Virus record (IMG/VR): IMGVR_UViG_3300004151_000006
Coordinates: 62,001-126,000 of that record
DNA length: 64,000 bases
Reading direction: 5' to 3' (one strand)
Shown: positions 1 through 64,000 of the stretch, in pieces
Layout of the letters: the number at the start of each line of letters is the position of its first letter
How positions within the stretch are numbered: position 1 is the stretch's first letter
Translations under genes and position numbers: made by a program
The notes under the pieces: model-generated
What the model was told of the DNA's origin: nothing
Database searches by the model: none
The model's input: the letters and a program-made list of their open reading frames with translations, nothing else

Positions 1-2
1 AT

Positions 3-1916
3 ATTCCCAAAACTTTAAATCCAATCAATAGAGTAATTACTCATGATACTTGTGATATCTGGGTAAGGAGGAAAGTCCCCCTTACCCGTAGTGTGGAAGG
101 TGCATATATGCACCGTGCAGCTAAACGTGGTGTCACTAATATTACACATAATGATTTTGGTATCCCTTTATATATCTTAGATGCATTTCGAGATCATCTA
201 GATACTCAAGATATCACATTGCATGTTGTGTGTCGTTATTATGATAAAGACAATACCTTAATAAGAGATGCATCATTCATTGATCTTCTTTATACTCAAG
301 ATGATGAGACTATCCTTACTACTTTAAAAGGTAATCTTAATTTCATTGGATTAGATTTTTGGAAAGCATATCAATTAGAACAAACTGAATATGTAAAGAT
401 GTTTTTCAATCTAGCCGAACTTTATAGTGTCAATTTAGAATATTATGTAAAAGCTTTAGGTTATTATCACACCATTGTACTATTGGCATCTCGTATAGCT
501 ACAAAGACCATCAGTATGGAAAGTACTCCTGAATTTTATGTGAATAGAGTTATGGTCTATGAAAAACCACCTCTTTATAAACAATATAAATCATTACCTT
601 TGGTCTATCGCAATGGGCTCAAATTAAAATATAGTGATTATGGATATGTTGATCAGGGTGATACTATCACCATTAGTATGGGTGATGATGTAGTATCTAA
701 CAGTGGTGATACTTTTACTACAGTATTGTATCTCGATGATGATAGATCTATTTATCTTGTAAATCCCAATACCACAGATACTTTCATTCAACTTCCTTAT
801 ACTAAATTTAAATTATATGAAGTCACCACTGATGAATATCGTACATTTAAGGGAGTGGATCAAACAAGTAATGTAAGTTATAAAGATGTGACTGATGTCT
901 ATGGACTCTATGCACTCCACACCACTGTGGATGGAATTTTACAATTAAGTTATGGTCCTGATATGCAAGACAAGACCTATGTTATTTGTAATGATAGATG
1001 TAGCTATGTTTATACGTATGATATTACTTCATTAGTTACTGCAGGTGAAAATGTGGTAATCCCCATTCAAATGAATGTGAAAAATAAAGCTAATGTACAA
1101 GTGCCCATCATTAATTTTAATAATATCTCAGTGTATATTAATGGTAGATATTTAATCAAAGACTTGGATTTCATTGTCAACACTGTCTATAATCATCTTG
1201 ATAATGTATCATTTAAACAGATCGTAATTCAGACTATGGAATATTTGATTGAACCTGGTACTAATTGGGTAGAAGTAATCCTCAATACAGATGAGATTGA
1301 TGATAGTTCTCTAAGTTTTCAAATCTCTGGTATCTGTACTGATCCTACTCCAGCCAATCTCTGGTTTCCCACCGTATCATTGTTACATATTGATGGTCAA
1401 TTGGTGAATCAAGTGACTGATAAAGGAGTATATCTTTCTGTTGATCCTGATAAATATAGACAAGGTGCACCTTATGAGGTACAAACTAGTGTGCCTGGTA
1501 TAGTAAGAGAGTTCATCTCTAAATATCATACTAATGAAGACAAAGCTCGTTTAGCAAAGATCAATGAATATTTTGGACAATTAAATCCCAATTATCCTGA
1601 TATAACTTTATTACCACAATCACACCGTATATATTCTACACTACTCAATAGGGTACTGAGAGATATTGTATTCGGTAATAAACAAATGGCTGATGATCCC
1701 GATAGTAATCGTATTAAAGAACAGCTTTTAGACTATGATTATCTTCGTGAATTAGACATTGTCCAACTCAATAAAAACAATTCTATGTATATTGATTATT
1801 ATCCAAGTTATAGACAATATGAATATACCTCTGAACAATTGTTGGTAATCAAAACTATCATCTCTTCTAACCTACCCAATGAAGCCATTAGGGCTAAGGC
1901 GGATACTCACAAATGA
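3..1916 (+). CDS. phiKZ-like virion structural protein (5'-truncated by window edge)
   Basis: Frame is open from the window edge (IPKTLNPINRVITHDTCDIW...) into the 93..1916 ORF; Tyr/Asn-rich, overlaps the next structural gene; resembles phiKZ-family virion proteins by recall only. Confidence 0.55.
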   Translation: MPKTLNPINRVITHDTCDIWVRRKVPLTRSVEGAYMHRAAKRGVTNITHNDFGIPLYILDAFRDHLDTQDITLHVVCRYYDKDNTLIRDASFIDLLYTQDDETILTTLKGNLNFIGLDFWKAYQLEQTEYVKMFFNLAELYSVNLEYYVKALGYYHTIVLLASRIATKTISMESTPEFYVNRVMVYEKPPLYKQYKSLPLVYRNGLKLKYSDYGYVDQGDTITISMGDDVVSNSGDTFTTVLYLDDDRSIYLVNPNTTDTFIQLPYTKFKLYEVTTDEYRTFKGVDQTSNVSYKDVTDVYGLYALHTTVDGILQLSYGPDMQDKTYVICNDRCSYVYTYDITSLVTAGENVVIPIQMNVKNKANVQVPIINFNNISVYINGRYLIKDLDFIVNTVYNHLDNVSFKQIVIQTMEYLIEPGTNWVEVILNTDEIDDSSLSFQISGICTDPTPANLWFPTVSLLHIDGQLVNQVTDKGVYLSVDPDKYRQGAPYEVQTSVPGIVREFISKYHTNEDKARLAKINEYFGQLNPNYPDITLLPQSHRIYSTLLNRVLRDIVFGNKQMADDPDSNRIKEQLLDYDYLRELDIVQLNKNNSMYIDYYPSYRQYEYTSEQLLVIKTIISSNLPNEAIRAKADTHK

Positions 1917-3613
1917 GCGGAAAGACTACAGTCAATTTATTTTGGAAAGAGGTACCCACTGGCTGCTACATGGATGATGTATACGATCCAGATAGGGACG
2001 GTACTGATCCTAATTTAGCCAATGGGAAATATGTCTTAAAAGAAGGATCTGCACCTATAATTGATCGTGAGATAGAAGGTGCTTGTTATTATGTCAAGAG
2101 TGTAGATCCCATCACGTTTAAACATACTTTTGCACCATTACGTATTATCATCCCCGATCAAGAAGATGAAGTCTCTATTGTTTCATATGGCAATGATAGA
2201 TTCATGTTGTATTATGATGATAGGACTAAACCCACTAAACTCATCGTAGATTCTAAATTGTTTTTTGTTGGTCCTTCTTTGGTGGAGTATAGACTCTATC
2301 GTGTGTTGGCTGATGGTACCAATGAATACATTTCTCTTTATTTAGATGCTGATGAACAATTCAAAGGTGAACGTATCCCAATGGCCACAGCCATGGAACG
2401 TGGTGATATCAAATATTGTACCAATTGTCACACCTTAAATAAGATCATTGATGGTGAAGTCATTATCTTGGAGATCTACAATACTGTTGGTGTACTTTCC
2501 ACTAAAGTGTCTTTAGTAGCTATGCGAGCAAATATCTTAAATGATTTAGCTACTGATGCAAATCCAATCGTCAAATTTGATATGGATTGTTTACAGAAAC
2601 GTGGTGAAGATTTTTATATCTATGCTAAGCAAGATCCCTATCAATTAAATATCACGCCTTATGTAATTTATGCTAATGGTGTCAGACGTGATATTCCCAT
2701 TGACAATCAAAGATGTTTCCTTTATGGATTTGAAGATTACAATCCTTCTTATCCTGGATATAGACAGCCCATTATGGCTAAGATCTTTTTATCCCCACGT
2801 GAAGTGGCTACCATTGGTGAAGATACTGGAAAGAATCGATATATCTCTGCAATCAGAAACCTAGTGACTATCCAGAATAACAATACTGTATATGCTAAAT
2901 TCAGTCTCATTCCATATTGGGATAAATTGAGTCAATCTTACAAGATCAGATGGTTTGCATATGTCAATACTCGAGATCATTTCTGGGATGTAACAGACTT
3001 GGTACGTGATGATAGTGAGACTCCTTTTGATGGTACAAAATATACAGGACAGACACAAAAGCTGACTGTCTCTATGGATCTGGCACAATTGATTGGATCT
3101 GACAGTACAATCATCCATTCTCAAAATGTTTGGTTGACTTTGTATCCTCAAATAGATTATATGCGATACACCTTTAAAGATGGTGTCAATGATAATTATT
3201 GTTATGGTGTAGAAGCAGCTTTATTCAGACGCCCATACATTCATTATGATGAAACTTTGACACAATATTTCATCCCAACATCTATCTTTAGGAATAAAGA
3301 AGCAGTACTTGAAAATTTCTATTATAATGCTAGACCCATGTTTAATCCTATCAATGAGACTGCTCCTCCAGTACCCACACATTTTAATATCCGTGATATG
3401 TTTGGACGTATGGTCATCTCTTCTCCTATTGAAATTGAACAATATACACAGGCTTGGAGTATCATCACTACTGGTCTAGCTAGTCAATATGTCAATGATA
3501 CCTTGATTGTAGAATGGTTAAAATCCAATGGTAGTGGTGGATATGAAATCATCTATGGTGTACCTGTAGAAGTACGCCGTAGTGATACTGGATATAACAC
3601 CGTTATTAATTAA
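1913..3613 (+). CDS. phiKZ-like virion structural (baseplate-region) protein
   Basis: 566 aa beta-rich ORF, ATGA overlap with the previous gene, followed by hairpin and T-tract. Confidence 0.55.
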   Translation: MSGKTTVNLFWKEVPTGCYMDDVYDPDRDGTDPNLANGKYVLKEGSAPIIDREIEGACYYVKSVDPITFKHTFAPLRIIIPDQEDEVSIVSYGNDRFMLYYDDRTKPTKLIVDSKLFFVGPSLVEYRLYRVLADGTNEYISLYLDADEQFKGERIPMATAMERGDIKYCTNCHTLNKIIDGEVIILEIYNTVGVLSTKVSLVAMRANILNDLATDANPIVKFDMDCLQKRGEDFYIYAKQDPYQLNITPYVIYANGVRRDIPIDNQRCFLYGFEDYNPSYPGYRQPIMAKIFLSPREVATIGEDTGKNRYISAIRNLVTIQNNNTVYAKFSLIPYWDKLSQSYKIRWFAYVNTRDHFWDVTDLVRDDSETPFDGTKYTGQTQKLTVSMDLAQLIGSDSTIIHSQNVWLTLYPQIDYMRYTFKDGVNDNYCYGVEAALFRRPYIHYDETLTQYFIPTSIFRNKEAVLENFYYNARPMFNPINETAPPVPTHFNIRDMFGRMVISSPIEIEQYTQAWSIITTGLASQYVNDTLIVEWLKSNGSGGYEIIYGVPVEVRRSDTGYNTVIN

Positions 3614-3621
3614 GATTATCT

Positions 3622-3653
3622 GACTAGGAGGTGGCATCTGCCACCTCCTAGTC
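3622..3653 (+). terminator. 15-bp stem/2-nt loop inverted repeat, likely terminator
   Basis: GACTAGGAGGTGGCA-TC-TGCCACCTCCTAGTC followed by TTTCGTCTTCTTTT. Confidence 0.75.
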
Positions 3654-3710
3654 TTTCGTCTTCTTTTCGTTTCACTCAAAGATATAATGGATGATATCCA
3701 TCACATATTT

Positions 3711-3731
3711 AAATATATATTATTTTATTGA
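3711..3731 (+). promoter_or_regulatory. phiKZ-type early promoter
   Basis: AAATATATATTA-N6-TGA motif, recurring about 11 times upstream of + strand gene runs. Confidence 0.65.
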
Positions 3732-3773
3732 ACTTTAATCCTTTAATATCTTTTACTTGGAGGTAATGTACAT

Positions 3774-4283
3774 ATGGATAAAATCTCAAAATTGAGACCT
3801 GAACTACAGGCACTCAAAGATCTATTTGATCCCCGTAAACGTGAACTAAAAAACATCCGTGAATTGGTCAAACATGATCCCTCTTATGTAAAAGAACTGC
3901 TGGGTGTAATTGAAGATGGACTTGATGATTTTAAATATCAATGTGAACTTGATAAATCACAACTTGCAAGTCAGGCATTGATTGGTATGATCGGCTTATT
4001 GTTGGATTATAAAAAGATAGCTAAAATCAACAGTGTTGCCGGAAAAAGAAAATTCTGTATCATGGTTATTGACACCATTTTATATCATTACCCCAACGGA
4101 TATCCTTTTCATGGTAGTCCAAATGATAAACAGTTTGTAGATACCTTTTGTACTTTTTATTTTCATGAAAATATTGCAGATTTACATGGTTCACATTGGG
4201 AAAAAGAAACTAAAGATTGTCATGAATATATGTGTAAGCTAAAGGAACAATGGATATCTATCCAAACAGGAGAAACATCATGA
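3774..4283 (+). CDS. hypothetical protein
   Basis: GGAGG RBS, 169 aa. Confidence 0.75.
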   Translation: MDKISKLRPELQALKDLFDPRKRELKNIRELVKHDPSYVKELLGVIEDGLDDFKYQCELDKSQLASQALIGMIGLLLDYKKIAKINSVAGKRKFCIMVIDTILYHYPNGYPFHGSPNDKQFVDTFCTFYFHENIADLHGSHWEKETKDCHEYMCKLKEQWISIQTGETS

Positions 4284-4756
4284 AAAATTTATATCAATAT
4301 GATGTATATGATCCGACTAAACGTGAGATTTTACATTATTATGGTATATCTGGTCCTGACCTGGAAGGTAATGATCTCATTTCTTTTAATATGAGAACTG
4401 AATCTAGTACTCATGCAAAATGTATCAAAAACAAAACTGTAATTCTGCAAGATGTGCTAGATAGTATTTATGTATTGGGTGGTACTTTGGATTCATGGAC
4501 TAAAGTTCATCCATTTAGTGCTGTGCATGAAACACTTATGTTGGCTATGATGAATGATATTAAAAATGAACATGTAGATTTCCTTAGATATGTATATATG
4601 ACAGATATTGATTTTACTGAACTCATGAAAAAAGGTATAGCAACATATACCAAAGAACATACTGCGTCAGTTGTATTTAATGATAAATGTGATAAAATGT
4701 ATAATTTTCATAAACTTGAAAAAATCCCCATCATGGAGGAAACTGATGATCACTAA
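4280..4756 (+). CDS. hypothetical protein
   Basis: AGGAG RBS, ATGA overlap; start revised from 4250. Confidence 0.7.
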   Translation: MKNLYQYDVYDPTKREILHYYGISGPDLEGNDLISFNMRTESSTHAKCIKNKTVILQDVLDSIYVLGGTLDSWTKVHPFSAVHETLMLAMMNDIKNEHVDFLRYVYMTDIDFTELMKKGIATYTKEHTASVVFNDKCDKMYNFHKLEKIPIMEETDDH

Positions 4757-5081
4757 AATCATGCTTCAAAATCGTGAAGATGATTCAATGTGGCATGTGC
4801 ATGATAAAATCATGTTTGATTTAGCACTATACGTGGATAATAGCTATTATGCTATTCACCTTGAAACTAAAGAAGAAAAACAATACGAATTAATTAATCA
4901 ACTGTATTTGTTGGAATCTTTATTTGGAAAAAAAGAAACCCAACAAATCTCAAATTTTATTTTAACTGATTTTGATAAAGCTGAAGCTGAATTGAAAAAT
5001 ATCATGGATATGTATCGAGAGGTTAAACATGGTAAAGATTATGAAAAACAAGGTATGTTAAATCGAGTCGATTTATGTTAA
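4746..5081 (+). CDS. hypothetical protein
   Basis: GGAGG RBS; start revised from 4671. Confidence 0.65.
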   Translation: MITKIMLQNREDDSMWHVHDKIMFDLALYVDNSYYAIHLETKEEKQYELINQLYLLESLFGKKETQQISNFILTDFDKAEAELKNIMDMYREVKHGKDYEKQGMLNRVDLC

Positions 5082-5524
5082 TAGTCTTATCACGAATAGA
5101 GAAATATAATGAATTGATCAATAGAGTGATTGAATATACCACCCTACCCGATGGGTGGGGTGGTCATGATACTGATAAAGCACCAAGTGATCTAGTCATC
5201 AATCAGGCACATCTATGGTTGCATCTTTGTAGTGAATATACAGATATCCCACCACCACACGTTACCTGTTCCACTGATAATGAAATTTGTTTAGAATGGA
5301 AACCAGATGGTGAATATAAAAGTTATTGTAGAATATTTATTAAAAATGATAGTATTTATGGTATGTTTGTGGATTATCAGAATAATAAATACTTTTCACA
5401 ATTACCCTGGTTTCATGCTACTACTCGAAAGGAACAATTCAAACAAATGAGTGTACTTCTTTTAAGAAATATTAACAATCTTGAACCCAAAAAGGAGACT
5501 CTAAGGTATGATGGATTATATTAA
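5075..5524 (+). CDS. hypothetical protein
   Basis: 149 aa, overlaps neighbours; LPDGWGG motif. Confidence 0.65.
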   Translation: MLIVLSRIEKYNELINRVIEYTTLPDGWGGHDTDKAPSDLVINQAHLWLHLCSEYTDIPPPHVTCSTDNEICLEWKPDGEYKSYCRIFIKNDSIYGMFVDYQNNKYFSQLPWFHATTRKEQFKQMSVLLLRNINNLEPKKETLRYDGLY

Positions 5525-6836
5525 TGAATTGCTCAAAGTAATTCAATCAAATCCGATAGCAGCTAGTATCTTTGGTGCATCCACTGTAGCTGGATTATTT
5601 GTATGGGCTAGAAATATTCCAATGCAATTATTTGATTTTATTATAAACCGTATCACAAAGACTCTCACACTTGACAATTCACAACATGGTTACATTATCA
5701 ATATATTGGAAACTTATATTGAAAAAATCTATTATGCACCTAAAAATGATTTTAGTCTATCCGATGATTTAAATTCTAAAAACCAAAATGGTTCTGCTGA
5801 TAAACTAACCATTGGAGAGAATTCTACATTTTATTGTAAATTGAATGGAAAAATATGTAAAATCTCAAAATATATAGCAGGACAAAATACAAGAAATTTT
5901 ACCATGGGAGCAATTGGTCATGGGCGTAATTCTACAGATAGGCAGGTTTATAATTTTACAATAATGACACTGCGAAATATAACTTTGCTAAATTGGTATA
6001 CTGAGATCAGATCAATTCATGATAGGAACTTAAAAAAGCGAGATCATCTATTGTGTATTTTAGATGAAAATAGAGCCACCTGTGAAAAACCCTTGATCAA
6101 TTTTGATAAACTTATTTTACCAAAATCCACTAAATCTCTGGTAGATACTATCATAAATAATCTTGAATCAAATAACACATTTTATCGAGAAAGAAATATT
6201 CCACATAAAGAAGGTATATTGTTATATGGATCCCCAGGTTGTGGAAAATCTCTCTTTATACAGGGTATAGCTAGCAAATATGGATATGTCATACAATATA
6301 TTAATTTAAATCAGGTTGATGAGAATGGTTTGTTAAATATATTCACTACTGAAATGGAAAAGGTCATATTTCTCATTGAGGATATTGATTGTCAAATCAA
6401 TACTTCAATCAATAGAAATGCTCAAATCAAGTCTGAAAATTCAGGTGTATCCTTAGCACTGTTACTCAATATCTTAGATGGTATCTTGACTAAATCTAAA
6501 CAATTTGTAATCGTGACTACAAATAACATTGATGCTCTTGATCCAGCACTCATTCGTGATGGCCGTTTTAACAGTAGGATAGAATTTAAACCATTTACAT
6601 CAGATTTGATTCTTGAATATTTAAAGATGTTCTATGGTGAAAATCTATGCAGTCTTCGTGAAGAACAAATAAAAAGCTTACTCAATAAATATCCAGAAGC
6701 TACCATCACACCTGCTAAACTTGCATCTATCTGTATCAGACATAAACAGGGTTTAAATAATGAAGCAGTCTCTGAATTAAAACAGCATTTAAAAACAACC
6801 ATTATGCTTCAAAAAGAAGGAAACAACAATGGCTGA
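5508..6836 (+). CDS. BCS1-like AAA+ ATPase with N-terminal membrane anchor
   Basis: Walker A GSPGCGKS, Walker B FLIEDID, LLNILDG, VTTNN, DPALIRDGRF; hydrophobic N-terminus. Confidence 0.85.
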   Translation: MMDYINELLKVIQSNPIAASIFGASTVAGLFVWARNIPMQLFDFIINRITKTLTLDNSQHGYIINILETYIEKIYYAPKNDFSLSDDLNSKNQNGSADKLTIGENSTFYCKLNGKICKISKYIAGQNTRNFTMGAIGHGRNSTDRQVYNFTIMTLRNITLLNWYTEIRSIHDRNLKKRDHLLCILDENRATCEKPLINFDKLILPKSTKSLVDTIINNLESNNTFYRERNIPHKEGILLYGSPGCGKSLFIQGIASKYGYVIQYINLNQVDENGLLNIFTTEMEKVIFLIEDIDCQINTSINRNAQIKSENSGVSLALLLNILDGILTKSKQFVIVTTNNIDALDPALIRDGRFNSRIEFKPFTSDLILEYLKMFYGENLCSLREEQIKSLLNKYPEATITPAKLASICIRHKQGLNNEAVSELKQHLKTTIMLQKEGNNNG

Positions 6837-7635
6837 CACATCATTTGAAACATCAAATGCATACTTAAAGAATTTCCTCAGAGATAAGTTATATGCAAAA
6901 TATACAGAGACTAAAGTCGTAGAACATCATTGCGCTATAAATGAAACATCTAGTACTCCAGAATATAATTACATGTTGGATGAAATCATGTTTCCCACTA
7001 CAAATGAATGGAATGAATGTTTTAAGATTATACTAAAAGGATATGGATATACCTCAGCTGAAATAATGAAAGCTAGTGAACAATTTATTTCAAATATTGG
7101 TGGAATGTTTTATCTTGAATGTGAAAAAGATCCCAAATATAAATTCACACATATAGATTACATCACCAAACAGATCACTGTTCTAGTTTCGCATGATAAC
7201 AAACATCCATGGGAACTTAATCTTGAATTTAATGATAAAAAATCTTTAGAAAATGAATTTAAGTTTTTATCTTCAATCCCCGACATTCAACGTGAAACAC
7301 GCCGATTTTTATATGATTACACTGATAATGATAAATTACTATTTAATATAGATTTTCCTAAAGATATCATTACCTTTCTTAATTTTGGTATAAATATAAA
7401 CAGTCGAATAGATTATAAAAGAAATAAAATCATCTTAGAAGCCACAGTGGCTGAATATTCAGGTCAAAAATATTATTATACTGTAACTGGAAGTAGATTA
7501 CGTGGCATGATGCAAAAACAACCCAATCACATGCATACCATTCCCCCAATTGAACGATACTTGAGTGATATTGGGATCCTTAATATGCATGAGATGTATG
7601 TTGAAATGTATCAGGATTTAATGCTCTTAATTTGA
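6829..7635 (+). CDS. hypothetical protein
   Basis: 268 aa ORF overlapping the ATPase stop. Confidence 0.7.
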   Translation: MADTSFETSNAYLKNFLRDKLYAKYTETKVVEHHCAINETSSTPEYNYMLDEIMFPTTNEWNECFKIILKGYGYTSAEIMKASEQFISNIGGMFYLECEKDPKYKFTHIDYITKQITVLVSHDNKHPWELNLEFNDKKSLENEFKFLSSIPDIQRETRRFLYDYTDNDKLLFNIDFPKDIITFLNFGININSRIDYKRNKIILEATVAEYSGQKYYYTVTGSRLRGMMQKQPNHMHTIPPIERYLSDIGILNMHEMYVEMYQDLMLLI

Positions 7636-7758
7636 ATATATCACTATATTTTTATAAAGTATTTTTATCTTATAATACCACCTCTGTTTACAGTCTATTC
7701 AAGTAGTGATCACCATGTAACTATATACCTACTCTTGGTATGTAAAAAGGATATCGAC

Positions 7759-8262
7759 ATGCAGGCTCTAGCTACTACAATCGATGTGGTGTCTCAGGCT
7801 GATGATATTAATCGTCTCTATGATGAATCTATGGAGATAGTCACACACTACTCTATTGAGCACATGCACTTCGAATTTGAGACGATCAATCCAAAACAAT
7901 ATAGACTGGTCCATCTGGATATGCCACGTGTGGGCGAATGGGATCAGATCTTTGTACAGGTACTCGGTGATATACTCTCGTATAATCAGTATCTCAAGTT
8001 GTATCCTACTTTTATAAAGAATCAATCTGCTACCAAACGTGTGATCTTTCCTTCCAATACTTACATTAACAAATTTAAATATGATACATCTCGAATGGAT
8101 GCTGTGATTGAATGGCCCACCGTAGAAGATACTTCTATGTATCAAGAGCGTACTGTGATTTATACACCCATTTTACTTAAAATTATGCAAAGTATCCACG
8201 GTATGTTGACTAATCTCCATCAGCTACATAATCAATACAATCGTATACATCTCGTCAAATAG
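7759..8262 (+). CDS. hypothetical protein
   Basis: AAGGA RBS; start revised from 7735. Confidence 0.65.
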   Translation: MQALATTIDVVSQADDINRLYDESMEIVTHYSIEHMHFEFETINPKQYRLVHLDMPRVGEWDQIFVQVLGDILSYNQYLKLYPTFIKNQSATKRVIFPSNTYINKFKYDTSRMDAVIEWPTVEDTSMYQERTVIYTPILLKIMQSIHGMLTNLHQLHNQYNRIHLVK

Positions 8263-8277
8263 ACAATGCCAATGAAT

Positions 8278-8315
8278 TGGATACAGAGGATCCCCATGGG
8301 GATCCTCTGTATCCA
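8278..8315. repeat. 38-bp perfect palindrome (no loop)
   Basis: TGGATACAGAGGATCCCCA|TGGGGATCCTCTGTATCCA. Confidence 0.95.
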
Positions 8316-8336
8316 CACCCATAAAGGAGTATCTTC

Positions 8337-8705
8337 ATGATCATTAAAGAAAGTGGTTTTTATGGGATCAGCCCACACCCTACAGACAATATCAACAGTC
8401 CCACCAATCAAATACCAACAGCAGTAGTATATCTCAATGGTGGGTGCATCGAAGGTGTCATTTCCAATATCCCAGGATTAGAAGTACATTTCCTTGATTA
8501 TGATACAGATGGTATTGATCAAGATGATCCTAATCTGATGGATCTCTCTGAAGAAGAAGACAAAACTGATCTCCAATACATGAGTACTCATGTGACAAAT
8601 GATATCATGAGTGATACCGAATATCAACATATTAAAGAATTGGAAGCTAAACGTATGGCTAGACATGAAGTCATTGAAAAGGAGAACAATAATGAACAAG
8701 TATGA
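8337..8705 (+). CDS. acidic hypothetical protein
   Basis: AAGGAG RBS, 122 aa. Confidence 0.65.
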   Translation: MIIKESGFYGISPHPTDNINSPTNQIPTAVVYLNGGCIEGVISNIPGLEVHFLDYDTDGIDQDDPNLMDLSEEEDKTDLQYMSTHVTNDIMSDTEYQHIKELEAKRMARHEVIEKENNNEQV

Positions 8706-9378
8706 TGAAGTCCATTTCATGTTGGATGTAGAGTCTCTTAGTCTTCAACCCGATGCAGTCATTTGTACTATCGGATGTTGTACCGTTAATCCATTTATTC
8801 GACTCAGTGATCCAAATGCAACAATCTCTGTAACTTCAGCTTTATTTTACACAAAAATAGATTGGCAAGTGGAAGATGGACATATTAGTACTGATACTCT
8901 TAAATGGTGGTTTGATAAAGAAAGATCACAAGATGCACGTCAAGAATTAACTCAATCTAAAGTACCCACCAATAAAATAATTCCAACTATTGGAAAGGAT
9001 ATAGAACCCGTAACCCTATCTGTAGCAATGGATAATTTGATGGATTTTTTCAAAAGACTATCTAAACCAGACCGTGTTGATAATAAAAACGTTTATATAT
9101 GGACTACCAATAACTTTGATACAAGTCTCATCCAATATCGATTTAAACAATTCGGTATCCCTTGGCCTTTCTATTATCGTAATATTTGCAATATCCGTGA
9201 TATTTATCGTACTGCTAAAATTAAAGATCCTACTTTTGATGCTAAAGAATATATGAAGAATTTAACTACGGATAAATTTGCAGAACATCGTGTAGATTTT
9301 GTAGCACATCGTGCCGATAGTGATTGTATCACACAATCCATCACACTTGCTGAAGCATATCGTATCATCCTCAGCTGA
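8692..9378 (+). CDS. DEDDh 3'-5' exonuclease (Rv2179c/RNase AS-like)
   Basis: MLDVESL, NFD, PWPFYYRNICNIRDI, HRADSD motifs; AAGGAG RBS. Confidence 0.8.
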   Translation: MNKYDEVHFMLDVESLSLQPDAVICTIGCCTVNPFIRLSDPNATISVTSALFYTKIDWQVEDGHISTDTLKWWFDKERSQDARQELTQSKVPTNKIIPTIGKDIEPVTLSVAMDNLMDFFKRLSKPDRVDNKNVYIWTTNNFDTSLIQYRFKQFGIPWPFYYRNICNIRDIYRTAKIKDPTFDAKEYMKNLTTDKFAEHRVDFVAHRADSDCITQSITLAEAYRIILS

Positions 9379-9383
9379 TATAA

Positions 9384-9421
9384 CTAGACTACCATGGGAC
9401 ATGTGTCCCATGGTAGTCTAG
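9384..9421. terminator. 18-bp stem/2-nt loop between convergent genes
   Basis: CTAGACTACCATGGGACA-TG-TGTCCCATGGTAGTCTAG, downstream T-tract. Confidence 0.8.
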
Positions 9422-9444
9422 ACACAATCTTTATTTTTTTTTAA

Positions 9445-10191
9445 CTATTTTGAAACTTTATTCTTTCTGGATTCTACTAAAGTGGTACCCAGGGTTATAT
9501 AACACAGCATCAATTTTTGCACTTCCTCATAGAAAATGATCCCGAATTCCATGAGGAATAAACACATATAAAATCTATCTATAGAATTCTTTGTATCTTC
9601 TTCCTTTTTCAAATTACTAGAAATGTAATCAATAGTATTATTGATAGTCTTTAAGAGATCATCCCAGAATATTAGTTTCATAAGATCCAACATACGATTC
9701 ACTGAGAGTCTCTGATTCAAATATGTGATCTTATCCCAATCCTGGATAGATCTTGATTCACTCATACTCTTGGCTAGATACTTTTCATTCTGAATCACTT
9801 GTATTTTAGAGTACATGAGCTTACCTTGAGAAATATAACTAAAGTCTTCTATCCCGATAGTAGACAAAATATCCTTAGTAAATAGGGTCTTTAGATCTAC
9901 GTATTCTCCTCTCACAGTCTTCCCAAGGGTGATACCCAGGACCTGTGAAAAACGCATTGTACCTTCCCAATGTACCTTCCAATCAGCAAATGGCATAGTG
10001 ATGATATTTACATTCTTTAAAGCTAAAGGATCTATCTCTACTTGTTTAAGTAAAGTCTCCAACTGATCGATATGTAATCTATGATTAGCAAACAATTCTT
10101 TAAACTTGGTGATAAAGTCTTTATATTTAAGCTGCATATTTTTTAACTTCACCATCCCGTCATTGAGAAGGAGTGTGTTCTCTGTATTCAT
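9445..10191 (-). CDS. hypothetical helical protein
   Basis: 248 aa, GGGGAG RBS. Confidence 0.7.
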   Translation of the reverse strand: MNTENTLLLNDGMVKLKNMQLKYKDFITKFKELFANHRLHIDQLETLLKQVEIDPLALKNVNIITMPFADWKVHWEGTMRFSQVLGITLGKTVRGEYVDLKTLFTKDILSTIGIEDFSYISQGKLMYSKIQVIQNEKYLAKSMSESRSIQDWDKITYLNQRLSVNRMLDLMKLIFWDDLLKTINNTIDYISSNLKKEEDTKNSIDRFYMCLFLMEFGIIFYEEVQKLMLCYITLGTTLVESRKNKVSK

Positions 10192-10937
10192 GATCTCCCC
10201 TTAAGTTAAGTCTATAACATAAAAACCATAATAGAACTTTCACACATGAGGTGCCTTCAGGCACCTCATGTACTAATTGATAAAAGATAAGATTTACTTG
10301 AGTAAAAATTTGAAGTGCAGCAATCTCGATCCTCCCTCATCTGGTGTGCAGGCCTACCCCCGGCCTGCACACGCAGACTCGGTTCGGATCTCGTAAGGAA
10401 TAAGAACTAGTACCATAAGATAACACAAAGAATATAAAATAATTTTAATATTCTTATTTTTATTAAATTAAACAATCTTAGTTTACTTTCATTACACTTT
10501 CTAAATAAGACAAAGGAATGAGATAGACAGGAGATGGATAAGACCATCTCCTGTCTATCTCGTCTTAAGAGATCCATATACAAGACAAATACAATATGGA
10601 ACTAGGAGATGTATCTTAAGATACATCTCCCCATATATGATATGAAGATCCCCCCTTCTTCCCCCACCCCAGGCAAAGCGGCACCACCACGGTGTCGTTT
10701 TGTCTGTGGTACAATATTGAGATATTCACCTTGGGTCATCACCCTTAGGGGCTGTCTTTAGTGTGAGTAAATACTCAGGATATACATCCGATGACCTCAG
10801 GTCATCACTATTTAAAATATATATCATAATGATGAAGACTATGTCATATCTCATTGAAATAGTGATCTTGGATCGGCTTATCTCCGTCGAAGACGCCGGA
10901 TGATCTGACTGTTTTTTCTATCCTTAAAAGGAGGATA
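10192..10937. other. ~745-bp structured non-coding region (candidate replication origin or ncRNA)
   Basis: No ORF; stems at 10244-10271, 10344-10372, 10520-10561, 10605-10630, 10670-10706, 10790-10806; AT-rich core ~10420-10505; repeated ATAAGA. Confidence 0.45.
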
Positions 10938-10940
10938 TTG

Positions 10941-11528
10941 ATGTTTGATGCACATTGTGTTGTAGTGGATCCACTACAATCTCCATTTCCTAAATTATTG
11001 TATCATGATACATCTATTGAATGTTTGATCTTTTGTACCAATGATTGTTCATTCATGGGATATGATCATACACACTTACCTTTTTTATTTGGTAAAGATT
11101 TATTGTGTCGATATGATGTTAAATTTGTATTGAATAATGGTTCTAGTCATTCCATTGAGTTGGATAAATTATATAAATATTGTACTGGTGAATTATTGTC
11201 CAATAAACTATCTGGGGATTCTAGATTAGCCATAGTCAATAGTGATAATTCACTTACTATGATTAATTGTGCTATAGATCCAAGGGAAGTATTTTTTGAA
11301 CTTTGTGCTAATGAAGAATATCATTTGAAAATCATTGATTTCTTAGATGAAAGGTTATATAAAGGGGTTACTTTTTATATGAAGCATGAATTCCAATTGG
11401 TTGAATATATATGTAATACAAAAGGTAATCATAAATCTATCCACACTATTGCTGCATTTCCTAAGATGGGATATCAACAATTTCATATGTTTGATCAATA
11501 TCTCAACAAAGAAGGAGAAAGCTCATGA
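10941..11528 (+). CDS. hypothetical protein (tandem paralogue 1 of 3)
   Basis: AAGGAGG RBS; EFQLVEYI motif shared with the next two genes. Confidence 0.65.
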   Translation: MFDAHCVVVDPLQSPFPKLLYHDTSIECLIFCTNDCSFMGYDHTHLPFLFGKDLLCRYDVKFVLNNGSSHSIELDKLYKYCTGELLSNKLSGDSRLAIVNSDNSLTMINCAIDPREVFFELCANEEYHLKIIDFLDERLYKGVTFYMKHEFQLVEYICNTKGNHKSIHTIAAFPKMGYQQFHMFDQYLNKEGESS

Positions 11529-12040
11529 TAGATCAAAACACACCGTTATATGTGGTGGATATGGTCCAAGATCTCTATGTCAAATTGGATATGGTAGATC
11601 GTGAAAGATTGTTTATACCACTCAGTATCACTCAAGTATATCGTTCATATAACGTATTGTTTAAGCTCGATAAAGATAATTTCAATATATCATTCAATAT
11701 GTTTATTGAGAGATATTGTCCACCATTATATCAAATCTTACGTCAGGATAAATATAAGAATAGTTTCACTATTGAACAAATGTGTCAGCCTTTATTTATA
11801 TCCCCATTGAATGAAATATTCTTAAATAATTTACAACAAATACATCCGGTGCATGGATTTCAATTACGTGAGTTTGATGAATTTACTGTAATGGAATACA
11901 TCTACAATTATGATCTTAGTTATTTTCATTGTAAAGAAATTTGTAAGATACCAACTCCTGAGATAGTCAGTATCATGAAAAGTAAACATAAACTTTTCTT
12001 AGAGTCTTTGAAGATCAGATCTATCACTCCATGGTGCTAG
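11525..12040 (+). CDS. hypothetical protein (tandem paralogue 2 of 3)
   Basis: EFTVMEYIY..KEI motif. Confidence 0.7.
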   Translation: MIDQNTPLYVVDMVQDLYVKLDMVDRERLFIPLSITQVYRSYNVLFKLDKDNFNISFNMFIERYCPPLYQILRQDKYKNSFTIEQMCQPLFISPLNEIFLNNLQQIHPVHGFQLREFDEFTVMEYIYNYDLSYFHCKEICKIPTPEIVSIMKSKHKLFLESLKIRSITPWC

Positions 12041-12547
12041 ATGTATCATGATCCAGCATTTAGGACTGATGTCAAAATCATTGAGATGAATAAAGGGCTG
12101 CCATATTGGGAACAGAGTCCGAGCACGATGAACTATCATGTACCAAGTAATATCAATAAATTATATCGAATGTATTGTATGGAATTCTATTTTCCCAATG
12201 GATATTGTGTCATTGAACCATTGGAAGACTTCATTAGAATGGCATGTCCAACACTCATGAATATACTCTCTCAATATAGTGAAAATAGTTTCTATCCAAT
12301 TTTTAATATTTGTATGCTGATGACATCTATTGAACATGTAGAAGAATTTAAACATCAATTAAAAGAAAGATATCTTTCGATTGACGAAGTAATAAAATTC
12401 ACGGTAATGGAATATATTTATGTTGAAGATATGAAATATATATGGAGTAAAGAGATCTATAGTTTTCCATACCCTTCAAAATTTGATATCATCAAACAGT
12501 TGCATAACAAGATCACTGCATGTGATCAGGAGGATCCCAGTGTCTGA
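12041..12547 (+). CDS. hypothetical protein (tandem paralogue 3 of 3)
   Basis: KFTVMEYIY..KEI motif. Confidence 0.7.
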   Translation: MYHDPAFRTDVKIIEMNKGLPYWEQSPSTMNYHVPSNINKLYRMYCMEFYFPNGYCVIEPLEDFIRMACPTLMNILSQYSENSFYPIFNICMLMTSIEHVEEFKHQLKERYLSIDEVIKFTVMEYIYVEDMKYIWSKEIYSFPYPSKFDIIKQLHNKITACDQEDPSV

Positions 12548-12791
12548 GATCACTATGGCTATCCCATCTATCCTGGCTAACAAGATGAAGCAACGCTATC
12601 GTAGTGATACCTGTACATTTCATGGTCCACAGGAGACACTCCCCAATGGTGTCCTTTGGATCCGTAAAGGTATCAAATATTTTCTTAAAGGTGATAATAC
12701 TGATATTGATAAACTGATCAGACAAGAACCCAATGTCATCCAAGCTATCACCAATACTATCAATCATGCAGAGGAGGATACCACATGTTGA
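12540..12791 (+). CDS. hypothetical protein
   Basis: GGAGG RBS, GTG start. Confidence 0.55.
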   Translation: MSEITMAIPSILANKMKQRYRSDTCTFHGPQETLPNGVLWIRKGIKYFLKGDNTDIDKLIRQEPNVIQAITNTINHAEEDTTC

Positions 12792-13303
12792 ACTGGATCA
12801 AAAGATTGTTTGGTATTAAAGCTAAAGTACAGTTCACTGATTGTCCACAGTATTGGGATTGTCAACATAAAGATTATAAAAGACGTTGTACTATCATGGC
12901 TACACCTGAGATGTGTCGTGAAATCAATAAAGATATGTTTCTGACTCCAAGTAAAAAGCTAAAGCCATATATACCAAATCATCGATCACATGGACCAACG
13001 ATGCGACCAGCCCCACCACCACCTCATGTAGTAGCTGAACAGATCTATGTGAGGGATGACGATGATACTGATTTAGAAGAAAGTGTAGCTGCTGGATTGG
13101 TATTGGGTGCTATGATCATGAGTGATACTCCAAGAACGGATGATATTACCCCTGGTGGTGGATCATTTGGTGGTGGTGGAAGTGGTAGTAGTTGGGATAA
13201 TAATAATGACAGCAGTAGTACTTCTTCTAGTGGAAGCAGTGATTCATGTTCCTCTGATAGTTCAAGTGATAGTGGTAGCTCTGATAGTGGAAGTAGTGAT
13301 TAA
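12785..13303 (+). CDS. protein with Cys cluster, one hydrophobic segment and Gly/Ser/Asp-rich tail
   Basis: GGGSFGGGGSGSSW...SSDSGSSD tail; GAGGAGG RBS. Confidence 0.7.
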   Translation: MLNWIKRLFGIKAKVQFTDCPQYWDCQHKDYKRRCTIMATPEMCREINKDMFLTPSKKLKPYIPNHRSHGPTMRPAPPPPHVVAEQIYVRDDDDTDLEESVAAGLVLGAMIMSDTPRTDDITPGGGSFGGGGSGSSWDNNNDSSSTSSSGSSDSCSSDSSSDSGSSDSGSSD

Positions 13304-13306
13304 ATC

Positions 13307-13891
13307 ATGAATCTTCAACTTAGATTATCTAAAAAATGTGATTATTATAGTGGATGTGGTGGTTATCCATATTCATGGAAAGATACACTTCAAGATATCA
13401 AATTAGCATTTGGGATGTTCTTTATACGTTTGGGTGGTGATGATTTTATTAGGACATCTATTCATTATAAATACAACTTGATAGATAAAGAGCAATTTGT
13501 AATTAATGGTGTGTCTCGTTTTAGAATCTCAAGTAGCCCCGATTCTGTTTTTTACTTATTGTATGGGCATGTTGGTAGAATTGAAGATCACAATCATTGT
13601 GCTACTTTTATATTATTTGAAAATAATATAAAAACTGGTGTGGTGTTACATTTTTGTACTAAAGATTTGTCTGGAAAAATATCCCAACTTCCAGACCTAC
13701 CAATACATGAAGATAAATCTACGTTTTATGATGTAGAACCAGAACCCCATTATGGTGGGCTTATACTCATATGTAGACAGAAATATGTTGGTATACCAAA
13801 AAATAAAGTATTTAAAAGTACTGTTAATTTAAAATTTGATGGAGAAAATTTCCAACTAGCCAATATTGTAAATGAAATGGTCCATTGGTGA
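13307..13891 (+). CDS. hypothetical protein
   Basis: 194 aa ORF. Confidence 0.6.
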   Translation: MNLQLRLSKKCDYYSGCGGYPYSWKDTLQDIKLAFGMFFIRLGGDDFIRTSIHYKYNLIDKEQFVINGVSRFRISSSPDSVFYLLYGHVGRIEDHNHCATFILFENNIKTGVVLHFCTKDLSGKISQLPDLPIHEDKSTFYDVEPEPHYGGLILICRQKYVGIPKNKVFKSTVNLKFDGENFQLANIVNEMVHW

Positions 13892-13928
13892 GTGTGATGG
13901 GGTGGGGATATCCCCACCCCATCACACT
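13891..13928. repeat. 38-bp perfect palindrome (no loop)
   Basis: AGTGTGATGGGGTGGGGAT|ATCCCCACCCCATCACACT. Confidence 0.95.
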
Positions 13929-13972
13929 TGATCAAAAAAGATAGTATAGAAGAAAGATATGGAGGAAAGCAT

Positions 13973-15325
13973 ATGTATGTGATAGATCGACTCTATAGAG
14001 TCAAAAACAAAGTCATCAAGATCCTTGATATCAGTGAATGCACTTTGATTGATGTAAAGTCTCAGATAGATCTTGATACTAGATTTTTTATAGCAGTGAG
14101 TGTGAAAGATGATCCATGTTATCATACTAGTATTGGTCTACCTGTGAATCTGATGTTACTAGAGACTCCTTTTAATAGTTGTATTACTTGGACAGAATTT
14201 GAAAATACATTGACTGAGATGTGGGTCATGTCTTATAAAGAGAAGATCCCTGGATTTATAGCTAATGCTGATTTTAGATCCGCTTTACGTGGGTATTATG
14301 TGTTTCAATATTACAATGAATTGGTAGATGTGGAGCTCAATACTACCACTGTAGAAAAGTTTACCATAGATTATTTTGATCATAGGGTCTGGGATAAAAG
14401 AAACATCCCATTGTTTAAAGGTGTGATGTATGATCTTTTGATCACTGGACCAGAGAGACTCAATCATAAAAATTGTGTGATCTGTTGTAATGGGCACATG
14501 CTACTTACTGATTATATTCGACCTATGGATGATCATGGTGAACAACTTTTAGTCAAGGATGGTGCTCGTCATCTTTGGAGTACTAATAAGAATTTTTATC
14601 CAGATGTGATTTGTTTTGATTTTAGTGGATTGGGTGATATAGCCCAATATCCACTTTCTACATTTAAAAATTATAATATTCATTATGATGGAAAAAGTGA
14701 TCTTTGTTTTAGATTCCCTGAATTAGACATGACACAATATACCCCTTTGGTAGTGATGGCTGGGAGTCTATTTTTTCCACATGAACTCACTAAATCCGGT
14801 GATAGTGTTTATTTTAATGTATCTAAATCTCGAGTAGGAGAGATGCTCCTTAAAAAGATCCATGATAAAGATGAATATATCTCAGGTACTATTGTACTGA
14901 CTTCAGATTTTACTCCATTAGAATATTTGACAAAAGTGATGTGGGAAGATACTTGTCATGATGCATTTATAATCCTGATTAAGAATAATGAAATTTATAT
15001 AGAAGAACATTTGGATTATCAATTTCCCATTAGTCAAAGTATTCAATCTCAAGTTGATATCCCAGGCATCTTACGTAAAAGGAGTACTGGATCAATTGAA
15101 GGATATGTTGATAGTAAGTATTATACTTGTCATTTACTTTATCTCAATAAGGAAAGCCCATTGTGGAAGCTATCTGAATTAGATAATCAGGGTGTGGTGG
15201 GTGTACCTATTTGGCATTGTAAACACACTAATAGATTGTGGGCTGATAAATTTAATGCATCAGATGATGATAGTTTCACTACTCAACATATTTCTACATT
15301 TGATATGTTTAATTTGATTTCATAA
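13973..15325 (+). CDS. putative phiKZ-like virion protein
   Basis: GGAGG RBS at 13961, ~450 aa, flanked by inverted repeats; function assignment weak. Confidence 0.45.
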   Translation: MYVIDRLYRVKNKVIKILDISECTLIDVKSQIDLDTRFFIAVSVKDDPCYHTSIGLPVNLMLLETPFNSCITWTEFENTLTEMWVMSYKEKIPGFIANADFRSALRGYYVFQYYNELVDVELNTTTVEKFTIDYFDHRVWDKRNIPLFKGVMYDLLITGPERLNHKNCVICCNGHMLLTDYIRPMDDHGEQLLVKDGARHLWSTNKNFYPDVICFDFSGLGDIAQYPLSTFKNYNIHYDGKSDLCFRFPELDMTQYTPLVVMAGSLFFPHELTKSGDSVYFNVSKSRVGEMLLKKIHDKDEYISGTIVLTSDFTPLEYLTKVMWEDTCHDAFIILIKNNEIYIEEHLDYQFPISQSIQSQVDIPGILRKRSTGSIEGYVDSKYYTCHLLYLNKESPLWKLSELDNQGVVGVPIWHCKHTNRLWADKFNASDDDSFTTQHISTFDMFNLIS

Positions 15326-15330
15326 ACACA

Positions 15331-15359
15331 TGGGATGAGGGCTCAAGGCCCTCATCCCA
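15331..15359. repeat. 12-bp stem inverted repeat abutting the next RBS
   Basis: TGGGATGAGGGC-TCAAG-GCCCTCATCCCA then AAAGGAG. Confidence 0.85.
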
Positions 15360-15371
15360 AAAGGAGAAAGT

Positions 15372-16190
15372 ATGGAGGAATCCAAAATAATTGATATGAT
15401 TAAATACTATCACAGTGTTGATGATTTATTTAAAATTGATTCAGTTAAATTGGAGATTGCATTTATTTTTATAAATGAATATCGTGGAATACAGCATAAG
15501 TTGGATGAAAAAGGACTTGAAATTATTAATAAATTAGAAGAAGATCCAATTTATAAACAACATTTTGTATTCATTTTGTGTTCTTACATATATGAACTTA
15601 CTGATGGACCGATATATTCAATATTTAATTGCAATACCATATATCAGAATGAAAAACTTTGGTTTAGACAAAACGTTAATTGGTGTATAGATCTTTTTAA
15701 TAGAATTGATTCAATGGTTGTATCAAACTCTAAAATAAACTACTTTATAAGTTTTGATCATTTTTGTAATTATTATGATGTTAATAATAATATTAACAAT
15801 AAATTATATATTAAATCGCTTTATGATAAGATTCATAAATCTAAAATATATTGGTATTTTGATGATGATATAAAACATAATGTTGAATTGTTTAAACATT
15901 ACATTAGACGATATAAAGAAAACCAATTATTAGAACAATTGCAGGATCCTAAATATGTATATTCTCAAAATACTGAACTTGCAGATTGGATCATTGAAGA
16001 GATTGAAGAGATGAAAAAATGTGTGAATGATCCTTTCATGGATAATATCAGATTTGCCAGATGCGCTTCTACGAGTCAAATGAAACGTTATTATGAACAA
16101 AAATCAAGAGGATGCTGTGGGTTTTATGATGGTATTGTAGTTCATCCGAAATTTGGTAAATATAAGATTGGTTGTAATTACGGGCATTGA
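15372..16190 (+). CDS. hypothetical protein
   Basis: 272 aa; C-terminal DNIRFA...GCCGFYD...IGCNYGH segment. Confidence 0.7.
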   Translation: MEESKIIDMIKYYHSVDDLFKIDSVKLEIAFIFINEYRGIQHKLDEKGLEIINKLEEDPIYKQHFVFILCSYIYELTDGPIYSIFNCNTIYQNEKLWFRQNVNWCIDLFNRIDSMVVSNSKINYFISFDHFCNYYDVNNNINNKLYIKSLYDKIHKSKIYWYFDDDIKHNVELFKHYIRRYKENQLLEQLQDPKYVYSQNTELADWIIEEIEEMKKCVNDPFMDNIRFARCASTSQMKRYYEQKSRGCCGFYDGIVVHPKFGKYKIGCNYGH

Positions 16191-16217
16191 CATTAACCTT
16201 AAACCCAAGAGGACATT

Positions 16218-16559
16218 ATGGAACATGTTATTTATACTCAAAACACTAGATTAATGGATGTATTAGAAAAAGTAGAATCTGCTGTTTTTGAATATGCTAG
16301 GATTAAGCTTGTAGCTTCATTTGATATTTTATTGAAAAATATAACTACTAGAAGATATGTTTATCCAGATGCTCACATCATGAATATATTGTTTGTGAAA
16401 AATGAAGATGGTGATATTAATGAGTTTTTAACTAATTTGCGTAAAGTGTGGAAAAAACTCCCAGAGCACACACATCTTTATTATTTTGAGAAGATTGAAA
16501 ATAAGTATATATTGATCTCTAAACATAAAGTAAATCTTTATTCTGATTGTATCCAATAA
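16218..16559 (+). CDS. hypothetical protein
   Basis: GAGG RBS, 113 aa. Confidence 0.6.
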   Translation: MEHVIYTQNTRLMDVLEKVESAVFEYARIKLVASFDILLKNITTRRYVYPDAHIMNILFVKNEDGDINEFLTNLRKVWKKLPEHTHLYYFEKIENKYILISKHKVNLYSDCIQ

Positions 16560-16574
16560 AATCATACATAGTTT

Positions 16575-16595
16575 AAATATATATTACATACTTGA
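16575..16595 (+). promoter_or_regulatory. phiKZ-type early promoter
   Basis: AAATATATATTACATACTTGA. Confidence 0.7.
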
Positions 16596-16622
16596 TACTA
16601 TCCAAAATAAGGAGGATTACCA

Positions 16623-18674
16623 ATGGCTGAATTCATCAAATTCAAAACTGCTGTAGCTAAACAATTTAAACTGATGTGTGAAAGTAATATATTGTATCGG
16701 GTAGATGTAAGTAAAGATGAATTGTGGGAAACTTATTTGGAATCTTATCCTGAAGAAACTAATCAAATTTATAAAGTGCGTAGAGAATATGATTGTAATT
16801 ATTGTAAGCGATTTATTCGTACAATTGGTGATGTGGTGATCATTACTCCTGATAATAAGTTGATGTCTATCTGGGATATCGATGTGGATGTACCCCATTT
16901 TCAATTGGTAGCTGATAAGATGTCTGAGTTGGTAAAGTCAAAACCTATTTATAGTAAATTCATGCATATTGAACGTGTGGCTGGTGTAGATAAGAATTTC
17001 TATGAAATCATCAATCCTGATGAAAGTAAAAGTACTGGTACATATGAACACTTCTTTGTAAATATCCCTGACATTTATGTTGCATCTGAAACTACTATCA
17101 ATGAAATTACTAATATGGTACGTACTGGTCAACAAGTATTTAAGCGTGCGTTGGATACTATCAACATTGAAGCTTTGGATGTAGTATTGGAACTCATTGA
17201 TCAAAATACTTTAGAACGTGGTGAAGAATTCAAAGCTATCGTTGAACGATTCAAAGATTTAAAGATCGAATATGAAAAATTAACCAATGAAGAAGAAAAA
17301 GAATTGTGGGCATGGAATACAAGTGTTAATACAGCCAATGGTCTTGTACATATTCGAAATCATGCTATTGGTACATTACTCATTGATTTATCTGAAGATA
17401 CTGAATTGGATGAAGCAGTACGTAAGTTTGAATCGGTGATGGCACCTGAGAATTATAAACGTACCAAATCTGTTGTTACAAAGAGTATGATTGATAAAGC
17501 CAAAAAGACTATCACTGAACTTGGATATACTTCTGCTTTGGAACGTAGACCAGCCACTATCAATGATATCACTGTCAACAATATCTTGTTCGTAGATAGA
17601 AACATTACGCCAAAACTCAATGGTGATGTATTTGATATGCTTGCTAAGACTACTAAGGAAAAGAAACAGTCTTTTGATAAAGTAGAAGATGTGACCATCG
17701 ATACATTTGTAAAAGATATTTTACCCAATATCAGTACATTGGAGATGATGGTGGAAAATAAACATAGCAATAATTTCATGACACTCTTGACAGCTAAAGA
17801 TCCCACTGCTAAATATATGTTTAAATGGGATAATCCTTTCTCTTGGTCATATCGTGGTGAGACAGCAGATGCTATCAAAGAACGTGTAAAGGCTGCAGGT
17901 GGTAGTGTGACTGGTGATCTGTGTATCAGATTGGCATGGGATAATGAAGATGATTATGATCTCCATGTACGTGAACCTAATGGATATGAGATCTTCTTTA
18001 TAAATAAAGGACGTATGTCTCCAAATGGTGGTATGTTGGATGTGGATAAAAATGCTCAAGGATATACTCTTACAACTACACCTGTGGAAAATGTCATCTA
18101 TACTAATCGTAGAAACATGCAAGAAGGTATCTATCTAGTATATGTACATAACTATTGTCAGCGTCGTAATGTGGATTATGGGTTTGAATTGGATATAGAT
18201 TATCTTGGTAGTGTGACAAAATTTAGTTGGGATAAGCTGTTTAAAACTAATGAACGAGTCAATGTGGTAGCATTTAAATATACATATGAAACTGGAATTG
18301 AAATTATGGATTCTATCCCAGCTAGTGATATGTCTAAGATCATTTGGAATATACCCACACATAAATTTGTAAAAGTGAAAACTATGATGTACTCACCTAA
18401 CTATTGGGATGATCATGGTGTTGGTAATAAGCATTATTTCTTTGTACTCAATGATTGTAAATGTGATGAAGCTGTCCGTGGTTTTTATAATGAATTCTTG
18501 AAAGAAGAACTTCATCTTCATCGTAAAGTGTTTGAAGTGTTGGGTGATAAACTCAAGATGGGTGTTGAAGATAATAGCACTCTTTGTGGTGTTGGATTTT
18601 CTAGTACACTTAGAAATGAAATTGTGTGCCGTGTGACTGGGGCATTCACTCGAGTCCTTCGAGTGAAGTTTTAA
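16623..18674 (+). CDS. conserved large-phage protein with YfaP/DUF2135-like domain
   Basis: CNYC motif; LAWDNEDDYDLHVREPNG...LDVDKN...VENV segment; AAGGAGG RBS. Confidence 0.6.
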   Translation: MAEFIKFKTAVAKQFKLMCESNILYRVDVSKDELWETYLESYPEETNQIYKVRREYDCNYCKRFIRTIGDVVIITPDNKLMSIWDIDVDVPHFQLVADKMSELVKSKPIYSKFMHIERVAGVDKNFYEIINPDESKSTGTYEHFFVNIPDIYVASETTINEITNMVRTGQQVFKRALDTINIEALDVVLELIDQNTLERGEEFKAIVERFKDLKIEYEKLTNEEEKELWAWNTSVNTANGLVHIRNHAIGTLLIDLSEDTELDEAVRKFESVMAPENYKRTKSVVTKSMIDKAKKTITELGYTSALERRPATINDITVNNILFVDRNITPKLNGDVFDMLAKTTKEKKQSFDKVEDVTIDTFVKDILPNISTLEMMVENKHSNNFMTLLTAKDPTAKYMFKWDNPFSWSYRGETADAIKERVKAAGGSVTGDLCIRLAWDNEDDYDLHVREPNGYEIFFINKGRMSPNGGMLDVDKNAQGYTLTTTPVENVIYTNRRNMQEGIYLVYVHNYCQRRNVDYGFELDIDYLGSVTKFSWDKLFKTNERVNVVAFKYTYETGIEIMDSIPASDMSKIIWNIPTHKFVKVKTMMYSPNYWDDHGVGNKHYFFVLNDCKCDEAVRGFYNEFLKEELHLHRKVFEVLGDKLKMGVEDNSTLCGVGFSSTLRNEIVCRVTGAFTRVLRVKF

Positions 18675-18703
18675 CTTAATCTTTTACTTGGAGGATACTC
18701 CCA

Positions 18704-19138
18704 ATGGCTATGATCACTGACAACATCTTCGAAAGCGCTACCCGTCTTGGCCTGACTTTCTCCACTTCTGTGGGTGAACTCATCGTCACTGATATTTGGC
18801 AGCTGCCTCTTCAGGGTAGCCGTTGTAACTTGGATGCACTGCTGGTGGATCTCCATAGTCAGCTCAAGAAGGATGAAGAGACTATCACCACCTTCATCCC
18901 GGAAAAGCAGCAGATCACTACTGCTCCTACGGCTGACCAGTTGAACAAGCTGCGCTTTGATGTGGTGAAGCATATCTTCGACGTCAAGTTGAAAGAAGCC
19001 AATGATGCCAAAGAGCTGCAACGCAAGCGTACCCTCAAGCAGGATCTCCTGGCTATCAAGGCCCAGCGTGAAAAGGACAACCTGGCCTCCAAGTCCGATG
19101 AGGACATCGATGCCCTCATCGCTGGGCTCGATGCTTAG
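18704..19138 (+). CDS. conserved phage coiled-coil protein
   Basis: FESATRLGLTFSTSVGELIVTDIWQLPL N-terminus; high-GC3 codons; GGAGG RBS. Confidence 0.7.
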   Translation: MAMITDNIFESATRLGLTFSTSVGELIVTDIWQLPLQGSRCNLDALLVDLHSQLKKDEETITTFIPEKQQITTAPTADQLNKLRFDVVKHIFDVKLKEANDAKELQRKRTLKQDLLAIKAQREKDNLASKSDEDIDALIAGLDA

Positions 19139-19159
19139 GTCTTAAGACCATCAAACTAG

Positions 19160-19195
19160 GATAGGTGTGGGTGGGATATCCCACCCACACCTATC
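19160..19195. repeat. 36-bp perfect palindrome (no loop)
   Basis: GATAGGTGTGGGTGGGAT|ATCCCACCCACACCTATC. Confidence 0.95.
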
Positions 19196-19208
19196 TAAAA
19201 AGAATAAT

Positions 19209-19607
19209 ATGCTTATTAAATCTCCACAGTTCGAAATCGATATCTCAAATAATTATATGATGTATTTCACTAAATTATCAGTATCAATACAATCAATGGT
19301 TAAATATATGAATGATATAGCTAAGACTTCAGATAATATTCATTATCGCTTAATTAAACAAAATGTACATGAAAAATATGATCCTGGTGTATCTCACATG
19401 TGGACTTATTACGATCATGAATTTAATACACTCATTGGTATAAAGTTATTTAAAGATGGTATGATACAGTGTCATTGTACTAATGGCAAAGAGCATTCAT
19501 TTCACGAATGCTCTTCTTTAGCTGGACGTAGGACTATGTTAATCACTATAAATGATTTTTATTTTTGGTTTATATCTGGATTTATTAAAAAAGGGAGAAA
19601 CCCATGA
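19209..19607 (+). CDS. hypothetical protein
   Basis: Start revised to lie after the palindrome. Confidence 0.55.
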   Translation: MLIKSPQFEIDISNNYMMYFTKLSVSIQSMVKYMNDIAKTSDNIHYRLIKQNVHEKYDPGVSHMWTYYDHEFNTLIGIKLFKDGMIQCHCTNGKEHSFHECSSLAGRRTMLITINDFYFWFISGFIKKGRNP

Positions 19608-20269
19608 ATAAATTGGACCTGACTCAATATGTGGAATCAGCATCATTTGATCGGATGATACCAGCTTTCACCATTAAAGGTACATGTAGTGTAGCTATTA
19701 ATAGTGACACTAATAATTCTAGGGAACTTGCAGAACAATATACTGAGTATTGTCTACGTGTTTGTAAATCATTCCATAAAATAAAGATAAATAATGCACC
19801 ACCTGAAATGAAATATTACTACGGACAGGAGATTATATCTCTTCCCAAAATGTTAAACAAAAGAGATCAGCAAGAACTCCATACTGTATTGAAATATCCA
19901 CTTGTGAGTTTCGGACTAGTATTAGAATCACCAACTCCACCAATATTTTCTCCGAATGGTAATACCCTTGTACCTGCTAGAATGAAAAGTGTACCATCTG
20001 GTGAAATATATCTAAGTTACGCTTTAGAAAATAAAACACATATTACCGAGGTTATATCTGATTGGATAGTTAAGCTTCAACATCCTGAAGAGTTTAAATC
20101 AGATGAAGATCCCATAGTAAGTTGGCACCATGATACTTATTCTACAAGTATGTTATTTATCGTGTACAATGAATTACCTACTTTGGAAAATATTAAAACA
20201 GTTATTCAAGATGTTTTAATCATAACTCGAATGTTTCCAATTATAACACCATATGAATCTTTAGTTTAA
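19604..20269 (+). CDS. hypothetical protein
   Basis: AGGGAG RBS, ATGA overlap. Confidence 0.65.
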   Translation: MNKLDLTQYVESASFDRMIPAFTIKGTCSVAINSDTNNSRELAEQYTEYCLRVCKSFHKIKINNAPPEMKYYYGQEIISLPKMLNKRDQQELHTVLKYPLVSFGLVLESPTPPIFSPNGNTLVPARMKSVPSGEIYLSYALENKTHITEVISDWIVKLQHPEEFKSDEDPIVSWHHDTYSTSMLFIVYNELPTLENIKTVIQDVLIITRMFPIITPYESLV

Positions 20270-20280
20270 AAGAGAATATC

Positions 20281-20739
20281 ATGCCAGAACAATCAACCAA
20301 ACTTGAAATCTTTAATAAATTGAAGATCCTTAAATATTATCAGGATGATGGGCATGGTAATAAAGAATTTGTACCAAAGACAATTGAGCTTGAAACTGGA
20401 GAAGTACTCAAATACAACCCAGTCGATTGTTCAGAAGAAGCTGATTTTGATGCAGCATTATTATTTATATATCAGTTGAATTTTGAATATTGCAGTTGTG
20501 CTAATATAGAAGCTGAATTAAGAACTATCTACAGATGTTTAAAGCATGCAATGAATGGTGATATGGAACTTTATTGGGGTGAAGAAGAATCAAAACATTA
20601 TGGTGAACGGATGTTTATTATTAAGACTTTAGATAAATTGGAATTATTGGAGCATGGTACTAGTGTACATTTTTCTTGGCTTACTGATAAAGGTAAAGAT
20701 TTATTTCATGATCTTGATCTCATCTTTACATATGGGTGA
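20281..20739 (+). CDS. hypothetical protein
   Basis: LLEHGTSV..SWLTDKG, wHTH-like C-terminus. Confidence 0.65.
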   Translation: MPEQSTKLEIFNKLKILKYYQDDGHGNKEFVPKTIELETGEVLKYNPVDCSEEADFDAALLFIYQLNFEYCSCANIEAELRTIYRCLKHAMNGDMELYWGEEESKHYGERMFIIKTLDKLELLEHGTSVHFSWLTDKGKDLFHDLDLIFTYG

Positions 20740-20901
20740 TGATGGTACATTCACGATGTATATTGATGCAGTGGCTGAGACCTATGCAGTGAGTTCCACT
20801 TCTAAAGAACGTATCCCTTGGGGAAATAAATCTATAGTAGAGATGTTTGCTGATGTAAGAAAAAGATCTATCATATAGATTTTCTATCCTTAGGAGGAGT
20901 A

Positions 20902-21093
20902 ATGATCAAGCTTATTCAATTAATTTGTGTTTCAATCATTGTGATGAGTATCATTGGTGTACTTGCTTGGTTTAGTACTATTGTTTTGATTGGTGTCGGT
21001 GTATTGATCACATGTGGTATTTTGTGGATGACTGTGATCGAACCAATCATTTATAAATTTAAGAGAAAGAAATATCTGACAAAACTTTGGTGA
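20902..21093 (+). CDS. small membrane protein
   Basis: AGGAGG RBS, long hydrophobic stretch, basic tail. Confidence 0.65.
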   Translation: MIKLIQLICVSIIVMSIIGVLAWFSTIVLIGVGVLITCGILWMTVIEPIIYKFKRKKYLTKLW

Positions 21094-21095
21094 TG

Positions 21096-21127
21096 ATGGA
21101 TGGATCCCCTGTAGGGGATCCATCCAT
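21096..21127. repeat. 15-bp stem/2-nt loop inverted repeat
   Basis: ATGGATGGATCCCCT-GT-AGGGGATCCATCCAT. Confidence 0.9.
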
Positions 21128-21170
21128 GTATAACATAAAGTCATTCATTTTTAAAACCTGAAAAGATAAT

Positions 21171-22277
21171 GTGAACCATTTGGAGGTTATTGTGGAAAAT
21201 ATTTCACACGATTTAGTAAAACATAGAAAATTAAATATTATTATGGATGGACAATTTGGTTCTACTGGTAAAGGGAGTTTAGCTGCATGGTTGGGTACTA
21301 TATCACCAGTTGAAATATACGTAAGTAATCTTAGTCCAAATGCTGGACACACCTATGATTTACAAGATGGATATGGTCCTAGAGTAGTAAAACAATTACC
21401 TATTGGTGGGATTATTAATAAACGATCACAGATTTATTTATCTCATGGATCAATCATCGAACCAAAAGCTTTATTAAAGGAAATAGAAACATTTAATGTT
21501 GATAAAGACCGAATATGCATTGATCCTAGAGCTGCTATTGTTACCGATGAATGTAAAGCTTTAGAAAAAGATAATTCTTCTTCAGTAGCTAAGATAGCTA
21601 GTACACAGAGTGGTACTGGTGTAGCACTTAGTCAAAAAATCATGCGTAGTGCTAAATTAGCAGAAGATATTCCAGAGTTAAAAGATATGATACATGAATT
21701 TGATTTAATGGAACATTTACAATTAGGATCAACTGCAGTTATGGAGACATCACAGGGTTTTGATCTTGGATTAAATTATGGACTTAGTTATCCACATTGT
21801 ACCTCTAGAGATGTGACACCATCTCAATGTTTAGGTGATGCAAAAGTGCATCCAAAATTCTTAGGTAATGTATTTCTTACTTTAAGAACATATCCAATAC
21901 GAGTGGGTAATTTGAAAGTTGGAGATATTACATATGGTGAAAGTGGACCATTTTATCTAGATTCTAAAGAGCTGAGTTGGGAAGAATTGATGGTCACACC
22001 AGAGAAAACTACAGTCACTCAACGTATACGTAGAGTAGCTACATTTTCACCAACACAATTGAAAAGAACGATATATTACACTAAACCAAAACATATATTT
22101 TTGAATTTTATCAACTACATCTTAACTGAAGAATATATTGAAATTATAATAGATGCATTCAGACAAATAAAACAATTTCCAAGTTTATTAGGATTCGGTA
22201 GGAGTATACTTGAAATATCACGAGCAAGAAATTTAACAGAATCCAAAGATATCATGTATGCACAATTATGTAAATAA
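21171..22277 (+). CDS. purZ: PurZ-type succinylaminodeoxyadenylate synthetase (PurA homologue)
   Basis: DGQFGSTGKG (Ser in place of the PurA catalytic Asp), SPNAGHT, QGFDL..YPHCTSRD, RTYPIRV, TTVT.R.RR, FLNFINY; short ~360 aa form. Confidence 0.8.
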   Translation: MNHLEVIVENISHDLVKHRKLNIIMDGQFGSTGKGSLAAWLGTISPVEIYVSNLSPNAGHTYDLQDGYGPRVVKQLPIGGIINKRSQIYLSHGSIIEPKALLKEIETFNVDKDRICIDPRAAIVTDECKALEKDNSSSVAKIASTQSGTGVALSQKIMRSAKLAEDIPELKDMIHEFDLMEHLQLGSTAVMETSQGFDLGLNYGLSYPHCTSRDVTPSQCLGDAKVHPKFLGNVFLTLRTYPIRVGNLKVGDITYGESGPFYLDSKELSWEELMVTPEKTTVTQRIRRVATFSPTQLKRTIYYTKPKHIFLNFINYILTEEYIEIIIDAFRQIKQFPSLLGFGRSILEISRARNLTESKDIMYAQLCK

Positions 22278-22330
22278 TATTAGTTTTTTATGTAAATATT
22301 ATAGTACTTTTCTACAAAAGGAGATGACAT

Positions 22331-23020
22331 ATGACTATTAATTTAGATAAGTATTTTCATATAGATGAAAAGAAGAATGCTACTATCTTTCTTGGTGATA
22401 AGTTAGAGATATTCATTCCCACTAGATATATCAACTATGGTCTTCTCTCCCATGATAAATCCCTTAATGCTTTAGGTATCTTTGAAATGAAGATCAATGA
22501 CACTATTACAGGTGGACTCTGTCTCCCAGCTAAACTCAGTATGATACCAAAAGAAACTTATACAACTACTATTGATGAAGTGTCTTACATGGTAGCTACA
22601 TTTCAAAAACATGATACCTTCATTGAGAATATGACGGTCATTAAAAATGATGCTTTAGGATATGTCCTTTGGAAAGAATTCATCTCTTTAGGTAATTTAC
22701 CTAAGTTCATTACGTATGATAATATTGGTACCCTCTTTGATCTCATTGCTCAAGTATGTGGTATCAATTTTGGTGTCAACCATGCAGTCTTTGAAATGAT
22801 CTATGCTCACCTCTATAGAGATCCAGATGATATCACTAAAGAGTATCGACTTTCTAAAATGAATAAACCACCAGTCTTCATTGAACTCAGGAATGTGAGT
22901 TATGGACCAGATACTACTACGGCTAAGATGCTTGGTAGTTATTGGAATGATGGTATCAATAGTAGTCTAGTCAATGCTTCAGATAAGGTCTCTGAGTTAG
23001 ACCACACCCTATTTAATTAA
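22331..23020 (+). CDS. conserved phiKZ-like hypothetical protein
   Basis: AAGGAG RBS, 229 aa. Confidence 0.6.
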   Translation: MTINLDKYFHIDEKKNATIFLGDKLEIFIPTRYINYGLLSHDKSLNALGIFEMKINDTITGGLCLPAKLSMIPKETYTTTIDEVSYMVATFQKHDTFIENMTVIKNDALGYVLWKEFISLGNLPKFITYDNIGTLFDLIAQVCGINFGVNHAVFEMIYAHLYRDPDDITKEYRLSKMNKPPVFIELRNVSYGPDTTTAKMLGSYWNDGINSSLVNASDKVSELDHTLFN

Positions 23021-23036
23021 AAGGAGATACACCCAG

Positions 23037-23396
23037 ATGCAGACATTTAAGATCTATTGGATAAATGGTACTACTGAAATCCTTATGGGGAGAGATATAG
23101 CAGATGCTTTTAATAGTGTTGGATATACTAAAGACCATGTAGAATCTATGGAACGATATGTACTAGTAATTAATGCTGATCCCACTTTAGTAGATAGTAC
23201 CATCTTTTCTTGTGGACGATGTAAAAGCATGCCTACTATAGAAAATAAAGATATTGAAAAGTGGTTAGTCTATTGTCCAGACTGTAGACAGAATGCTCAA
23301 GCTAAATTAATATTTGAACAAGAATGCGATGCTAAGATGGATTGGAATAAGAAACAATTAAAATATACTAGACTCCCTCTAGATACTGGTGAATAA
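23037..23396 (+). CDS. zinc-ribbon protein (Lar-like C-terminus)
   Basis: CGRC...CPDC...WNK. Confidence 0.55.
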   Translation: MQTFKIYWINGTTEILMGRDIADAFNSVGYTKDHVESMERYVLVINADPTLVDSTIFSCGRCKSMPTIENKDIEKWLVYCPDCRQNAQAKLIFEQECDAKMDWNKKQLKYTRLPLDTGE

Positions 23397-23405
23397 AGTT
23401 AAGAC

Positions 23406-23437
23406 AGATGGGAGACGGCCTAGGCCGTCTCCCATCT
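23406..23437. repeat. 32-bp perfect palindrome (no loop)
   Basis: AGATGGGAGACGGCCT|AGGCCGTCTCCCATCT, followed by an early promoter motif at 23445-23465. Confidence 0.95.
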
Positions 23438-23526
23438 CTGTTTCACATATATATTATTTATTTGATGAATTTTAATGATGATCCAATTACTATTTGATTG
23501 GACCATTTACCAAGGAGGCCTTTGCG

Positions 23527-23664
23527 GTGCACAATACCTACAAACCCCAATGGTGTCTCAAGGCCGGATACACTGTTGTTTCAGCAACAATGCATTCCCG
23601 TACAAAAAACAAACAAACCCACATAAGATTTCTATTCAAAATAAAAATTACTATTACAATTTGA
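23527..23664 (+). CDS. small basic 45-aa protein (not in ORF track)
   Basis: AAGGAGG 8 nt before GTG; MHNTYKPQWCLKAGYTVVSATMHSRTKNKQTHIRFLFKIKITITI; lies between promoter and terminator. Confidence 0.5.
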   Translation: MHNTYKPQWCLKAGYTVVSATMHSRTKNKQTHIRFLFKIKITITI

Positions 23665-23708
23665 TGCTCCCCGAGAGGGGAGCATCTAGCATATCTTTTT
23701 TTTGTTTT
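23663..23708 (+). terminator. intrinsic terminator with GNRA loop
   Basis: GATGCTCCCC-GAGA-GGGGAGCATC then a T-run. Confidence 0.7.
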
Positions 23709-23856
23709 TATATAAAATCTAGTAGCATTAAAGATGCTGATCATTTTATTTCAAATATATATAATTCATTTGATCTAATCTTTAGATCTGTGTCTATGGA
23801 GATCACATTTGGTTCACTATATACTCATCCCAATAGGGATAAGGACGGATAGCATC

Positions 23857-24213
23857 ATGTCGACTCCCATCAAGCAGTTTTTCATTCACCGTTTGGATAT
23901 CTTCAACTGGGTATGTTTCATGGTGATATTACTCACCGTAGAGTATATCTCGTACTGTATTGCACCAGACAATATACTCGTATTCATTGGTACAATTTCA
24001 GTAATCATGTTTCTCATATGTCTTTGGTTTACTTATCTTAGATCACCTAGACGAACATATCGACCCAAATGGATCAAGACATATCTTGAGTTCATGGGAT
24101 ACCATATTTATTCTGAGACAGAACTTAAAATCATCTTTCAATGCAACATAGTGGTGTGTATCATCACAATTGTTATGTTAGTAGAATGTATCTATTTCTC
24201 ATATCGTCCGTAA
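23857..24213 (+). CDS. membrane protein (3 TM)
   Basis: Three hydrophobic segments; followed by a 13-bp stem at 24225-24255. Confidence 0.6.
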   Translation: MSTPIKQFFIHRLDIFNWVCFMVILLTVEYISYCIAPDNILVFIGTISVIMFLICLWFTYLRSPRRTYRPKWIKTYLEFMGYHIYSETELKIIFQCNIVVCIITIVMLVECIYFSYRP

Positions 24214-24513
24214 TCAAGCACAGGGGAGAGGCACCCATCTCCTGGGTGCCTCTCCTGACCTGGCTGTTCACCCCAAACAAGGAAGCTCATGGTGCCCACA
24301 TACACCATAGGTATAAGACAGCTGATCCTCATCTATCCTACACCCATAGGATATTTGAGATGAAATATATTTAGATCTATATTTTTTTTTCATGATGAAA
24401 GAAATAAACTATATACTGTGAGTGATCCCATTATATATTCAAAACATCTTATGTCTATAGATACTCACACTAGTAATAGTGTTTACTATATCATTTGGAA
24501 AGGAGTCAAGCAA

Positions 24514-25305
24514 ATGGATGCATCTTGGAAATTTGTAGTGGAGGCTATGTCTGTAGTCGATGGTCGTATGATCAAAGGACTCAAGCCTGATGCTCAAGGA
24601 TACTACCATGATATCCCTTTGATGGGACTAGGTATGTGTGCTCGTAGTGGTATCTATTACAATCCTAAACCTATCATCGATGCTATCCGTTTACCAAAGA
24701 GTACATTCAATATGAAACTCACTGATGGTAATCTCTTTGGATGTATCAATCATCCTCCTACCTTTAAGAAAGAAGATATCCCTCTCATGTTAGAGATAGA
24801 TCAAAAAGAAGTCTCTCATCATTTCAAAAAGATCTATAGTGGTGATCTAGGTAATGACACTGGACTCATCTTAGGATGTCTTCGTCCTTGGGGTCCCTAT
24901 GGTCAGTACTTAGAGACCTCACTGCAAGATGAACATGTCAATACCTCATTCTCTGTACGATCATTGTGTAAACAGTATATGGAGCCCAACACTAGACGTA
25001 TGTGTCGTGATGTCGAGATCTTAGTGACGTTTGATTGGGTCAATGCTCCTGGATATAAAGAGGCTAGTAAACGCTATGTACCTGCTATGGAGAGTTACAC
25101 TATTGATATCATCCCTGAAGAGTTCATTGCTGCTGTAGAGATCTGTGGATGTGAGTCTATCAAAGACATTGATCTCATGAGAGTGTTTGGTATGAGTCAG
25201 ATCGAGATCGGTGAGATCCGTGGTGAGTATAGAGCTGGAAGAAAGTCATTCATTGGCACTGATGGGGATAGACATAGCTTGGTCCATGCACTGTTGGGAT
25301 GTTAG
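24514..25305 (+). CDS. prohead (head maturation) protease, phiKZ gp175-like
   Basis: GCINHP, VSHH, SFSVRSL, TFDWVNAPG motifs; candidate self-cleavage site AME-S; AAGGAG RBS. Confidence 0.85.
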   Translation: MDASWKFVVEAMSVVDGRMIKGLKPDAQGYYHDIPLMGLGMCARSGIYYNPKPIIDAIRLPKSTFNMKLTDGNLFGCINHPPTFKKEDIPLMLEIDQKEVSHHFKKIYSGDLGNDTGLILGCLRPWGPYGQYLETSLQDEHVNTSFSVRSLCKQYMEPNTRRMCRDVEILVTFDWVNAPGYKEASKRYVPAMESYTIDIIPEEFIAAVEICGCESIKDIDLMRVFGMSQIEIGEIRGEYRAGRKSFIGTDGDRHSLVHALLGC

Positions 25306-25313
25306 GAGGATAT

Positions 25314-26051
25314 ATGTTTAAAGTACCTAAGATGCTTGATGGTGAAATCGAATCACTCCCTGTAGATCCTTTGGAGATCCCAGAGCCTACACCAGAATCT
25401 ACTCCAATTCCAGTGAAGACAGAAGATTACAGTGACCAATATTTACATAGTCTCACTGATGCTAAACTCATCCCTACTAAAGCTCTCACTATTGAGCATA
25501 CTGATATCATGGGTCCTATGTCAAAGTGTCCAGTCTTTATCCATGAGCTCCAAGATGGGAGTCTGCATTGTATCGCATATGTGATAGGTCAGATCGGTGA
25601 TGTCAACGATTATCTTGATCTCATTGATATGATCACAGTACTACGTGAGCAAGATAAGATGCGAGTATATATTGATAGTCCTGGTGGATATGTGGCTACT
25701 GGAGCACATGTGGCTAGTGCTATGTCTTTGTGTAATGGTGAAGTCACTACTGTAGCAAGAGGTTTTTGTGCATCAGCTGCATCCCTCATGTGGTCAGCTG
25801 GACACAAACATCAACTCACCCCATTTTCTTTATTCATGTACCATATGAGTAGTCATGGTGATATGGGTAATAGCTTAGGTATCCGCAATCGTGCTGATGA
25901 TATGATCAGATATGTCAAGACTACATTACTCCGTGTACCTTTAGAAAAAGGTCATATCACTCCTGAAGAATTAGATCAGATTTGTATCAAAGGTGAAGAT
26001 CAATATATTGATGCAAAGACTATGTATCAGCGTCTTCGTAAAGGAGTCTAG
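25314..26051 (+). CDS. ClpP-like serine protease
   Basis: YIDSPGG, CASAASL (catalytic Ser), FMYHM (His), EDQYIDA; acidic Pro-rich N-terminus. Confidence 0.85.
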   Translation: MFKVPKMLDGEIESLPVDPLEIPEPTPESTPIPVKTEDYSDQYLHSLTDAKLIPTKALTIEHTDIMGPMSKCPVFIHELQDGSLHCIAYVIGQIGDVNDYLDLIDMITVLREQDKMRVYIDSPGGYVATGAHVASAMSLCNGEVTTVARGFCASAASLMWSAGHKHQLTPFSLFMYHMSSHGDMGNSLGIRNRADDMIRYVKTTLLRVPLEKGHITPEELDQICIKGEDQYIDAKTMYQRLRKGV

Positions 26052-26054
26052 TAT

Positions 26055-26825
26055 ATGAGTCAATCACCTTCACCATATGGGTTTTTAAAAGGATTGATGA
26101 TCAATATGGATGACATCCCTGCTGATCCTTTGGTAGTAGAAGAGACTCCCATTGAACCTATTGATACTCATCCTGATGAGACACCTGATATCACACATCG
26201 TGTAGATGGAGTCACTATAGGTACTGAGAGTATCTCATCTTTCTATCAATCATTTCAAATGGAAAAACAAGATCCACTCACTATAGAACAGAATGCTCTC
26301 AATACTCCTAGTAAAATGGGTATGTTCAACACTGTAAAACCCATGAATCACATACCCCAGATACGTACTACTGACCAGGTCAATTTCAGAGTATTCCTCA
26401 AAGCTCAACATGAATTTACAGATGAGTATATCACCAGGTTATGTAGATTCTTAGATAGTCGTACACCCAATCAAACTATCACATTTTATCTTGGTAATAG
26501 TTTATCATCTAGATACACCATGATCATTGGATCTGTCTTGTCATCTATCATGTCTTGTCCAGCTAAGACGATAGCTATTGCTGCTGGATGTTGTGGTGTA
26601 CCTGAGTCTATGATGTGGTGCTTTTGTCAGGAAAGACATATCGCTGAATATAGTGCACTCACTTTTGGTGGTACCAATCTCATCACCCACTATTCTTTTT
26701 ATAAATACTATTTAGAAGTCTGTTTTGAAAGAGCTGTGGAAGTGGGTATATTGAGTAAAGAGCAAGTGGATACTATTTGGAATGAAAATAAAGAGATCAT
26801 GATCACATATGTAGAACAGCAATAG
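26055..26825 (+). CDS. degenerate ClpP paralogue (ClpR-like, catalytic residues lost)
   Basis: TIAIAAGCCGVPESMMW aligns to TTVARGFCASAASLMW; LTFG replaces FMYH; acidic N-terminus. Confidence 0.6.
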   Translation: MSQSPSPYGFLKGLMINMDDIPADPLVVEETPIEPIDTHPDETPDITHRVDGVTIGTESISSFYQSFQMEKQDPLTIEQNALNTPSKMGMFNTVKPMNHIPQIRTTDQVNFRVFLKAQHEFTDEYITRLCRFLDSRTPNQTITFYLGNSLSSRYTMIIGSVLSSIMSCPAKTIAIAAGCCGVPESMMWCFCQERHIAEYSALTFGGTNLITHYSFYKYYLEVCFERAVEVGILSKEQVDTIWNENKEIMITYVEQQ

Positions 26826-26833
26826 TGATATAT

Positions 26834-26861
26834 TGGGATGGGGGCCCAAGCCCCCATCCCA
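26834..26861. repeat. 12-bp stem inverted repeat followed by early promoter (26882-26902)
   Basis: TGGGATGGGGGC-CCAA-GCCCCCATCCCA. Confidence 0.85.
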
Positions 26862-26931
26862 TATGCTGATCATCTTTTTACAAATATATATAATCAAAGT
26901 GAAGATAAACTTAAAGCCTAGGAGAAACACC

Positions 26932-27228
26932 ATGGCAAGTTATAATTTTAGCCTCCCCGGCCATTGCATGTCTTTCATTTCGAAGTTGCGGAAGCATCGT
27001 AATGACCCGCGTCGTTTGGTGGATTACATTCTTGTAGCCTTCGATACCACTGATCCTACCCATCCAAAGGAGCACCCCATGTGGGAGCATCTGGAGGAAG
27101 CCATTGCTGTCTGCAAGCAATATGGGTGGCAGTTCAGGACTATGTCCTGGAAGGATCAGGGGATCCAGGCTGTGGCAATATCCCCAGAAGAAGGATATTA
27201 CCATTCCAAGTTTCAACACAGCCATTAA
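26932..27228 (+). CDS. hypothetical protein
   Basis: AGGAG RBS; elevated GC. Confidence 0.65.
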   Translation: MASYNFSLPGHCMSFISKLRKHRNDPRRLVDYILVAFDTTDPTHPKEHPMWEHLEEAIAVCKQYGWQFRTMSWKDQGIQAVAISPEEGYYHSKFQHSH

Positions 27229-27254
27229 ACCTTCTAACCTAAACGAGGTATATC

Positions 27255-28136
27255 ATGCAGCGCATTATCACTCACTCCGGTAAGTTTCACGCTGACGAAA
27301 TCATTGCATGTGCCATCCTTCGCATGCTCAATCCACAGATCGAGATCATCCGTACCCGCGACACCAGCATCATCACCGACGATGATATCGCGGTCGACTT
27401 CGGCGGGATCTATGATCCCGAGAAGTATCGATTCGACCATCACCAAAAGGACGCCCCCAAGCGTCCCAATGGCAAGTCCTACTCCAGTGCCGGCATGGTC
27501 TGGAATTCCCCCCAGGTCCACTGCATGATGATGCAACTGGGCATGCCCAGCAATCTGCTCTCCGAAATCGTAGCTAAGGTTGATGAGAGCTTCATTGCCC
27601 ACATCGATGCGATCGACTCCGGGGAAGGATCTCTCGAAGGCTACAGTTTCAGCGCAGCCATCGGGTCCTTCAACACGTTCAATCTCCAGGATGGAGAAGA
27701 CGTGTGTTTCATGAAGGCCCTGGACTTTGCGCTGCAATTCCTGCCAAATATCATCCATGAGACTTATCTCCGCCTCAGTGAGGCGGAGTATGTCCGCGAT
27801 GCCGATACGACGTTCGATGGCAAGGTCATCGTCCTTGGTCGGGGGGTCCCATGGATCGAGACCGTCCTGACCGAGGCGAAGTTCGACAATGCCGAGTTTG
27901 TCATGTTCCCTCATATTGATGGGGTGACATGGAGACTCCAGGCCATCCCCAAGGAGATGGGGAGCTTCGAGAAGCGTCGAGCTTTGCCTGCCTCTTGGGG
28001 CGGATTGAATGGTCAAGACCTGGAATACGTCACCGGCGTGAAGGGTGCCGTGTTCTGTCACAAGGCCCTGTTCATTTGCGGTGCTAATAGCTTTGAAGCC
28101 ATGTTTGACATGGCTGGGTTGGCAGTGTCGCAGTAA
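27255..28136 (+). CDS. MYG1 (UPF0160) family DHH 3'-5' exonuclease
   Basis: THSGKFHADE, VDFGG.YD, FDHHQ, SSAGMVW, FCHKALF; markedly GC-rich. Confidence 0.9.
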   Translation: MQRIITHSGKFHADEIIACAILRMLNPQIEIIRTRDTSIITDDDIAVDFGGIYDPEKYRFDHHQKDAPKRPNGKSYSSAGMVWNSPQVHCMMMQLGMPSNLLSEIVAKVDESFIAHIDAIDSGEGSLEGYSFSAAIGSFNTFNLQDGEDVCFMKALDFALQFLPNIIHETYLRLSEAEYVRDADTTFDGKVIVLGRGVPWIETVLTEAKFDNAEFVMFPHIDGVTWRLQAIPKEMGSFEKRRALPASWGGLNGQDLEYVTGVKGAVFCHKALFICGANSFEAMFDMAGLAVSQ

Positions 28137-28143
28137 TTTATAT

Positions 28144-28177
28144 CTGCATGGGGGCCCATCCTTGGGCCCCCATGCAG
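28144..28177. terminator. 15-bp stem between convergent genes
   Basis: CTGCATGGGGGCCCA-TCCT-TGGGCCCCCATGCAG. Confidence 0.8.
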
Positions 28178-28190
28178 TACTGTGATTATT

Positions 28191-30221
28191 TTATTTTTTC
28201 ATTTCTTGGATCACCATATCTAAAGTCTGGGTTTGATCAGATAAGGTGTGTATAGCTTTTGTAGAATGTTGCATAGCTGTAAGATTTTGTTTAGCTATAT
28301 CTGCTGTAGAGATGATGAGTCTACCTATTTCTTCAGCAGTAGCAGATTGTTCTTCAGCAGCTATAGCAATGGATTGTATTTGACTAGTAGTACCATCAAT
28401 AAGAGTATAGATCTCAGAGAGTGTATCACCACCTATCTTGACACGTTTATCTATTTCATTGATAGCTGAAGCTACTTTCTCAACATAATTAATACTTTTT
28501 AATGTACTATCTTGAACAGTGGTAATGGTGGTTTCAATATCACGTGTAGCTACTTGTGTACGTTCTGCTAACTTTCTTACTTCATCAGCCACTACAGCAA
28601 AACCTTTACCAGCTTCTCCGGCGTGAGAACTTTCGATTGCCGCGTTAAGTGCTAATAAATTAGTCTGATCTGCAATATGTGAAATAGTTTCAATGATCTC
28701 ATTGATACCACCGACTTGATCACCTAATACATGAATATCATTTTTAAGGATGATAGCTAACTCTCGGATACCATTGATTTCACTGATGATAGTTTGAATA
28801 ACAGTAGTTCCATCATGTGCTTTCTGTTTAGCTATAGATGCTGATTCACTAGTGTGACTGCTATTTTTAGCTACTTCTAAGATGGTAGCATTCATTTCTT
28901 CTACTGCTACTGCTGTTTCATCCATCTGAGTAGATTGTGCTTCACTACCACGAGTAGATTGTTCTATTTGTGTGGATAAAGATTCAGTGTGATTAGCTAT
29001 CTCTCTGACTGTAGTGTCTAATTTGATAGCAGCTTGGTGGATACCATCTTTGAGTGCTTGCTCAGCAGCAGCTTTAAGCCGATTGACATCTGTGATATCT
29101 TGGATGAGTTCAATATATCCGATGGTATCACCATGTCTATTTTTGAGTATGGAAGTATCCACCATGTAATCATTTTCTGGTATGCCAGGTATATTGAAAT
29201 GGCATTTTGTATTACCTTGTTTACATTGTTTTACTGCGCAATCAGTTTCATTACAGATGGTAGTACCTAAAGATATACAAGCTTTTCCTATATAAGTTTC
29301 TTTATCAAGATGAAAAGTCTTGAGAGCATGATCATTAAGATATGTGATATATTTTTCATTACTGACTACCATGATAGGAAAACTAATAGAGTTCAATACA
29401 TTTTCATACCAATGAAGTTTATCCACTACTGTATCCAATGCTTTATTGAGATACTTTGATGTTTTACCTATTTCATCATCACTGTTGACCTGGAGCCTTG
29501 TAGTGAAATCACCTTGAGAAAAAATGATAGCTGCATTAAGTATCTTCTTTAAAGGTACACTGATCTTTTGTACAATGAAGATACTGATAGCTATACCAAT
29601 CATAAAAGATAAACCAAGTACAATCAATATAGTATCCATATCACGATTGACAATACGTTGTGTCTCTATCTTAGCTAGTGAAGTAGATTCTTTAGTATCT
29701 TTGATGATAGCTAAGATCTCATTGAACATTTGACCGTTGACACGATTTCCAACAGTATAACAATAATCAAAAGCATTTTGATATAAATCAAGATTATTAA
29801 GATCATTTTCCCATGTATGTATCATATCAAATATCTTATTGTTTTCTCTTTTAGCTTCATCTAAAGTGGTAGTGAATTTCTCCCATAATACCTTTTCTTT
29901 ATATCCTCTGGGTATAGTACTGAGTGTTTTGATTATTTCAGTATATTTATCTCTATGTAATTTGATATCCTCGTATTGTTTAGCTCTTTGTTCTTTAGTG
30001 ATATTTCTTTTAAGCAACATAGTCTGTGCTAACAATATTGATTGAAAATGATAGGGTAAAATATTGAGTGCTTCTAAACTTGGTAGATGTGTTTCTGTGA
30101 TAGTGCTGAGTGATTCCTCTGCATCCTGCATCCCAGTGTATCCTACTATCCCACTAATAGATGAAATACAGATCAGGGCCATAGTACCTATGATCAGTTT
30201 AAGTTTTAAAGAGATGTGCAT
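28191..30221 (-). CDS. methyl-accepting chemotaxis protein (TM-4HB sensor-TM-HAMP-PAS-MA)
   Basis: [12 protein letters not shown]...[21 protein letters not shown]; HAMP PLKKI...GDFT..DEIG; PAS-like segment; two TMs; AGGAGG RBS. Confidence 0.93.
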
Positions 30222-30290
30222 ACTACCTCCTATATATGTTGTGTGCGTATAATATCTGAGTCATCAATACATTGAAATCCATGAATATAC

Positions 30291-30311
30291 AAATATATAT
30301 TACATATAGGA
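30291..30311 (+). promoter_or_regulatory. phiKZ-type early promoter
   Basis: AAATATATATTAC. Confidence 0.6.
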
Positions 30312-30338
30312 TACAACCATTTATTTAGAGAGGTATGT

Positions 30339-30653
30339 ATGTCTGAAAGATCTCGTATTTGTTTTACTGTTGATAGTGATCTGGTAGAGCACATCATCAT
30401 GCGGCTAGAAGCTACCTGGGGAATTAAAAATGCTTCAGTGAATCCCATTTTCTCAGGTACTCATGGTGAGTACCTAAAGATGCTTCGAAAGAAGAAAAAG
30501 ATGACCCAACAACAATTAGCTACACTTTCTGGGGTACATCAAGTGAATATCACAATGATGGAACGTAACAAACGTACTATTGGTTTAAAGAGTTCAATAG
30601 CTTTAGGTGAAGCCCTTGGTGTCAACCCGTTATCATTTCTTATGGAGGAATAG
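30339..30653 (+). CDS. XRE-family HTH regulator
   Basis: LKMLRKKKKMTQQQLATLSGVHQVNITMMERNKR. Confidence 0.88.
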   Translation: MSERSRICFTVDSDLVEHIIMRLEATWGIKNASVNPIFSGTHGEYLKMLRKKKKMTQQQLATLSGVHQVNITMMERNKRTIGLKSSIALGEALGVNPLSFLMEE

Positions 30654-33113
30654 ATGATTTCATTACCTATCGATAAATACTATCCGGAGATCATGGCTTC
30701 TATCAAAGATTATCCGGTGACACTCATTGTGGGTGAGACTGGGTCTGGTAAATCAACTCGTGTTCCTCGGATGTGCATTGAAGATGGTCATTCTTGTATC
30801 ATCACTCAACCCAGACGTTTGGCTGCTATCAATGTGGCTAAGCGTGTGGCAGATGAACTCAATGGTGACTTGGGTGGTGTGGTGGGTTATTCCACCAGAT
30901 ACGAAAAGGAGTATTCAAAATATACTACTTGTTTATTTTGTACTGATGGTCTTGGTCTGGTGAGAGAGATGTTGACTGAACATAAGTTTGACATCCTCAT
31001 CTTAGATGAAGTCCATGAATTTAATTTATCTATTGAAGCCTTGTTGGCTTGGATCAAATATCAGTTGGATCATGGTGAAATGAATCGTAGATATGTACTC
31101 ATGTCAGCCAGTGTAGATGTGATTAAATTTAAAGAATATTTTGGTGAATATCTCCATATTTTAGAGGTTGAAGGTCGTACCTTTCCAGTGATAGATCACT
31201 CTGAAAAATATAGTAGAGTGATCTGTGATGAGCATGATGTATTTAAAGTGGTTGTTAATTTGATACATGAAGAAAAAGATATCCTTATGTTTTTGCCTGG
31301 TAAAAAAGAGATCTCTGATTATAAGCGTAGATTCAATGATGCTGGTTTAAATGCAGAGGTATTAGTGTTACATGGTGATATGACATATAAAGAACAGTGC
31401 TTAGCATTTGGAGAATATGGTAGACCTAGGTTAATCTTATCTACTAATGTGGCACAGACTTCAATTACACCAGATGTTGATGTGGTATTGGATTCTGAAT
31501 TGGAAAAGTGTATATTGATACGTGATGGTGTAGAAGGTCTTTATCTGCAACGTATCTCCAAAGCTGATGTGCAGCAACGAATGGGTCGTGCAGGTAGAAC
31601 CAAAGTGGGTGAATATATTTCATTTATTCAGGTAGCCAATTTAGATGTGGAAAGTTTGGTACAAAATGATTATGCCACACCCGAGATAGAACGGTTGTAT
31701 CTTGATCATGTATATCTTAAATTGTGTGCTGCTGGATTGGATCCGCTTCAGTTGGATTTCTTTCACAATCCCAATATCCGCCAATTGGCAATGGCTAAAA
31801 AAGGTCTTTATCAATTGGGTTGTATCACTTTTGATAGTGAAATTACGGAATTAGGTAAAATACTGGTGAAATATCCACTGGATGCACGTTATGCTAAGAT
31901 CCTTTATTTAGCATCTGAATATGGTGTCTTTGAACCCTGTCTTCAGATCATATGCTGTTTGATGTCAAATGTGAGATATAAATATCCCAGAAGAGATGTT
32001 TCTTCTGATCTTGAAGCATACGGTACATATTTACAATATACAAATAATAAATCTAATGATGAGTTGAAGCGTGCTGAGCTCAATCTTAAAGCACATTATG
32101 GTATGATAGAAATGTACAAACGCATGTTTAAAGATAAAAATATTGAAATCAATAATGATAATACACATGATGATTGGAATAAAATGCATGATACAATTGA
32201 ACGTATCTTCGTATCTTGTATGTTAGATAATTTATGGGCTACAGGTAATATCACATATGGAAATTTTTATCATTTGGATTCATTGAATGTCAAACAGAAT
32301 GTGTGTACTGAAGCAGATATTGTAGGTAGATCAGTTAATAAAAATTATAACAATACACACAATATGGTATGTTGTGTTGGTATCCCCATCGACATTCAAA
32401 TAAAAACTAGATATGGATACAATACTTTAAGACTTTTGAATTTCATTATTCCTTATCGTGATATTTGGATGGAATGGTTCCCTGATAAATTTAAATTGGA
32501 TTTGGAATTTAAAGAGAGTTTCCAATATAATGTGGTGGGGTATCCAATTATGAAATGTGGTAATATTAAATTAGGAAATACTCAATATAGTGGTTTAGAT
32601 TTTCATATTGTAGATAAATGCCCCACAGCATTACAGTACATTAAGTTCTTTAATATGCGCATAGCACAATATTTGAATTCATTTAAAGATGAATATAATG
32701 TAGTCCCTTCAGATAAATCTGTTGAACAATTGAATATACTCATCCTTGGTATGTTGAAAACATATGCACGTTGGAATAATTTTGAAATGTGGGATCCATG
32801 GACTAATCTTAGAATTTATCGTGGTAAACAACCCAATCAATATGGTGAAGTTAACCATTTTGCAGAATATAAAGAATTTACAGATGCTCGAGATGATATT
32901 CCTGAAGTAAAAGTGGATTATAAACAATATATTCCAGTGCCTAAAATGATTCCTAAAAAGGAGGTGCAACTTTGGCATTCTGTTAGTGCTGGAAAAGTAA
33001 TGTGTCCTAAAGGACATGTCATGAAGATGTCAAAAGCATTGGATCATGATCCAACTAAGTTATATTGCCCTATCTGTAAGACTGAGGGCAAGATCACTGG
33101 TCTTGGATCTTGA
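30654..33113 (+). CDS. HrpA/HrpB-like DEAH-box helicase with C-terminal zinc ribbon
   Basis: GETGSGKST, TQPRRLAA, DEVHE, MSAS, FLPG, STNVAQTSIT, QRMGRAGR; CPKGH...CPIC. Confidence 0.9.
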   Translation: MISLPIDKYYPEIMASIKDYPVTLIVGETGSGKSTRVPRMCIEDGHSCIITQPRRLAAINVAKRVADELNGDLGGVVGYSTRYEKEYSKYTTCLFCTDGLGLVREMLTEHKFDILILDEVHEFNLSIEALLAWIKYQLDHGEMNRRYVLMSASVDVIKFKEYFGEYLHILEVEGRTFPVIDHSEKYSRVICDEHDVFKVVVNLIHEEKDILMFLPGKKEISDYKRRFNDAGLNAEVLVLHGDMTYKEQCLAFGEYGRPRLILSTNVAQTSITPDVDVVLDSELEKCILIRDGVEGLYLQRISKADVQQRMGRAGRTKVGEYISFIQVANLDVESLVQNDYATPEIERLYLDHVYLKLCAAGLDPLQLDFFHNPNIRQLAMAKKGLYQLGCITFDSEITELGKILVKYPLDARYAKILYLASEYGVFEPCLQIICCLMSNVRYKYPRRDVSSDLEAYGTYLQYTNNKSNDELKRAELNLKAHYGMIEMYKRMFKDKNIEINNDNTHDDWNKMHDTIERIFVSCMLDNLWATGNITYGNFYHLDSLNVKQNVCTEADIVGRSVNKNYNNTHNMVCCVGIPIDIQIKTRYGYNTLRLLNFIIPYRDIWMEWFPDKFKLDLEFKESFQYNVVGYPIMKCGNIKLGNTQYSGLDFHIVDKCPTALQYIKFFNMRIAQYLNSFKDEYNVVPSDKSVEQLNILILGMLKTYARWNNFEMWDPWTNLRIYRGKQPNQYGEVNHFAEYKEFTDARDDIPEVKVDYKQYIPVPKMIPKKEVQLWHSVSAGKVMCPKGHVMKMSKALDHDPTKLYCPICKTEGKITGLGS

Positions 33114-33179
33114 TATATCTTTCTATAGGGATCTGAAATAATTCAGATTTCAAACACATCATCACTCAGGAGGATCACC

Positions 33180-33605
33180 ATGGGTAAGAAACTCATCGAC
33201 ATGACGGGGACCAAGACTGAAGACATGAGCATCGAGAACCGGATCACCGTTGGGATGTCCGAAGAGCTCATGCGCATAATGGCTCTGTCCGATGAGGCCA
33301 AGATCACCGTCATCGGTGACCTTGAAATCCTTTCCGATGCCGGGAAGGCTTATTTTAAGAAATACAGTGAAAAACTCGTCAATGACGAGATCTCTGGCAA
33401 GTACTATGCTGCAATGCATGTCACCAAACTGAAAGCTATGGTACCCCGTACCATTGATACCAACTACCGTGAGTACATTAAGTACCTGCGCAAGCTTTGG
33501 CGTCGCCGCAATGAACTTTCCGTCACCAACATCACGTTGGGCGACATCAGCAATACGGTGCTCCAGCAGCTGATGCCGCAAGTGGCGGAACAAGCCCAAG
33601 CCTAA
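33180..33605 (+). CDS. hypothetical protein (high GC3)
   Basis: AGGAGG RBS, GC-rich codons. Confidence 0.7.
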   Translation: MGKKLIDMTGTKTEDMSIENRITVGMSEELMRIMALSDEAKITVIGDLEILSDAGKAYFKKYSEKLVNDEISGKYYAAMHVTKLKAMVPRTIDTNYREYIKYLRKLWRRRNELSVTNITLGDISNTVLQQLMPQVAEQAQA

Positions 33606-33622
33606 AGTTCATTTCACCAGAG

Positions 33623-33652
33623 GAGGATGCATCCCATATGGGATGCATCCTC
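33623..33652. repeat. 30-bp perfect palindrome (no loop)
   Basis: GAGGATGCATCCCAT|ATGGGATGCATCCTC. Confidence 0.95.
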
Positions 33653-33720
33653 TCCTCAAGTGATTTCACTATTTTTTTATATTATGCTATGAAATCTTAA
33701 ATAGAATTGGGGGAATTTAT

Positions 33721-35967
33721 ATGTTGATGTTTGAATCAGATTTTACAAGACCGTTTTCTATTAAGTTGGGCCATGATGTATCTAGGACATTTTATCCTAG
33801 ATATCATGCCAATACAAAAAATGATAGTTTTATAAGAGTATGTATGATATTGAAAAATATGGGCGTAGAAAACCATTTATTCCCTTTAGGTATTTATCAT
33901 CATGAATTATTAGATGTAGATCCAAGATCTAATGATCTCTCAGATGAACAAAGACTCATGATAATGACAGAGATTAAGATTAATCCGTGGTATTATTTTC
34001 GAGAGGTAGTGAGAATCCCCACTACTGGTGGTGAACCAATCCCATACATTTTATCGAGAGCAAACTTAGCTCTTACGTGGTGTTATTACAATGGTATTGA
34101 TGTTGGCTTAGTACAACCTCGTCAAACTGGTAAAACTATTGGTACACAGGCTATCATGTCACATGTTATGTATTTCTTAGGATTTCACTTTGAAATAGCC
34201 ATGCTCACTAAAGATGGTGCCTTAATTAAAGACAACGTAAGACGTCTTCGGGATATTAAAGAAACATTACCAAAATGGATGATACTTAAAAATTACAATG
34301 GTAAAGATGAAGATAATAAAGAAGGACTTTCTTATACTTTTTTAGAAAATATCTATAAAACTTTTACCAATGCTATTGATGATGCAGGTGCTGATAAACT
34401 CGGTCGTGGTATGACTTCTCCCACTCAACATTGGGATGAAATTGCTTTCTTTAGATATATCTGGACAACATTTCCTGCTGCAGTGGCAGCTACTGGTGCT
34501 GCTCGAAAGAATGCTGCTGAACGTGGACTTCCTCATGCTAACATATATACCACTACTGCAGGTAACCCAGATAAAAGATCTGGTAAATTTGCTATGGATC
34601 TTTTTTTAGATTCATGTTTATTCACTGAGAAACTTTATGATTGTAAAGATCTTAATGATCTTCATAATACCGTAATTAAAAATAGTGTCCAAGGTACGAA
34701 GTCTGTCTATTGTGTATATTCACATAGACAATTGGGTTTCACTGATGATTGGCTTAGAGAACAGATTTTACGTACTAAAGCTACACAAGAAAAAGTGGAT
34801 AGAGATTATTTGAATTTATGGAAATCTTCTTCTGATGATGGACCTATTCCACCAGATTTATTAGATAAAATCAATAGAAATGTTATTGAACCCCTGTATA
34901 GTGAAGTGAAAGATAGATACATTCTTAATTGGTATCTCTCTGAACAAATGGTCAATTCTGAAGAATTTAAAAATCGTACGCTTATCGCTGGGCTAGATAG
35001 TTCAGAGATGATAGGTAGAGATTTTACTACATTTGTCATTCTTGATTCGTATGACATGAGTGTAGTTGGTACACTTCGGTGTAATGATTCTAATGTTATT
35101 AATCTTGGTAATCGCATAGCACAGATTATGTTGAAGTATAGAAAGATGATATTAGTACCAGAATGTAAATCTACTGGAGTAGCTATTGTAGATGCTATCA
35201 TCAATGTACTCAAAGAAAATGGTATCAATCCTTGGCAACGTATCTTTAATTTGGCAGTACAAAAGAAAGATGAAAGGGAGTTTGAAAATTTTAATATTCA
35301 TACAGAACCCACTGAAGGTCTTAATAAGAAGTTGTTTGGATTTAGGACTACTGGAGGTACTGGTTTATTTAGTCGTAATATGCTTTATAAATCCACAATG
35401 CTAAAAGCTATATATCTTAACTATTCCCGTGTCCATGATGAGATGCTCATTAAAGAATTCAATGGACTTCGTACTAAAAATGGTAGAATAGATCACAATG
35501 AAGATAGCCATGATGATATGATCATCTCTTATTTATTGGCTTGTTTCTTTATATTCTTTGGTAAGAATCTTCATCATTATGGGATCAAACCAGAACTCTT
35601 TTTACATAAAATTACCAATGATGAAGATGGTGTGGATAAGTATAAAAAACAAGAACAATTGGAAGTTCGTAGTCATATAGCCCAATTAGAACATGCTGTC
35701 AGAAGATCAACTTCGCATCTTGTACGTATGAGTTACGAACGTGAACTCAACGAAATAAAGAGATATCTTGATGATGGGATCATTGATGTAAAACCTATTG
35801 CCACTACTCAGTTTAAACGTGATAGTGAATTGGTGTCTACTTTTAATAAACCCGATACTGAGCAAGCAGTTAACTTATTATCTAGTGTATACACTGCCAA
35901 TAATATGAATACTTCAAAATACCAATATCCTCAATATAGGGTAGGCTATGGTGGCATAGTCAATTGA
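33721..35967 (+). CDS. terL: terminase large subunit, phiKZ-type
   Basis: NPWYYFREVVR, QPRQTGKT (Walker A), WDEIAF (Walker B), TTTAG, GLDSSE, RIDH...HDD nuclease motifs. Confidence 0.9.
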   Translation: MLMFESDFTRPFSIKLGHDVSRTFYPRYHANTKNDSFIRVCMILKNMGVENHLFPLGIYHHELLDVDPRSNDLSDEQRLMIMTEIKINPWYYFREVVRIPTTGGEPIPYILSRANLALTWCYYNGIDVGLVQPRQTGKTIGTQAIMSHVMYFLGFHFEIAMLTKDGALIKDNVRRLRDIKETLPKWMILKNYNGKDEDNKEGLSYTFLENIYKTFTNAIDDAGADKLGRGMTSPTQHWDEIAFFRYIWTTFPAAVAATGAARKNAAERGLPHANIYTTTAGNPDKRSGKFAMDLFLDSCLFTEKLYDCKDLNDLHNTVIKNSVQGTKSVYCVYSHRQLGFTDDWLREQILRTKATQEKVDRDYLNLWKSSSDDGPIPPDLLDKINRNVIEPLYSEVKDRYILNWYLSEQMVNSEEFKNRTLIAGLDSSEMIGRDFTTFVILDSYDMSVVGTLRCNDSNVINLGNRIAQIMLKYRKMILVPECKSTGVAIVDAIINVLKENGINPWQRIFNLAVQKKDEREFENFNIHTEPTEGLNKKLFGFRTTGGTGLFSRNMLYKSTMLKAIYLNYSRVHDEMLIKEFNGLRTKNGRIDHNEDSHDDMIISYLLACFFIFFGKNLHHYGIKPELFLHKITNDEDGVDKYKKQEQLEVRSHIAQLEHAVRRSTSHLVRMSYERELNEIKRYLDDGIIDVKPIATTQFKRDSELVSTFNKPDTEQAVNLLSSVYTANNMNTSKYQYPQYRVGYGGIVN

Positions 35968-36001
35968 GGATACTAATTATTACTCAGGAGGGATAGATCT
36001 C

Positions 36002-36508
36002 ATGTATAAAGGAAAAGGATATTTATTTGTTGTTTTTAGTGTTATGATGCTCTTGAGTTTTGGTTGTGTGAAAAAGACTGTACCAAATAATAATCCAGCT
36101 AGTTATATTAATGAAGATAAGGCTGTAGTTGAAAAGAGTAATGAAATTAAAGCTACTGTAGATACTACAGTTACTCCCACTGTTGCTGATATCAAAGATC
36201 CGGTTGTACAAGTAGATCAAAAGACTATGGGTGATCTTAAAGCAGGATTTAAATATATCAAAGCTTCTTATACTGCTATTTTAGCTGGGATTGATAAAAT
36301 CAAAAATTATGATATTGGTAAGTATAATACAATCATTGATAAAATTTATCCTTTGATGGTACAACTTGGTGAAGTCATTGATACCTACAGCGATGCACTT
36401 AATAATATGGATGATAATAAAGCACTCACAGCATACAATATTGGGAGACCTCTCATTACCACTATTCTTAAGGTGGGTGGACCCATCTTGATTTCGATGA
36501 TCTTCTGA
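36002..36508 (+). CDS. lipoprotein
   Basis: Signal peptide with lipobox LSFG-C. Confidence 0.7.
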   Translation: MYKGKGYLFVVFSVMMLLSFGCVKKTVPNNNPASYINEDKAVVEKSNEIKATVDTTVTPTVADIKDPVVQVDQKTMGDLKAGFKYIKASYTAILAGIDKIKNYDIGKYNTIIDKIYPLMVQLGEVIDTYSDALNNMDDNKALTAYNIGRPLITTILKVGGPILISMIF

Positions 36509-36516
36509 GTCATGAT

Positions 36517-36548
36517 GTGGGATGGTGGGGATCTCCCCACCATCCCAC
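36517..36548. terminator. 15-bp stem/2-nt loop inverted repeat
   Basis: GTGGGATGGTGGGGA-TC-TCCCCACCATCCCAC. Confidence 0.8.
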
Positions 36549-36564
36549 TGTAATTCTTTTAAAA

Positions 36565-36669
36565 GGATGTGAGTAGATGCAGCCACTCACATCCACACTG
36601 GACGACAAGACCACCCGGATCAGATCCCACGGAGGAGTGGGGGTATGTCCCTTTTTAATATGCTGCATC
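36565..36669. ncRNA. candidate pseudoknotted RNA element
   Basis: 10-bp stem whose loop GATGCAGC (36576-83) complements GCTGCATC (36662-69); nested stems in between. Confidence 0.3.
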
Positions 36670-36742
36670 ATACTTCAAAAGTTCATAGTATATCTCTACT
36701 GACGATACTATAGATGCATTATTGTACAAGGAGAGACTGACG

Positions 36743-38041
36743 ATGTCAGATCAAATAAAGACTGCTTTAGATGGTGCAATTCCAATTACCATGGATAAGC
36801 TCCATGCTGATAAAGTACGTAGATTTTGTTTTATGTTTGAAACTACAGGTACTAATCCAGAGGCTCTCAATACACCATTTTTAGGTGTGACTAAGATCTA
36901 TTTTCTTCCAAGAGATCAAGAAGAATTTCTTGATATATTTCAAGTGACTAATCTACAACTTAATCGATTAAATATAGATAAATTTATGAATTCTATAGTT
37001 GGATCAGATATTAGAAAAATATTATCCAAATTAGATGCTGTTGATACTAGCCGTAAAGTACAATCTGATCCTTTTAATATTTTCATATCTTATTTACTTC
37101 ATTGTACATATAGAAACAATAGTTTGACGTTAGAAGAGAAACAAAATACCATGCTTGCATTGGTGAAGATATTACAGTATAAATTTTTTACTTCATTGGT
37201 GAATCATCGATTTGTATATGGTACTGATCTAGCTACAATGCAAGCGACTATCAATAGTCTTTCTAATAAATTTTCTATAGTTCAATATGGTACTTGGAAA
37301 AAAGTCATGGAAGTCAGAGCTGAAGAACTCACTGCTAAAAATAGTATTCATTTTTCAACTATAGTCAATTACAATGATGATGCTGGTATCTTTTATCTTA
37401 TCACTGACATTCAGACACGTATACGTAATCAAATCAATCTTATCATGGTACAATATCATAAACACAAAGAAGAAAATGACAAAGTCTCTTCATATGGTCT
37501 AGCTGGAAATGATATTGATGGTGAAAAAGTGATTCTTGGGAGTACTTCCACTTTAGATGCCATGACTTCTAACATATCTGCCGAAATACTCAGTGTACAT
37601 CAATTTATTGATATGCAACTCATTGCTAGTACTTGTAAATTATTTCCGGGTTTAAAAGAATATATGTTTAAACAGACTTTAGAAAGATTTAGTGTATTAG
37701 CTTTAGAACAGAGACAGAAGAATGATTTACTTAAAGTAACACATCGTAATAATACTGAACAGTATGTTGGTGCATCTATATTGGTACGTAATATTATTCA
37801 AAAGACATATCGGCATTGTGCACAAAATAAAGTTAATATCAAAGCAAAGATACCAATTTTAATTTGTGCTAAAGATGCCTATAGCAGTTCACGTATCATT
37901 GATCCCGATATATTAGCAGTAAGAAATTCAGTCAGTACTTTTATTGATAGTTGTAATATTACAAGACGTGAAGCTACTAAATCATCACTCAAGATAGCTT
38001 TTATACTATATATAATCATTAAATCCTTTAAATATATCTAG
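36743..38041 (+). CDS. conserved phiKZ-like virion protein
   Basis: AAGGAG RBS; DPFN, LQYKFFTSL, YGTW motifs recalled from phiKZ-family structural proteins. Confidence 0.55.
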   Translation: MSDQIKTALDGAIPITMDKLHADKVRRFCFMFETTGTNPEALNTPFLGVTKIYFLPRDQEEFLDIFQVTNLQLNRLNIDKFMNSIVGSDIRKILSKLDAVDTSRKVQSDPFNIFISYLLHCTYRNNSLTLEEKQNTMLALVKILQYKFFTSLVNHRFVYGTDLATMQATINSLSNKFSIVQYGTWKKVMEVRAEELTAKNSIHFSTIVNYNDDAGIFYLITDIQTRIRNQINLIMVQYHKHKEENDKVSSYGLAGNDIDGEKVILGSTSTLDAMTSNISAEILSVHQFIDMQLIASTCKLFPGLKEYMFKQTLERFSVLALEQRQKNDLLKVTHRNNTEQYVGASILVRNIIQKTYRHCAQNKVNIKAKIPILICAKDAYSSSRIIDPDILAVRNSVSTFIDSCNITRREATKSSLKIAFILYIIIKSFKYI

Positions 38042-38061
38042 GGATCAGGAGGTACCACCAT

Positions 38062-39111
38062 GTGTGGCTAGAGGGTCTGTTGAAATATTCTAAAAATTAT
38101 ATACCCTCTACTTCAGAAAATATAAAATTGGTGCCACTTAAATATCGAGATAAAAAGACATTGAAGAAATACGGTGATATTGTACTTCATATGTATAATA
38201 GTTTTCAAATGTGGCATCATGAAAAAGACATCCTCATTGTACGCCAAGTATCAAAAAGACTCAGACCATTATTTGTCACCATAGAAGATCTACTCAATAA
38301 CATTATTACAAATATAGATGTGGAATTGTCAGTAGTTTTATTTGAAGATATTGTGATTGGTTTCGTATCGTATTATATCAAACCAAATACATGCCTTTAT
38401 ATGTTAGATGTATGGATAGAACCAGATTATAGAAATAAAGGAATGTTTACAGTGGTTCATCGGATACTAAGACGTATGGCTACAGTACTTCATTGTAAAT
38501 ATATGGATCTTGAAGTACTTATGAATAATAAAGATAGTTATTGTAAATATGTCACTATGGGTTATATACCCTATATTGGAACTTATACTCAGGGGATATC
38601 TAAGGAAAGATTAAAAATCACAGATAGTTTAAAAGATATATTTATACCAATTTTGCTCAATCAAAACAATTATAAATTATATGAAAAAGATATTGAATTT
38701 TTATGGTATAAATATCATGAATATAAAATACTCAGATTTAAATTATTGGGTGTGGATATCATGAGAAATATTCCATGGGATATGAAATATGTTATACAAG
38801 AAAGACTCAAAGCTGAAGTATCTTGGATACTCTTTTATTTAGAGAAAGATCCGGTTGGTATAATCACCATTGTAAGATCTGATTTACATGTAGTAGCTGC
38901 AGCACAGATCAATGATTTTTATTTTCTTGAACCATATCTAGAGAATTTTATAGATATCATTTTACGATATATTAAAGAGTATATTCAATCACATTTACGT
39001 AATGTAGTTTATTTTTCCACATTTGCAGCATTGAGTGACAATATTAAAATTAATGCCTTTGAAAAGAATATAATGATACATAGAGCTGACAATCTTTATT
39101 TAAAAATATAA
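38062..39111 (+). CDS. GNAT acetyltransferase (possibly tandem GNAT)
   Basis: VWIEPDYRNKGM acetyl-CoA motif; N..S...Y...GY. Confidence 0.75.
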   Translation: MWLEGLLKYSKNYIPSTSENIKLVPLKYRDKKTLKKYGDIVLHMYNSFQMWHHEKDILIVRQVSKRLRPLFVTIEDLLNNIITNIDVELSVVLFEDIVIGFVSYYIKPNTCLYMLDVWIEPDYRNKGMFTVVHRILRRMATVLHCKYMDLEVLMNNKDSYCKYVTMGYIPYIGTYTQGISKERLKITDSLKDIFIPILLNQNNYKLYEKDIEFLWYKYHEYKILRFKLLGVDIMRNIPWDMKYVIQERLKAEVSWILFYLEKDPVGIITIVRSDLHVVAAAQINDFYFLEPYLENFIDIILRYIKEYIQSHLRNVVYFSTFAALSDNIKINAFEKNIMIHRADNLYLKI

Positions 39112-39131
39112 TCAAAGGAGGATATCTGACT

Positions 39132-39371
39132 ATGCACATTTATAAAGATAAGAAAGGACAAGAAAAATATATTATTGCGGGTCAAGTATTTACAAATATG
39201 AATGAAGTTATGAATTATCTGGTAGATGTGAAACAATTGACTCCTGCAGTACTTGAAGTATATCTTAGTAAACATACAAACAAACCGAGTATCAATAAAA
39301 AACAAGCTATCCAAACTATTAGAGATATAACCAATGTTAGTATTAAAAAGGCGTCCATGATGTTGGAATGA
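39132..39371 (+). CDS. small protein with ribosomal L7/L12 CTD-like motif
   Basis: KKQAIQTIRDITNVSIKKA; AAGGAGG RBS. Confidence 0.45.
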   Translation: MHIYKDKKGQEKYIIAGQVFTNMNEVMNYLVDVKQLTPAVLEVYLSKHTNKPSINKKQAIQTIRDITNVSIKKASMMLE

Positions 39372-39376
39372 TATGC

Positions 39377-39404
39377 ATCAGGGTGGGCATATGCCCACCC
39401 TGAT
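39377..39404. repeat. 28-bp perfect palindrome between convergent genes
   Basis: ATCAGGGTGGGCAT|ATGCCCACCCTGAT. Confidence 0.95.
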
Positions 39405-39407
39405 ATC

Positions 39408-40217
39408 CTACAACATAAAAGCCAACAATGATCCCATTTCATCTCTAGACAATAAAGTGGCACCACAAAAGAGTCTCAATTTCTCAGGATATTGTTCTAA
39501 ATATTGTTTACCTTCTTCTATCATTTCTTTCATGACATTGAGTTCTTGACCTGCAGATAAAAAGGTCCTACTTGATTCAAAGATACCCATGGTATATATG
39601 TATCCTCTCACTGCAGTATAAACTAGATCAATAAAACTATGTATGGTGGTAGGATCCATACTGGTAAAGTTTCTATCCCATTCTAAACGACATTCAATCA
39701 CCCAATCCATATGAGTCATTTGAGGTGGTATCAATTGCACCATATCACCTTGTAACGGCTTAGCTATTGGGGTAGGATATGAATTAGCAAAAGTCTGTGC
39801 ATTGAGTACAGCTGAAGCAAGACTACCCATAGTAACACCACCCATCCCATTTGTAAATGGTTGATTCATTCCACCATATGAATTGAAATTATAGGGATAT
39901 CGTACACCTTGGATAGATACAATGTTTCTATATTCTCTATCTTGTGGTGGAATTCGATATATTGCATATTGTCCTACATCCAGACCATATGTGGGTGTAG
40001 GAGGAGGACAATACACTGCATTTTCAGCCTTCAAAGGTATAGTGGTTTTAGCTCCACCCACTAAATTGATATCATTGAGTACTTTGCCATCTATGATATC
40101 ATGTCTAATAGCTTCATCTAAGGTAATACCCCGTAACATAGGTTTGAATATATTGATCAACAGTTCTGGGGATATATTGAAATACAGATGCTGTAATGTC
40201 ATCTGGATAGCATCCAT
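39408..40217 (-). CDS. conserved phiKZ-like (probable virion) protein
   Basis: 269 aa, AGGAG RBS; VL.DINLVGG motif. Confidence 0.55.
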   Translation of the reverse strand: MDAIQMTLQHLYFNISPELLINIFKPMLRGITLDEAIRHDIIDGKVLNDINLVGGAKTTIPLKAENAVYCPPPTPTYGLDVGQYAIYRIPPQDREYRNIVSIQGVRYPYNFNSYGGMNQPFTNGMGGVTMGSLASAVLNAQTFANSYPTPIAKPLQGDMVQLIPPQMTHMDWVIECRLEWDRNFTSMDPTTIHSFIDLVYTAVRGYIYTMGIFESSRTFLSAGQELNVMKEMIEEGKQYLEQYPEKLRLFCGATLLSRDEMGSLLAFML

Positions 40218-40518
40218 GTCTGATCTCCTAAGGTATAATGTTCATAGTATGGATATTTTTAATATTGTGACCATTAATACTCTAAAAGATATATCTGATA
40301 TTATATGGTTAGGCCATGCTAATCATCCTGCTCATCCCGCTATGCTACAGTGCTTGGTCAGTGCACTCCTTTATCCTCCACGCCATGGGGGACTCCAGTG
40401 TGGGTTTGATATCATCATCGATCACGGGTAAGATGATATATCATCGGTGGCTGTACCCCACGTAACTGACTATACAGTATCACCACTGGTGTGGTAGTCC
40501 TTCCCATACCGTCACATC

Positions 40519-40558
40519 TACTACATGAGGCATGGTGCGGGCCATGCCTCATGTAGTA
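40519..40558. repeat. 17-bp stem inverted repeat followed by early promoter (40581-40599)
   Basis: TACTACATGAGGCATGG-TGCGGG-CCATGCCTCATGTAGTA. Confidence 0.9.
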
Positions 40559-40639
40559 TGTGGATGTCAATGGATCATGGATATATATTACTAGTATGAA
40601 ATCTGTCATTAACCTAAACTTTTTAGAGGTAAACACATC

Positions 40640-41170
40640 ATGGAAAAGCTCAGCAAGGTCATCGGTACTATCGTTCCGTTTTCTTATAAGACGTCGACAT
40701 ATACCCGTGTGCTGGATAACTGTACACTATCCGATCATGACCAATACTACAACATCTGTCACATGGATGAAAATGAAGTCGTACAATCCATACTCGAATA
40801 TCTCTGTATCATGTTGTTGAATTATCATGTATTGGAAATACCGACAGGATCAATGTTTCGACTCATCTGTCATCCAAAAAACAGGAATCGGTTGCTCAAA
40901 GGACTCAACTCCGAAAAACTGAAAGAATACACGGTACAGCGTGATGGGGTGATTTCTTTGAAATTCACCTGGGATAACCTTCAAAAGGCTCAAGAGGTGG
41001 CTGGTTTCATAGATACTCAAAAAGGATTTATCATTCCGGATGAACCGGGTTGGCTCACCGTTTCCGATGAAGCTAAAGAGCTCATTGATGCCAATGGTGT
41101 TGAAAAGGTAGCAGAATTTCTGGCTACGGAATTTGTGGCCACACATATGGTGGATAAAACCAAAAACTGA
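40640..41170 (+). CDS. hypothetical protein
   Basis: GAGG RBS, 176 aa. Confidence 0.7.
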   Translation: MEKLSKVIGTIVPFSYKTSTYTRVLDNCTLSDHDQYYNICHMDENEVVQSILEYLCIMLLNYHVLEIPTGSMFRLICHPKNRNRLLKGLNSEKLKEYTVQRDGVISLKFTWDNLQKAQEVAGFIDTQKGFIIPDEPGWLTVSDEAKELIDANGVEKVAEFLATEFVATHMVDKTKN

Positions 41171-41180
41171 GGATACCATC

Positions 41181-41468
41181 ATGAAAAGTATTCGGACGAT
41201 ATTGATAGTGACGGTAATTTGTTTGTTTACCACGGTCGCATATGCCCAGCCTCGGGGATATGGTCCGGGACCAGGCCCTGGTCCTATCCTGGCATTGCCC
41301 ATATTCATGATGGGCATGCTCTTTGGTGGGATCATAGCATCGACCCCTTCTCCCCCACCGCAAGTGTACTATGTCCCACCGCCACAGTATCCGGGAGTAC
41401 CTTGTCCTCCAGGGTATATGTTTGTGCCACCCTATCCACCATATGGTGGATACTGTACACCACGATGA
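41181..41468 (+). CDS. Pro/Gly/Tyr-rich exported or membrane protein
   Basis: Signal peptide (AYA), GPGPGPGP, hydrophobic segment, PPPQY repeats. Confidence 0.7.
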   Translation: MKSIRTILIVTVICLFTTVAYAQPRGYGPGPGPGPILALPIFMMGMLFGGIIASTPSPPPQVYYVPPPQYPGVPCPPGYMFVPPYPPYGGYCTPR

Positions 41469-41476
41469 AAAGTCTC

Positions 41477-41507
41477 GATAGGGTGCTGCATAATGCAGCA
41501 CCCTATC
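41477..41507. repeat. 15-bp stem/1-nt loop followed by early promoter (41533-41544)
   Basis: GATAGGGTGCTGCAT-A-ATGCAGCACCCTATC. Confidence 0.92.
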
Positions 41508-41592
41508 ATCCATTGAAATTCATATATTTTTTAAATATATATTATTTTAATGTAATGATTAGTTAACCTTTAATTTATCCTTGGAGGATATC

Positions 41593-41931
41593 ATGGAATT
41601 TGTAACAAAAGAACCTGAAATGAAAGATAAAACAATACCTATTTCAGAATGTAAAATCGGTGATACTTTTATGCTGTGGACTACTGATGATCGAGTATTT
41701 ATGGTCACAGATGATGAAAACTTTTTTCATCGTGAAAGTCAGAATGTTGAAGCTGGTGGATTATTTCATATGAATAAAGGATTTGGTATTGAGTATAGTA
41801 AATGCATATTGACAATTGATCTTAAAAATAATAAATTGTATCTTTTTAATAAAAAGGTTAATGTGATCAAAGTTGATATTACCATAACTGTAAAGTTACC
41901 ACCAAAGATTGTGGTAGAAGGAGATAATTAA
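41593..41931 (+). CDS. hypothetical protein (paralogue of next gene)
   Basis: GDTFMLW..D.RVF..SQNVE..DLKNN.LY. Confidence 0.75.
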   Translation: MEFVTKEPEMKDKTIPISECKIGDTFMLWTTDDRVFMVTDDENFFHRESQNVEAGGLFHMNKGFGIEYSKCILTIDLKNNKLYLFNKKVNVIKVDITITVKLPPKIVVEGDN

Positions 41932-41966
41932 TGTCAGACATCATTCCACTAAATTAGGAGGAAAAC

Positions 41967-42305
41967 ATGAACTTGACCATGAAACATGACCAACCAAATT
42001 ATCGATCTTTAGCTGTAGCTAAATTGTGTGTTGGTGATGTATTTATGTTGTGGGCTGAAGATTCACGAGTATTTATAAAGCTTCAAGATGAAGAATTTAG
42101 AACAAGACCATCACAGAATATAGAAGGTTCATCCCTTTTGGATATGGGTGCGGCATTCGGTCATGAATATAATAAATATGTATTAGCAGTAGATCTTAAG
42201 AATAATATATTGTATGTGTTTAAAAAAGATACATCAGTTATTAAGGTTTCATATGAATTGAAAATCACACTACCATCAATTATGCTAAACAAAGGAGAAA
42301 ACTAA
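41967..42305 (+). CDS. hypothetical protein (paralogue of previous gene)
   Basis: GDVFMLW..D.RVF..SQNIE..DLKNN.LY. Confidence 0.75.
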   Translation: MNLTMKHDQPNYRSLAVAKLCVGDVFMLWAEDSRVFIKLQDEEFRTRPSQNIEGSSLLDMGAAFGHEYNKYVLAVDLKNNILYVFKKDTSVIKVSYELKITLPSIMLNKGEN

Positions 42306-42307
42306 AC

Positions 42308-43330
42308 ATGTCAGACATCATTCCACATCCGGATAACTCATGTGGTGGAAACTATTCTGATTGGTTAGATGTCATGCTTCTTCCGGAATGTAATGGACAT
42401 TGTTCTTGGTGTATTGAAAAAGATGGATATCATCCAGAAGAAAGAGCCAATGTAGATACATTGCTTGATAAAGTTAAATTGATTGGTAGAAAGAATATTG
42501 TGTTGCTTGGTGGTGAACCTTTTCTTTATCCAAATTTATTGCGATTAGTTAAAAGACTCCATGGAGATGGATTTAATGTATATATCACTACCAATGGTTC
42601 ATATATCACACATCCTATTTTTGAAGAGGTTGCACCATATTTGACTGGTATAAATTTTTCTATTCATCATCATGATTTACCTAGAAATCGAGTCATTACT
42701 GGGATCACTATAAATCAATATACATTATTTACTAAGATTCAATATTTGAAAAAGTTTGGTGTCAAAGTTAGATTTAATTGTAATTTGATCAGAGGACAAA
42801 TTGACACAGGTGTAGCATTTAATACCTATGTGATTTTCAGTAAAATGATGTATGCTGATTCAGTTAAGTTTTCAGAATTGTCTAATGTTGAACCTGAAGA
42901 TTTTGTCAGTATGAATGTCATTGGGATACCTGGATTAGATATCAATCTTTCTGCAGATCCTTTTATCCATGGATGTAGTAATAAATCATTCATCCACATG
43001 GAACAAATGATCCACCTTAAACAATCATGTGGTATCATTCAACATGGTATTGGTAGATCAGATCATAATGGTGTTGAATGTGTACTTAAACCAGTGTTGT
43101 ACTACGATGGATATATTTATTCTGGATGGAAAAGTAAAAATTGGAATGGTGAAAATATTGATTCTTTGTATGAAGCTAAGGATGTAACTGTTTATATGAC
43201 GAAAAGTAAATTTGAAGAAATCTCTAAATTGATGCCAGTCGTTGCAGAAAATTCATGTAGACGATCTACCCCATGTAAACAAACATATCAGTATACTGGT
43301 TGTCATAGTAGTGGGTGTGGGAGAGATTAA
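42308..43330 (+). CDS. radical SAM protein
   Basis: CNGHCSWC, LLGGEPFL, ITTNGS; Cys-rich C-terminus. Confidence 0.88.
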   Translation: MSDIIPHPDNSCGGNYSDWLDVMLLPECNGHCSWCIEKDGYHPEERANVDTLLDKVKLIGRKNIVLLGGEPFLYPNLLRLVKRLHGDGFNVYITTNGSYITHPIFEEVAPYLTGINFSIHHHDLPRNRVITGITINQYTLFTKIQYLKKFGVKVRFNCNLIRGQIDTGVAFNTYVIFSKMMYADSVKFSELSNVEPEDFVSMNVIGIPGLDINLSADPFIHGCSNKSFIHMEQMIHLKQSCGIIQHGIGRSDHNGVECVLKPVLYYDGYIYSGWKSKNWNGENIDSLYEAKDVTVYMTKSKFEEISKLMPVVAENSCRRSTPCKQTYQYTGCHSSGCGRD

Positions 43331-43331
43331 T

Positions 43332-43628
43332 ATGTGCAAAACCTATCGTGATTGTTTTCTTGAAGAGATGCAAAAACATAATGAATGTTTTGAAGATGTC
43401 AAATATCGCATTGGTAAAGGATTTGATCATCTTGATGAAACAGTACTTGAACACACTGATGCTACTCAACCCGAATTAGATATCGTCTTTCATGTATATA
43501 CGGATAATTGGTTATATTGTTTAAGATATTTTGAAGAATATGAAATTAATTTACATTGGTATGTAATTTCATTACCACTTCCTAATAATCCGCAGTTTAA
43601 AGATCTCGCCATTAAGGAGAAACCATGA
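43332..43628 (+). CDS. hypothetical protein
   Basis: Start revised from 43242; fills the operon gap. Confidence 0.6.
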   Translation: MCKTYRDCFLEEMQKHNECFEDVKYRIGKGFDHLDETVLEHTDATQPELDIVFHVYTDNWLYCLRYFEEYEINLHWYVISLPLPNNPQFKDLAIKEKP

Positions 43629-44437
43629 AAGTCAAACTCACCAAGGAAGCTAAACTTTTTGGGTATTATAATTGTATTGAGAGTAATGATGAATTTAATG
43701 ATTGGATTCAAATTAAACCAGACAATCAATACGATCTGATGCCGGCACTTAGTGCTTATATTGAAATTGAAGAAGGTTTTACTCTACGACATTTCTTTGA
43801 ATTCATCAAAGAGTATAAATTAGAAAATCTTCATAAGGGGTTTACTTCTTTCATGGTGTTTTATGAAAAGTATTGTAAAAATGGTCCTATTAAAATGGAT
43901 CCAAATTATGAATATCTTGAACTTAGTAGATGTACAATGCTTAATAGAAATAAAGTATTTTTTCAACGTAAACTCAAAGAAAAGATGCCCAAGATGGAAT
44001 TTAAACTCAAATATTCTACTCAAGATATGAGCCTTTCCATTTATGATGATCTAAATTTGATTGTGTGTGCATATAGAGATGATGAAGATGGTATGGGATG
44101 TAAAAAAGGTGATCCAATAGTTTATTCCATTAGTATGTTAACTATTAATAAGATTATTGACCTAGAGATACGCATTACACCCCGTGAATTTCAAATTGAA
44201 AAAGACCGCGAACGATATGAAGATTTTACTAACCATAAAATTGAAAAGTTTTTAATGGATGATTGGCACTTTACCCTGATTCAATTTATCCAAATTATCA
44301 TGGAAAGTATCACTGCTTGGGGTGATACAGTAGAAGAGAATGAAGCACATGAAGCATATATGTTAGATTGTGTAGATGAAGTAAAAGATAAAGAAGAAGT
44401 ATATAAAGTGTTGGGTCTAGACCAAGAGGAAGACTAA
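43625..44437 (+). CDS. paralogue family A member 1
   Basis: IEEGFTLRHFF...IIDLEIRI...FTLIQFI. Confidence 0.7.
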   Translation: MKVKLTKEAKLFGYYNCIESNDEFNDWIQIKPDNQYDLMPALSAYIEIEEGFTLRHFFEFIKEYKLENLHKGFTSFMVFYEKYCKNGPIKMDPNYEYLELSRCTMLNRNKVFFQRKLKEKMPKMEFKLKYSTQDMSLSIYDDLNLIVCAYRDDEDGMGCKKGDPIVYSISMLTINKIIDLEIRITPREFQIEKDRERYEDFTNHKIEKFLMDDWHFTLIQFIQIIMESITAWGDTVEENEAHEAYMLDCVDEVKDKEEVYKVLGLDQEED

Positions 44438-44439
44438 TC

Positions 44440-45306
44440 GTGAATAGACAACAACTTTCACAATACCCCGTGCATTTTGTACGTGGAATGGTGTTAGGTG
44501 AGATCACACCAAATCATTTCATCTGGGATACTGAATCGAAAAATTATCGAAGTATAGCTTTAGATTTTGACATAGTACTAAATCAAGAACAATATGACGA
44601 AGTATTTCCTTTACCTAAAGATATTGATATTTCACCAAATTTTGATATTGAAGCACGGTGTATCAAACAGAAAAAGACCATTGAAATGTTTAATGAATGT
44701 TATAAAAATGGATCAGAGCCGATTAGTTGGCTTAAATTCTTATTTGGTATTGATATATATATCAACCATCCTACTTTGGAATCGTATGAGATTTGGAAAC
44801 AATTTCATGAAGAAAGAATCAAAGCTAAACAAACTAAATTACCCAGACGTTTTGTGCGATCTGTTTTATGTGGTGAAATAAATTATACCCATTTTACAAA
44901 AGAGGATTATATTACCAAATCATGCACTTTTATTTCTCAAGATCTAATACGTATATATGGTCAAATTACAATCACTGAGGGTGAGTTTAATATATTATTT
45001 CCAGAAGATCCAAATAGAAATAAATTTTCTAATATATATGCATTTACTGAAAACCACAGAATGGGAATTGGGGTATTAAGAATTGCAGATGTATTGGTTC
45101 GTATGGCAGATTTTGCTAATATCGATGTAACTACGGTATTACGTTGTTTGACACAATTTAATCATGAATTTCCCAATGCAACTTTACTGCCAGCTGAATG
45201 TGTGAATGTAGCCATTGAACAATATCAACAACATAAAGAATCTATTGAGAAAAATTTTAATATAATTGAAGCTGTAGATATGGGAGGAACTGATCATGAT
45301 TCATAA
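44440..45306 (+). CDS. hypothetical protein with internal duplication
   Basis: PVHFVRGMVLGEITPNHF...QYDEVFP repeated as PRRFVRSVLCGEINYTHF...EFNILFP. Confidence 0.7.
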   Translation: MNRQQLSQYPVHFVRGMVLGEITPNHFIWDTESKNYRSIALDFDIVLNQEQYDEVFPLPKDIDISPNFDIEARCIKQKKTIEMFNECYKNGSEPISWLKFLFGIDIYINHPTLESYEIWKQFHEERIKAKQTKLPRRFVRSVLCGEINYTHFTKEDYITKSCTFISQDLIRIYGQITITEGEFNILFPEDPNRNKFSNIYAFTENHRMGIGVLRIADVLVRMADFANIDVTTVLRCLTQFNHEFPNATLLPAECVNVAIEQYQQHKESIEKNFNIIEAVDMGGTDHDS

Positions 45307-45739
45307 AACACACAGTGTGATAGATATTCTTGATCTAGAAAATAGAATAAATAAGGAAAAGATTGCTGTATTGCGGAATTTACTCAATACTAAATGTGTG
45401 GATGTTAATAACTTAGAAGATAGTCATGGACTTATTTTAAAATTTAACAAAGTCAATGGAATTGAACATTACATCTTGGAGGAATTGAAAAAATCCAGTG
45501 ATGCTGGTTTTGGTAAATTTAAGTGGATGATAGTGTACTGGTGTTTTGGTGGATTTGCTGGTGAGTGGTGGATTGATCATGCTGTAAATGTAGATGGGGA
45601 TATTGCAAGTGTTGAATTTGATAAAGATACAAACAGTCTTGTTTTAAAAATCACTACATTTAAAGATTGTGATGTATCGGCTCATATTAAATGTTTAATT
45701 TATTCTAGATATTTGTCTTGTATGGAAAAAGATATCTAA
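45296..45739 (+). CDS. hypothetical protein
   Basis: GGAGG RBS. Confidence 0.65.
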   Translation: MIHKTHSVIDILDLENRINKEKIAVLRNLLNTKCVDVNNLEDSHGLILKFNKVNGIEHYILEELKKSSDAGFGKFKWMIVYWCFGGFAGEWWIDHAVNVDGDIASVEFDKDTNSLVLKITTFKDCDVSAHIKCLIYSRYLSCMEKDI

Positions 45740-45770
45740 AGTTAAAACGTTATTTCAGAAACACTATAGA

Positions 45771-45802
45771 CTCATACTGGATACAGCTGTATCCAGTATG
45801 AG
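45771..45802. repeat. 32-bp perfect palindrome abutting an RBS
   Basis: CTCATACTGGATACAG|CTGTATCCAGTATGAG then AGGAGGAG. Confidence 0.95.
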
Positions 45803-45815
45803 AGGAGGAGCTCTT

Positions 45816-46520
45816 ATGGCTGAATATGTATTGTTAGATGGGACTAAAAAGGACCTTAATTTGGGATTTGCAGAAATCAACACTCCTGTCAGTGGTGAAA
45901 AATATCAAACTAAACAAAAATTCATTCCTGCTGAAAAAATCTATGAATATCTTAATTATCCGTTGATCCCAAATCAAATGACTATTCGTAAATATTTTCA
46001 ATTTATTGAAAGATATGGTCTGTTTAAGTTTCACCATCAGCTTAAAGATTATAATGATGCTGTAAAACAAGTGAAACCCCTCGAGAAAAAAGATGGATAT
46101 ATCAGAATGTGCAAACAACATGGCGTAGAATACACTGATGGTATGGAGAAGAAGATCTTAGAATTTTTAAATAGTCCTAAAGATAAATTATTAATTGATA
46201 CATCGATGTTATCGAGTGATCACATTTATGATGAGATGGCTATTTGGAGAAGACCTGCAGATAATAAAGATTTAGATGGTGTGCCCGAAGGATATTACAC
46301 TATCGGTGAATATATCCCAACTAGTTTAGCTATTTGTAAATTAGAAAATATCATTGATCTCCCTATTGTATTTGAAAATGATAAATGTATCATTGAATGT
46401 GGTATGGTAGAAGAGATACAGTTCCTTGATAATGAAAGTACCATCTCTCTTTATAACTTCATCTGGGGTGTGATCGATAGTCTTTGTGAAATGAATTGTG
46501 ATCCTAAGGGAAGGATTTAA
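45816..46520 (+). CDS. paralogue family A member 2
   Basis: YLNYPL..MTIRKYFQFIERY...LENIIDLPI...ISLYNFI. Confidence 0.7.
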   Translation: MAEYVLLDGTKKDLNLGFAEINTPVSGEKYQTKQKFIPAEKIYEYLNYPLIPNQMTIRKYFQFIERYGLFKFHHQLKDYNDAVKQVKPLEKKDGYIRMCKQHGVEYTDGMEKKILEFLNSPKDKLLIDTSMLSSDHIYDEMAIWRRPADNKDLDGVPEGYYTIGEYIPTSLAICKLENIIDLPIVFENDKCIIECGMVEEIQFLDNESTISLYNFIWGVIDSLCEMNCDPKGRI

Positions 46521-46525
46521 ATACA

Positions 46526-46936
46526 ATGAGTACTGAAAATGTTTTCAATAGATTTAAAAAGAAAATGGTTGCTTTTTTTAATAAGAAAATAAATGCCCTT
46601 TTTAGTGTAGAAATAGTCAATGGTGGACCACAGTCTGTAGTGGAAGATGAATCACCAGAACATGCAATTATTGGTATATCAGAACCTATGTATGGTGCAT
46701 TAAAATGTATTGCTATATCACATCATCTTTCCACGAATGAGGTTATACAACAATTTTTTAAACTTGGGTTTTTAGTCAATCATATCGAGCAGACTGGTGG
46801 TAAATTTGGTATTAAAAATAAAGATGCTAAACGTATTGAATATTGTTCCTTTTTAAAAGATCTAGATAGTAAGCGACAAGTAGCACGCTTACTTGATGAA
46901 GTCCTCAACACTTTACCAAAGAAGGAGGAAGACTAA
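46526..46936 (+). CDS. ribbon-helix-helix-like DNA-binding protein
   Basis: IGISEPMYGALKCIA...EVIQQFFKLG...QTGGKFGIK, similar to 47695..47907. Confidence 0.5.
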   Translation: MSTENVFNRFKKKMVAFFNKKINALFSVEIVNGGPQSVVEDESPEHAIIGISEPMYGALKCIAISHHLSTNEVIQQFFKLGFLVNHIEQTGGKFGIKNKDAKRIEYCSFLKDLDSKRQVARLLDEVLNTLPKKEED

Positions 46937-46937
46937 T

Positions 46938-47702
46938 ATGTTTATTTTGACTAAAGGTGGTAGTGTTTATTATACGGAACGTTCTTATGAGGATATTTTT
47001 CAGTTCCACATGGAATATATCCAGGGTATCATAGAGGATAATAAAGAAGTCACCTTGGTGACTAGTAATAAGATCTTACATAACATGCATGCGCAAGATG
47101 TATATTTGGAAGAAGGATACACATTCTTTGATTTCATCATGATGTTGGTGAATTATCCCAACCTTAAGTTGTTGAATGTATATATTCAAAGCCATCTGGA
47201 TCGATTGGAAACCATCGATCTCAATTATGTTGATGGTAAAACTTATGATGGTGGGCATCTGGGTATTCTTAAAATGTTTTATCCCCAAAATGAAGAACAT
47301 TATTTTGGTACTTTTGATACACAAAACACCCAATTACGATGGTTCTTTGATAAAAATGAAGAACGTCATGAGGGTGTAATGATCAATACTTGGGAAACCT
47401 ATAAAGAAATGGTCGGAAATAGTACTTTAAATTATGGTTGGATAGAACAATATGGTTATGGAATGGATGGTGAAATTCATTGGGATAAATTGATCAATAA
47501 TGAAATCTTTCTCATGTACAATATCTATGATTATGAAGATGGTACCATGATCTCCGAATGTCCCAGTATCAACTTTCATGAATTCTTGACTACACTATTG
47601 AATTCTGTGTGCTGCAGGCCAGCTGATGAAGTAGGTGGATATATTCAGTCTATCATTGGTAGTGATGATGAAGAATTAGAAGATGTGACAGAAGATGAGT
47701 AA
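46938..47702 (+). CDS. paralogue family A member 3
   Basis: VYLEEGYTFFDFIMMLVNYP...KLINNEI...INFHEFL. Confidence 0.7.
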   Translation: MFILTKGGSVYYTERSYEDIFQFHMEYIQGIIEDNKEVTLVTSNKILHNMHAQDVYLEEGYTFFDFIMMLVNYPNLKLLNVYIQSHLDRLETIDLNYVDGKTYDGGHLGILKMFYPQNEEHYFGTFDTQNTQLRWFFDKNEERHEGVMINTWETYKEMVGNSTLNYGWIEQYGYGMDGEIHWDKLINNEIFLMYNIYDYEDGTMISECPSINFHEFLTTLLNSVCCRPADEVGGYIQSIIGSDDEELEDVTEDE

Positions 47703-47907
47703 AAATATCAAACGATATAATCTAGCATTACCTAAACGGATAATGGATGATATCATTGAAGTATGTAAACAGGAAGGTATGACTATCCTGGAATTTATCA
47801 GAAAGTGTGTTCGTATGGGCGTATTTATCGACACTGCTATAAAACAAGGTGGGAGATTATACATTAAACGTAAAAATGGGAGTAAAGAATATTTGGAGAT
47901 CATTTGA
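47695..47907 (+). CDS. ribbon-helix-helix (CopG-like) protein
   Basis: RYNLALPKRIMDDIIEVCKQEGMTILEFIRKCVRMG. Confidence 0.65.
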   Translation: MSKNIKRYNLALPKRIMDDIIEVCKQEGMTILEFIRKCVRMGVFIDTAIKQGGRLYIKRKNGSKEYLEII

Positions 47908-47908
47908 T

Positions 47909-48346
47909 ATGATGAAAGAATTTAAATCTTTCATCAGGGCACTTACTGTAGCAAATCAATTTATTATAACAGATGATCCAATTGGAATGAAATTAAAAAG
48001 ACAGATATGTATGACATGTACTTTTGATTTTAGAGTCACATTAGTTATCTATACTGCTGGTTATTCAAACAAACTATCACACAATAAATTTAATGAATAT
48101 TTAGTTGCTTTAGTAAATTTTGAATATACGAATATCAGTAGTCTAAAACCTTGGATACAAGAGTATTGCGATAAATGGGGATATTCTTTTGAATCTCAAT
48201 ATCAAAAATTTAAGAAAGGTAAAGGTCAGATTTGGAGCTATTATGTACTTGAACAATATGTAAAATATTTAGAATTTGATATTTTTAAAGATTCTAAAAC
48301 TGAAATATTAGTTCTAGGCATGGTGGATATTTTGGAAAATATGTAA
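47909..48346 (+). CDS. hypothetical protein
   Basis: GGAG RBS; start revised from 47849. Confidence 0.6.
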   Translation: MMKEFKSFIRALTVANQFIITDDPIGMKLKRQICMTCTFDFRVTLVIYTAGYSNKLSHNKFNEYLVALVNFEYTNISSLKPWIQEYCDKWGYSFESQYQKFKKGKGQIWSYYVLEQYVKYLEFDIFKDSKTEILVLGMVDILENM

Positions 48347-48350
48347 TAAA

Positions 48351-48397
48351 GTACACTACAGGGGTATAGTCGAGATGACTATACCCCTGTAGTGTAC
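48351..48397. repeat. 21-bp stem inverted repeat followed by early promoter (48416-48436)
   Basis: GTACACTACAGGGGTATAGTC-GAGAT-GACTATACCCCTGTAGTGTAC. Confidence 0.92.
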
Positions 48398-48471
48398 ACA
48401 AATTCATGTGTTTTTAAATATATATTATTCGAGTGATAAACATTATTTCTTCTCAACGGAGGAGTGTACAT

Positions 48472-49530
48472 ATGTCTTATTTGGAGAATCGACCACAAAT
48501 ACAATTAGAGTTGGATGATATCTTAAATGTGGATTCAAATCGATCGATTCCTGATTTAGAATGGTTCTATGAACAGATTATACAAGATCGTTTCGAATTA
48601 TTGGAAAAAGATACAGTAGTTTATGATAAATTACGTGATAAAATTTCCATTCCAGGCAAGCAGGTACGAGAAAATGAAACCAAAGAATGTATAAAACATT
48701 ATTTAAAATTGAGATTGAAGGGATTGATTGAAATCCCAAATGTCAGACAAATTGATTTTCATCGATTTGTATGGATGTATTATCATCGTCAGTTGATACC
48801 GGAAGGATATCAGATACACCATAAAGATGAAGATAAGTGGAATAATTGGCATGAAAATTTAGAACTAATAACTCTAAAAGAACATGTTGGGCATCACTAT
48901 AATAAAAATAATGGAGTTAACTTACATTCGGAAGTCTCTAAAAATGAATCGTTGGTAGGAAATCTGGAATTTAATAAATTGAGAAAGAAATATTTTTATA
49001 TGGGCAATATGAAATTGTGTTCATGCTGCAACAGATTTCTTACATTGGATAAATTTACTAAAGACGGTGGAACGCATGCTGCTATAAATTTTAGACCAGA
49101 ATGTAAAGAATGTAGAAGTGTGCGTCGTAGCAAAACATCAAAAGAGATCTATCAATTTCCACTAGGTATGCTCAATGACTACATCATCACCGATATACGA
49201 TTCAAATTTAATATCATGAATTGGACTTTTAATGCGATTCTAAAGAAATATATTTCAGAAGGGCTCACTGAAGAAACTCTCAAGGATATACTTTTAGGTA
49301 AGACCTATACTCATCTTAAACTAGTACATGGTAAAAGTAATACCACGTATAGAAATCCAGAATATGTAACAGAAATCGAGTACAACCATATCCGTACAGC
49401 CAAAGCACAAGCTGACTTTACTATAGATGAACTTTGTATGATCTATGGAAGAGATAAAGAGATTATAGAAACTATATTGAAACATAGAAATTATGAAAAT
49501 ACATTTGGGCAACACATTATATGTGAATAG
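48472..49530 (+). CDS. HNH homing endonuclease with zinc finger
   Basis: HRFVW...PEGYQIHHKDEDKWNNWHENLEL; CSCC...CKEC. Confidence 0.85.
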   Translation: MSYLENRPQIQLELDDILNVDSNRSIPDLEWFYEQIIQDRFELLEKDTVVYDKLRDKISIPGKQVRENETKECIKHYLKLRLKGLIEIPNVRQIDFHRFVWMYYHRQLIPEGYQIHHKDEDKWNNWHENLELITLKEHVGHHYNKNNGVNLHSEVSKNESLVGNLEFNKLRKKYFYMGNMKLCSCCNRFLTLDKFTKDGGTHAAINFRPECKECRSVRRSKTSKEIYQFPLGMLNDYIITDIRFKFNIMNWTFNAILKKYISEGLTEETLKDILLGKTYTHLKLVHGKSNTTYRNPEYVTEIEYNHIRTAKAQADFTIDELCMIYGRDKEIIETILKHRNYENTFGQHIICE

Positions 49531-49538
49531 TTCTTAGT

Positions 49539-49615
49539 GGCCGGGTAGCACAGAGGCAGTTTGCGCCCCGCTTACACCGGGGAGGTCGGGATTTCAAAAT
49601 TCCCCCTGGCCACCA
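49539..49615 (+). tRNA. tRNA-Val(UAC), CCA encoded
   Basis: Acceptor GGCCGGG/CCTGGCC, anticodon arm CCCCG-CTTACAC-CGGGG, T-loop TTCAAAA, 3' ACCA. Confidence 0.85.
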
Positions 49616-49621
49616 ATCAAT

Positions 49622-49694
49622 TCCTCGGTAGCACAATTGGCAGTGCTGGCGACTGTTAATCGCCCCGTTGGCAGTTCGAGTCTGTCCCGAGGAG
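49622..49694 (+). tRNA. tRNA-Asn(GUU), CCA not encoded
   Basis: Acceptor TCCTCGG/CCGAGGA, anticodon arm GGCGA-CTGTTAA-TCGCC, T-arm GGCAG-TTCGAGT-CTGTC. Confidence 0.92.
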
Positions 49695-49742
49695 AAGATA
49701 TCGGAGCGATTTCGCTCCGACCATATATTGAGCAGTGTGATC

Positions 49743-49772
49743 ACCAGAGCACCCAGTATTGGGTGCTCTGGT
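49743..49772. repeat. 13-bp stem inverted repeat followed by early promoter (49798-49818)
   Basis: ACCAGAGCACCCA-GTAT-TGGGTGCTCTGGT; a further hairpin at 49701-49720. Confidence 0.88.
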
Positions 49773-49852
49773 AGTCCTCGATTCTCATATATTTTTTAAA
49801 TATATATTATTTTAGTGAACATGGATGTTTAAACTTTTTTAAGAGGGGTTAT

Positions 49853-50257
49853 ATGGAACCAAAATTTATGAAAACTACATTCTCTCAAATACTATACGTA
49901 CTTCAATTTACTTCTTATCATGATCGACATGATAATAGTGATTATATCAATGAATATTTGGAATTCTTACATAGCTGGAATGATTGGGATAGTTGGGAAA
50001 ATAGGGCTAAATATAGAGGCTTAGCTAATTATATTCTTTGCATGAATCTCTGGATAATAGTCAAGAAATTACAATATCGATATCAATATAAAGAAGGATA
50101 TTCCAATCTTATTATAAATTTGAAAGATTTTTTATATGAGAATAAAATTCCTATCAATGAACAATTTGACTATCAATATATTCTAGGCTATCTTTTTGGA
50201 TTTTCTGATAGATATAAATTAGGTATTGATGATATCTTTAAAAAGGAGGAGTCCTAA
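49853..50257 (+). CDS. hypothetical protein
   Basis: GAGG RBS; ILGYLFGF motif. Confidence 0.65.
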   Translation: MEPKFMKTTFSQILYVLQFTSYHDRHDNSDYINEYLEFLHSWNDWDSWENRAKYRGLANYILCMNLWIIVKKLQYRYQYKEGYSNLIINLKDFLYENKIPINEQFDYQYILGYLFGFSDRYKLGIDDIFKKEES

Positions 50258-50258
50258 C

Positions 50259-50840
50259 ATGAATACAACTAGCTATATTGTCCCAGCATGCCCTGACATT
50301 ACAGATAAATTATCACTTCAATTCAATCTGGTGATCAAAGATGATCAACAAATATTGGAACATTGGAATGATAATAATATTGGAGAATTGTTAGCTGGTG
50401 AAGTGTTACTACTTAATCCATTTCCAGAGAAAACATCATTTCTATTTACCATGAGACATCTCATTGAATTTTGTATACGTAGGCCTTCGATAAATATGAT
50501 ATTTCAAAATTTTACATATCTGATGGATGCATATCTGGATCTTATTCCAACGATGAATAAATCCGAATATACTGATAAGAATATTAACTTTGATTTTGAA
50601 GATATCTTATTCACACAAAAACACGGTGATTATCAATTCATTCTTTCAGAGAATGGTGTTGGTGAATCTGATACAGCATTTAAATTGAATAGACCTAAAC
50701 AATTTGGAAACATTCATTTGATTGATATTTTAGATCTCCCTATCTTTTATGATAAAAACTATAATTTCAATACCTGGTTTAATTTTATTACTATATTTAT
50801 AAATAGTACCATTTATACTGTTAATATTGTTTTAGTATAA
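50259..50840 (+). CDS. paralogue family A member 4
   Basis: FTMRHLIEFCIRRP...LIDILDLPI...WFNFI. Confidence 0.65.
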   Translation: MNTTSYIVPACPDITDKLSLQFNLVIKDDQQILEHWNDNNIGELLAGEVLLLNPFPEKTSFLFTMRHLIEFCIRRPSINMIFQNFTYLMDAYLDLIPTMNKSEYTDKNINFDFEDILFTQKHGDYQFILSENGVGESDTAFKLNRPKQFGNIHLIDILDLPIFYDKNYNFNTWFNFITIFINSTIYTVNIVLV

Positions 50841-51349
50841 TGTTGATAGATATTAAATCCCTTATTGTTGGAAATGAATCCATATTGCTTTCAAATGTAA
50901 AATCTGTATCAGATATACAAGAGTGTATGAAAGATATTGAATATGAAAGATTTACTGATGAAACTAAATATATTGTAAAGACACCAGATCAAGTGCTTAA
51001 GCAAAAGAAGTGTGTGTGTTATGATGCTGTGGAATTGGAAAGAGTATTATTTGAAAAATTGAGATATGAATATCGAACATATTTTATCTATGAATTTGAT
51101 GAGTCTGGTATATCGGGTACTCACACTTTTCTACTTTATAAAGAAGATATGAAATATTGGTTATTTGAACATAGTTGGGTAAAACATCGTGGTATCCATG
51201 GTCCATTTAAAACCTATGAAAATGGAAAACAATATGTAACTAATAAGTTTAAAATGGAATCTCATGTGGCTATCAAAGAATATAAAAAGTTTAATTTCAA
51301 AGGTATGGATCTAAACCAATTCGGGCAATATATCATGGATCATTATTGA
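50840..51349 (+). CDS. transglutaminase/papain-like cysteine enzyme
   Basis: TPDQVL...VCYD (Cys), THTF (His), FEHSW (Glu). Confidence 0.6.
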   Translation: MLIDIKSLIVGNESILLSNVKSVSDIQECMKDIEYERFTDETKYIVKTPDQVLKQKKCVCYDAVELERVLFEKLRYEYRTYFIYEFDESGISGTHTFLLYKEDMKYWLFEHSWVKHRGIHGPFKTYENGKQYVTNKFKMESHVAIKEYKKFNFKGMDLNQFGQYIMDHY

Positions 51350-51398
51350 TTCTAATCCTCTTTAATCTCTTAACCCTCTAACCTAAGGAGAAGACTCC

Positions 51399-52118
51399 AT
51401 GGAACTTAATATCATTGCTGGGGTTGCAGGGTCTGGTAAAACTCTTAAATTGATGAATACAGTATTTGAAATTGAACCAAATAAAGAGGAACCAAAAGAA
51501 TTGGTTGTTATCACTACTAACATGACTGGTGCTATTGGTGTATTGATTAGACTTATTGCTGATGAAATGGAAAGACCTATGTGGGAGAATCTCTCTTTTG
51601 ATGAAAAGCTTATTTATGTGAAAAAATATTTTAGCATGAAGAAAAGATACAATATTGTGTTTTATGATACCATTACTGAATTCTTATTTAAGACTGAATA
51701 CAAACCTATTGATATTGATCATTTATATATTGATCGTCCCGGTGAAGATCCCACTAAATTTGAAGATATTGCTCGAGTGTATAAAGCCACTGAGTGTGTT
51801 ATTTTCATGGTATTTGATCTTAATCGTGCTGCACACCAGTTAATGTTTGAACAATATTCTCGTAATGATCCAAATGGATTGCGTGAATTGAATCATACTC
51901 ATTTTTGTAGTATACAAGAAGTAACTTTATATAAAGAAGCAGATCGTGTAGTGATGACAAGAATAAGTCATAACCCAAGTCCTGAAATGGATGGTGATGG
52001 TAAAAGCATATTTTATCAATATATCAATAAAGAAAGATATACTAAATGTCAGGGTAATCTTTATAAATATGAGATTAAACCATCTTGTAAATTAGTGGGA
52101 GTTGATAATACAGATTAA
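51399..52118 (+). CDS. P-loop NTPase, divergent DnaB/RecA-like
   Basis: GVAGSGKT, LYIDRP, DLNR, EADRV, KERY. Confidence 0.5.
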   Translation: MELNIIAGVAGSGKTLKLMNTVFEIEPNKEEPKELVVITTNMTGAIGVLIRLIADEMERPMWENLSFDEKLIYVKKYFSMKKRYNIVFYDTITEFLFKTEYKPIDIDHLYIDRPGEDPTKFEDIARVYKATECVIFMVFDLNRAAHQLMFEQYSRNDPNGLRELNHTHFCSIQEVTLYKEADRVVMTRISHNPSPEMDGDGKSIFYQYINKERYTKCQGNLYKYEIKPSCKLVGVDNTD

Positions 52119-52504
52119 TGTGTAAGCTCAATCCACCAATTGAAACTGATTTAAAATCAAACACTCTTCAAATGTATTGGGATGAATTATCATTTTTCTC
52201 TACACCAGGATTGACAAGATGGGCGTTTAATCAGATAGTGGAAGATTGTATTCTTGAAAGAGATGGGTGGGTCAATACTGATATTTCCAATAGTGAGTTT
52301 ATATTAAAATGTAAAAAATCAATCAATGGAGAGCATAAAGCAGATATAAGTCGTATGTATCATTGTAGAGGCACCAGTAAATCAAACTTAGTTGCAGCTT
52401 CATTTATCAAACAAATTTTAGATAAATATATATATCGTTGGAATCCCAATTATAGTTTTATAGATAGTATTTATAAATGGAGGGCTTCCCATGGATCTGA
52501 ATGA
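52118..52504 (+). CDS. hypothetical protein
   Basis: 128 aa, translationally coupled. Confidence 0.55.
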   Translation: MCKLNPPIETDLKSNTLQMYWDELSFFSTPGLTRWAFNQIVEDCILERDGWVNTDISNSEFILKCKKSINGEHKADISRMYHCRGTSKSNLVAASFIKQILDKYIYRWNPNYSFIDSIYKWRASHGSE

Positions 52505-52871
52505 TTACCCTAAGTCTGTGGTAGAAAGTGCAATAAAAGTAAGTGAAATGTTTCGAACGCTTTATTGCAATCCTGAGATATTTTCTGGAAAAATGACCGA
52601 TGAAGAGATTGTGATAGCACTTCTTAATGAATATGGAATTTCTAAAAAAGATAAAATGTGGGATTATGTTAGTGGTGATAGTTTACTTGGTATAAAAGAG
52701 ATTATGGAAGTGTGTGAATTCTTTGAAATTCATCCAGGAATATTCACAAAGTTTAGAGTGTTGTGTTTGAAAGTTCCTCAAAAATATCGAATTCAAGAAG
52801 ATAGTGGTGATGACGATGATCTTCCTCCAACCAATCCAATTGGTGCATTTATTCATAAAAATTACTTTTAA
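52491..52871 (+). CDS. hypothetical protein, possible HTH
   Basis: GGAGG RBS; YGISKK..WDYVSG..LGIKEIMEVCEFF. Confidence 0.55.
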   Translation: MDLNDYPKSVVESAIKVSEMFRTLYCNPEIFSGKMTDEEIVIALLNEYGISKKDKMWDYVSGDSLLGIKEIMEVCEFFEIHPGIFTKFRVLCLKVPQKYRIQEDSGDDDDLPPTNPIGAFIHKNYF

Positions 52872-52883
52872 TGAGGAAACTAA

Positions 52884-53450
52884 ATGAAAATAGTCATTCA
52901 GAATGATGGTGTTTTATGTACCTTAGATAATAATAATGATTATACTGAACCCCATTGTATGTTTGAAAGAATTGTATACAGATTCAACCATAAAATATTA
53001 CAATATTTAAACTATCCAGTAGAATTCTGGGGTACTGTGCGTTTAAGTAGTATCATGATGATGTTAAAAAAGTATCCCAGTTTTTATAAATGTTTTCCTG
53101 AACTCAAAAAACTTGTAGATAAATATGAGGAAGTAAAATATAAGCCATGCAATAAACCAAAGTTTAAGTATATTGAATTCTTTAGTTACATTGATACACA
53201 AATTACTATTGAAAAAATTAAGATTGATAATAAACTTGAAATTGAATATGTTCCAGCAATGATCCATACTGATATTGATATTGGGACTAAAGATGAAACA
53301 ATATGTACACCAAGTAATAATCTTGAGGATATCTTAGATCTACCCATTAGACTCAATACACAACGTCTACCAAATAAAATAAATTTTACTTTATTTGAGT
53401 TTCTTGGTATATTGGAATATAGTCTTTGTAAGGAATTCAAACAATATTAA
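52884..53450 (+). CDS. paralogue family A member 5
   Basis: YLNYPVEF..VRLSSIMMMLKKYP...LEDILDLPIRL...FTLFEFL. Confidence 0.7.
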   Translation: MKIVIQNDGVLCTLDNNNDYTEPHCMFERIVYRFNHKILQYLNYPVEFWGTVRLSSIMMMLKKYPSFYKCFPELKKLVDKYEEVKYKPCNKPKFKYIEFFSYIDTQITIEKIKIDNKLEIEYVPAMIHTDIDIGTKDETICTPSNNLEDILDLPIRLNTQRLPNKINFTLFEFLGILEYSLCKEFKQY

Positions 53451-53461
53451 GGAGAATTACC

Positions 53462-53770
53462 ATGTTTAATCGTCTCATCCAAACTCTGTGTTTTATAGTC
53501 ATGTTGCTTTCTACCACTGTAGCTATCTCTGGTCCCTATCAGGGATACAATCACACACAACATCCCTCCATCTATTTTGGTGGAGATGAATATCGACCTT
53601 ATACTCCCGGTTTTCAAGAGGATCTGATGTCTGGTGATGATACTGCGTATGATAAAGCATTTAATAATGAATATGATTGGGCTCCTGGTACAAATTCTTC
53701 AAGTTATTATAATCCCATTGGGTTACCTCGAGTAGTGTGGGTAAGCCCATATACTAAATCCGGATATTAA
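53462..53770 (+). CDS. secreted hypothetical protein
   Basis: Signal peptide; ends WVSPYTKSGY. Confidence 0.65.
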   Translation: MFNRLIQTLCFIVMLLSTTVAISGPYQGYNHTQHPSIYFGGDEYRPYTPGFQEDLMSGDDTAYDKAFNNEYDWAPGTNSSSYYNPIGLPRVVWVSPYTKSGY

Positions 53771-53772
53771 AA

Positions 53773-54225
53773 GTGGATACATACTCATTATTTAAACATG
53801 GTTATTCTAAACAATATGATCATAAGAATCAATTACGCCGATTAATGTTTGATCCGGTAAGGGCATTTGCATATTTAATTCATGATAAATATAATAGTTA
53901 TATTCAGTATTTTAAAGAAGCAGTAATTTCGGGTATTTATGAGAATATGTACGTGGATATGTCTCATGTGTTTGCTGCAGATTTTGTAGATATTAGTGTG
54001 GATGTTGATGATGAAAAAGATTTGCGATTGTTGTTTCATTTGGTGATAAAGGATCCTAAATATGGATATCACATATATGGTATGTTAAAACGTGGTGAAC
54101 TGGTAGCTGATGGATATCGTGATCGCATAGAGGCCACACATATGTGGGATTTGAATAAATTACAAAAAATATTTAAGTTAAAAAATAATGCTTATTCTGA
54201 GTATATCAACAATTGTAATAAATAA
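53773..54225 (+). CDS. hypothetical protein
   Basis: 150 aa, followed by an inverted repeat. Confidence 0.55.
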   Translation: MDTYSLFKHGYSKQYDHKNQLRRLMFDPVRAFAYLIHDKYNSYIQYFKEAVISGIYENMYVDMSHVFAADFVDISVDVDDEKDLRLLFHLVIKDPKYGYHIYGMLKRGELVADGYRDRIEATHMWDLNKLQKIFKLKNNAYSEYINNCNK

Positions 54226-54232
54226 TTTATTT

Positions 54233-54263
54233 GATAAGGTGCTCCACAGTGGAGCACCTTATC
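54233..54263. repeat. 15-bp stem/1-nt loop inverted repeat
   Basis: GATAAGGTGCTCCAC-A-GTGGAGCACCTTATC. Confidence 0.92.
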
Positions 54264-54339
54264 TCAGGAGTTTTAATGGAACCATCTATCACCTTTTTAG
54301 AATTTTTATATAGTGTCATGGATAATTTTAGGAGGAATA

Positions 54340-54588
54340 ATGGAAGAAATCTTCATAACATTGCAACGATGTAGTATTCCACTTATTGTTTATTTTATTA
54401 CTTTTCTAATTTATTTTAACAATGGTGAAAAACTTGTACTATTTTTTCCAGCAATACTGGGTGCTGGCCCAGTCTTATTTATGGCTAGATTATATCAGGA
54501 CGTTTATTCTTTGATGTTGTGGGCATTAATGTTATTATTGGTGATAGCTGTTGGAATTCATCATACACCAAATCGTACCTCATCTTAG
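54340..54588 (+). CDS. small membrane protein
   Basis: AGGAGG RBS, three hydrophobic segments. Confidence 0.6.
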   Translation: MEEIFITLQRCSIPLIVYFITFLIYFNNGEKLVLFFPAILGAGPVLFMARLYQDVYSLMLWALMLLLVIAVGIHHTPNRTSS

Positions 54589-54600
54589 TCCGGGAGTAAT

Positions 54601-54846
54601 ATGGACTATTATCTTAATATCTTGATTCAATACTACACTATTTGGATCATAATTTGGTTTTGTGGATTTTTATTTGCATTAAGTTTACCGGATTTAGCAC
54701 CTCTCGGAGCTATAATATCCGTTATATTTTTAATTGTAGCTAATTTTTATGGTCACATTAACATAGATGTCACTATTGTTGGATATGTACTTTTTATAGT
54801 ACTTGGTACAATGCAATTTGGTATATTGTTTGGAAGAGATTGGTGA
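54601..54846 (+). CDS. small membrane protein
   Basis: GGGAG RBS, three hydrophobic segments. Confidence 0.6.
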   Translation: MDYYLNILIQYYTIWIIIWFCGFLFALSLPDLAPLGAIISVIFLIVANFYGHINIDVTIVGYVLFIVLGTMQFGILFGRDW

Positions 54847-55145
54847 ATATAATTCTGTGTCATGGTGGTGATAGGTTTTTAGATAACAATGATGAAATCT
54901 TGTGTCCAAATGCAAAGTGGTGTTTATGCCACAATATGTTAAAATATCAAAAAATTATCCATGATGAACCATTGAAAAATGCAGCTAATAACGTCGGTGG
55001 TAGAAATCAATATGGTGGTGGATACATTACAATGGGTCCTGGTAGTATTGACCAGTGTTTCCCAAATTGTTCAGATTTTATACCAATTTATAAACCCTAT
55101 CGAGGTATGATAGCTACAATAAAGAAATGGAGGAAATGCAAATGA
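54840..55145 (+). CDS. Cys-rich hypothetical protein
   Basis: 101 aa, overlaps neighbours. Confidence 0.5.
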   Translation: MVNIILCHGGDRFLDNNDEILCPNAKWCLCHNMLKYQKIIHDEPLKNAANNVGGRNQYGGGYITMGPGSIDQCFPNCSDFIPIYKPYRGMIATIKKWRKCK

Positions 55146-55300
55146 AATATTGGATCTTTGGGATATGTTGTATTGTAGCTAGCACATTCAGTTCATATAT
55201 TTTAATGACTGCTGGTATCATCTCAGTGTGTCTTGGTATCTGTAAACTGGTAGAAGAACATCTCCCTAAGAGTGTCAAAAATTATGTAGAGCTGCTTTAG
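55142..55300 (+). CDS. small membrane protein (not in ORF track)
   Basis: GGAGG RBS; MKYWIFGICCIVASTFSSYILMTAGIISVCLGICK... Confidence 0.5.
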   Translation: MKYWIFGICCIVASTFSSYILMTAGIISVCLGICKLVEEHLPKSVKNYVELL

Positions 55301-55328
55301 ATATAGTGTACTATAAAGGAGGAAATCT

Positions 55329-57683
55329 ATGAAAAAGAGAAAATTATTTCCTAAAAACAGTTTTAACAATTCCAAGATTCGAACTGTGTATAAATTTAAA
55401 TCATTAAAAGATTGTAAAAAGAAAAATCCTTTTATTAATTGTCATGAACACCAAAGTCCTTGGTGTTTCGGATGGATTAAATTAATAGTGGACGATATGG
55501 TTAAACGTCCAACACTTCTTTATGGTGAATTAGTATTTGATTGTTGTCGTGGAAAAAAGATGCCATGTGTGGTGTTTGATGATCATGCATTTTGTAATCC
55601 TACATTAACTTGGACTGAAACATATGAAAAAGATTCACGTTGGCATCCTGATAATTTAAAGAAATGGGTAGAATTTATTAAGGATAACAATAAAGCTCTT
55701 GCTTCTGAATGGGACATTGCAGATATACCCAAATTTATGAAAGAGAAATATGCTAGTATGACCAAAACAGATAAACCTCATTTTAATTTTATCATTACTA
55801 CTCCTGGTAATGACACTAAATACACCCATCTATTTGAAGCAATGAAGAAGTATAATGAAGAACATGGTGTGACTCTTTCTACTGATTTTGGTAAATGTAC
55901 TAAAGACAGCCCTTTTTATGTACGTAGAGGAATGAAGAATCCTACCACTGAAAAGATGGATTGGAGTGATATAGTTCTCATGAAACCTGAAGATATCAAA
56001 AAGAAATATAATTATAAAATCCCACTTAAAGAAGGAAGGATGTTTCCAGTTGATATTGAATATACTTATGATGAATTACGAAGAGAATTAACTCCTGAAG
56101 AATTGGAAAATGGTATCAAAATAAATTATACTTTCATGCCTGGCAATGGTAACCCAGTTAAATCTGATGACATCATCATGAAATTTAGAAAACCAAATAT
56201 TGAAAAAGATAATATTTCTTTTGAAGATCAATGTGAACAATGGAGAAAAGATATAGCTAATGCATGTATGGTACCATACAATATGTTATTTGGAAACCTT
56301 TATTCTAATGATATTTATAAGTATGCATTTATATCTAAAATATTTCCTTCATTTGGAATTTGTGTCGGTAAAGAAGGACAACATATTGGAAGGGTGAAAC
56401 ATGAAATAAAACGATTTGTTGATTTAGCTATGAACAATAATGATTTATGTATGAGATCAAAAGTATTTAAGTTCTATAGTGAGTTTATTAAATGGATTGA
56501 TAAAACATATGAAAATATGGAGTTAATGCCACTGAATATTAAATATTTGAGATGGTTACTTTATTGTAAGCGATACCAACTAAAAATAGAGTTGAATTCT
56601 GTATATGGATATCCAGGTATGAGTATTAGAGATGTTGAAAGTAATAAAATATTCTTTCCAGATAGTTGGCACATTGATTGTCGTAAAGGAAATATTAAAG
56701 AATTTAGAAATATTACAGATACAGCTAGATCCTTTATGGATAATTTCAAACATATGCAACAACCACCATACAATCAATTTGTTGAATATATGGGTGAAGA
56801 TGTTGTACATATTGATACTGGCCATTTTAAAATATCCAATATAAATGGTATTCCAATGGTATCTATGGACTATAATTATAAACTTGAAGATAAAGAAGGT
56901 TTGGTTGAAGGTAAACCGATTGAATCCATAAAAGACATACATTTACAGTTTGGACTTAATTACAGTGCTGTCATGACTGAATTTGATAAAGCAGTATCTG
57001 ATCCTAAATTTATGGAAGATGTGAGACAGATAGTCAGAGAAACACCATTGAGTGGAAAACCTTTAGATTTGGGTGATATTAAAATTGGTGGGATTATTGA
57101 ATCATTGACAATTAGTAGGGGTGATGAAACTATAGATTATGGTACACATATTACTGAATTTAATGAAAAGATGTCATTTAAACAATTTATTAAAAATGGA
57201 GAACAAATGTTTCAAAAATTTATCAATTCCAAAGGAGGGACTCCCATGTCGGAGCAAAAGACTGATTCGGTTATCAATATTCCATTGCCAGATAATCATA
57301 TTTATGAACTCTTGGGACAAGAAGAAATTGATCATGAAAATGGTGAAGTGATTCGTGATGTGCGTGGTAAGATCATTGATTATAAGTGGCGTGTAAAATT
57401 GATCAATTATCAGAATGCTAAGGGTGTCTTGATTGCTTGGCCTGATGAGAAAAAGAAAGTGATCTTTGTTGGTATGTCGTGTTGTGATGCTGATGAACAG
57501 TTTGAATTTGGAAAGAAAGTGATGCAAGCTATGCAGAATGCTTATGATCGCGATTATGAATTTCCTGAAGATTATAACCAACATTTGAATACGTTTCTTA
57601 GTAGGTGTCGTGTAGAATATCCTCAATTGGAAGAAGCTGATTGGGGTCTGTATTTTTATGATCGTAAGACTGGAGGTAAGTAG
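55329..57683 (+). CDS. large mosaic hypothetical protein with probable internal start at 57246
   Basis: AAGGAGG RBS at the start and again before ATG 57246; C-terminal domain paralogous to the next gene. Confidence 0.65.
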   Translation: MKKRKLFPKNSFNNSKIRTVYKFKSLKDCKKKNPFINCHEHQSPWCFGWIKLIVDDMVKRPTLLYGELVFDCCRGKKMPCVVFDDHAFCNPTLTWTETYEKDSRWHPDNLKKWVEFIKDNNKALASEWDIADIPKFMKEKYASMTKTDKPHFNFIITTPGNDTKYTHLFEAMKKYNEEHGVTLSTDFGKCTKDSPFYVRRGMKNPTTEKMDWSDIVLMKPEDIKKKYNYKIPLKEGRMFPVDIEYTYDELRRELTPEELENGIKINYTFMPGNGNPVKSDDIIMKFRKPNIEKDNISFEDQCEQWRKDIANACMVPYNMLFGNLYSNDIYKYAFISKIFPSFGICVGKEGQHIGRVKHEIKRFVDLAMNNNDLCMRSKVFKFYSEFIKWIDKTYENMELMPLNIKYLRWLLYCKRYQLKIELNSVYGYPGMSIRDVESNKIFFPDSWHIDCRKGNIKEFRNITDTARSFMDNFKHMQQPPYNQFVEYMGEDVVHIDTGHFKISNINGIPMVSMDYNYKLEDKEGLVEGKPIESIKDIHLQFGLNYSAVMTEFDKAVSDPKFMEDVRQIVRETPLSGKPLDLGDIKIGGIIESLTISRGDETIDYGTHITEFNEKMSFKQFIKNGEQMFQKFINSKGGTPMSEQKTDSVINIPLPDNHIYELLGQEEIDHENGEVIRDVRGKIIDYKWRVKLINYQNAKGVLIAWPDEKKKVIFVGMSCCDADEQFEFGKKVMQAMQNAYDRDYEFPEDYNQHLNTFLSRCRVEYPQLEEADWGLYFYDRKTGGK

Positions 57684-58444
57684 TGATGTCTCAGACTTTC
57701 ACCTGTACTAAAGAACATAATGTGACTTTACCTAAGCATGCTATCTACGATTATATCGCTGATGAATACATTGATGTTGAAACAGTGATGGAAGTGAAAG
57801 ATGAACTTGGTCGTGTGAAAGATTTGGAATACAGTAAGAAACAAAATATCAAAGGTTTGATGTTGGCTTGGCCTGATGAAGAAAATAAACTCATTCGTAT
57901 TGGATATTCGAGATGTCATACATCTGATAAATTCAATATGGTAGATGCTATCAATGTAGCACTGGAACGTGGTAATACTAAATATGAATATATTGTATTT
58001 GATGAAGTGAGAGAATTTGAAACCCAGTTTATGAAGTTTCGTGATCGTGTGAAGAAATATTACAAACAACTTATGTTTAAAGAGTGGCGTATGTTTAGAT
58101 ATCTTGAAAAGTGCCAATCACCAACAATAACTCTCGTATCTGTTGATGAAAATGGATTTGTACGTATGAAAATTCCTGAAAATTTTAATTTTAGTTGTAA
58201 TCGTAATAATCGTATTTATACCCCAGAAGCAGTGGGTGAAGCTATTGGAAAAATACATGAAGAAAGTAAAAAGTGTTTTAAGAATAAAACTACTACGGTT
58301 ACTAATGAAGGTAAGAATGATATTGTCCATTTAATTATCAGTGGTACTAGTCATATTGATTTTTCTATGATTAAGTTTAATCATGTTGGAAATAATAGTA
58401 TTCATATCCCTGGTGACGTGGTAGTTACCGTTAGACCCAAATAG
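57683..58444 (+). CDS. hypothetical protein
   Basis: KGLMLAWPDE..IGYSRC domain shared with the previous gene. Confidence 0.7.
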   Translation: MMSQTFTCTKEHNVTLPKHAIYDYIADEYIDVETVMEVKDELGRVKDLEYSKKQNIKGLMLAWPDEENKLIRIGYSRCHTSDKFNMVDAINVALERGNTKYEYIVFDEVREFETQFMKFRDRVKKYYKQLMFKEWRMFRYLEKCQSPTITLVSVDENGFVRMKIPENFNFSCNRNNRIYTPEAVGEAIGKIHEESKKCFKNKTTTVTNEGKNDIVHLIISGTSHIDFSMIKFNHVGNNSIHIPGDVVVTVRPK

Positions 58445-58452
58445 TATAGCTA

Positions 58453-58480
58453 TGAGTGGAGAGCCTTAGCTCTCCACTCA
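58453..58480. repeat. 12-bp stem inverted repeat before an RBS
   Basis: TGAGTGGAGAGC-CTTA-GCTCTCCACTCA. Confidence 0.85.
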
Positions 58481-58494
58481 CACAAGGAGACATC

Positions 58495-59211
58495 ATGGAT
58501 TTTAATTTTTCAACACACCGAAAACTTAATTCATTAAAGAAACAAATTGTAGATGAATTTAATGAATATTTAAAACCTAGAAACATTCTGTTAAATGATC
58601 ATTCTCCTCTTGCAGTACAAATGGAATTGCATGCTGTAAATCTGAAGTTTATTGAAATACCTTTAAATGATGATGATGTGATGAATGCTAGACTGGTAGT
58701 TATGGCTGATAAAGAAATATTTGATATTTATTTCAATACACATAATAAAGCTACTGAATTCTATGAAAGTATTGATAAACCAACACAGGCAGCAATGGTG
58801 TTTGGTATGTGCACAATGTCAATTCCATCTGATTTACAATGTTTGATTCGTGAACTTAATGATAAAAATAATAAGCTATATCAGATGTTTATTGAATTGT
58901 GTATGGAAATCCGATTAGCCAATCTGGAATTGATGATAATTAATAGTTTAGTGAATGTTGATAGATATGAGTTGGGAAAAGATATTCAAGATTTACTCAA
59001 TACTGGAGAACATGCATATATTCATGTATTGATTGATTATTGGTTTGGTACCATTACACTAGAAGACTTAAAGAGTAAAGTTGGAAAGGCGGACAAATAT
59101 GGAATATTGAAGATCATTGATAGGGTTATTATTTCTAAATATCAAATCTATCGTGAATATCAAGATCATTATACTGATTATTTTCAAAGTCACTCTGCAA
59201 AGGATAGATAG
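58495..59211 (+). CDS. hypothetical protein
   Basis: AAGGAG RBS; start revised from 58456. Confidence 0.7.
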   Translation: MDFNFSTHRKLNSLKKQIVDEFNEYLKPRNILLNDHSPLAVQMELHAVNLKFIEIPLNDDDVMNARLVVMADKEIFDIYFNTHNKATEFYESIDKPTQAAMVFGMCTMSIPSDLQCLIRELNDKNNKLYQMFIELCMEIRLANLELMIINSLVNVDRYELGKDIQDLLNTGEHAYIHVLIDYWFGTITLEDLKSKVGKADKYGILKIIDRVIISKYQIYREYQDHYTDYFQSHSAKDR

Positions 59212-59240
59212 TGTGGGCCCCATATGGGGCCCACACTATC
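59207..59240. repeat. 34-bp perfect palindrome between convergent genes
   Basis: GATAGTGTGGGCCCCAT|ATGGGGCCCACACTATC. Confidence 0.95.
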
Positions 59241-59261
59241 ATCATAAGTTTATTATATTTT

Positions 59262-60164
59262 TTATCTACTACCTGGAAAAGGTTTATCCCATTTACATTC
59301 AGTAGCTGCAGTATGTATCCAATATACACCATCAGATAACCTTTCAGCTTTTCCAGTCTTTAAGTATTTTTCAATATCTTTAAAAATATGTTCACACTCA
59401 TTAGCTCTTTCCCAAGCAAATCCAACTGTACCAACATATATACCTTCTTCAAAGAGTGGTGTCTTTAAGACATCAAGAACGATGAGTTTATCACCAATAT
59501 ATCCACATTCTACATATCTACATTGTTTACCTTGATCTCGAGCATGAAAATCAGTATTCATACAAAGATCACCAAAAGTATGTCTGATTTTTTTAGATTC
59601 TCTAAAAGCATCTAAGAGTTCAGCATCATCCATACCAACAATGTCACAAGTATCTTTCATACCAAAAAAGAAATCACACCAAGTGGGATCACAATATAAA
59701 TATCTACCTTTACTATCTTTGTACCAAACATATCCACCAGCAGCAGCTACCATAGCTTTGATGATCTTATTTTGTCTACGTAATGCATCATATTTAAATT
59801 CTTTTCTAACTAAGCCATCACTATACCAACACAATGAAGAGAAAATAATAAATATCATACCTTCTAAGAGTGGCCAAATCAAATCATGGAATTCATCATT
59901 TGGTACAAAGATATCAATAGTCTGTGCCATCAAATATGAAATAGATAACATGATAGTACCCCAAGTAAGCTTACTAATATAGACTAATGAAACAGGATTC
60001 TCATTGGGTTGATTGAAGGGATAAATCTTTCTAATGTTTTGATAATATATATAAAGTTTGATACCTAAAGTAAGTGCCACAATAGCTGCCACTAATGAAA
60101 ATGAATATTGTATTAATTTTGTGATCACTGGATGAAGATCAATGAATATGTTAATGGGAAACAT
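59262..60164 (-). CDS. membrane-anchored PAS-domain protein (3 TM + PAS, no output domain)
   Basis: VWYKDSKGRYLYCD...DIVGMDD...LDVLKTPL..GIYVGTVGFA is a PAS/PAC pattern. Confidence 0.8.
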   Translation of the reverse strand: MFPINIFIDLHPVITKLIQYSFSLVAAIVALTLGIKLYIYYQNIRKIYPFNQPNENPVSLVYISKLTWGTIMLSISYLMAQTIDIFVPNDEFHDLIWPLLEGMIFIIFSSLCWYSDGLVRKEFKYDALRRQNKIIKAMVAAAGGYVWYKDSKGRYLYCDPTWCDFFFGMKDTCDIVGMDDAELLDAFRESKKIRHTFGDLCMNTDFHARDQGKQCRYVECGYIGDKLIVLDVLKTPLFEEGIYVGTVGFAWERANECEHIFKDIEKYLKTGKAERLSDGVYWIHTAATECKWDKPFPGSR

Positions 60165-60786
60165 CTTTTTTACTCTTAGATTTGGTGGTAGTTTTCTTTT
60201 TAGGTGTTACATCTTTAACTGGAGTATCTTTTACTGTAGGCGTGATTTTCTTAGATTTAGTTGATGGTGTTTTCTTTTTTGGTATAGTTACTTTTTTAGG
60301 AGGATAATCACAAAAAGTATCATCTGAATCAATAGATAAACCACCATCTTCATCATCTAAGAATTCTTTTGGGATCCTTTTAGGTGAACGATATTCAGTT
60401 TCGTCATATTCATGTTGCATTTTACGTAAAGCATATTTTTCACGTTTACTCATTGGTACAATCCGTTCAATGATTAAATGAATAATGGTAATAAAATGTC
60501 TATCCCAGTGGGTGGATGTAAATCCAACAGCAATACATAGAATCATTTTCATATGAGCAGAAATAGCAGTCCATTCATAAACAGCTAACATAGTCATCCA
60601 ACAAAAAACAATACTCACACCACAGTTACTGAAGATCTCTTTAAATTTAGTCTCACTGTTATTTTTATTTCTCCAGTTAGCAGAAAAGTATCCTGTGACA
60701 GTACCGATAAATGTGGGTATAGATAAGATCTTGAATAAATAACTGAAAGTGAGGACTTCATCCATGTTCTGGACTGGCTGTGACAT
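60151..60786 (-). CDS. holin-like membrane protein with long charged C-terminal tail
   Basis: Three short TMs, then acidic and Lys/Thr/Pro-rich tail. Confidence 0.45.
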   Translation of the reverse strand: MSQPVQNMDEVLTFSYLFKILSIPTFIGTVTGYFSANWRNKNNSETKFKEIFSNCGVSIVFCWMTMLAVYEWTAISAHMKMILCIAVGFTSTHWDRHFITIIHLIIERIVPMSKREKYALRKMQHEYDETEYRSPKRIPKEFLDDEDGGLSIDSDDTFCDYPPKKVTIPKKKTPSTKSKKITPTVKDTPVKDVTPKKKTTTKSKSKKDVSH

Positions 60787-60801
60787 GTGTTTTCACCTAT
60801 C

Positions 60802-61473
60802 CTATTTCGGGACTAAAAATAAAAAATAGGACCAGGTACCAACTAAAAACACTAATGAATATGAAACTACATTGATAACATTTTTAATGATCAACCAAGA
60901 TACTATTTCCACTAATGCCATAAACATAGATAACAAACTGACAGCCAACAAATATTGATCTGGATCCCATGTGTGAAAATGATTACCATATGTATACATG
61001 CCATGACTAAATACCATACCAACAAAGATACTAGCTAATACGAGGTACCATTTGAAAGTGGCATTTACTCCAGATTTACCCCGATTATCCAACTGACATT
61101 TACAAGATGTAGACATATAGACTTGAGCTGCCCACAATATCAATGTAGTACACATGGGTGAAATAAAGAAATTGATATATGCTTCCATTGGTTTTTTAAT
61201 AGCAAATTCTGGATCTAATGATAATGAAATCCGCACAATAGATACACCAATTTGTATGATCGGTATAAGTGCACATACTAGTATCATTAATTTGACTATA
61301 GGTGCAGTATGTCTAGTTGGGTGTAAGCGTAAGAATACAAATTGCAAAAGTAAAAAAATACATCCCAATAATTGGATGACTATCAAATACCTATATAAAA
61401 ATACTGGATCTATCCAATATTGCATATTAGCCGTTGGGCTACAACCACAGACAATACTTTCAACAATAGACAC
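60802..61473 (-). CDS. polytopic membrane protein (~6 TM)
   Basis: AGGAGG RBS; hydrophobic segments; Cys pairs. Confidence 0.7.
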   Translation of the reverse strand: MSIVESIVCGCSPTANMQYWIDPVFLYRYLIVIQLLGCIFLLLQFVFLRLHPTRHTAPIVKLMILVCALIPIIQIGVSIVRISLSLDPEFAIKKPMEAYINFFISPMCTTLILWAAQVYMSTSCKCQLDNRGKSGVNATFKWYLVLASIFVGMVFSHGMYTYGNHFHTWDPDQYLLAVSLLSMFMALVEIVSWLIIKNVINVVSYSLVFLVGTWSYFLFLVPK

Positions 61474-61515
61474 ATATCACCTCCTGGGTGTGATGAATCA
61501 AAAGACTGTTTAGAT

Positions 61516-61884
61516 TTAAAAAGTAATAGTACTGATGTTTTCAGAAGAAGCGATCTCCATGGCAGTGACACCAGTGCCAAGGATGAATCCAGGAGGAAGA
61601 TCATCTTCACTGATATTACGTGTAGCACAGCAGGGTTTACAACACAGGATCTCAATACCGCTATCCAAGATGACTTTCATGTGATCAGCCATCTGATCAC
61701 CAGTGACAGCTTTCACATTCGCTGTCACCTGGGGGTTGGTAAAATAGACTGCATCATCCACCAACATGATACCTTTAAGGGTACCGCTGTCTTTGGCCAG
61801 CTTTGCAAACTGAAAACAGCGAGTAGCCTTTGTGGGATTTTCAGGACCACAGGTCAAAATGAAAAAGAGTGATTGACGGGTCAT
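61516..61884 (-). CDS. DsrE/TusD-like sulfur-carrier protein
   Basis: AGGAG RBS; LTCGPEN...LVDDAVY...ILCCKPCCATRNI...TITF. Confidence 0.8.
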   Translation of the reverse strand: MTRQSLFFILTCGPENPTKATRCFQFAKLAKDSGTLKGIMLVDDAVYFTNPQVTANVKAVTGDQMADHMKVILDSGIEILCCKPCCATRNISEDDLPPGFILGTGVTAMEIASSENISTITF

Positions 61885-61903
61885 GTGTATAACTCCTATC
61901 GGA

Positions 61904-62275
61904 TCACAGATCCGTAGTCGATTGAAAAAGATCAGAATGATTTTCAACAGTTTTATTGTCCGGATGATCCACTTTATAACTCACTAAATACATACTGATA
62001 ATGTATACCCACAATGCACCATGCTTACAGAAGAAAGGTATCCACCATCCAGCATTGAGATTACCCTCTATCATCACAATAGATTGATAACATTGCATGA
62101 TAGAGAGAAACATTACACTGACCACCATAAAGTGCATATACTTATTATTCTCTTTATTTTGAGTCTTAAATTTAGTAGAGATCCAAATAGATATTCCGAC
62201 ACAAAAAACTGATGATGCTAAGAGATAAAAATATCCAATCTTAATCAGATTGACTTCCATTGATGTGAATTGCAT
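61904..62275 (-). CDS. membrane protein (3 TM)
   Basis: GGAGG RBS before ATG 62275. Confidence 0.65.
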   Translation of the reverse strand: MQFTSMEVNLIKIGYFYLLASSVFCVGISIWISTKFKTQNKENNKYMHFMVVSVMFLSIMQCYQSIVMIEGNLNAGWWIPFFCKHGALWVYIISMYLVSYKVDHPDNKTVENHSDLFQSTTDL

Positions 62276-62371
62276 TACACCTCCCATGTGAAACACATTC
62301 TTGCCCCAACTCATAAGATATTTTTTAAAGACCTATCGTATGAGTAAATATTTTAAGGAGGGATATATCCC

Positions 62372-63118
62372 ATGACTACAAATTTTCAAGCTGCTAAAGC
62401 AGAATTGGGTGATATTGAGGGATTCTATTCTAATGATTCAAAAGATAGGGGTGGTGAAACTCTTTATGGTTGGGCAAGAAATTATCATCCTGAGATTGAA
62501 TTTTGGTCTAAACTTGACCAATATAAAAAACAGTATGGTGGTTGGAATGATAAGTGTGCTGCTGCAGTAAAGGCTGATCCATATTTTAAAGAAGTATCTG
62601 ATAGAGAATATAAGAAGCAATATTGGGATTTCTTTGATGGTGATAATATACCCTATTCATTATCCCTTGAAATTTTTGAGGTTTGTGTCAATCTTGGCGT
62701 TGGTGGAGGAGTGAGATTGCTTCAAGCCGTGCTCAATGGTCACAATTATGAAAATAAATTTGGTATTGATTTGAAGATGCCTTATGATGGGGTGTTTGGT
62801 GATAATACACGAAAAATGTTCAAAGCTATGTTAGCTGCTGGGTATGCTGAATCTATTCAATATGGGATAAATGCTGAGCAGGGACATTATTATCGGACAA
62901 GGACTGAAGAAAATATAGATAAACGAAAGTATTATCGGGGTTGGTTACGTACTCGGTGTAAAGCATCTTTTAAACAAAATCCTGGAGACATTGTTGTAAC
63001 AAATACTGCACCTGTGATAGTTGAATCTAATTCAACCAATCTATTTACAGAAGATGATATTAATAATATTAAGATGTTGACTGAAACGTTACAATCAATC
63101 TTAAAGAAAGTGATGTAA
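62372..63118 (+). CDS. GH108 lysozyme (endolysin) with peptidoglycan-binding domain
   Basis: EGFYSNDSKDRGGETLYG, YKKQYW, LLQAVLN..DGVFG..T, YYRGWL. Confidence 0.88.
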   Translation: MTTNFQAAKAELGDIEGFYSNDSKDRGGETLYGWARNYHPEIEFWSKLDQYKKQYGGWNDKCAAAVKADPYFKEVSDREYKKQYWDFFDGDNIPYSLSLEIFEVCVNLGVGGGVRLLQAVLNGHNYENKFGIDLKMPYDGVFGDNTRKMFKAMLAAGYAESIQYGINAEQGHYYRTRTEENIDKRKYYRGWLRTRCKASFKQNPGDIVVTNTAPVIVESNSTNLFTEDDINNIKMLTETLQSILKKVM

Positions 63119-63190
63119 ATTTTATTATAGTAGTGAAATTATAGTTGTTATCTTGATAAAGTTAGCTATTAAATTGTAAATGACAATATC

Positions 63191-63223
63191 ATAGCTCTGG
63201 GTGCACAGTGCACCCAGAGCTAT
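63191..63223. repeat. 16-bp stem/1-nt loop followed by early promoter (63241-63251)
   Basis: ATAGCTCTGGGTGCAC-A-GTGCACCCAGAGCTAT. Confidence 0.92.
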
Positions 63224-63270
63224 ATTCATCAATATTTTAAACATATATTACACAATAAGGAGGATAATAA

Positions 63271-63810
63271 ATGATCAAATATAAACACGGTGACATAGTT
63301 GAAGCACTGATTAAAACTACAGATATAGATGTATGTTTTCACCAAGCAAATTGTTTCTGCAATCTTGGAGCGGGCATAGCTAAACAATTAGCAGCTGTAT
63401 TTCCAGCATTGGTGGATGTAGATGATACTACTTCTGTAGGTGATAAAAATAAATTAGGTACATTTACGTATGCTGAATTTTATCAATCACATCAATTTAG
63501 AATCTACAATTTATATGGTCAATGGGCATTTAGATATGGTCTTATCTATAAATGGATAGATGGAGTAAAACATCAATTTACAATACCTGAAGAATATGAT
63601 GAAAATGGTCTTAAGCCCATGACTTCACTCCCGCATCTAAGACAGGCTATCGAAGGTATGATCAATCATGTCTGTGGTGTCAAACATGACTTAAGATTTG
63701 CTACAGTGAAGATTGGTGCTGGTCGTGGTGGTGCTGATTGGAATAGTCAAGTATATCCCATGCTAGAGGAATTGTTTGATGGTTTGGATTTGACAGTATA
63801 TAGATTTTAA
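63271..63810 (+). CDS. macrodomain ADP-ribose hydrolase (Poa1p/TARG1-like)
   Basis: GDI, HQANCFCNLGAGIAKQL, NLYGQ, KIGAGRGGADW. Confidence 0.88.
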   Translation: MIKYKHGDIVEALIKTTDIDVCFHQANCFCNLGAGIAKQLAAVFPALVDVDDTTSVGDKNKLGTFTYAEFYQSHQFRIYNLYGQWAFRYGLIYKWIDGVKHQFTIPEEYDENGLKPMTSLPHLRQAIEGMINHVCGVKHDLRFATVKIGAGRGGADWNSQVYPMLEELFDGLDLTVYRF

Positions 63811-64000
63811 ATCAAGTATAAAGGAGAGCCTACTTATGAAGATTTTCATTGAGATTTTAAAATGAAGAAAGATTATTTTTATTATAAACAGTTAGGATAT
63901 TGCACACAAGAACATTATTTCATGCGAGAATTGTTAATTATCAAAAATAAAGAATTTGAAAAATCACTGATATTTAATTTAATTGTATTGGGTTTAATAA

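What the first reader, a model, noticed from the sequence alone, without database searches (positions are those of the whole stretch)
3622..63223. Window-wide punctuation by GC-rich perfect palindromes with zero or tiny loops
Seen: about 25 intergenic inverted repeats with 12-21-bp perfect arms. Nine have no loop (8278, 10605, 13891, 19160, 23406, 33623, 39377, 45771, 59207) and eight have 1-2-nt loops. Arm sequences are unrelated, but the 5' arm is generally G-rich and centres recur (GATATC x2, CATATG x3, CAC-A-GTG x2). Many lack a U-tract, and several directly abut the next RBS in co-directional operons (15331, 45771, 54233, 58453). The arms have no G-U pairs, which fits selection at DNA level (cruciforms) or on both strands. 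Inference: factor-dependent or phage-RNAP terminators, RNase III-type processing sites, or structure-recognised recombination sites delimiting gene cassettes.
Basis: partly seen in the sequence, partly recalled or inferred. Interest (0 to 1): 0.7.

Follow-up and report, generated by a model that had tools for sequence, protein, structure and literature searches.

The report
Gene-end perfect palindromes of a jumbo phage
An uncultured phiKZ-like giant phage from fresh water marks about a third of its gene ends with very stable, perfectly symmetric GC-rich hairpins that most likely end or protect its transcripts on both strands; this is an unusual, U-tract-free and loop-less version of a known kind of signal.

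Summary
The window holds 27 perfect inverted repeats with arms of 12-21 bp. All nine zero-loop and eight 1-2-nt-loop cases sit at the stated coordinates. The 286.7-kb record holds 102, against 0-1 in shuffles.

The record is a freshwater-metagenome jumbo phage with phiKZ-type split RNA polymerase genes and the phiKZ early-promoter core TATATTAC. The hairpins start a median of 8 nt after stop codons. They occupy 68% of roomy convergent junctions and 10% of divergent ones. Their positions are conserved in relatives at 33% and 61% protein identity while their sequences turn over.

They are not canonical intrinsic terminators. No T-run lies within 8 nt of any stem, and energies are -22 to -38 kcal/mol. 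They also differ from the mapped phiKZ terminators, which have short C-first stems and UUCG loops.

My best reading is hairpin-only, bidirectional signals that form transcript 3' ends for the phage polymerases. Pairing runs to the very centre three times more often than expected. Orthologues differ only by mirrored changes. This suggests DNA-level templated copying between arms, or selection on both strands. No RNA data exist, so the function is inferred.

The hairpins also cluster in variable gene blocks, as T4 PeSLs do. I rate this a new variant of a known kind, of moderate interest.

The parts
3622..3653 (.). Hairpin, 15-bp arms, 2-nt loop. Starts 8 nt after the stop of the virion-protein gene 1913-3613. 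One of the few with a T-rich tail.
   Evidence: dG -28.1
8278..8315 (.). Zero-loop palindrome, 19-bp arms, centre CCATGG. Starts 15 nt after the stop of 7735-8262.
   Evidence: dG -32; Logan contigs break here
9384..9421 (.). Hairpin, 18-bp arms, 2-nt loop, at the convergent junction of 8611-9378(+) and 9445-10191(-). A hairpin sits at the orthologous junction in relative R, with an unrelated sequence.
10244..10271 (.). Hairpin, 13-bp arms, 2-nt loop, inside the 750-nt non-coding region 10192-10937.
10520..10561 (.). Hairpin, 18-bp arms, 6-nt loop, in the non-coding region. The orthologue in relative R keeps the basal 8 bp, shows a mirrored C:G to G:C change, and has a replaced but still perfect apex.
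10605..10630 (.). Zero-loop palindrome, 13-bp arms, centre CTTAAG, in the non-coding region.
13891..13928 (.). Zero-loop palindrome, 19-bp arms, centre GATATC. It exactly fills the gap between 13307-13891 and 13928-15325.
   Evidence: dG -37.9, z -7.1
15331..15359 (.). Hairpin, 12-bp arms, 5-nt loop. Starts 5 nt after the stop and ends next to the following ribosome-binding site. The orthologue in R differs by a mirrored 1-nt indel and a replaced apex.
19160..19195 (.). Zero-loop palindrome, 18-bp arms, centre GATATC. Starts 21 nt after the stop of 18704-19138.
   Evidence: dG -34.8
21096..21127 (.). Hairpin, 15-bp arms, 2-nt loop, 43 nt before gene 21171-22277. Member of the GGATCCCC arm family.
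23406..23437 (.). Zero-loop palindrome, 16-bp arms, centre CCTAGG. Starts 9 nt after the stop of 23037-23396. R has a hairpin at the orthologous position with an unrelated sequence.
24225..24255 (.). Hairpin, 13-bp arms, 5-nt loop. Starts 11 nt after the stop of 23809-24213, at the edge of a block of differing gene content versus R.
26834..26861 (.). Hairpin, 12-bp arms, 4-nt loop. Starts 8 nt after the stop of 26055-26825. The distant relative G1 has a hairpin at the orthologous position.
28144..28177 (.). Hairpin, 15-bp arms, 4-nt loop, at the convergent junction before the chemotaxis-receptor gene 28191-30221(-).
   Evidence: dG -33.8
33623..33652 (.). Zero-loop palindrome, 15-bp arms, centre CATATG, 68 nt before the large terminase gene. 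R has a hairpin at the same place with an unrelated sequence.
36517..36548 (.). Hairpin, 15-bp arms, 2-nt loop. Starts 8 nt after the stop of 36002-36508. The orthologue in R shows a mirrored G:C to C:G change and a mirrored shift of a G-run.
39377..39404 (.). Zero-loop palindrome, 14-bp arms, centre CATATG, ending 3 nt before the 3' end of 39408-40217(-). The core GGGTGGGCAT|ATGCCC and the zero loop are conserved in R.
40519..40558 (.). Hairpin, 17-bp arms, 6-nt loop, followed 25 nt later by a TATATTAC promoter-like motif.
41477..41507 (.). Hairpin, 15-bp arms, 1-nt loop, 73 nt before 41581-41931.
45771..45802 (.). Zero-loop palindrome, 16-bp arms, centre CAGCTG. Starts 31 nt after the stop and overlaps the next ribosome-binding site and start.
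   Evidence: dG -22.7
48351..48397 (.). Hairpin, 21-bp arms, 5-nt loop. Starts 4 nt after the stop of 47849-48346.
   Evidence: dG -38.1
49743..49772 (.). Hairpin, 13-bp arms, 4-nt loop (C-first polarity), 48 nt after the tRNA-Val/tRNA-Asn pair.
54233..54263 (.). Hairpin, 15-bp arms, 1-nt loop (CAC-A-GTG). Starts 7 nt after the stop of 53773-54225.
58453..58480 (.). Hairpin, 12-bp arms, 4-nt loop. Starts 8 nt after the stop of 57683-58444 and ends next to the following ribosome-binding site.
59207..59240 (.). Zero-loop palindrome, 17-bp arms, centre CATATG, at the convergent junction of 58456-59211(+) and 59262-60164(-).
   Evidence: dG -34.5, z -8.4
63191..63223 (.). Hairpin, 16-bp arms, 1-nt loop (CAC-A-GTG), followed 20 nt later by a TATATTAC motif.
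16580..16587 (+). TATATTAC promoter-like core in the extended context TTTAAATATATATTAC, 35 nt before gene 16623.
30296..30303 (+). TATATTAC promoter-like core, 35 nt before gene 30339.
40584..40591 (+). TATATTAC promoter-like core, 25 nt after hairpin 40519-40558 and 48 nt before gene 40640.
63244..63251 (+). TATATTAC promoter-like core, 20 nt after hairpin 63191-63223 and 19 nt before gene 63271.

Best explanation
The palindromes mark the ends of transcription units in an uncultured phiKZ-like jumbo phage that transcribes its genome with its own split multisubunit RNA polymerases.

Proposed mechanism. Each palindrome, once transcribed, folds into a 12-21-bp perfect RNA stem. In zero-loop cases the central 4 nt open into a tetraloop. 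This stem defines the transcript's 3' end, by making the phage polymerase terminate without an adjacent U-tract and/or by blocking 3' exonucleases. A perfect palindrome gives the same hairpin on both strands, so each one works in both directions and insulates neighbouring units from sense and antisense read-through. The typical start 4-12 nt after the stop codon would put the stem just outside a terminating ribosome.

What is shown: the location, the stability, the positional conservation, the phage polymerase genes and the phiKZ-like promoters.

What is inferred: that RNA 3' ends actually lie there.

Second-level inference (about 0.3): the Watson-Crick perfection, the pairing that runs into the loop, and the mirrored transversions and indels between orthologues arise from DNA-level template switching. 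That process copies one arm from the other, so it both creates and renews the hairpins.
For: 1. The record has 102 perfect hairpins with arms >=12 bp, against 0-1 in shuffles.

2. Hairpins start a median of 8 nt after the upstream stop codon. Among junctions with a gap >=25 nt, they occupy 19 of 28 convergent, 45 of 103 co-directional and only 3 of 31 divergent ones.

3. RNA folding of the 66 nt after every stop is bimodal. 98 of 326 gene ends fold at <= -20 kcal/mol, against 17 of 326 in-gene controls. Single examples fold at -22 to -38 kcal/mol with z scores of -5 to -8.

4. phiKZ-type RNAP subunit genes are present: phrog_2962, 2987, 3295, 3015 and 3148 (x2). 43 ORFs match phiKZ by BLAST.

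5. Sigma-70-like promoters are not enriched: 109 found against 126+-12 expected.

6. The phiKZ early-promoter core TATATTAC, in a conserved AT-rich context, lies 20-50 nt before genes. In six cases it lies 12-29 nt after a hairpin.

7. TCTTATAG precedes the capsid and sheath genes.

8. The number is similar to the experimentally mapped terminators in phiKZ (133) and 201phi2-1 (132, of which 15 are bidirectional) (PMC10914365, PMC11512511).

9. Hairpin positions are conserved after orthologous genes while sequences are replaced. Against G1 (33% aa identity): both 11, neither 19, one genome only 11; Fisher p=0.009. Against R (61% aa identity): both 5, neither 9, one genome only 3; p=0.035.

10. 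Five alignable orthologous hairpins differ only by mirrored changes.

11. The central 4 nt are fully self-complementary in 33 of 73 hairpins, against 11.0+-2.8 expected.

12. Template switching is documented to create and repair perfect stems (PMC8794818).
Against: - There is no RNA evidence. No RNA run was listed for this sequence, so no 3' end has been seen.

- No T-run lies next to the stems, on 0 of 204 sides. The mapped phiKZ terminators do have a conserved TTAT tail and a different stem (C-first, 7-9 bp, UUCG loop). Termination by a hairpin alone has therefore not been demonstrated for this polymerase family.

- Several hairpins sit directly against the next ribosome-binding site with no promoter in between (15331, 45771, 58453). 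If they terminated efficiently, the downstream gene would be silenced.

- A cluster of five hairpins lies in a divergent non-coding region (window 10192-10937).

- RNA function does not require a palindromic loop.

- Gene calls are a longest-ORF heuristic, so the junction classes carry some error.
Confidence: 0.6

Rival explanations
1. The hairpins are RNA processing or stability elements only. Transcription runs through them. Host RNase III or another nuclease cuts the long perfect stems, or 3' exonucleases stop at them, giving discrete mRNAs from polycistronic precursors, as in the Mimivirus 'hairpin rule' or at the T7 RNase III sites.
For: The stems are long (12-21 bp) and perfectly Watson-Crick, with no U-tract. 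Some sit directly before the next ribosome-binding site with no promoter in between. The Mimivirus precedent is of unrelated palindromes at gene ends cleaved by a viral RNase III (PMC4402537).
Against: Neither Pfam RNase III model finds a match in the record. Promoter-like motifs follow several hairpins, which fits the ends of transcription units. If the phage forms a nucleus-like compartment as phiKZ does, host RNases would be excluded during synthesis, but that compartment is not established here.
Confidence: 0.17
2. The palindromes function at the DNA level. They extrude as cruciforms or offer structure or microhomology for recombination. In this way they bound gene cassettes and drive gain and loss of accessory genes, as PeSLs do in T4-type phages. 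Any hairpin in the RNA is secondary.
For: - Pairing runs to the centre: 33 of 73 cores are palindromic, against 11 expected.
- The centres are AT-rich.
- G:T mismatches are almost absent: only 2 internal mismatches among 113 hairpins.
- Hairpins are rare between genes that stay adjacent in both genomes (1 of 14) and common in blocks of differing gene content (about 0.4 per junction).
- The edges of the variable blocks between this phage and R carry hairpins in both genomes.
- Arms fall into loose sequence families.
- The phage encodes SbcC/SbcD-like and UvsX-like proteins.
Against: - The hairpins are strongly tied to gene 3' ends rather than 5' ends: 68% of convergent against 10% of divergent junctions. 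A purely DNA-level element has no reason for that bias.
- The distance to the stop codon is tight, while the distance to the next start varies.
- Arm sequences are too diverse and too short for homologous recombination.
- Moron-like genes that carry their own terminators would give the same correlation with variable regions.
Confidence: 0.13
3. The palindromes are copies of small mobile palindromic elements (REP-, MITE- or GC-cluster-like) that have spread into intergenic spacers of an AT-rich genome.
For: They are GC-rich palindromes in a 33-35% GC genome. Arms share 8-10-mers far more than shuffles do. Similar arms occur at non-orthologous sites in relatives.
Against: No Y1/TnpA_REP transposase is found. 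There are no conserved flanks or target duplications. The hairpins sit precisely after stop codons, and their positions are conserved across deep divergence. Most arms are unique.
Confidence: 0.05
4. The palindromes are assembly artefacts (fold-back errors of a de Bruijn assembler).
For: Logan k=31 contigs break exactly at the 38-nt zero-loop palindromes.
Against: The same sequences occur in four separate runs and samples and in an independent JGI assembly that is 100% identical over 22 kb. Overlapping contigs cover both sides. Relatives carry palindromes at orthologous sites.
Confidence: 0.01

Closest known systems
Experimentally mapped terminators of phiKZ and 201phi2-1 (ONT-cappable-seq; PMC10914365, PMC11512511)
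   Same: Same phage type, a jumbo phage with phiKZ-type split RNAPs. Similar number per genome: 102 perfect hairpins here against 133 and 132 mapped terminators. In all three they lie at gene ends and between convergent genes. Some act in both directions. They are GC-rich stems in AT-rich genomes. The early-promoter core TATATTAC is shared.
   Different: phiKZ has short stems (7-11 bp perfect), C-first polarity (47:18), a UUCG tetraloop and a conserved TTAT tail, with energies of about -7 to -19 kcal/mol. Here stems are 12-21 bp, polarity is G-first (76:15), centres are ATAT or fully palindromic, no T-run lies within 8 nt, and energies are -22 to -38 kcal/mol.
Canonical bacterial intrinsic (Rho-independent) terminators, including bidirectional ones
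   Same: A GC-rich hairpin just downstream of genes and at convergent junctions.
   Different: There is no adjacent U-tract (nor an A-tract on the other side). The stems are much longer and lack mismatches and G-U pairs. The loops are often absent as DNA sequence. Only 3 of the large palindromes in window 1-20000 pass a standard hairpin-plus-T scan.
Mimivirus 'hairpin rule' (palindromes at transcript 3' ends, cleaved by a viral RNase III and then polyadenylated; PMC4402537)
   Same: A large AT-rich virus with its own transcription machinery. Palindromes that are mostly unrelated in sequence punctuate gene ends. It is the structure that is conserved, not the sequence.
   Different: Mimivirus is a eukaryotic virus that polyadenylates its transcripts and encodes the cleaving RNase III. 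Here no match to either RNase III model is found. Only about 30% of gene ends carry a hairpin.
PeSLs (promoter-early stem-loops) of T4-type phages (PMC2839356, PMC4122927)
   Same: Composite terminator/promoter modules that flank small accessory genes in variable regions. Here six hairpins are followed within 12-29 nt by the early-promoter motif, and hairpins concentrate in blocks of differing gene content.
   Different: PeSLs are conserved in sequence and recombine by homology. Here the stems are diverse, and recombination at them has not been shown.
Template-switch (quasipalindrome) mutagenesis as a source of perfect stems (PMC8794818, PMC7202029)
   Same: It predicts perfect Watson-Crick arms, one-step multi-base 'compensatory' changes, mirrored indels and pairing that can extend into the loop. 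All of these are seen here.
   Different: This is a mutational process, not a functional class. No ancestral reconstruction was possible with the few relatives available.

Membership tests
Canonical intrinsic terminator | GC-rich RNA hairpin downstream of a gene | tested here: met
   Median 8 nt after stop codons; dG -22 to -38 kcal/mol
Canonical intrinsic terminator | U-tract immediately (0-2 nt) after the stem | tested here: not met
   TTTT within 8 nt on 0 of 204 sides, against 3.4% background. At least 5 T in the first 8 nt in 7 of 65.
phiKZ-type terminator motif (BCCYCCCCHWWDGGGRRGGBYTTAT) | C-rich 5' arm, about 8-bp stem, 4-nt W-rich or UUCG loop | tested here: not met
   Here polarity is G-first (76:15) and arms are 12-21 bp. 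phiKZ itself is C-first (47:18), with stems <=11 bp outside the core and a dominant TTCG core.
phiKZ-type terminator motif (BCCYCCCCHWWDGGGRRGGBYTTAT) | TTAT tail after the stem | tested here: not met
   TTAT within 10 nt in 7 and 14 of 102 on the two strands, against 6.5% background
phiKZ-type terminator motif (BCCYCCCCHWWDGGGRRGGBYTTAT) | Mapped RNA 3' ends at the hairpin | not testable with these tools
   No RNA run was listed
Mimivirus hairpin rule | Palindromes of unrelated sequence at most gene 3' ends | tested here: inconclusive
   Present at about 30% of gene ends. Sequences are mostly unique, with some shared k-mers.
Mimivirus hairpin rule | Virus-encoded RNase III that cleaves the hairpin | tested here: not met
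   PF00636 and PF14622 find nothing in the record. The record is incomplete.
PeSL (T4-type promoter-early stem-loop) | Stem-loop joined to an early promoter as one compact module | tested here: inconclusive
   Six hairpins are followed 12-29 nt later by TATATTAC. Most hairpins have no such motif.
PeSL (T4-type promoter-early stem-loop) | Located in variable (hyperplastic) regions and at indel boundaries | tested here: met
   1 of 14 junctions conserved as adjacent in both genomes carries a hairpin, against about 0.4 per junction in variable blocks. Block edges against R carry hairpins.
PeSL (T4-type promoter-early stem-loop) | Sequence conserved enough for homologous recombination | tested here: not met
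   Arms are diverse. Shared words are mostly 8-10 nt.
REP/BIME-like mobile palindromes | Repeated family with a conserved sequence and an associated Y1 (TnpA_REP) transposase | tested here: not met
   No PF01797 match. There are no conserved flanks.
N4-type DNA hairpin promoters | Short (5-7 bp) hairpin at a fixed distance upstream of transcription starts and genes | tested here: not met
   Stems are 12-21 bp. The distance to the upstream stop is fixed, while the distance to the next start varies from 0 to 300 nt.

The most novel reading that the evidence does not exclude
A branch of phiKZ-like jumbo phages has its own 'hairpin rule'. Transcript ends on both strands are set by very stable hairpins alone, with no U-tract. 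DNA-level template switching between the arms continuously creates these signals and keeps them symmetric, which is why they are perfect to the centre and evolve by mirrored multi-base changes. The same palindromes also serve as the seams at which accessory gene cassettes are exchanged. This would be a bacterial-virus counterpart of the Mimivirus system, reached independently, and a natural case of a mutational mechanism maintaining a regulatory structure.
Probability: 0.25. Interest if true: 0.7.

Novelty: new variant of a known kind. Interest (0 to 1): 0.5.

Why it matters
How the non-canonical multisubunit RNA polymerases of phiKZ-like phages terminate is not understood. A lineage whose gene ends carry only a long perfect hairpin, with T-runs avoided next to it, would show that a hairpin alone can suffice. 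It would also supply a set of strong, symmetric, sequence-diverse terminator or insulator parts.

The perfect-to-centre symmetry and the exclusively mirrored changes give a clean natural data set for asking whether template switching, rather than stepwise compensatory mutation, maintains RNA stems.

The link with variable gene blocks bears on how giant phages gain and lose accessory genes.

There is also a practical point. Such palindromes break k-mer assemblies, so genomes of this kind tend to be fragmented at exactly these sites.

Tried and rejected
- Rfam at gathering threshold on the whole window, and at E-value threshold on 10150-11000, gave only chance miRNA-like hairpin hits.
- Near and protein searches of the phage collection found no close relative.
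- The exact 30-nt palindrome was absent from other viral contigs.
- Laying DNA runs X1-X4 gave an identical sequence and no variants, so microdiversity could not be used.
- No RNA run was listed.
- The JGI contig could not be reached through genome handles. It was reached instead through an encoded protein.
- I tried to establish a chimallin (phage-nucleus shell) homologue at genome 173414-175288. BLAST and hhalign against phiKZ gp54, Pfam, and a PDB sequence search were not significant. The AlphaFold model had pLDDT 34. The ESM Atlas placed a chimallin cluster only at rank 34. The only support is synteny, equal length and a precomputed PF25677 tag on a 44%-identical homologue. I left this unresolved, so the argument that transcription is uncoupled from translation and from host factors is only a possibility.
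- My exact pattern for the published phiKZ terminator motif matched nothing in phiKZ. I replaced it with a hairpin census of phiKZ.
- An orientation test of G:U against A:C pairs had too few mismatches to be informative: 2 internal, plus 14 against 8 at stem ends.
- Rejected readings: assembly artefact, N4-like hairpin promoters and REP-like elements (see the membership tests).

Full report
WHAT THE WINDOW IS

The window is bases 62001-126000 of a single 286,688-bp record. The record is an IMG/VR viral contig assembled from freshwater metagenomes, with a GC content of about 33-35%. It is a tailed jumbo phage of the phiKZ kind.

- It encodes a large terminase and virion proteins.
- It encodes a phiKZ-like tail sheath, major head protein and split DNA polymerase.
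- It encodes six phiKZ-type split RNA polymerase beta/beta' pieces: phrog_2962, 2987, 3295, 3015 and 3148 twice.
- 43 ORFs match phiKZ ORFs by BLASTP at 20-36% identity.
- No close relative is in the phage collection.

THE OBSERVATION

A census of perfect hairpins (agreeing) finds 34 in the window with arms >=10 bp and loops <=8 nt. Of these, 27 have arms of 12-21 bp.

- The recurring centres are confirmed: GATATC x2, CATATG x3, CAC-A-GTG x2.
- The four cases that abut the next ribosome-binding site are confirmed.
- One 13-bp repeat (13606) is pure A/T inside an ORF and is probably chance.

Genome-wide there are 102 perfect hairpins with arms >=12 bp, against 0-1 in first-order Markov shuffles. 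Loop lengths are 0:33, 1:13, 2:20, 3:8, 4:17 and >=5:11.

Only 2 of 113 strong hairpins have an internal mismatch, and both are G:T.

The palindromes are real sequence. Four metagenome runs from separate samples and an independent JGI contig carry them unchanged. Logan's k=31 contigs break at the 38-nt zero-loop palindromes, which is an assembler effect.

WHERE THEY SIT

I used a longest-ORF gene set of 326 genes covering 94% of the record. It is crude, but adequate for a densely packed phage.

- The hairpins begin a median of 8 nt after the stop codon of the upstream gene, mostly 4-12 nt. The distance to the next start varies from 0 to about 300 nt.
- Among junctions with at least 25 nt of room, a perfect hairpin with arms >=11 bp is present at 19 of 28 convergent, 45 of 103 co-directional and only 3 of 31 divergent junctions.
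- Folding the 66 nt after each stop gives a bimodal picture. 98 of 326 gene ends fold at <= -20 kcal/mol and 86 at <= -25, against 17 and 8 for windows inside genes.
- Individual palindromes fold at -22 to -38 kcal/mol, z -5 to -8. The zero-loop ones open their central four bases into a tetraloop.

This is the signature of an element tied to gene and transcript 3' ends, not to 5' ends and not to DNA in general.

NOT ORDINARY TERMINATORS

- Within 8 nt of the stems there is no TTTT on any of 204 sides, against a background of 3.4%.
- Only 7 of 65 oriented hairpins have at least 5 T in the first 8 nt.
- A standard hairpin-plus-T scan recognises only three of the large palindromes in the first 20 kb.
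- T-runs are instead enriched 13-28 nt away: 68 of 204 sides against about 8%. Part of this belongs to the AT-rich upstream halves of the promoter-like motifs described below.
- Sigma-70-like promoters are not enriched: 109 found against 126+-12 expected.

THE TRANSCRIPTION SYSTEM

Two motifs are strongly enriched upstream of genes.

TATATTAC, in the extended context TTTAAATATATATTAC, lies 20-50 nt before starts at about a dozen intergenic sites. Six of these lie 12-29 nt after a hairpin. The same core, in a similar AT-rich context, is the repeated intergenic motif of phiKZ itself, where an AT-rich early-promoter consensus for the virion RNAP is documented (PMC10914365).

TCTTATAG occurs 12 times, 11 of them intergenic. 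It precedes, among others, the major-head and tail-sheath genes, so it behaves like a late promoter.

The phage therefore very probably transcribes itself in the phiKZ manner. Many palindromes occupy the slot gene end, then hairpin, then promoter, then next gene.

COMPARISON WITH MAPPED TERMINATORS

ONT-cappable-seq mapped 133 terminators in phiKZ. Of these, 61 share the motif BCCYCCCCHWWDGGGRRGGBYTTATKYYGT. In 201phi2-1 it mapped 132, of which 15 are bidirectional, with energies of -6.9 to -19.3 kcal/mol. The number per genome matches the 102 found here.

I ran my census on the phiKZ genome.

| Feature | phiKZ | This phage |
|---|---|---|
| Perfect stem outside a 4-nt core | at most 11 bp | mostly 11-17 bp |
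| Commonest core | TTCG | ATAT |
| 5' arm polarity | C-rich, 47:18 | G-rich, 76:15 (p=5e-11) |
| Cores fully palindromic (observed vs expected) | 7 vs 3.9 | 33 vs 11.0+-2.8 |

A perfect palindrome is its own reverse complement, so this polarity is a property of the element and not of the strand read.

RELATIVES

Three grades of relatives were recovered.

G1 is IMG/VR contig 3300034683_000041 (118 kb), with 41 reciprocal best hits at a median 33% amino-acid identity.

- It has 46 perfect hairpins with arms >=12 bp, but mostly 4-8-nt loops, including UUCG and GNRA types. Only 4 of 22 cores are palindromic.
- After orthologous genes, hairpins are present in both genomes 11 times, in neither 19 times and in one only 11 times. 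The odds ratio is 7 and Fisher p=0.009. The sequences are unrelated.

R is a 24-kb Logan contig (L106+L108), 70-77% nucleotide and a median 61% amino-acid identity.

- It has 18 hairpins. The counts after orthologous genes are both 5, neither 9 and one only 3, p=0.035.

L105 is a 2.5-kb contig at 78% nucleotide identity.

Of eleven orthologous hairpin positions between this phage and R or L105, six carry completely different sequences. Five can be aligned, and they differ only by mirrored changes.

- Window 10520: C:G to G:C.
- Window 36517: G:C to C:G, plus a mirrored shift of a G-run.
- Window 15331: a mirrored 1-nt indel.
- Genome 175307: centre ACAT in this phage, TTAA in L105. The outer pair A:T is T:A in L105, while all 22 stem bases are unchanged against 22% background divergence.
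- Window 39377: a conserved zero-loop CATATG core.

The hairpins thus evolve faster than the flanking genes yet are always perfect. The changes include transversion pairs and paired indels, which cannot pass through a G-U intermediate.

PALINDROMY TO THE CENTRE

I applied one uniform criterion: at least 10 bp of stem outside a 4-nt core.

- 33 of 73 even-centred hairpins have a fully self-complementary core, against 11.0+-2.8 expected from position-specific composition. None of 5000 shuffles reached the observed value.
- 20 more keep only the outer core pair, and 7 keep only the inner pair.
- 13 of 25 odd-centred hairpins have a 1-nt loop.

Neither an RNA nor a DNA hairpin can pair these central bases, so structural selection does not explain them. 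Two explanations remain, and they do not exclude each other.

- Selection for identical behaviour on both strands. This explains the absence of G-U pairs, but not palindromic loops.
- A templated DNA-level process that copies one arm from the other. Such template switching is documented to create perfect stems in one step, to repair them, and to produce multi-base 'compensatory' changes (PMC8794818; PMC7202029).

The mirrored transversions and indels fit the second explanation. I rate it plausible (about 0.3) but not shown.

LINK WITH VARIABLE GENE CONTENT

Between genes that are adjacent in both this phage and G1, only 1 of 14 junctions has a hairpin. In intervals where gene content differs, there are about 0.4 hairpins per junction, and 9 of 19 such intervals have a hairpin right next to an anchor gene.

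Against R, the edges of the two large variable blocks carry hairpins in both genomes. These are after window genes 13928-15325 and 23037-23396, and before 24418 and 22331.

It resembles the PeSL terminator/promoter modules of T4-type phages (PMC4122927). It is equally what one expects if conserved core genes form operons and each accessory gene brings its own terminator. The arms share more 8-10-mers than chance, but they are far too diverse for homologous recombination.

MECHANISM AND RIVALS

Best reading (0.6): hairpin-only, bidirectional elements that form transcript 3' ends for the phage RNAPs, by termination and/or as a 3'-exonuclease barrier. The 4-12-nt spacing from the stop would leave the stem just outside a terminating ribosome. 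That point is an inference from the known ribosome footprint, not a test.

Rivals:

- RNA processing or stability only (0.17). Neither RNase III model finds a match in the record; the host enzyme is not excluded.
- DNA-level cruciform or recombination seams (0.13). The 3'-end bias argues against this as the primary role.
- Mobile palindromic elements (0.05). There is no Y1 transposase, and the positions are conserved.
- Assembly artefact (0.01).

LIMITS

- No RNA data exist for this phage, so no transcript end has been seen.
- Gene calls are heuristic.
- The comparative sample is small: 41, 17 and 1 orthologous contexts.
- Logan contigs end at long perfect palindromes, which biases loop statistics in R. 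R begins and ends inside zero-loop palindromes.
- Whether the phage builds a phiKZ-like nucleus could not be established.
- The record itself is incomplete, so 'absent' genes may lie in the missing part.

VERDICT

The elements belong functionally with phage terminators. They form a distinct variant: long, perfect, G-first, free of an adjacent U-tract, often loop-less, and evolving by mirrored changes.

Novelty: new variant of a known kind. Interest: 0.5.

Noticed in passing
Genome record ends (G000:C1:1-60 and 286629-286688); L109:7597-13476: The 'inverted terminal repeat' of the IMG/VR record is the identical first ~60 nt (ribosome-binding site, ATG and 44 nt) of two paralogous genes. They lie in opposite orientation at the two ends of the record. 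The JGI contig Ga0209800_10000051 (300,343 nt) continues past the right end into a 470-aa paralogue and further genes that are absent from the record. The contig length implies about 45 kb more. The record is therefore incomplete despite CheckV's 100% estimate. The extra part also holds an 18-bp-arm zero-loop palindrome at a convergent junction.
   Followed up: partly
window 10192-10937: A 750-nt stretch without a credible ORF lies between divergent genes. It has five hairpins (10244, 10344, 10520, 10605, 10791) and GC-rich segments. Parts of it are conserved in the 72%-identical relative R: 87% identity over window 10393-10452, plus the orthologous 10520 hairpin. It is a candidate for one or more non-coding RNAs. 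Rfam gives only chance hits.
   Followed up: partly
window 28191-30221 (-): The phage carries a full-length methyl-accepting chemotaxis protein (4HB_MCP, HAMP, PAS and MCPsignal domains). It is also present, in two pieces, at the same place in relative R. This is an unusual auxiliary gene for a phage, and it hints at a motile host.
   Followed up: no
window 16580, 30296, 40584, 63244; genome 60092(-), 140979(-) and others: The phiKZ early-promoter core TATATTAC, with an AT-rich upstream context, is conserved in this distant freshwater relative. A second motif, TCTTATAG, precedes the capsid, sheath and other structural genes and behaves like a late promoter.
   Followed up: partly
genome 173414-175288 (L073:1372-3243): A 624-aa ORF lies immediately upstream of the phiKZ gp55 (RNAP) homologue. 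It has the same length and position as the phiKZ nuclear-shell protein gp54. Similarity is not significant by BLAST, hhalign, Pfam or PDB search, and the AlphaFold model is unusable (pLDDT 34). A 44%-identical homologue carries a precomputed Chimallin (PF25677) tag.
   Followed up: yes
window 8278-8315 and 13891-13928; both ends of L106/L108: k=31 Logan contigs end inside zero-loop palindromes of >=~32 nt. Genomes of this kind will be fragmented at exactly these sites in de Bruijn assemblies, and loop-less palindromes will be under-counted inside contigs.
   Followed up: partly
flanks of all hairpins, genome-wide: T-runs are absent from the 8 nt next to the stems (0 of 204 sides) but enriched about fourfold at +13 to +28 (68 of 204). 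Part of this is the AT-rich upstream half of the promoter-like motifs. Whether a displaced U-tract has a role is unknown.
   Followed up: partly
window 30654-33113: The 819-aa DEAD/HA2-type helicase gene has no counterpart at the orthologous site in relative R. There, the 104-aa HTH gene is followed directly by the small gene that precedes the terminase.
   Followed up: no
window 49539-49695 and 49743-49772: A tRNA-Val(TAC)/tRNA-Asn(GTT) pair is followed 48 nt later by one of the few C-first hairpins. The gene upstream (48433-49530) resembles an HNH-endonuclease gene that sits elsewhere in relative R.
   Followed up: no

Follow-up and report, generated by a model that had tools for sequence, protein, structure and literature searches.

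We present here an intact PurZ gene, predicted to encode the enzyme that starts synthesis of the DNA base 2-aminoadenine (Z), in a φKZ-like jumbo phage known only from metagenomes. None of the usual helper genes of PurZ was found in the roughly 100 kb of its contig that we read. By sequence, specificity residues, predicted fold and phylogeny the protein is an ATP-type PurZ rather than a PurA or a PurZ0, and it belongs to a previously undescribed stand-alone ('orphan') PurZ clade, in which none of 21 loci has a helper gene nearby. Members of this clade sit on large AT-rich phage contigs and in the chromosomes of Micavibrio- and Bdellovibrio-like MAGs. In no paper in the library searched was PurZ linked with jumbo phages, a 2026 jumbo-phage review does not mention it, and the latest PurZ survey describes seven groups of Z-phages with helper genes, its text mentioning neither jumbo phages nor bacterial chromosomal copies (PMC12884076). 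The enzyme family is therefore known; what is new is the stand-alone state of the gene, its jumbo-phage host and its bacterial relatives.

The purZ gene and its phage

The stretch of DNA analysed (hereafter the window) is 64,000 nucleotides long and corresponds to positions 62,001-126,000 of JGI contig Ga0066602_10000002 (286,688 bp), of which a 300,343-bp version also exists. An uninterrupted ORF runs from 21171 to 22277 on the + strand (368 aa from GTG 21171). However, the public gene call (P0001, present on 6 contigs) is 361 aa and starts at GTG 21192, a Shine-Dalgarno-like GGAGG lies at 21182-21186, five bases before this GTG, and an exact look-up of the 368-aa translation found nothing. 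We therefore take 21192 as the likelier start, giving a coding sequence at 21192-22277 (361 aa plus stop); the in-frame GTG at 21171 would add 7 residues. A perfect 14-bp hairpin at 21096-21127 separates the gene from an upstream small membrane ORF (stop at 21093), with a fold energy of -30.3 kcal/mol (z -5.35; 0 of 200 shuffles as stable). It has no T-run and is not called by a terminator scan, and may possibly be a transcript boundary or processing site. A promoter and terminator scan of the window found nothing above the shuffle expectation, and an Rfam scan found no family.

To assess what kind of genome carries the gene, we first compared 6 kb around it with GenBank phages by megablast, which gave no match at the DNA level. 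The terminase (33721-35967), however, is 34-36% identical to those of φKZ, 201φ2-1 and RP12, and precomputed Pfam calls on the parent contig show a φKZ gp29-type sheath (phiKZ_gp29PR), a tail-tube protein, the φKZ-type prohead protease Peptidase_S80, a RuvC, a DNA_pol_B_exo1 protein and a divergent DnaB. The genome, of about 34% GC and on a contig of 287-300 kb, above 200 kb, is therefore that of a φKZ-like jumbo phage, although none of the ORFs scanned, in searches not aimed at these proteins, matched a chimallin or PhuZ. No cultured or described Z-phage is this large, and the largest GenBank phage records with a significant match are 81-89 kb. The purZ gene lies among virion genes, not replication genes. 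Pfam searches of its immediate neighbours at E up to 1 gave only chance-level hits, including DUF4478 (a nucleotide nucleosidase domain) at E 0.11 for ORF 19604-20266, which we do not accept.

Specificity residues, predicted fold and phylogeny

Pfam recognises only the generic adenylosuccinate-synthetase family (PF00709, E 2.9e-21), whereas PHROGs places the protein in the PurZ family (PHROG 1211, E 7e-56). Against solved structures the best matches were φVC8 PurZ (1.4e-42) and S-2L PurZ (2.8e-40), followed by Pyrococcus horikoshii PurA (1e-33), PurZ0 (6e-28) and E. coli PurA (2e-9, over the N-terminal part alone). An AlphaFold model (pLDDT 91.2, pTM 0.91) matched S-2L PurZ best (PDB 7ODX, TM 0.84/0.86), consistent with the short (about 340-370 aa) form of the adenylosuccinate-synthetase fold. 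Of the NCBIfam models, the PurZ model NF038379 scored highest, at 217.8 bits. This is below its curated cutoff of 300, but the PurZ of Ochrobactrum phage OH, which has datZ, mazZ and dpoZ beside it, also fails at 241, so the cutoff is narrow. The second-best model was the archaeal-type PurA model NF003295, at 180 bits.

To investigate nucleotide specificity, we took the specificity residues from the S-2L structure paper (PMC8342488) and a metagenomic association study (bioRxiv 10.1101/2025.10.22.683976) and read them off an alignment of 129 sequences. Every published PurZ specificity residue is kept. In φVC8 numbering, F12, S14, T262, P233, Y244, W252, F295 and Y298 are all conserved; in S-2L numbering, R240 and V241 are kept and Asn stands at the position of Q308, where PurA and PurZ0 have Asp. 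F22, S24 and T273 of the 361-aa protein are invariant or nearly so in both Z-cluster and orphan PurZ. The motif FLNFINY supplies F306, Y309 and N308 of the adenine pocket for ATP, sites at which PurZ0 and PurA have M/K, Q/V and D. The PurZ-only loop after PIRVG, which pushes V241 against C2' and so excludes ribonucleotides (PMC8342488), is represented by the GNLKVGDITYGESGPFY insertion together with V238, both absent in E. coli PurA. The protein deviates at no column that is at least 93% conserved, and only 4 columns separate the orphan clade from Z-cluster PurZ, none of them a known ligand contact.

The initial annotation had described the gene as a PurZ without visible partner genes in a φKZ-like jumbo phage, on the basis of GSTGKG in place of the PurA GDEGKG, RTYPIRV in place of AYTTRV, and NFxN in FLNFINY in place of the GTP-specifying TKLD. 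These motifs are indeed present, and the observation held. However, it had also read the Arg in TTVTQRIRR, where S-2L has Leu, as a hybrid PurA/PurZ0-PurZ signature. This does not hold, since the position is Arg in 65 of 71 Z-cluster-linked PurZ and the Leu of S-2L is the outlier.

We next built a tree, as the initial annotation had proposed. With E. coli PurA and a fecal-phage PurA as outgroup, PurZ0 splits off first (100/100), and the window protein then falls in a clade of 31 orphans (95/85), inside a group of 41 sequences that also holds three Z-cluster PurZ (98/91). The split from PurZ0 and PurA (100/100) was obtained under both LG+G4 and C20. The path from the root passes successive Z-cluster groups with UFBoot support of 94-98, and C20 gives the same order. 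An AU test did not reject orphan monophyly (p 0.41). Descent of the orphans from within cluster-linked PurZ is the favoured reading but is not proven, as an AU test also did not reject a tree in which all non-orphan PurZ form one clade (ΔlnL 18.9, p 0.118), and the rooting rests on bacterial and phage PurA plus PurZ0, without archaeal PurA. A differently framed AU test (p 0.0007) was confounded by other partner-less rows and is disregarded.

The closest characterised proteins are the PurZ of Vibrio phage φVC8 and cyanophage S-2L (PDB 6FM1, 7ODX), which share the fold (TM 0.80-0.86), the short architecture, Ser in place of the catalytic Asp, the 2-amino pocket and ATP-adenine pocket residues, and the loop insertion next to V241. 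They are, however, only 32-35% identical, and their genes sit within about 3 kb of datZ and mazZ (plus a PolA-type dpoZ in φVC8-like phages; S-2L uses a PrimPol) in 39-45 kb podo- and siphoviruses, whereas this gene stands alone in a phage of about 290 kb with a family-B polymerase. PurZ0 of actinophages (Wayne, Ghobes, Archimedes; PDB 7VF6) is likewise a short PurA-like enzyme with Ser at the catalytic position, but keeps a PurA-like guanine-nucleotide pocket and travels with DutZ, DmtZ and DUF5664 (PMC12884076), none of which applies here. The archaeal short adenylosuccinate synthetase of P. horikoshii (PDB 5K7X) has the same compact fold (TM 0.81/0.86) but uses IMP and GTP, and the window protein lacks the Asp and the guanine-binding motif.

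Stand-alone loci and chromosomal relatives

To test for partner genes, we took reference DatZ, MazZ, DUF550-DUF5664, DpoZ and PrimPol from S-2L, Ochrobactrum phage OH, Vibrio phage J2, Acinetobacter phage Bhz9 and Burkholderia phage Bm1, and PurZ0-type partners (DutZ, DmtZ, DUF5664) from phages Wayne and Archimedes. Neither these nor PurB found anything above chance in phmmer and profile searches of the six-frame translation of the window, confirming the absence of datZ, mazZ and dpoZ from these 64 kb. The reference searches likewise found nothing in the additional contig pieces, and precomputed Pfam calls extended the result to about 100 kb (positions about 43,900-144,431), or 35% of the contig with about 187 kb left unread, in which there is no DatZ, MazZ/DUF550, DUF5664, HD, MazG, Dut/dUTPase, NDT or PolA gene. 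The polymerase is instead φKZ-type family B, with DNA_pol_B_exo1 and divDNAB at contig positions 136-144 kb.

A search of 5.8 billion proteins found 5,346 relatives. The nearest non-self hits are 50-58% identical, closer than any cultured-phage PurZ (40% at most), and several sit on contigs of 146-300 kb; cluster-member names were uninformative. No orphan-clade member occurs in a cultured phage. We retrieved 80 loci from IMG/VR and 11 from GTDB genomes and scanned their flanks. Outside the wider 41-row clade of the window protein, 63 of 71 loci carry DatZ, MazZ or DpoZ, usually within 3 kb, whereas inside that clade only the three basal loci do, and none of 21 orphan loci does (Fisher p 2e-9). 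A DatZ profile search, run to find DatZ on jumbo-size contigs, returned 461 hits, of which the best 120 all sit on contigs of 91 kb or less. Orphan phage loci lie on markedly AT-rich DNA (median GC 0.33 against 0.53 for Z-cluster loci, Mann-Whitney p 5e-7), although this comparison is not corrected for relatedness and may be biased by the use of an AT-rich query.

The neighbourhoods of the orphan genes are unrelated to one another and include T4-like replication genes, unknowns and, in one relative (locus L112:9272-13516, protein P0007, a 56% identical PurZ), a cluster in which purZ is flanked by an HD-domain protein, a radical-SAM enzyme, a sulfotransferase and an APS kinase, which may be a different nucleotide or DNA modification module. 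The HD-domain gene abuts purZ, but its product is not recognised by the DatZ profile, looked PgpH-like by eye, and has no homologue in the window or any other locus. At loci L076 and L078 (about 10000-12100) a PurZ-type (ATP-pocket) enzyme sits next to DUF5664-like and Dut-like genes, the partner set described for PurZ0 phages, so partner sets appear to mix across the PurZ/PurZ0 divide.

Several orphan-clade genes are chromosomal, in Micavibrio-like, Alphaproteobacteria/UBA6503 and Bdellovibrionales MAGs (GTDB loci L012:5078-7083, L013 and L014 about 5276-7660, and L018:5977-7023), among housekeeping genes (hflX, cmk, rpsA and rho in the Micavibrio and Alphaproteobacteria loci). On a 1.0-Mb Micavibrio MAG contig the order is MazG, PurZ-like, an inositol-monophosphatase-family gene, HflX; in two Alphaproteobacteria MAGs the arrangement cmk, PurZ-like, Ham1/RdgB, rpsA recurs; and on a 610-kb Bdellovibrionales contig the gene lies between ferrochelatase and DUF6782 genes. 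The Micavibrio protein, the one checked residue by residue, has the full PurZ signature and matches S-2L PurZ at 4e-52. In the Micavibrio and Alphaproteobacteria loci a house-cleaning NTP pyrophosphatase is thus adjacent, the same pairing as MazZ with PurZ, which is either a hint of Z chemistry in cells or a sign that the clade has a salvage role.

Possible roles of the enzyme, and other cargo of the phage

Our analysis demonstrates the integrity of the gene, its family, its residues, its fold (from a model), the type of phage and the absence of partners in 100 kb, whereas the enzymatic activity, completion of the pathway by the host and the presence of Z in virion DNA are inferred from homology. 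The enzyme (N6-succino-2-amino-2'-deoxyadenylate synthase) is very probably active and PurZ-like, with dGMP- and ATP-dependent chemistry, although this rests on sequence and on no assayed member of the clade. In the mechanism we propose, it would condense dGMP with aspartate during infection, using ATP or dATP as the phosphate donor, to give dSMP, and host adenylosuccinate lyase (PurB) and nucleotide kinases would finish the route to dZTP. As most polymerases do not discriminate A from Z (PMC8342488), the family-B polymerase of the phage is not expected to tell dZTP from dATP and would place 2-aminoadenine opposite T, so that some Z in the phage DNA is the default expectation. No dATP-removing enzyme (DatZ, MazZ-2, Dut-like) and no Z-selective PolA were found in the part read, and the expected outcome is therefore partial rather than complete A-to-Z replacement of this AT-rich genome. 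In agreement, incomplete Z-cluster constructs in E. coli gave lower substitution than the full cluster, and the loss of datZ and mazZ acted synergistically (PMC8342488). We hold this explanation with no more than even confidence. The sub-cutoff NCBIfam score, the lack of partners, the position among virion genes and the chromosomal relatives, in which genome-wide Z is not expected, all weigh against it, and in the Ettwiller preprint 3 of 17 adenylosuccinate-synthetase genes on contigs that were not dZ-modified did not cluster with PurA.

A doubtful but surviving alternative is that the orphan clade is a repurposed pool-balancing enzyme, shifting purine nucleotides salvaged from host or prey (for example as a dGMP sink and dATP consumer, or with relaxed use of GMP, IMP or dIMP) without making Z a stable part of virion DNA. 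The chromosomal genes next to MazG or Ham1/RdgB, the occurrence in unrelated large phages without conserved neighbours, the AT-richness of the orphan phage loci and the higher scores of orphans against the archaeal-type PurA model (140-185 bits, against 119-139 for Z-cluster PurZ) are consistent with such a role, as both predators and lytic jumbo phages recycle foreign nucleotides. However, the residues that recognise the 2-amino group and exclude the 2'-OH are all conserved, ordinary host enzymes carry dSMP on to dZTP once it is made (PMC8342488), so that some incorporation is hard to avoid, and no enzyme that removes dZ nucleotides was seen. Complete replacement of adenine, with helpers in the unread part of roughly 187 kb or helpers unrelated to DatZ, MazZ and DpoZ, appears unlikely. 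The enzyme signature is complete, genes of one pathway are often scattered in jumbo phages, partner sets are replaceable by convergence (PMC12884076) and one relative has an HD-domain gene abutting purZ. Yet there are no partners in 100 kb or in any of 21 orphan loci, the best DatZ hits are confined to contigs of 91 kb or less whereas PurZ hits include contigs of 146-300 kb, the HD protein is not DatZ-like, and the replicative polymerase is not PolA. An ordinary PurA carried as an auxiliary metabolic gene, as huge phages often carry purine-synthesis genes (PMC7162821) and Pfam sees only PF00709, is effectively excluded, because the catalytic Asp13 is Ser, TKLD is replaced by NFINY, E. coli PurA matches only weakly and a long branch with 100/100 support separates the protein from PurA. 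A GTP-using PurZ0 or hybrid is likewise effectively excluded, since its only support was the Arg in TTVTQRIRR, the PurZ0 references (Wayne and Archimedes) have M, Q and D where this protein has F, Y and N, PurZ0 branches off with 100/100 support and no DutZ, DmtZ or DUF5664 homologue is present in the part read.

The interpretation in the initial annotation, a jumbo phage with fully or partly Z-substituted AT-rich DNA or else a repurposed enzyme, is thus only partly supported: the PurZ identity, the φKZ-like jumbo host, the lack of a known partner nearby and the smaller size of the Z-phages hold, the hybrid signature does not, and the repurposed enzyme gains some weight from the bacterial chromosomal relatives. 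Its analogy with the uracil-DNA jumbo phages AR9 and PBS1 concerns large phages in which one canonical base is, or could be, replaced through nucleotide-pool engineering; the base and enzymes differ, and the replacement is demonstrated for those phages but only inferred as a possibility here. Z-DNA biology currently rests on small sipho- and podoviruses whose purZ is tied to datZ, mazZ and dpoZ, and a conserved, intact PurZ that travels alone changes that picture: either 2-aminoadenine is used much more widely and more flexibly than thought, including partial substitution, or PurZ chemistry has a second role in purine salvage. Which of these is true bears on phage defence evasion, on how far metagenomic gene markers can predict modified DNA, and on enzymes for making Z-DNA. 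A more speculative and rather unlikely possibility is that PurZ has escaped its three-gene cluster and acts alone, or with unrecognised helpers, to put 2-aminoadenine into the DNA of large AT-rich phages, including this φKZ-like jumbo phage, and possibly even into the chromosomes of predatory Micavibrio- and Bdellovibrio-like bacteria, which would make Z-DNA far more widespread than the small phages known today and give the first cellular Z-DNA.

The window also holds other genes of note. A 676-aa methyl-accepting chemotaxis protein (28191-30221, - strand; 4HB_MCP, HAMP, PAS and MCPsignal domains) is an unusual cargo gene for a phage. An island of higher GC (about 24000-28200; 0.40-0.46 against about 0.33) holds the φKZ-type prohead protease, a ClpP-like protease and unknown ORFs, with long ORFs on both strands at 27234-28136, none with a family match. 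A 683-aa DUF8224 protein (16623-18674, + strand; PHROG 1735, E 9e-252), 46-48% identical to proteins of φCbK-like Caulobacter phages, Ralstonia φRSL1 and many others, is a very widely conserved large-phage protein of unknown function. Further cargo genes encode a radical-SAM protein (42308-43330, +), an HNH endonuclease directly followed by tRNA-Val and tRNA-Asn (48433-49695, +), a DsrE-like protein (61516-61947, -) and a GH108 lysozyme (62372-63118, +).

What the first reader, a model, noticed from the sequence alone, without database searches (positions are those of the whole stretch)
24514..26825. Prohead protease followed by an active ClpP and a catalytically dead ClpP paralogue
Seen: a three-gene operon. 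The second gene has an intact ClpP Ser/His; the third aligns to it but has CCGVPES for CASAAS and LTFG for FMYH. Both have acidic Pro-rich N-terminal extensions, and the third has a GTE-S site; the protease itself has AME-S and GCE-S. Established: phiKZ gp175 cleaves after S/A/G-X-E, and ClpP/ClpR heteromers occur in cyanobacteria and plastids. Inference: a ClpP/ClpR-like heteromeric protease, possibly head-packaged, matured by the head protease, and either clearing scaffold peptides or injected into the host.
Basis: partly seen in the sequence, partly recalled or inferred. Interest (0 to 1): 0.65.

Follow-up and report, generated by a model that had tools for sequence, protein, structure and literature searches.

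The report
Phage head protease, ClpP, dead ClpP
A freshwater giant phage carries, next to its capsid-maturation protease, an active ClpP peptidase and an inactive copy of it. The copy founds an unannotated protein family, and it carries a conserved cut site for the capsid protease, so the pair is probably built into the phage head.

Summary
Three tightly packed + strand genes encode:
- an S80 (phiKZ gp175-type) prohead protease, 24514-25305;
- a ClpP with its Ser/His intact, 25314-26051 (the true start is 5 codons after the 25299 ATG);
- a 256-aa protein with no Pfam or PHROG match, 26055-26825.

The third protein is a catalytically dead paralogue of the neighbouring ClpP.
- Its AF2 model (residues 100-256, pLDDT above 90) matches ClpP structures best.
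- Profile-profile comparison with partner ClpPs gives 99.3% probability, E 1.8e-20.
- The catalytic Ser aligns to Val/hydrophobic residues and the His to Gly, followed by a 9-residue deletion.

It founds a family of about 100 clusters (50% identity level), all from metagenomes. Wherever the contig reaches far enough, the gene order is S80-ClpP-X-terminase. At least 13 members, 12 library proteins and one IMG/VR contig, are natural ClpP-X fusions.

The family's variable acidic N-terminus contains a conserved [G/S/A]-x-E-[S/A]-[F/L] motif, the S80 cleavage signature. It occurs in 64 of 76 members against 7.3 expected.

Best reading: a ClpP/pseudo-ClpP heteromer targeted to the prohead and trimmed by the head protease. 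Its role there (clearing peptides or being ejected into the host) is inference. No virion or expression data exist. This window's ClpP itself lacks a canonical site.

The parts
24514..25305 (+). S80 (phiKZ gp175-type) prohead maturation protease, 263 aa. Catalytic candidates are H80 (24751-24753), S147 (24952-24954) and D174 (25033-25035).
   Evidence: Pfam PF20034 E 8e-32 and phrog_3014 E 6e-35. The start is set by AAGGAG at 24500-24505 and by homologues that begin at the same Met. H/S/D are invariant in A7, including Ea35-70. The triad is as reported for SPN3US gp245 (PMC5694885).
25084..25155 (+). Two conserved C-terminal [G/A]-x-E sites of the protease, candidate autoprocessing sites: A191-M-E193|S (25084-25092) and G212-C-E214|S (25147-25155).
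   Evidence: E193 and E214 are invariant in 6 diverse S80 proteins. C-terminal autoprocessing is reported for phiKZ gp175 and SPN3US gp245 (PMC5694885). Cleavage here is inferred.
25314..26051 (+). ClpP-family serine peptidase, 245 aa. It has an acidic Pro-rich N-terminal extension of about 70 aa. Ser154 lies at 25773-25775 and His177 at 25842-25844 (S159/H182 if counted from the 25299 ATG).
   Evidence: Pfam PF00574 E 1.7e-14 and phrog_1827 E 1e-28. The profile matches solved ClpPs at E 5e-15, with Ser and His aligned. Ser and His are invariant in 17 partner domains. The start is set by AGGAGG at 25304-25309 and by homologues that begin MFKVPKML. It has no S/A/G-x-E site.
26055..26228 (+). 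Predicted N-terminal propeptide of X (residues 1-58). It is acidic and Pro-rich and ends in G56-T57-E58|S59 (26220-26231).
   Evidence: pLDDT is about 50-65. Composition is given. The P3 column is G/S/A in 68 of 70 and P1 is Glu in 67 of 70. The motif is present in 64 of 76 members against 7.3 expected. Cleavage is inferred.
26055..26825 (+). X: a catalytically dead ClpP paralogue (pseudo-ClpP), 256 aa, founding an unannotated family. The ClpP-fold domain spans residues about 100-256 (26352-26822). Val182 (26598-26600) replaces the Ser and Gly205 (26667-26669) replaces the His. Glu184 (26604-26606) is near-invariant and specific to the family.
   Evidence: No Pfam or PHROG hit. AF2 model with pLDDT 82 overall and above 90 for residues 100-256. 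Foldseek top hits are ClpP in the PDB (E 5e-5, TMt 0.5-0.62) and phage ClpPs in BFVD (E 3.5e-8). hhalign against partner ClpPs gives 99.3%.
22331..23020 (+). Virion structural protein (phrog_2926), the conserved upstream neighbour of the module.
   Evidence: phrog_2926 E 1e-50. The same family lies directly upstream of S80 in L008 and L013.
26932..33113 (.). Lineage-specific insertion between X and the terminase. It holds a small ORF, a MYG1-family exonuclease (27255-28136 +, GC 54%), a methyl-accepting chemotaxis protein (28191-30221 -), an HTH regulator (30339-30653 +) and a DEAD/Helicase_C protein (30654-33113 +).
   Evidence: Pfam and PHROG hits. In L008, L011, L012 and L013 the terminase directly follows X.
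33721..35967 (+). Terminase large subunit, the conserved downstream end of the head module.
   Evidence: phrog_2 E 6.5e-43 and phrog_32359 E 6e-40.

Best explanation
The three genes form a head-assembly module of an uncultured phiKZ-related giant phage. I propose the following mechanism.

1. The ClpP and its inactive paralogue X (an ancient tandem duplicate) assemble into one heteromeric ClpP-type particle. Fusions fix a 1:1 ratio, so the likeliest form is one active ring stacked on one dead ring rather than mixed heptamers.
2. The acidic, disordered N-terminal extension of X acts as a capsid-targeting propeptide. In some relatives the ClpP has one too.
3. The S80 prohead protease removes it after Glu58 of the conserved [G/S/A]-x-E-[S/A]-[F/L] site, as it does for the capsid protein propeptide and for its own C-terminus.
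4. Inside the maturing head, with no ATP or unfoldase, the particle most plausibly works as a peptidase. It would shorten the unstructured propeptide and core fragments left by S80 so that they can leave the shell.

**Shown:** homology, fold, loss of the catalytic residues, conserved synteny, fusions, conserved motif.
**Inferred:** complex formation, cleavage by S80, packaging, and the peptide-clearing role.
For: - **Dead paralogue.** AF2 model plus Foldseek hits to ClpP. hhalign against partner ClpPs gives 99.3%, E 1.8e-20, with Ser -> Val, His -> Gly and a 9-residue deletion. The dead positions hold family-wide.
- **Active partner.** Ser and His are invariant in 17 partner ClpPs and align to solved ClpP active sites.
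- **Functional coupling.** The order S80-ClpP-X is kept in all relatives whose contig reaches far enough, down to about 20-30% identity. At least 13 members encode ClpP and X as one polypeptide: 12 library representatives and L008, an uninterrupted 424-aa ORF under table 11. The complex prediction scored 0.40 against a best control of 0.00, graded weak support; at least 78% of contacts agreed between runs and partner pLDDT was at least 75.
- **Head context.** The module sits between a virion structural protein and TerL.
- **S80 substrate.** The motif is present in 64 of 76 X N-termini against 7.3 expected. In the fusions it lies in the ClpP-X linker and often also before the ClpP domain. The same extended pattern occurs at the protease's conserved C-terminal sites and four times in the first 200 aa of this phage's major head protein.
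- **Literature.** S/A/G-x-E specificity and long N-terminal targeting propeptides are documented for phiKZ, 201phi2-1 and SPN3US (PMC5694885).
- **No unfoldase.** The phage genome has no Clp-type AAA_2 domain.
Against: - There is no virion proteomics, no N-terminal sequencing and no RNA data. Only DNA runs from freshwater metagenomes hold the sequence.
- This window's ClpP has no canonical S/A/G-x-E site.
- One relative's ClpP (L013) has no N-terminal extension at all, so ClpP would have to enter the head by binding X.
- The complex prediction is only 'weak support' and could reflect the model's memory of ClpP rings.
- The best PHROG for the ClpP is annotated 'ATP-dependent protease, other', not head.
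- Its nearest cultured relatives, XacN1 and Xoo-sp13, place ClpP beside ligase and primase.
- A comparative study proposed that jumbo-phage ClpPs act against host proteins (PMC7824862).
- A ClpP barrel of about 300 kDa inside a DNA-filled head has no precedent that I know of.
Confidence: 0.55

Rival explanations
1. A cytoplasmic, host-directed protease. The phage ClpP, tuned by the dead subunit X, docks to host ClpX/ClpA/ClpC and redirects host proteolysis during infection. Its position beside the head protease would be an accident of gene order, and the G-x-E motif would serve another purpose or time activation late in infection.
For: phrog_1827 is annotated 'ATP-dependent protease'. The closest cultured ClpPs lie among replication genes. 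PMC7824862 proposes an anti-host role for jumbo-phage ClpP. The phage has no Clp unfoldase of its own, so it would have to use the host's. This window's ClpP lacks a canonical S80 site.
Against: The position between a virion protein/S80 and TerL is kept across a deep clade. The S80-type motif is conserved in an otherwise unconserved N-terminus of X and in the fusion linkers. A motif with Glu at P1 does not fit ClpP's own specificity (established knowledge).
Confidence: 0.2
2. An assembly or scaffold role. X, with or without ClpP, is mainly a structural or core component of the prohead, a protease fold recruited as scaffold. This would parallel the protease-scaffold pairs of lambda (C/Nu3) and the ClpP-type prohead proteases of other phages. 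It would be degraded or expelled at maturation rather than kept as an enzyme complex.
For: Secondary PHROG hits of the ClpP are ClpP-type 'head maturation proteases' (phrog_1684 and phrog_94, E about 1e-17). No scaffold has been identified in phiKZ-like phages (PMC5694885). X is dead yet strongly conserved. The context is a head module.
Against: X has only one conserved cleavage site and a compact, well-conserved globular domain, whereas scaffolds are typically cut into small pieces. Ser and His of the partner ClpP are strictly conserved, which argues for retained catalysis.
Confidence: 0.15
3. X is not dead but has a new function. It would be a ClpP/crotonase-fold enzyme with a new active site built from the family-specific near-invariant residues (Glu184, Arg194, Tyr199, Trp188).
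For: Glu184 is present in 67 of 70 members and lies two residues after the former Ser position. Several other X-specific residues are near-invariant. Crotonases appear among the fold hits.
Against: The ClpP hits are better than the crotonase hits. Cys180 is shared with the partner ClpPs, so it is ancestral. The loop after the former His is deleted. No ligand or CoA-binding features were identified.
Confidence: 0.07

Closest known systems
ClpP/ClpR heteromers of cyanobacteria and plastids (and ClpP1P2 of mycobacteria and Listeria as two-ring heteromers)
   Same: An active ClpP subunit is paired with a paralogue of the same fold that has lost the Ser-His-Asp triad. The two genes are co-encoded.
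   Different: The origin is independent. X is closest to its own neighbouring phage ClpP (E 1.8e-20) and barely detectable against cellular ClpPs (E at least 0.4). No AAA+ partner is encoded. X carries a capsid-protease-type propeptide, the setting is a phage head module, and natural ClpP-X fusions exist.
phiKZ gp175 / SPN3US gp245 (MEROPS S80) prohead proteases and their propeptide-bearing head proteins
   Same: The protease family is the same, with a conserved H/S/D triad and conserved C-terminal x-E sites. X has an N-terminal propeptide ending in S/A/G-x-E, like the inner-head and ejection proteins of those phages (PMC5694885).
   Different: The cultured phiKZ-like phage checked (Ea35-70) has no ClpP or X after the protease. 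tblastn with two X members found nothing in 50,697 deposited phage records.
Stand-alone phage ClpPs (phrog_1827; XacN1 ORF177, Xoo-sp13_177, CR3/CR9-like phages)
   Same: The ClpP subfamily is the same, at 29-33% identity.
   Different: Those genes are single copies beside DNA ligase and primase. They have no dead paralogue and no adjacent head protease.
ClpP/S49-type prohead proteases of HK97/lambda-like phages (phrog_94, phrog_1684; lambda gpC)
   Same: A ClpP-fold peptidase is encoded within a head-gene cluster.
   Different: In those phages the ClpP-fold enzyme is the sole maturation protease and is often fused to the scaffold or capsid protein. Here a herpesvirus/T4-type S80 protease is also present, and the ClpP is paired with a pseudo-enzyme.
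T4 internal proteins and Alt with capsid-targeting sequences
   Same: A short or long N-terminal targeting peptide is removed after Glu by the prohead protease, which leaves cargo protein in the head.
   Different: The cargo here would be an oligomeric self-compartmentalised peptidase. Targeting is inferred, not shown.

Membership tests
Peptidase S80 (phiKZ gp175-type prohead protease) | Sequence match to the family model above its curated threshold | tested here: met
   PF20034 at 110.7 bits against a cut-off of 23.4, E 8e-32; phrog_3014 at E 6e-35.
Peptidase S80 (phiKZ gp175-type prohead protease) | His/Ser/Asp catalytic triad | tested here: met
   H80, S147 and D174 are invariant in A7, including Ea35-70. 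Spacing is comparable to SPN3US gp245 H77/S153/D178 (PMC5694885).
Peptidase S80 (phiKZ gp175-type prohead protease) | Cleavage after Glu in S/A/G-x-E and C-terminal autoprocessing | not testable with these tools
   Conserved candidate sites at E193 and E214. Actual cleavage needs biochemistry.
ClpP (MEROPS S14) - gene 2 | ClpP domain by sequence | tested here: met
   PF00574 at 54.6 bits against a cut-off of 20.2. The profile matches solved ClpPs at E 5e-15.
ClpP (MEROPS S14) - gene 2 | Catalytic Ser and His, plus Asp | tested here: met
   Ser and His are invariant in 17 partner domains and align to the ClpP Ser and His. The third acidic residue is only approximately conserved (Asp or Glu near the 'GEDQY' position), so that part is inconclusive.
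ClpP (MEROPS S14) - gene 2 | Works with a Clp AAA+ unfoldase | tested here: not met
   The 286.7-kb phage genome has no AAA_2 domain, while the controls matched in 14 of 14 genomes. Use of a host unfoldase cannot be tested here.
ClpP (MEROPS S14) - gene 2 | Double-heptamer barrel | not testable with these tools
   The chain limit of the complex tool allowed only a 1:1 pair.
ClpR-type inactive ClpP subunit - gene 3 | ClpP fold | tested here: met
   AF2 model with pLDDT above 90 over residues 100-256. Foldseek top hits are ClpP. The Atlas structure hits are CLP_protease clusters.
ClpR-type inactive ClpP subunit - gene 3 | Loss of the catalytic triad | tested here: met
   Ser -> Val182 (hydrophobic family-wide), His -> Gly205 (His is not among the commonest residues listed for that column), and a 9-residue deletion after it.
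ClpR-type inactive ClpP subunit - gene 3 | Co-assembles with an active ClpP | tested here: inconclusive
   Complex prediction scored 0.40 against a best control of 0.00, graded 'weak support'. At least 13 natural ClpP-X fusions and invariant adjacency support it indirectly.
ClpR-type inactive ClpP subunit - gene 3 | Orthology with cyanobacterial/plastid ClpR | tested here: not met
   X is closest to the adjacent phage ClpP lineage (E 1.8e-20). Its profile gives E at least 0.4 against solved cellular ClpPs. The resemblance to ClpR is convergent.
Prohead-protease-processed head cargo (capsid-targeting propeptide type) | N-terminal propeptide ending in the protease's motif | tested here: met
   G56-T-E58|S59. 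The motif is present in 64 of 76 family members against 7.3 expected.
Prohead-protease-processed head cargo (capsid-targeting propeptide type) | Presence of the trimmed protein in virions | not testable with these tools
   There is no isolate and no proteome. Only DNA runs hold the sequence.

The most novel reading that the evidence does not exclude
A giant-phage clade packages a complete self-compartmentalised peptidase into its capsid as cargo: an active ClpP ring plus a dead ClpP ring, loaded through a cleavable targeting peptide. The particle either acts as an ATP-independent 'clean-up' protease inside the maturing head or is delivered with the DNA to attack host proteins at the very start of infection. 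Either would be a new class of capsid-internal enzyme, and an independent invention of the ClpP/ClpR principle in viruses.
Probability: 0.3. Interest if true: 0.85.

Novelty: new variant of a known kind. Interest (0 to 1): 0.66.

Why it matters
- **An unannotated family gets a fold, an origin and a testable partner.** About 100 clusters at the 50% identity level have no Pfam or PHROG model. The family looks like a virus-specific, independently evolved counterpart of the ClpP/ClpR pseudo-enzyme arrangement.
- **It bears on open questions in giant-phage head assembly.** No scaffold is known for these phages, and it is unclear how the large mass of propeptides is cleared. The module adds a second, unrelated protease system to the prohead.
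- **It offers a compact experimental system.** The conserved targeting and cleavage peptide, together with the natural fusions, means three genes could be co-expressed in E. coli to study capsid targeting and pseudo-protease function.

Tried and rejected
- **Family scans of gene 3** against Pfam and PHROGs found nothing.
- **PDB sequence searches** with the 4-sequence and 70-sequence X profiles gave only noise or ClpP at E at least 0.4.
- **DNA and protein searches of the 50,697 deposited phage records.** blastn of the operon found no match. tblastn with the window X and with the distant member P0085 found no match. tblastn with the L008 fusion also returned 'No match' although its ClpP half should have hit. 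I treat that call as uninformative.
- **IMG/VR scans.** The single-protein query found nothing. The 20-sequence alignment gave one locus, L008.
- **Shallow hhalign** (4 against 3 sequences) gave only 19% probability. It was superseded by the deeper profiles.
- **A bare S/A/G-x-E count** as evidence was rejected. It is at chance in each protein, and 65 extended-motif matches are scattered over the genome. Only the family-wide positional conservation counts.
- **Reading the 25299 ATG or the 24418 GTG as starts** was rejected on Shine-Dalgarno position and homologue N-termini.
- **Cys180 as a new nucleophile** was rejected, because the Cys is shared with the active partner ClpPs.
- **PDB sequence search with the S80 profile** gave no hit.
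- **Host assignment through the chemoreceptor gene** gave only a 32% partial match to a Bacillus genome, which is not informative.
- **Complex prediction** gave 'weak support' only.
- **Read laying was not used**, because no RNA run holds the sequence.
Full report
**1. Where we are.** The window is bases 62001-126000 of a 286,688-bp virus record that IMG/VR classes as having inverted terminal repeats and being 100% complete. GC is 35%. Only DNA runs labelled freshwater metagenome hold the sequence, and no RNA run does. The S80 protease's nearest cultured relatives are phiKZ-like Erwinia phages of the Ea35-70 group, at 32% identity. The phage is therefore a distant, uncultured relative of the phiKZ-like giant phages.

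**2. The three genes.** ORFs on the + strand lie at 24418/24514-25305, 25299/25314-26051 and 26055-26825. Shine-Dalgarno sequences (AAGGAG, AGGAGG, AAGGAG) and the N-termini of homologues fix the starts at 24514, 25314 and 26055. The genes are separated by 8 and 3 nt. No terminator-like site lies between them.

- **Gene 1** is a Peptidase_S80 / 'head maturation protease' (E 8e-32 and 6e-35). H80, S147 and D174 are invariant across six proteins down to 29% identity. This matches the H/S/D triad described for SPN3US gp245 (PMC5694885). That fits the C-terminal autoprocessing reported for this protease family.
- **Gene 2** is a ClpP (PF00574 E 1.7e-14; phrog_1827 E 1e-28). A 17-sequence profile of it and its orthologues hits solved ClpPs at E 5e-15, with the catalytic Ser and His aligned. 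Both residues are invariant.
- **Gene 3** (called X here) has no Pfam or PHROG hit.

**3. X is a dead ClpP paralogue.**

*Finding relatives.* Direct BLASTP of X against gene 2 is weak (E 2e-4 over 47 residues). The word search found only three relatives. The exhaustive profile search found 100 cluster representatives at E up to 1e-3, 41 of them at E up to 1e-30.

*Fold.* With a 70-sequence alignment, AlphaFold2 gives mean pLDDT 82, above 90 for residues 100-256. Foldseek's best PDB matches are ClpP chains (3q7h, 4u0h, 2cby, 5dzk; E 5e-5 to 2e-4, TM 0.5-0.62 by target), followed by crotonases. In BFVD the best matches are phage ClpPs (E 3.5e-8). The ESM Atlas structure search agrees.

*Homology to the neighbour.* Profile-profile comparison of the X family with the partner ClpP domains gives 99.3% probability, E 1.8e-20, over 202 columns. 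HMMs of each family cross-hit the other's domain in the fusion proteins.

*Loss of the active site.* The alignment places the catalytic Ser opposite Val182, which is I/F/V/L/M across the family. It places the His opposite Gly205, which is G/S/T/E/C across the family. A 9-residue deletion removes the conserved loop that follows the His.

*Still under selection.* X is clearly constrained: G147, G178, C180, E184, W188, R194, Y199 and G200 are near-invariant. Cys180 is shared with the active ClpPs. Glu184 is specific to X.

**4. The pair is a conserved unit.** Every relative whose contig reaches far enough has the same order.

- The three close relatives carry S80-ClpP-X.
- Distant ones carry S80-ClpP-X-TerL (L012, L013), ClpP-X-TerL at a contig edge (L011), and phrog_2926-S80-[ClpP-X fusion]-TerL (L008).
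- At least 13 members encode ClpP and X in one polypeptide: 12 library representatives plus L008. In L008 this is an uninterrupted 424-aa ORF under the standard bacterial code, so the fusions are not gene-calling artefacts.
- In the window, a 6-kb insertion separates X from TerL (33721-35967). It holds a small ORF, a MYG1 exonuclease, a chemoreceptor, an HTH protein and a DEAD-box helicase.
- The complex prediction for ClpP(66-250) plus X(59-256) scored 0.40 against 0.00 for the best of three controls. The tool grades this as weak support. Runs agreed in at least 78% of contacts and partner pLDDT was at least 75. Because ClpP rings are well represented among solved structures, this may be memory of the fold.

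The fusions are the stronger argument. They also imply equimolar amounts, which an odd-numbered mixed ring cannot accommodate. A ring of seven ClpP stacked on a ring of seven X is therefore the simplest architecture. This is inference.

**5. The cleavage motif.** Counting S/A/G-x-E alone means nothing: each protein has about three expected by chance, and ClpP has none. The GTE-S of X is different.

- It lies in a disordered, acidic, Pro-rich and otherwise unconserved N-terminus.
- It aligns with a column set that reads G/S/A (68 of 70) - x - Glu (67 of 70) - S/A/N/G - F/L.
- In an alignment-free test, 64 of 76 family members have [GSA]xE[SAGNTH][FLIMYW] upstream of the fold, against 7.3 expected from shuffled N-termini.
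- In the fusions the motif sits in the linker between the ClpP and X domains, and frequently also ahead of the ClpP domain.
- The same extended pattern is seen at the protease's own two conserved C-terminal sites.
- It also occurs four times in the first 200 residues of this phage's major head protein (G000 138579-140924, phrog_3231).

Cleavage after Glu in S/A/G-x-E, and N-terminal propeptides of 10 to more than 160 residues that act like T4 capsid-targeting sequences, are documented for phiKZ, 201phi2-1 and SPN3US (PMC5694885). The sequence evidence therefore says that X is a substrate of the S80 protease, and by implication a prohead component.

The ClpP partner is less uniform.

- L011 has VGTE-SL at residue 23 and L012 has AATE-EF at 42.
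- L013's ClpP has no extension at all.
- This window's ClpP has a 70-residue extension with no canonical site. The only near match is EIE-SL at residues 11-15, and it is not conserved.
- ClpP may therefore ride in on X. This is inference.

**6. Mechanism and rivals.**

*Best-supported reading (confidence about 0.55):* a ClpP/pseudo-ClpP heteromer is targeted to the prohead and trimmed by S80. The phage encodes no Clp-type unfoldase and a capsid interior has no ATP. The most economical role is therefore ATP-independent degradation of the unstructured propeptide and core fragments that S80 leaves. Ejection into the host is the more exciting alternative.

*Rivals:*
- A cytoplasmic, host-directed ClpP, as proposed generally for jumbo-phage ClpPs (PMC7824862), and consistent with the replication-gene context of the closest cultured ClpPs.
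- A scaffold-like structural role for X.
- A new enzymatic function for X built around Glu184.

None of these is excluded without proteomics or biochemistry.

**7. Comparison with the known, and novelty.** The module works like ClpP/ClpR, but X is not a ClpR orthologue. It derives from the phage ClpP lineage.

- Stand-alone phage ClpPs are known, as are S80 proteases and ClpP-type prohead proteases.
- I found no description of an S80-ClpP-pseudoClpP module in three full-text searches.
- I found no X homologue in 50,697 deposited phage records with two tblastn queries.
- The cultured phiKZ-like phage checked has no ClpP after its protease.

I rate it a new variant of a known kind: a virus-specific, independently evolved pseudo-ClpP partner with a capsid-protease propeptide.

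**8. Limits.** All support is computational. Absence from cultured phages rests on tblastn sensitivity. The fold model's N-terminal 100 residues are low-confidence. The habitat label comes from coded run records.

Noticed in passing
window 21171-22277 (+): An adenylosuccinate-synthetase-like gene whose best PHROG is phrog_1211, annotated as the PurZ-type '2-amino' adenylosuccinate synthetase (E 7e-56; Pfam Adenylsucc_synt E 3e-21). It could mean 2-aminoadenine (Z base) DNA in a giant phage. Companion genes (DatZ, MazZ) were not looked for.
   Followed up: no
window 28191-30221 (-): A full-length methyl-accepting chemotaxis protein (4HB_MCP, HAMP, PAS and MCPsignal domains) encoded by the phage. 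The 60%-identity relative L006 also carries MCPsignal genes at the same place. The best cellular match found was only 32% to a Bacillus genome.
   Followed up: partly
window 27255-28136 (+) and 26932-27228: A MYG1-family exonuclease gene (PF03690, E 2e-66) with GC 54% and GC3 69%, in a 35% GC genome. The small ORF before it has 48.5% GC. The region looks like a recent foreign insertion between X and the terminase.
   Followed up: partly
G000:C1:138579-140924 (-), outside the window (locus L014): The major head protein gene (phrog_3231) has 56% GC against 35% for the genome. Its first 200 residues carry four sites of the extended protease motif.
   Followed up: partly
G000:C1:249142-249564 (+), outside the window (locus L005): A second, weak Peptidase_S80 match (E 1.6e-5, below the family cut-off). 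It is reminiscent of the diverged protease paralogue gp117 described in SPN3US.
   Followed up: no
window 16623-18674 (+): A 683-aa protein of unknown function that matches phrog_1735 at E 9e-252. It is 47% identical to proteins of Caulobacter phiCbK-like phages and is present in 538 phage records. It is remarkably conserved for a hypothetical protein.
   Followed up: partly
protein P0075 (771 aa): A three-part relative: an unknown N-terminal domain of about 225 aa, then ClpP, then X. Motif sites VGNE-GF at residue 22 and TGSE-SL at 238 lie before the ClpP domain, and QGVE-AF lies in the linker.
   Followed up: partly
L013 4441-4998: In this distant relative the partner ClpP has no N-terminal extension (it starts at the conserved PYCPV motif). 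X keeps an N-terminal extension of about 70 residues, but the strict-motif scan found no site in it (P0085).
   Followed up: partly
window 23400-24500: About 1.1 kb between the virion-protein genes and the protease holds only short, overlapping, hydrophobic ORFs and has no family hits. The corresponding region in L006 is larger and holds YagK_YfjJ_C-domain genes, so this is a variable spot.
   Followed up: no
(query L008:5197-6468): tblastn of the L008 ClpP-X fusion against the phage records returned 'No match', although the window ClpP alone hits 986 records. This is probably a tool or filter effect and should not be read as absence.
   Followed up: no

Follow-up and report, generated by a model that had tools for sequence, protein, structure and literature searches.

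Chemoreceptor (MCP) genes are already listed in large phage genomes, including those of Vibrio phage vB_VmeM-Yong XC31 (290 kb), Escherichia phage A4 (Asteriusvirus, 355 kb) and Nitrosospira phages, the latter with MCP, CheR and CheY genes; none of the papers we found shows what these phage homologues do. In the best-studied model, E. coli Tsr, the E385-R388 salt bridge at the receptor tip has been altered by mutation (Gao, Cheng and Parkinson 2019, PMC6681711), and none of the R388 replacements prevented trimers or signalling complexes from forming; kinase output was instead ON-shifted, OFF-shifted or locked. The closest cellular systems are 4HB/Cache-HAMP-PAS_4-MCP receptors of Thermodesulfobacteriota (P0099, P0100 and P0103-P0105), which have the same HAMP domain, Cys-rich PAS domain and 40H signalling hairpin as the phage receptor described here.

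The phage gene lies at positions 28191..30221 of the window (the whole 64,000-nucleotide stretch of DNA analysed), on the minus strand, as do all receptor features given below, and encodes a complete MCP of 676 aa with an ATG start. As the earlier note had read it, the protein has an intact TM-4HB-TM-HAMP-PAS-signalling layout, which the open reading frame, the Pfam domains and two hydrophobic segments (residues 1-28 and 194-225) bear out. TM1 spans approximately residues 6-28 (30138..30206; hydropathy above 1.6 across residues 1-28) and TM2 approximately residues 196-217 (29571..29636; hydropathy peak of 2.84 within residues 194-225). Between them lies a periplasmic four-helix-bundle ligand-binding domain (approximately residues 29-195, 29637..30137; PF12729 at 7.5e-12, with the Pfam 4HB_MCP_1 match itself at residues 4-140), and TM2 is followed by HAMP (residues 215-264, 29430..29579; PF00672 at 2.8e-08) and a cytoplasmic PAS domain of the PAS_4 type (residues 276-379, 29085..29396; PF08448 at 1.2e-06), which adopts a PAS fold in the structural model. 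The top structural matches of the HAMP-PAS model (pLDDT 89) were the HAMP and cytoplasmic PAS domains of WalK/VicK (9a5d, E = 1.7e-12, and 4i5s), together with two structures of the WalK PAS domain of S. aureus (7duc and 4mn5) that are about 24% identical to the modelled segment. WalK and VicK are, however, histidine kinases and not chemoreceptors, and the PAS domain of the phage receptor carries a four-Cys motif (C315, C323, C328 and C333; 29223..29279) that is specific to the MCP subfamily: in an alignment of 16 members, the C-x7-C-x4-C-x3-C spacing is the same in the phage receptor and its cellular subfamily. Such a motif may hold a cofactor.

The MCPsignal domain (PF00015) matched residues 458-638 with a score of 136.4 bits (curated cut-off 34.6, E = 1.2e-39), and PcaY, TM1143 and Tsr were among the PDB matches of the receptor. 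The cytoplasmic signalling hairpin (residues 386-676, 28194..29066) is 40H-like; residues 402-672 align to TM1143 without a gap over 271 residues, and the hairpin is a long antiparallel coiled coil of a defined heptad class with its two arms symmetric around the tip. Over residues 426-668 the hairpin is 28 aa (4 heptads) longer than that of Tsr, and the C-arm that follows the tip glycine has 141 aa, or 20 heptads, a length shared by 112 of 216 EAAR relatives. The flanks of the kinase-control tip, which in MCPs make the contacts to CheA, CheW and neighbouring dimers, are canonical, with residues identical or nearly identical to the consensus.

Solidesulfovibrio and Maridesulfovibrio supply the nearest named matches, and most of the nearest Atlas clusters are from Thermodesulfobacteriota, in agreement with the Desulfovibrio-like architecture noticed earlier. 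Identity to the Thermodesulfobacteriota receptors is 30-42% over the full length and 46-47% in the signalling domain, with the same C-arm length and with methylation-type sites at matching positions. The cellular receptors are found in genomes of 58-61% GC, next to housekeeping genes; their tips all read EAAR or EAGR, and their methylation motifs fit the strict consensus. In the phage copy, GC is 34%, the tip reads ESSH, the second motif position is Val or Ile, and no che genes lie nearby. The methylation-type EE pairs reported by the earlier note are retained in the N-arm (441/442, 28896..28901, where cellular relatives read ATAMEEMNAT) and, as read from the sequence, in the C-arm (623/624 and 630/631, 28329..28355), but the strict consensus [ASTG][ASTG]xx[EQ][EQ]xx[ASTG][ASTG] is broken at both main sites by Val (site 437) or Ile (site 619) at position 2, in contrast to cellular relatives with Thr there, which conform to it. 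The receptor also matches phrog_8572 (9.4e-65), a PHROG family of phage-borne MCP homologues. The MCPs of XC31 and A4 are not orthologous to it: they are at most 34% identical, in the signalling domain only, and have other sensor domains and the tips EAARAGD (XC31) and EAAKAGE (A4).

The replicon is a complete jumbo phage genome of 286.7 kb (an IMG/VR record, 100% complete by CheckV, with inverted terminal repeats) whose genes include those for a large terminase, an S80 prohead protease and virion proteins. The receptor is its only MCPsignal match, and we identified no match to CheW, Response_reg, CheR or CheB in the complete genome; HATPase_c gave a single sub-threshold match, in an 847-aa ORF. 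The receptor is thus an orphan and not part of a self-contained chemosensory system. It is placed as a phage accessory (moron-like) gene, transcribed on the strand opposite to its neighbours, with nearest homologues that are cellular, its own ribosome-binding site (AGGAGG, 30226..30231, 4 nt before the ATG), a terminator-like hairpin and a syntenic position in two related phages. The hairpin is a perfect GC-rich inverted repeat with a stem of approximately 14-15 bp (28144..28177, read from the sequence) where the receptor and MYG1 genes converge, and is likely a two-way terminator, which the consensus terminator scan missed because it has no T run. Upstream, an AT-rich divergent intergenic region of 117 bp (30222..30338) presumably holds the promoters of the receptor and of a gene for a 104-aa XRE-family HTH protein (30339..30653, plus strand; PF01381 at 6.7e-12), a possible local regulator of the receptor that is found at the same position in L001, the closest of the two related phages, and not in the other, L002. 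Matches in the promoter and terminator scans were no commoner than in shuffled sequence. The high-GC MYG1 neighbour was rejected as a guide to the host, its best match being 56% identical and the rest, at 42% or less, scattered across Proteobacteria.

The gene is clearly old in the phage lineage. Receptor orthologues occupy the same locus in L001 and L002, which are diverged phages (core genes 44-81% identical at the amino acid level), and in the phylogeny that the earlier note had proposed the three phage receptors form one clade (support 98/93). Codon usage is ameliorated: receptor GC is 0.342 against 0.349 for the genome, and GC3 is 0.235 against 0.251 ± 0.05 for 14 phage ORFs. Further relatives were found neither when 12 kb was searched by megablast against 50,697 phage records nor by a protein-pattern scan of IMG/VR, and the metagenome scan matched only the same phage. 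The receptor sequence, His codon included, recurs without change in contigs from four public runs, of freshwater (2019) and wastewater (2024), and the DNA of all copies (L004, L006 and runs X1, X3, X4 and X5) is identical.

Comparison with the two orthologues gave pN/pS values of 0.36/0.68 and 0.23/0.71 for the receptor, similar to those of the neighbouring terminase and helicase, with ratios of 0.37-0.55 for the ligand-binding domain and 0.24-0.48 for the PAS domain; every module, the two sensor domains included, is under purifying selection, although with only three orthologues and saturated dS a recent relaxation of selection is possible. The long residence suggested by the earlier note is therefore supported by synteny, composition and pN far below pS, and the relaxed selection that it had named as grounds for abandoning its reading is not what we observed in any module. 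These values also bear on the view that the gene is a decaying passenger with no current function, as the off-consensus tip and methylation motifs and the split gene of one relative (see below) could suggest. That view appears very improbable, given an intact ORF of 676 aa that is identical in four runs, pN far below pS in every domain, a strong ribosome-binding site and a single locus held across phages whose core proteins are 44-72% identical.

The most marked difference from the cellular subfamily is at the kinase-control tip (residues 526-541, 28599..28646), which reads ESSH where the subfamily reads EAAR. Four residues of the tip depart from the consensus of the subfamily; in Tsr numbering, the changes are A386S, A387S, R388H and R394K. 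When the fragment is aligned to full-length Tsr, without gaps (positions 7-67 on chain residues 361-421 of 6s1k_E), His533 (codon CAC, 28623..28625) falls on R388, so the equivalence asserted by the earlier note is correct, and E530 aligns to Tsr E385. The Glu-x-x-Arg pair is hence replaced by E-S-S-H, as the salt-bridge partner is lost in the Tsr mutants; since the pair is not universal (His in Treponema, Thr in Arcobacter-type receptors), its absence leaves MCP membership standing. Among the 146 nearest homologues, 145 have EAAR and all 146 have Arg, with SS or His in none, which supports a tip that is derived relative to its own subfamily.

Across receptors at large, the tip is not near-invariant as had been claimed. 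At least 47 ESSR tips (for example, in Clostridium) occur among the matches listed in the genome scan, one Treponema genome has His at the Arg position in each of its six receptors, Arcobacter-type receptors typically carry EAAT, and ESSK, ESSQ and ESTH occur in cellular receptors as well. The frequency check that the note had called for thus gave a divided answer: ESSR is common in cellular receptors, but exact ESSH did not turn up in 244 proteins, in 80 genome loci (among the matches listed), in 401 Spirochaetota genomes or in IMG/VR. The single SS-type match in IMG/VR was a chance one, inside a 1663-aa protein that is not a receptor. Treponema-type spirochaete receptors resemble the phage receptor in having His at the Tsr-388 position, in one case (ESTH) preceded by polar residues, but their C-arms have 24 heptads compared to 20 in the phage receptor and they are not its nearest relatives; a Treponema-like host and a spirochaete source of the His were ruled out.

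This distribution could be taken to mean that the protein is an ordinary receptor whose tip varies neutrally or is fitted to the host, with ESSH following what the host CheA and CheW tolerate. The cellular ESSR, ESSK, ESSQ and ESTH tips, the His tips of Treponema and the ESSR tip of the related phage L002 are all compatible with such variation. We consider it quite unlikely, however, given that Arg and the preceding AA are fixed or nearly so in the nearest homologues, a lineage that presumably includes the host, that the spirochaete His receptors belong to another length class, and that ESSH itself did not recur in the searches.

The Tsr data allow a second reading, in which the receptor locks or scrambles kinase output and abolishes normal chemotaxis or motility, sensing being secondary; an infected cell might thereby be held in place, save energy or be closed to superinfection by flagellum-dependent phages. 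In the available part of PMC6681711, most R388 replacements abolished chemotaxis and several were locked or combined an OFF shift with labile kinase activity; the specific phenotype of R388H is not described there. Also in keeping with jamming are the eroded methylation consensus, in which position 2 has gone from Thr to Val at one site and to Ile at the other, and a tip that takes a different form in each phage of the clade (ESSR in one, ESSH in another, split and extended in the third), whereas it is invariant in the cellular subfamily. The periplasmic and PAS sensors, superfluous in a pure jammer, are nevertheless under purifying selection in all three phages, the flanks of the tip are canonical, and working receptors in nature tolerate both His and SS; we therefore regard jamming as unlikely. 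The earlier note had reached it from the trimer contact made by this Arg, a route that the trimers and signalling complexes of the R388 mutants do not favour. By analogy with those mutants, ESSH should alter the ON/OFF bias and adaptation of the receptor and not its joining of trimers or arrays, bearing in mind that Tsr is a 36H receptor with engineered single changes, while the phage receptor is of the 40H class and carries a natural change together with A386S, A387S and R394K.

The tips of the two orthologues differ in kind. Between this phage and L002 the tip block is the best-conserved part of the receptor (78% identity), L002 reads ESSR, and Arg at the 388 position is kept in both L001 and L002. 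In L001, the hairpin turn has given way to an insert of 211 nt that contains a stop codon followed by a ribosome-binding site and a second start, so that the receptor is split into two conserved halves of 566 aa and 168 aa; the insert extends both helices and opens the hairpin, and both halves are intact, with 68% identity and a pN/pS of 0.30 in the C-arm. The halves are predicted to pair over their full length, inserts included, with a score of 0.55 compared to 0.00 for the best control, which is weak support. An intron or mobile element was rejected as the origin of the insert (no Rfam match, no second copy, phage-like GC), and an intein is unlikely because the insert carries a stop codon and a restart. 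The split is hard to reconcile with any role that needs a canonical kinase-control tip. It could instead point to an output other than chemotaxis, the scaffold serving as a sensor whose tip has been retargeted from CheA and CheW to another phage or host partner, and the altered tip of all three phage orthologues, the intact and conserved halves of L001, their possible pairing and a phage genome devoid of che genes would agree with this. It seems distinctly improbable all the same, as the CheA/CheW-binding flanks are canonical and form the most conserved block in this phage and in L002, no candidate partner was found, and the gene of L001 could have been disrupted recently.

The reading that we favour, with slightly less than even confidence, is that a phage-made orphan receptor joins the arrays of the host and biases the motility of the infected cell. 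Such a receptor would run wholly on the CheA, CheW, CheR and CheB of the host, most likely a member of the Thermodesulfobacteriota, and would have two sensors, the periplasmic four-helix bundle and the Cys-rich cytoplasmic PAS, the second of which probably senses redox or metal status. Both would feed through HAMP into the 40H-type hairpin, and since the hairpin has canonical CheA/CheW-binding flanks, the receptor should join the host receptor arrays. It would thus add an input chosen by the phage to the swimming control of the infected cell, with the Glu-Arg pair equivalent to Tsr E385-R388 removed by ESSH, and a benefit to the phage might follow. A bolder version, which we think doubtful, is that the lineage has kept a captured receptor for a very long time while re-engineering its tip from EAAR to ESSR to ESSH, with an opened two-polypeptide hairpin in a sister phage and selection on the sensors, as a viral Trojan component of host arrays.

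Among phage receptors, this one is suited to testing, with a complete genome and an old, selected gene whose only marked departures from its cellular subfamily are at residues that set kinase output in Tsr, and with a natural series of tips for comparison (EAAR, ESSR, ESSH and split). If the receptor does enter arrays, phages may steer infected cells or freeze them, which would affect where lysis occurs in redox-stratified sediments, and the split L001 orthologue would show a hairpin that works, or has been repurposed, without a covalent turn. A Trojan array component, if real, would be the first case of a virus that rewires bacterial behaviour at the level of the receptor.

The receptor gene (28191..30221, minus strand) is an intact open reading frame with an ATG start that encodes 676 amino acids, in which we identified Pfam matches to 4HB_MCP_1 (residues 4-140), HAMP (residues 215-264), PAS_4 (residues 276-379) and MCPsignal (residues 458-638; 136.4 bits vs. 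a cut-off of 34.6). The two hydrophobic segments (residues 1-28 and 194-225) indicate a classical topology with a periplasmic sensor, in agreement with the intact 676-aa TM-4HB-TM-HAMP-PAS-signalling chemoreceptor (MCP) described in an earlier note. Over residues 402-672, the signalling domain can be aligned gaplessly with T. maritima TM1143, and in the alignment to the E. coli chemoreceptor Tsr it carries 28 additional residues over positions 426-668. Past the tip glycine, the C-arm comprises 141 aa, that is, 20 heptads, as in most relatives, and this length fits the 40H class. With numbering taken from full-length Tsr (6s1k_E; fragment 7-67 vs. chain 361-421), the gapless alignment of the 16-residue tip (526-541) equates E530 with Tsr 385, S531/S532 with 386/387, H533 with 388 and K539 with 394. 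Of the methylation-type features previously noted, the EE pairs (441/442, 623/624 and 630/631) are retained, but the sites depart from the strict consensus because the second residue of each ten-residue motif is Val or Ile in the phage receptor vs. Thr in cellular relatives.

A WYE motif and, after it, a four-Cys motif (C-x7-C-x4-C-x3/4-C) are shared by the PAS domains of the phage clade and of the cellular subfamily, and among solved structures the HAMP-PAS model (pLDDT 89) best matches the corresponding HAMP-PAS modules in WalK and VicK; the PAS input might be metal, Fe-S or redox. The nearest named proteins come from Solidesulfovibrio and Maridesulfovibrio, which bears out the reported resemblance to Desulfovibrio MCPs, and most of the closest Atlas clusters belong to Thermodesulfobacteriota, so that a sulfate-reducer-like host is plausible.

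The window spans positions 62001-126000 of one 286,688-bp contig, an IMG/VR record with inverted terminal repeats that is 100% complete according to CheckV. This record, its completeness, the large terminase (33721-35967), the S80-type prohead protease (24418-25305), and the ClpP-like and virion structural proteins that also lie near the receptor identify a jumbo phage. Apart from the receptor, nothing in the genome matches MCPsignal; searches of the complete phage genome revealed neither CheW nor a response regulator, CheR or CheB, and HATPase_c yielded one sub-threshold match, in an 847-aa ORF. Given the lack of CheW, response regulator, CheR and CheB genes, the receptor is an orphan that could work only via host proteins.

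Nearly all neighbouring genes lie on the strand opposite to the receptor gene, which has AGGAGG four bases upstream of its ATG and is separated from the convergent downstream gene by a perfect GC-rich hairpin (28144-28177). The divergent neighbour is an XRE-family HTH gene, adjoined by an 819-aa DEAH/HA2-type helicase (30654-33113, plus strand) that is present in one relative, L002, and missing at this place in the other, L001. A MYG1/UPF0160-family gene (27255-28136, plus strand; Pfam E = 1.9e-66; nearest homologue at 56% identity), where the public gene call picked an antisense ORF (27234-28061, minus strand), stands out from the phage (GC 0.349) by its GC of 0.544 and GC3 of 0.69; L001 lacks it, and it is therefore probably a recent acquisition. 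The protease, a ClpP-like protein (PF00574) and a 256-aa protein without a family are consecutive (24418-26825, plus strand), and this trio is kept in L001. Further genes include an adenylosuccinate synthetase homologue (21171-22277, plus strand; PF00709, public gene call), a 683-aa protein (16623-18674, plus strand) that matches phrog_1735 end to end (E = 8.8e-252; DUF8224) and belongs to a family highly conserved in jumbo phages with no assigned function, and adjacent phage genes for tRNA-Val(TAC) and tRNA-Asn(GTT) (49539-49695, plus strand).

Besides identical copies of this phage, the relatives found were limited to two Logan contigs, L001 (64% identity) and L002 (48%). In both, the receptor occupies the same position, between the terminase/helicase side and the ClpP/S80 protease side, and the three phage receptors form one clade in the tree (support 98/93). 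Divergence of the receptor is similar to that of neighbouring genes: identities to L002 are 48% for the receptor, 44% for the helicase and 61% for the terminase, and those to L001 are 66% for the receptor, 78% for the terminase and 65% for a 349-aa protein. The receptor pN was far below pS (0.36 vs. 0.68 and 0.23 vs. 0.71, with dS saturated), and all modules are constrained (pN/pS of 0.37-0.55 in the periplasmic domain and 0.24-0.48 in PAS), the tip block being the best conserved between the window phage and L002 (78% identity). Receptor base composition (GC 0.342, GC3 0.235) matches that of the phage (0.349 and 0.251 ± 0.05, respectively), whereas the cellular relatives lie on contigs of 58-61% GC, amid housekeeping genes. 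The shared locus, the clade, pN < pS and the phage-like composition argue for an old, ameliorated and selected resident rather than a recent passenger, in support of the apparent long residence noted previously; the rival reading of a gene in decay has to be weighed against this constraint in every module. The gene, including the His codon (28623-28625), is identical in contigs of four runs (freshwater 2019, wastewater 2024), and no close variants of it were found.

In L001 (8317-8537), gene calling divides the receptor in two. In the DNA alignment, a unique insert of 211 nt with phage-like GC replaces the stretch coding for the hairpin turn, from after the Arg up to GF, and carries, in order, ~33 in-frame N-arm residues, a TAG stop, a GGAGG ribosome-binding site 9 nt ahead of a new ATG, and ~30 residues that run in frame into the C-arm half. 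The insert has no Rfam match and no second copy in the genomes compared. The two halves remain open and conserved: relative to the window protein, the C-arm half shows 68% identity and a pN/pS of 0.30. In the predicted complex, the two products pair over their full length, inserted extensions included, with heptad-spaced contacts; the score was 0.55 vs. 0.00 for the best control, a result that the tool rates as weak support: 51 of 78 solved complexes attained this mark, as did 2 of 108 mismatched pairs, and a score of 0.60 or less is usually wrong unless the pairing was likely in advance. Two readings of the split are considered, namely a receptor in two pieces whose tip is open and extended, and a recent disruption.

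Two further contigs carry relatives of the phage clade. P0004, the sister of this clade (L234 3-3146; tip EAARAGD), shares a 3.9-kb contig (GC 0.285) with an adjacent protein that has weak virion/tail PHROG matches (1.2e-08 and 1.5e-06), and may be another phage-borne copy that keeps the ancestral tip. P0103, a sister-group receptor with 35% identity and an EAAR tip (L235 6001-9292), adjoins a HisKA/HATPase_c histidine kinase and also occurs on a 247-kb contig; its surroundings (GC 0.344, dense in ORFs without known families) look phage-like but gave no PHROG structural matches.

Of the 146 closest cluster representatives (50% identity), 145 have an EAAR tip and one has EAGR, with neither SS nor His in any, so ESSH is very unusual within its own subfamily. 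Across receptors generally, each tip change has natural precedent in the sequences compared, a point to be considered for the further alternative that the tip is a neutral host fitting. The species-genome scan for [ST][ST]-type tips returned at least 47 ESSR, 25 ESTR, 3 ESSK, 2 ESSQ and 1 ESTH; the ESSR matches listed are mostly from Clostridium and also from Brevibacillus, Cyclobacteriaceae and Spirochaetota, and those with ESTR are from Gemmatimonadaceae. One Leptospiraceae and one Clostridium genome have mostly EAAR tips and one ESSR each. EAAH and EAAT are present in several spirochaete and Arcobacter-type proteins, and EAAH in 4 of 80 receptor tips of IMG/VR contigs. In a Treponema sp. 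MAG (G002), all 6 receptor tips have His at the Tsr-R388 position (four EAAH, one ESAH and one ESTH), a replacement, across this lineage, of a residue that is generally regarded as invariant. Exact ESSH was not found in the sets above (the 146 representatives and the species-genome matches listed included), in 401 Spirochaetota genomes or in IMG/VR. The earlier description of a mutated, near-invariant tip holds for the subfamily but is overstated for receptors in general, SS and His each being found in cellular receptors. Because C-arms of 24 heptads characterize the spirochaete receptors of the His type, the His of the phage receptor is an independent change rather than one inherited from them. 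With ESSR in L002, Arg kept in L001 (VVGAR) and EAARAGD in P0004, the likely path is EAAR to ESSR, followed by His only on the terminal branch to the window phage.

The effect of such a change can be approached through Tsr, for which the available part of PMC6681711 reports that all R388 replacements form trimers and assemble signalling complexes, and that most do not support chemotaxis. The earlier note calls this Arg a trimer contact; the effect predicted for the tip is on kinase output rather than on trimer formation. In that study, A, V, T, M and F are OFF-shifted, G and W ON-shifted, and D and E locked OFF, whereas R388K adapts almost normally; R388H is not described in the part available. 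The OFF-shifted and locked replacements would fit the rival view of the receptor as an array jammer. By the best transfer from Tsr, ESSH would alter output bias and adaptation, not array entry.

MCP homologues are already known from deposited large phages and PHROG family 8572, including receptors of Vibrio phage Yong XC31 (610 aa, tip EAARAGD) and Escherichia phage A4 (470 aa, tip EAAKAGE); a 2026 preprint lists MCP, CheR and CheY in Nitrosospira phages, and we found no functional study of phage-borne receptors in the literature. Taken together, these findings confirm the earlier observation and support its interpretation in part: the phage does carry a receptor of long residence with a derived tip, but this tip is less exceptional than claimed. 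Over four rivals (an array jammer, a retargeted tip, neutral fitting to the host, and decay), we tentatively favor, at slightly less than an even chance, the reading that this orphan sensor would join host arrays and thereby add a phage-controlled, bias-shifted input to host motility.
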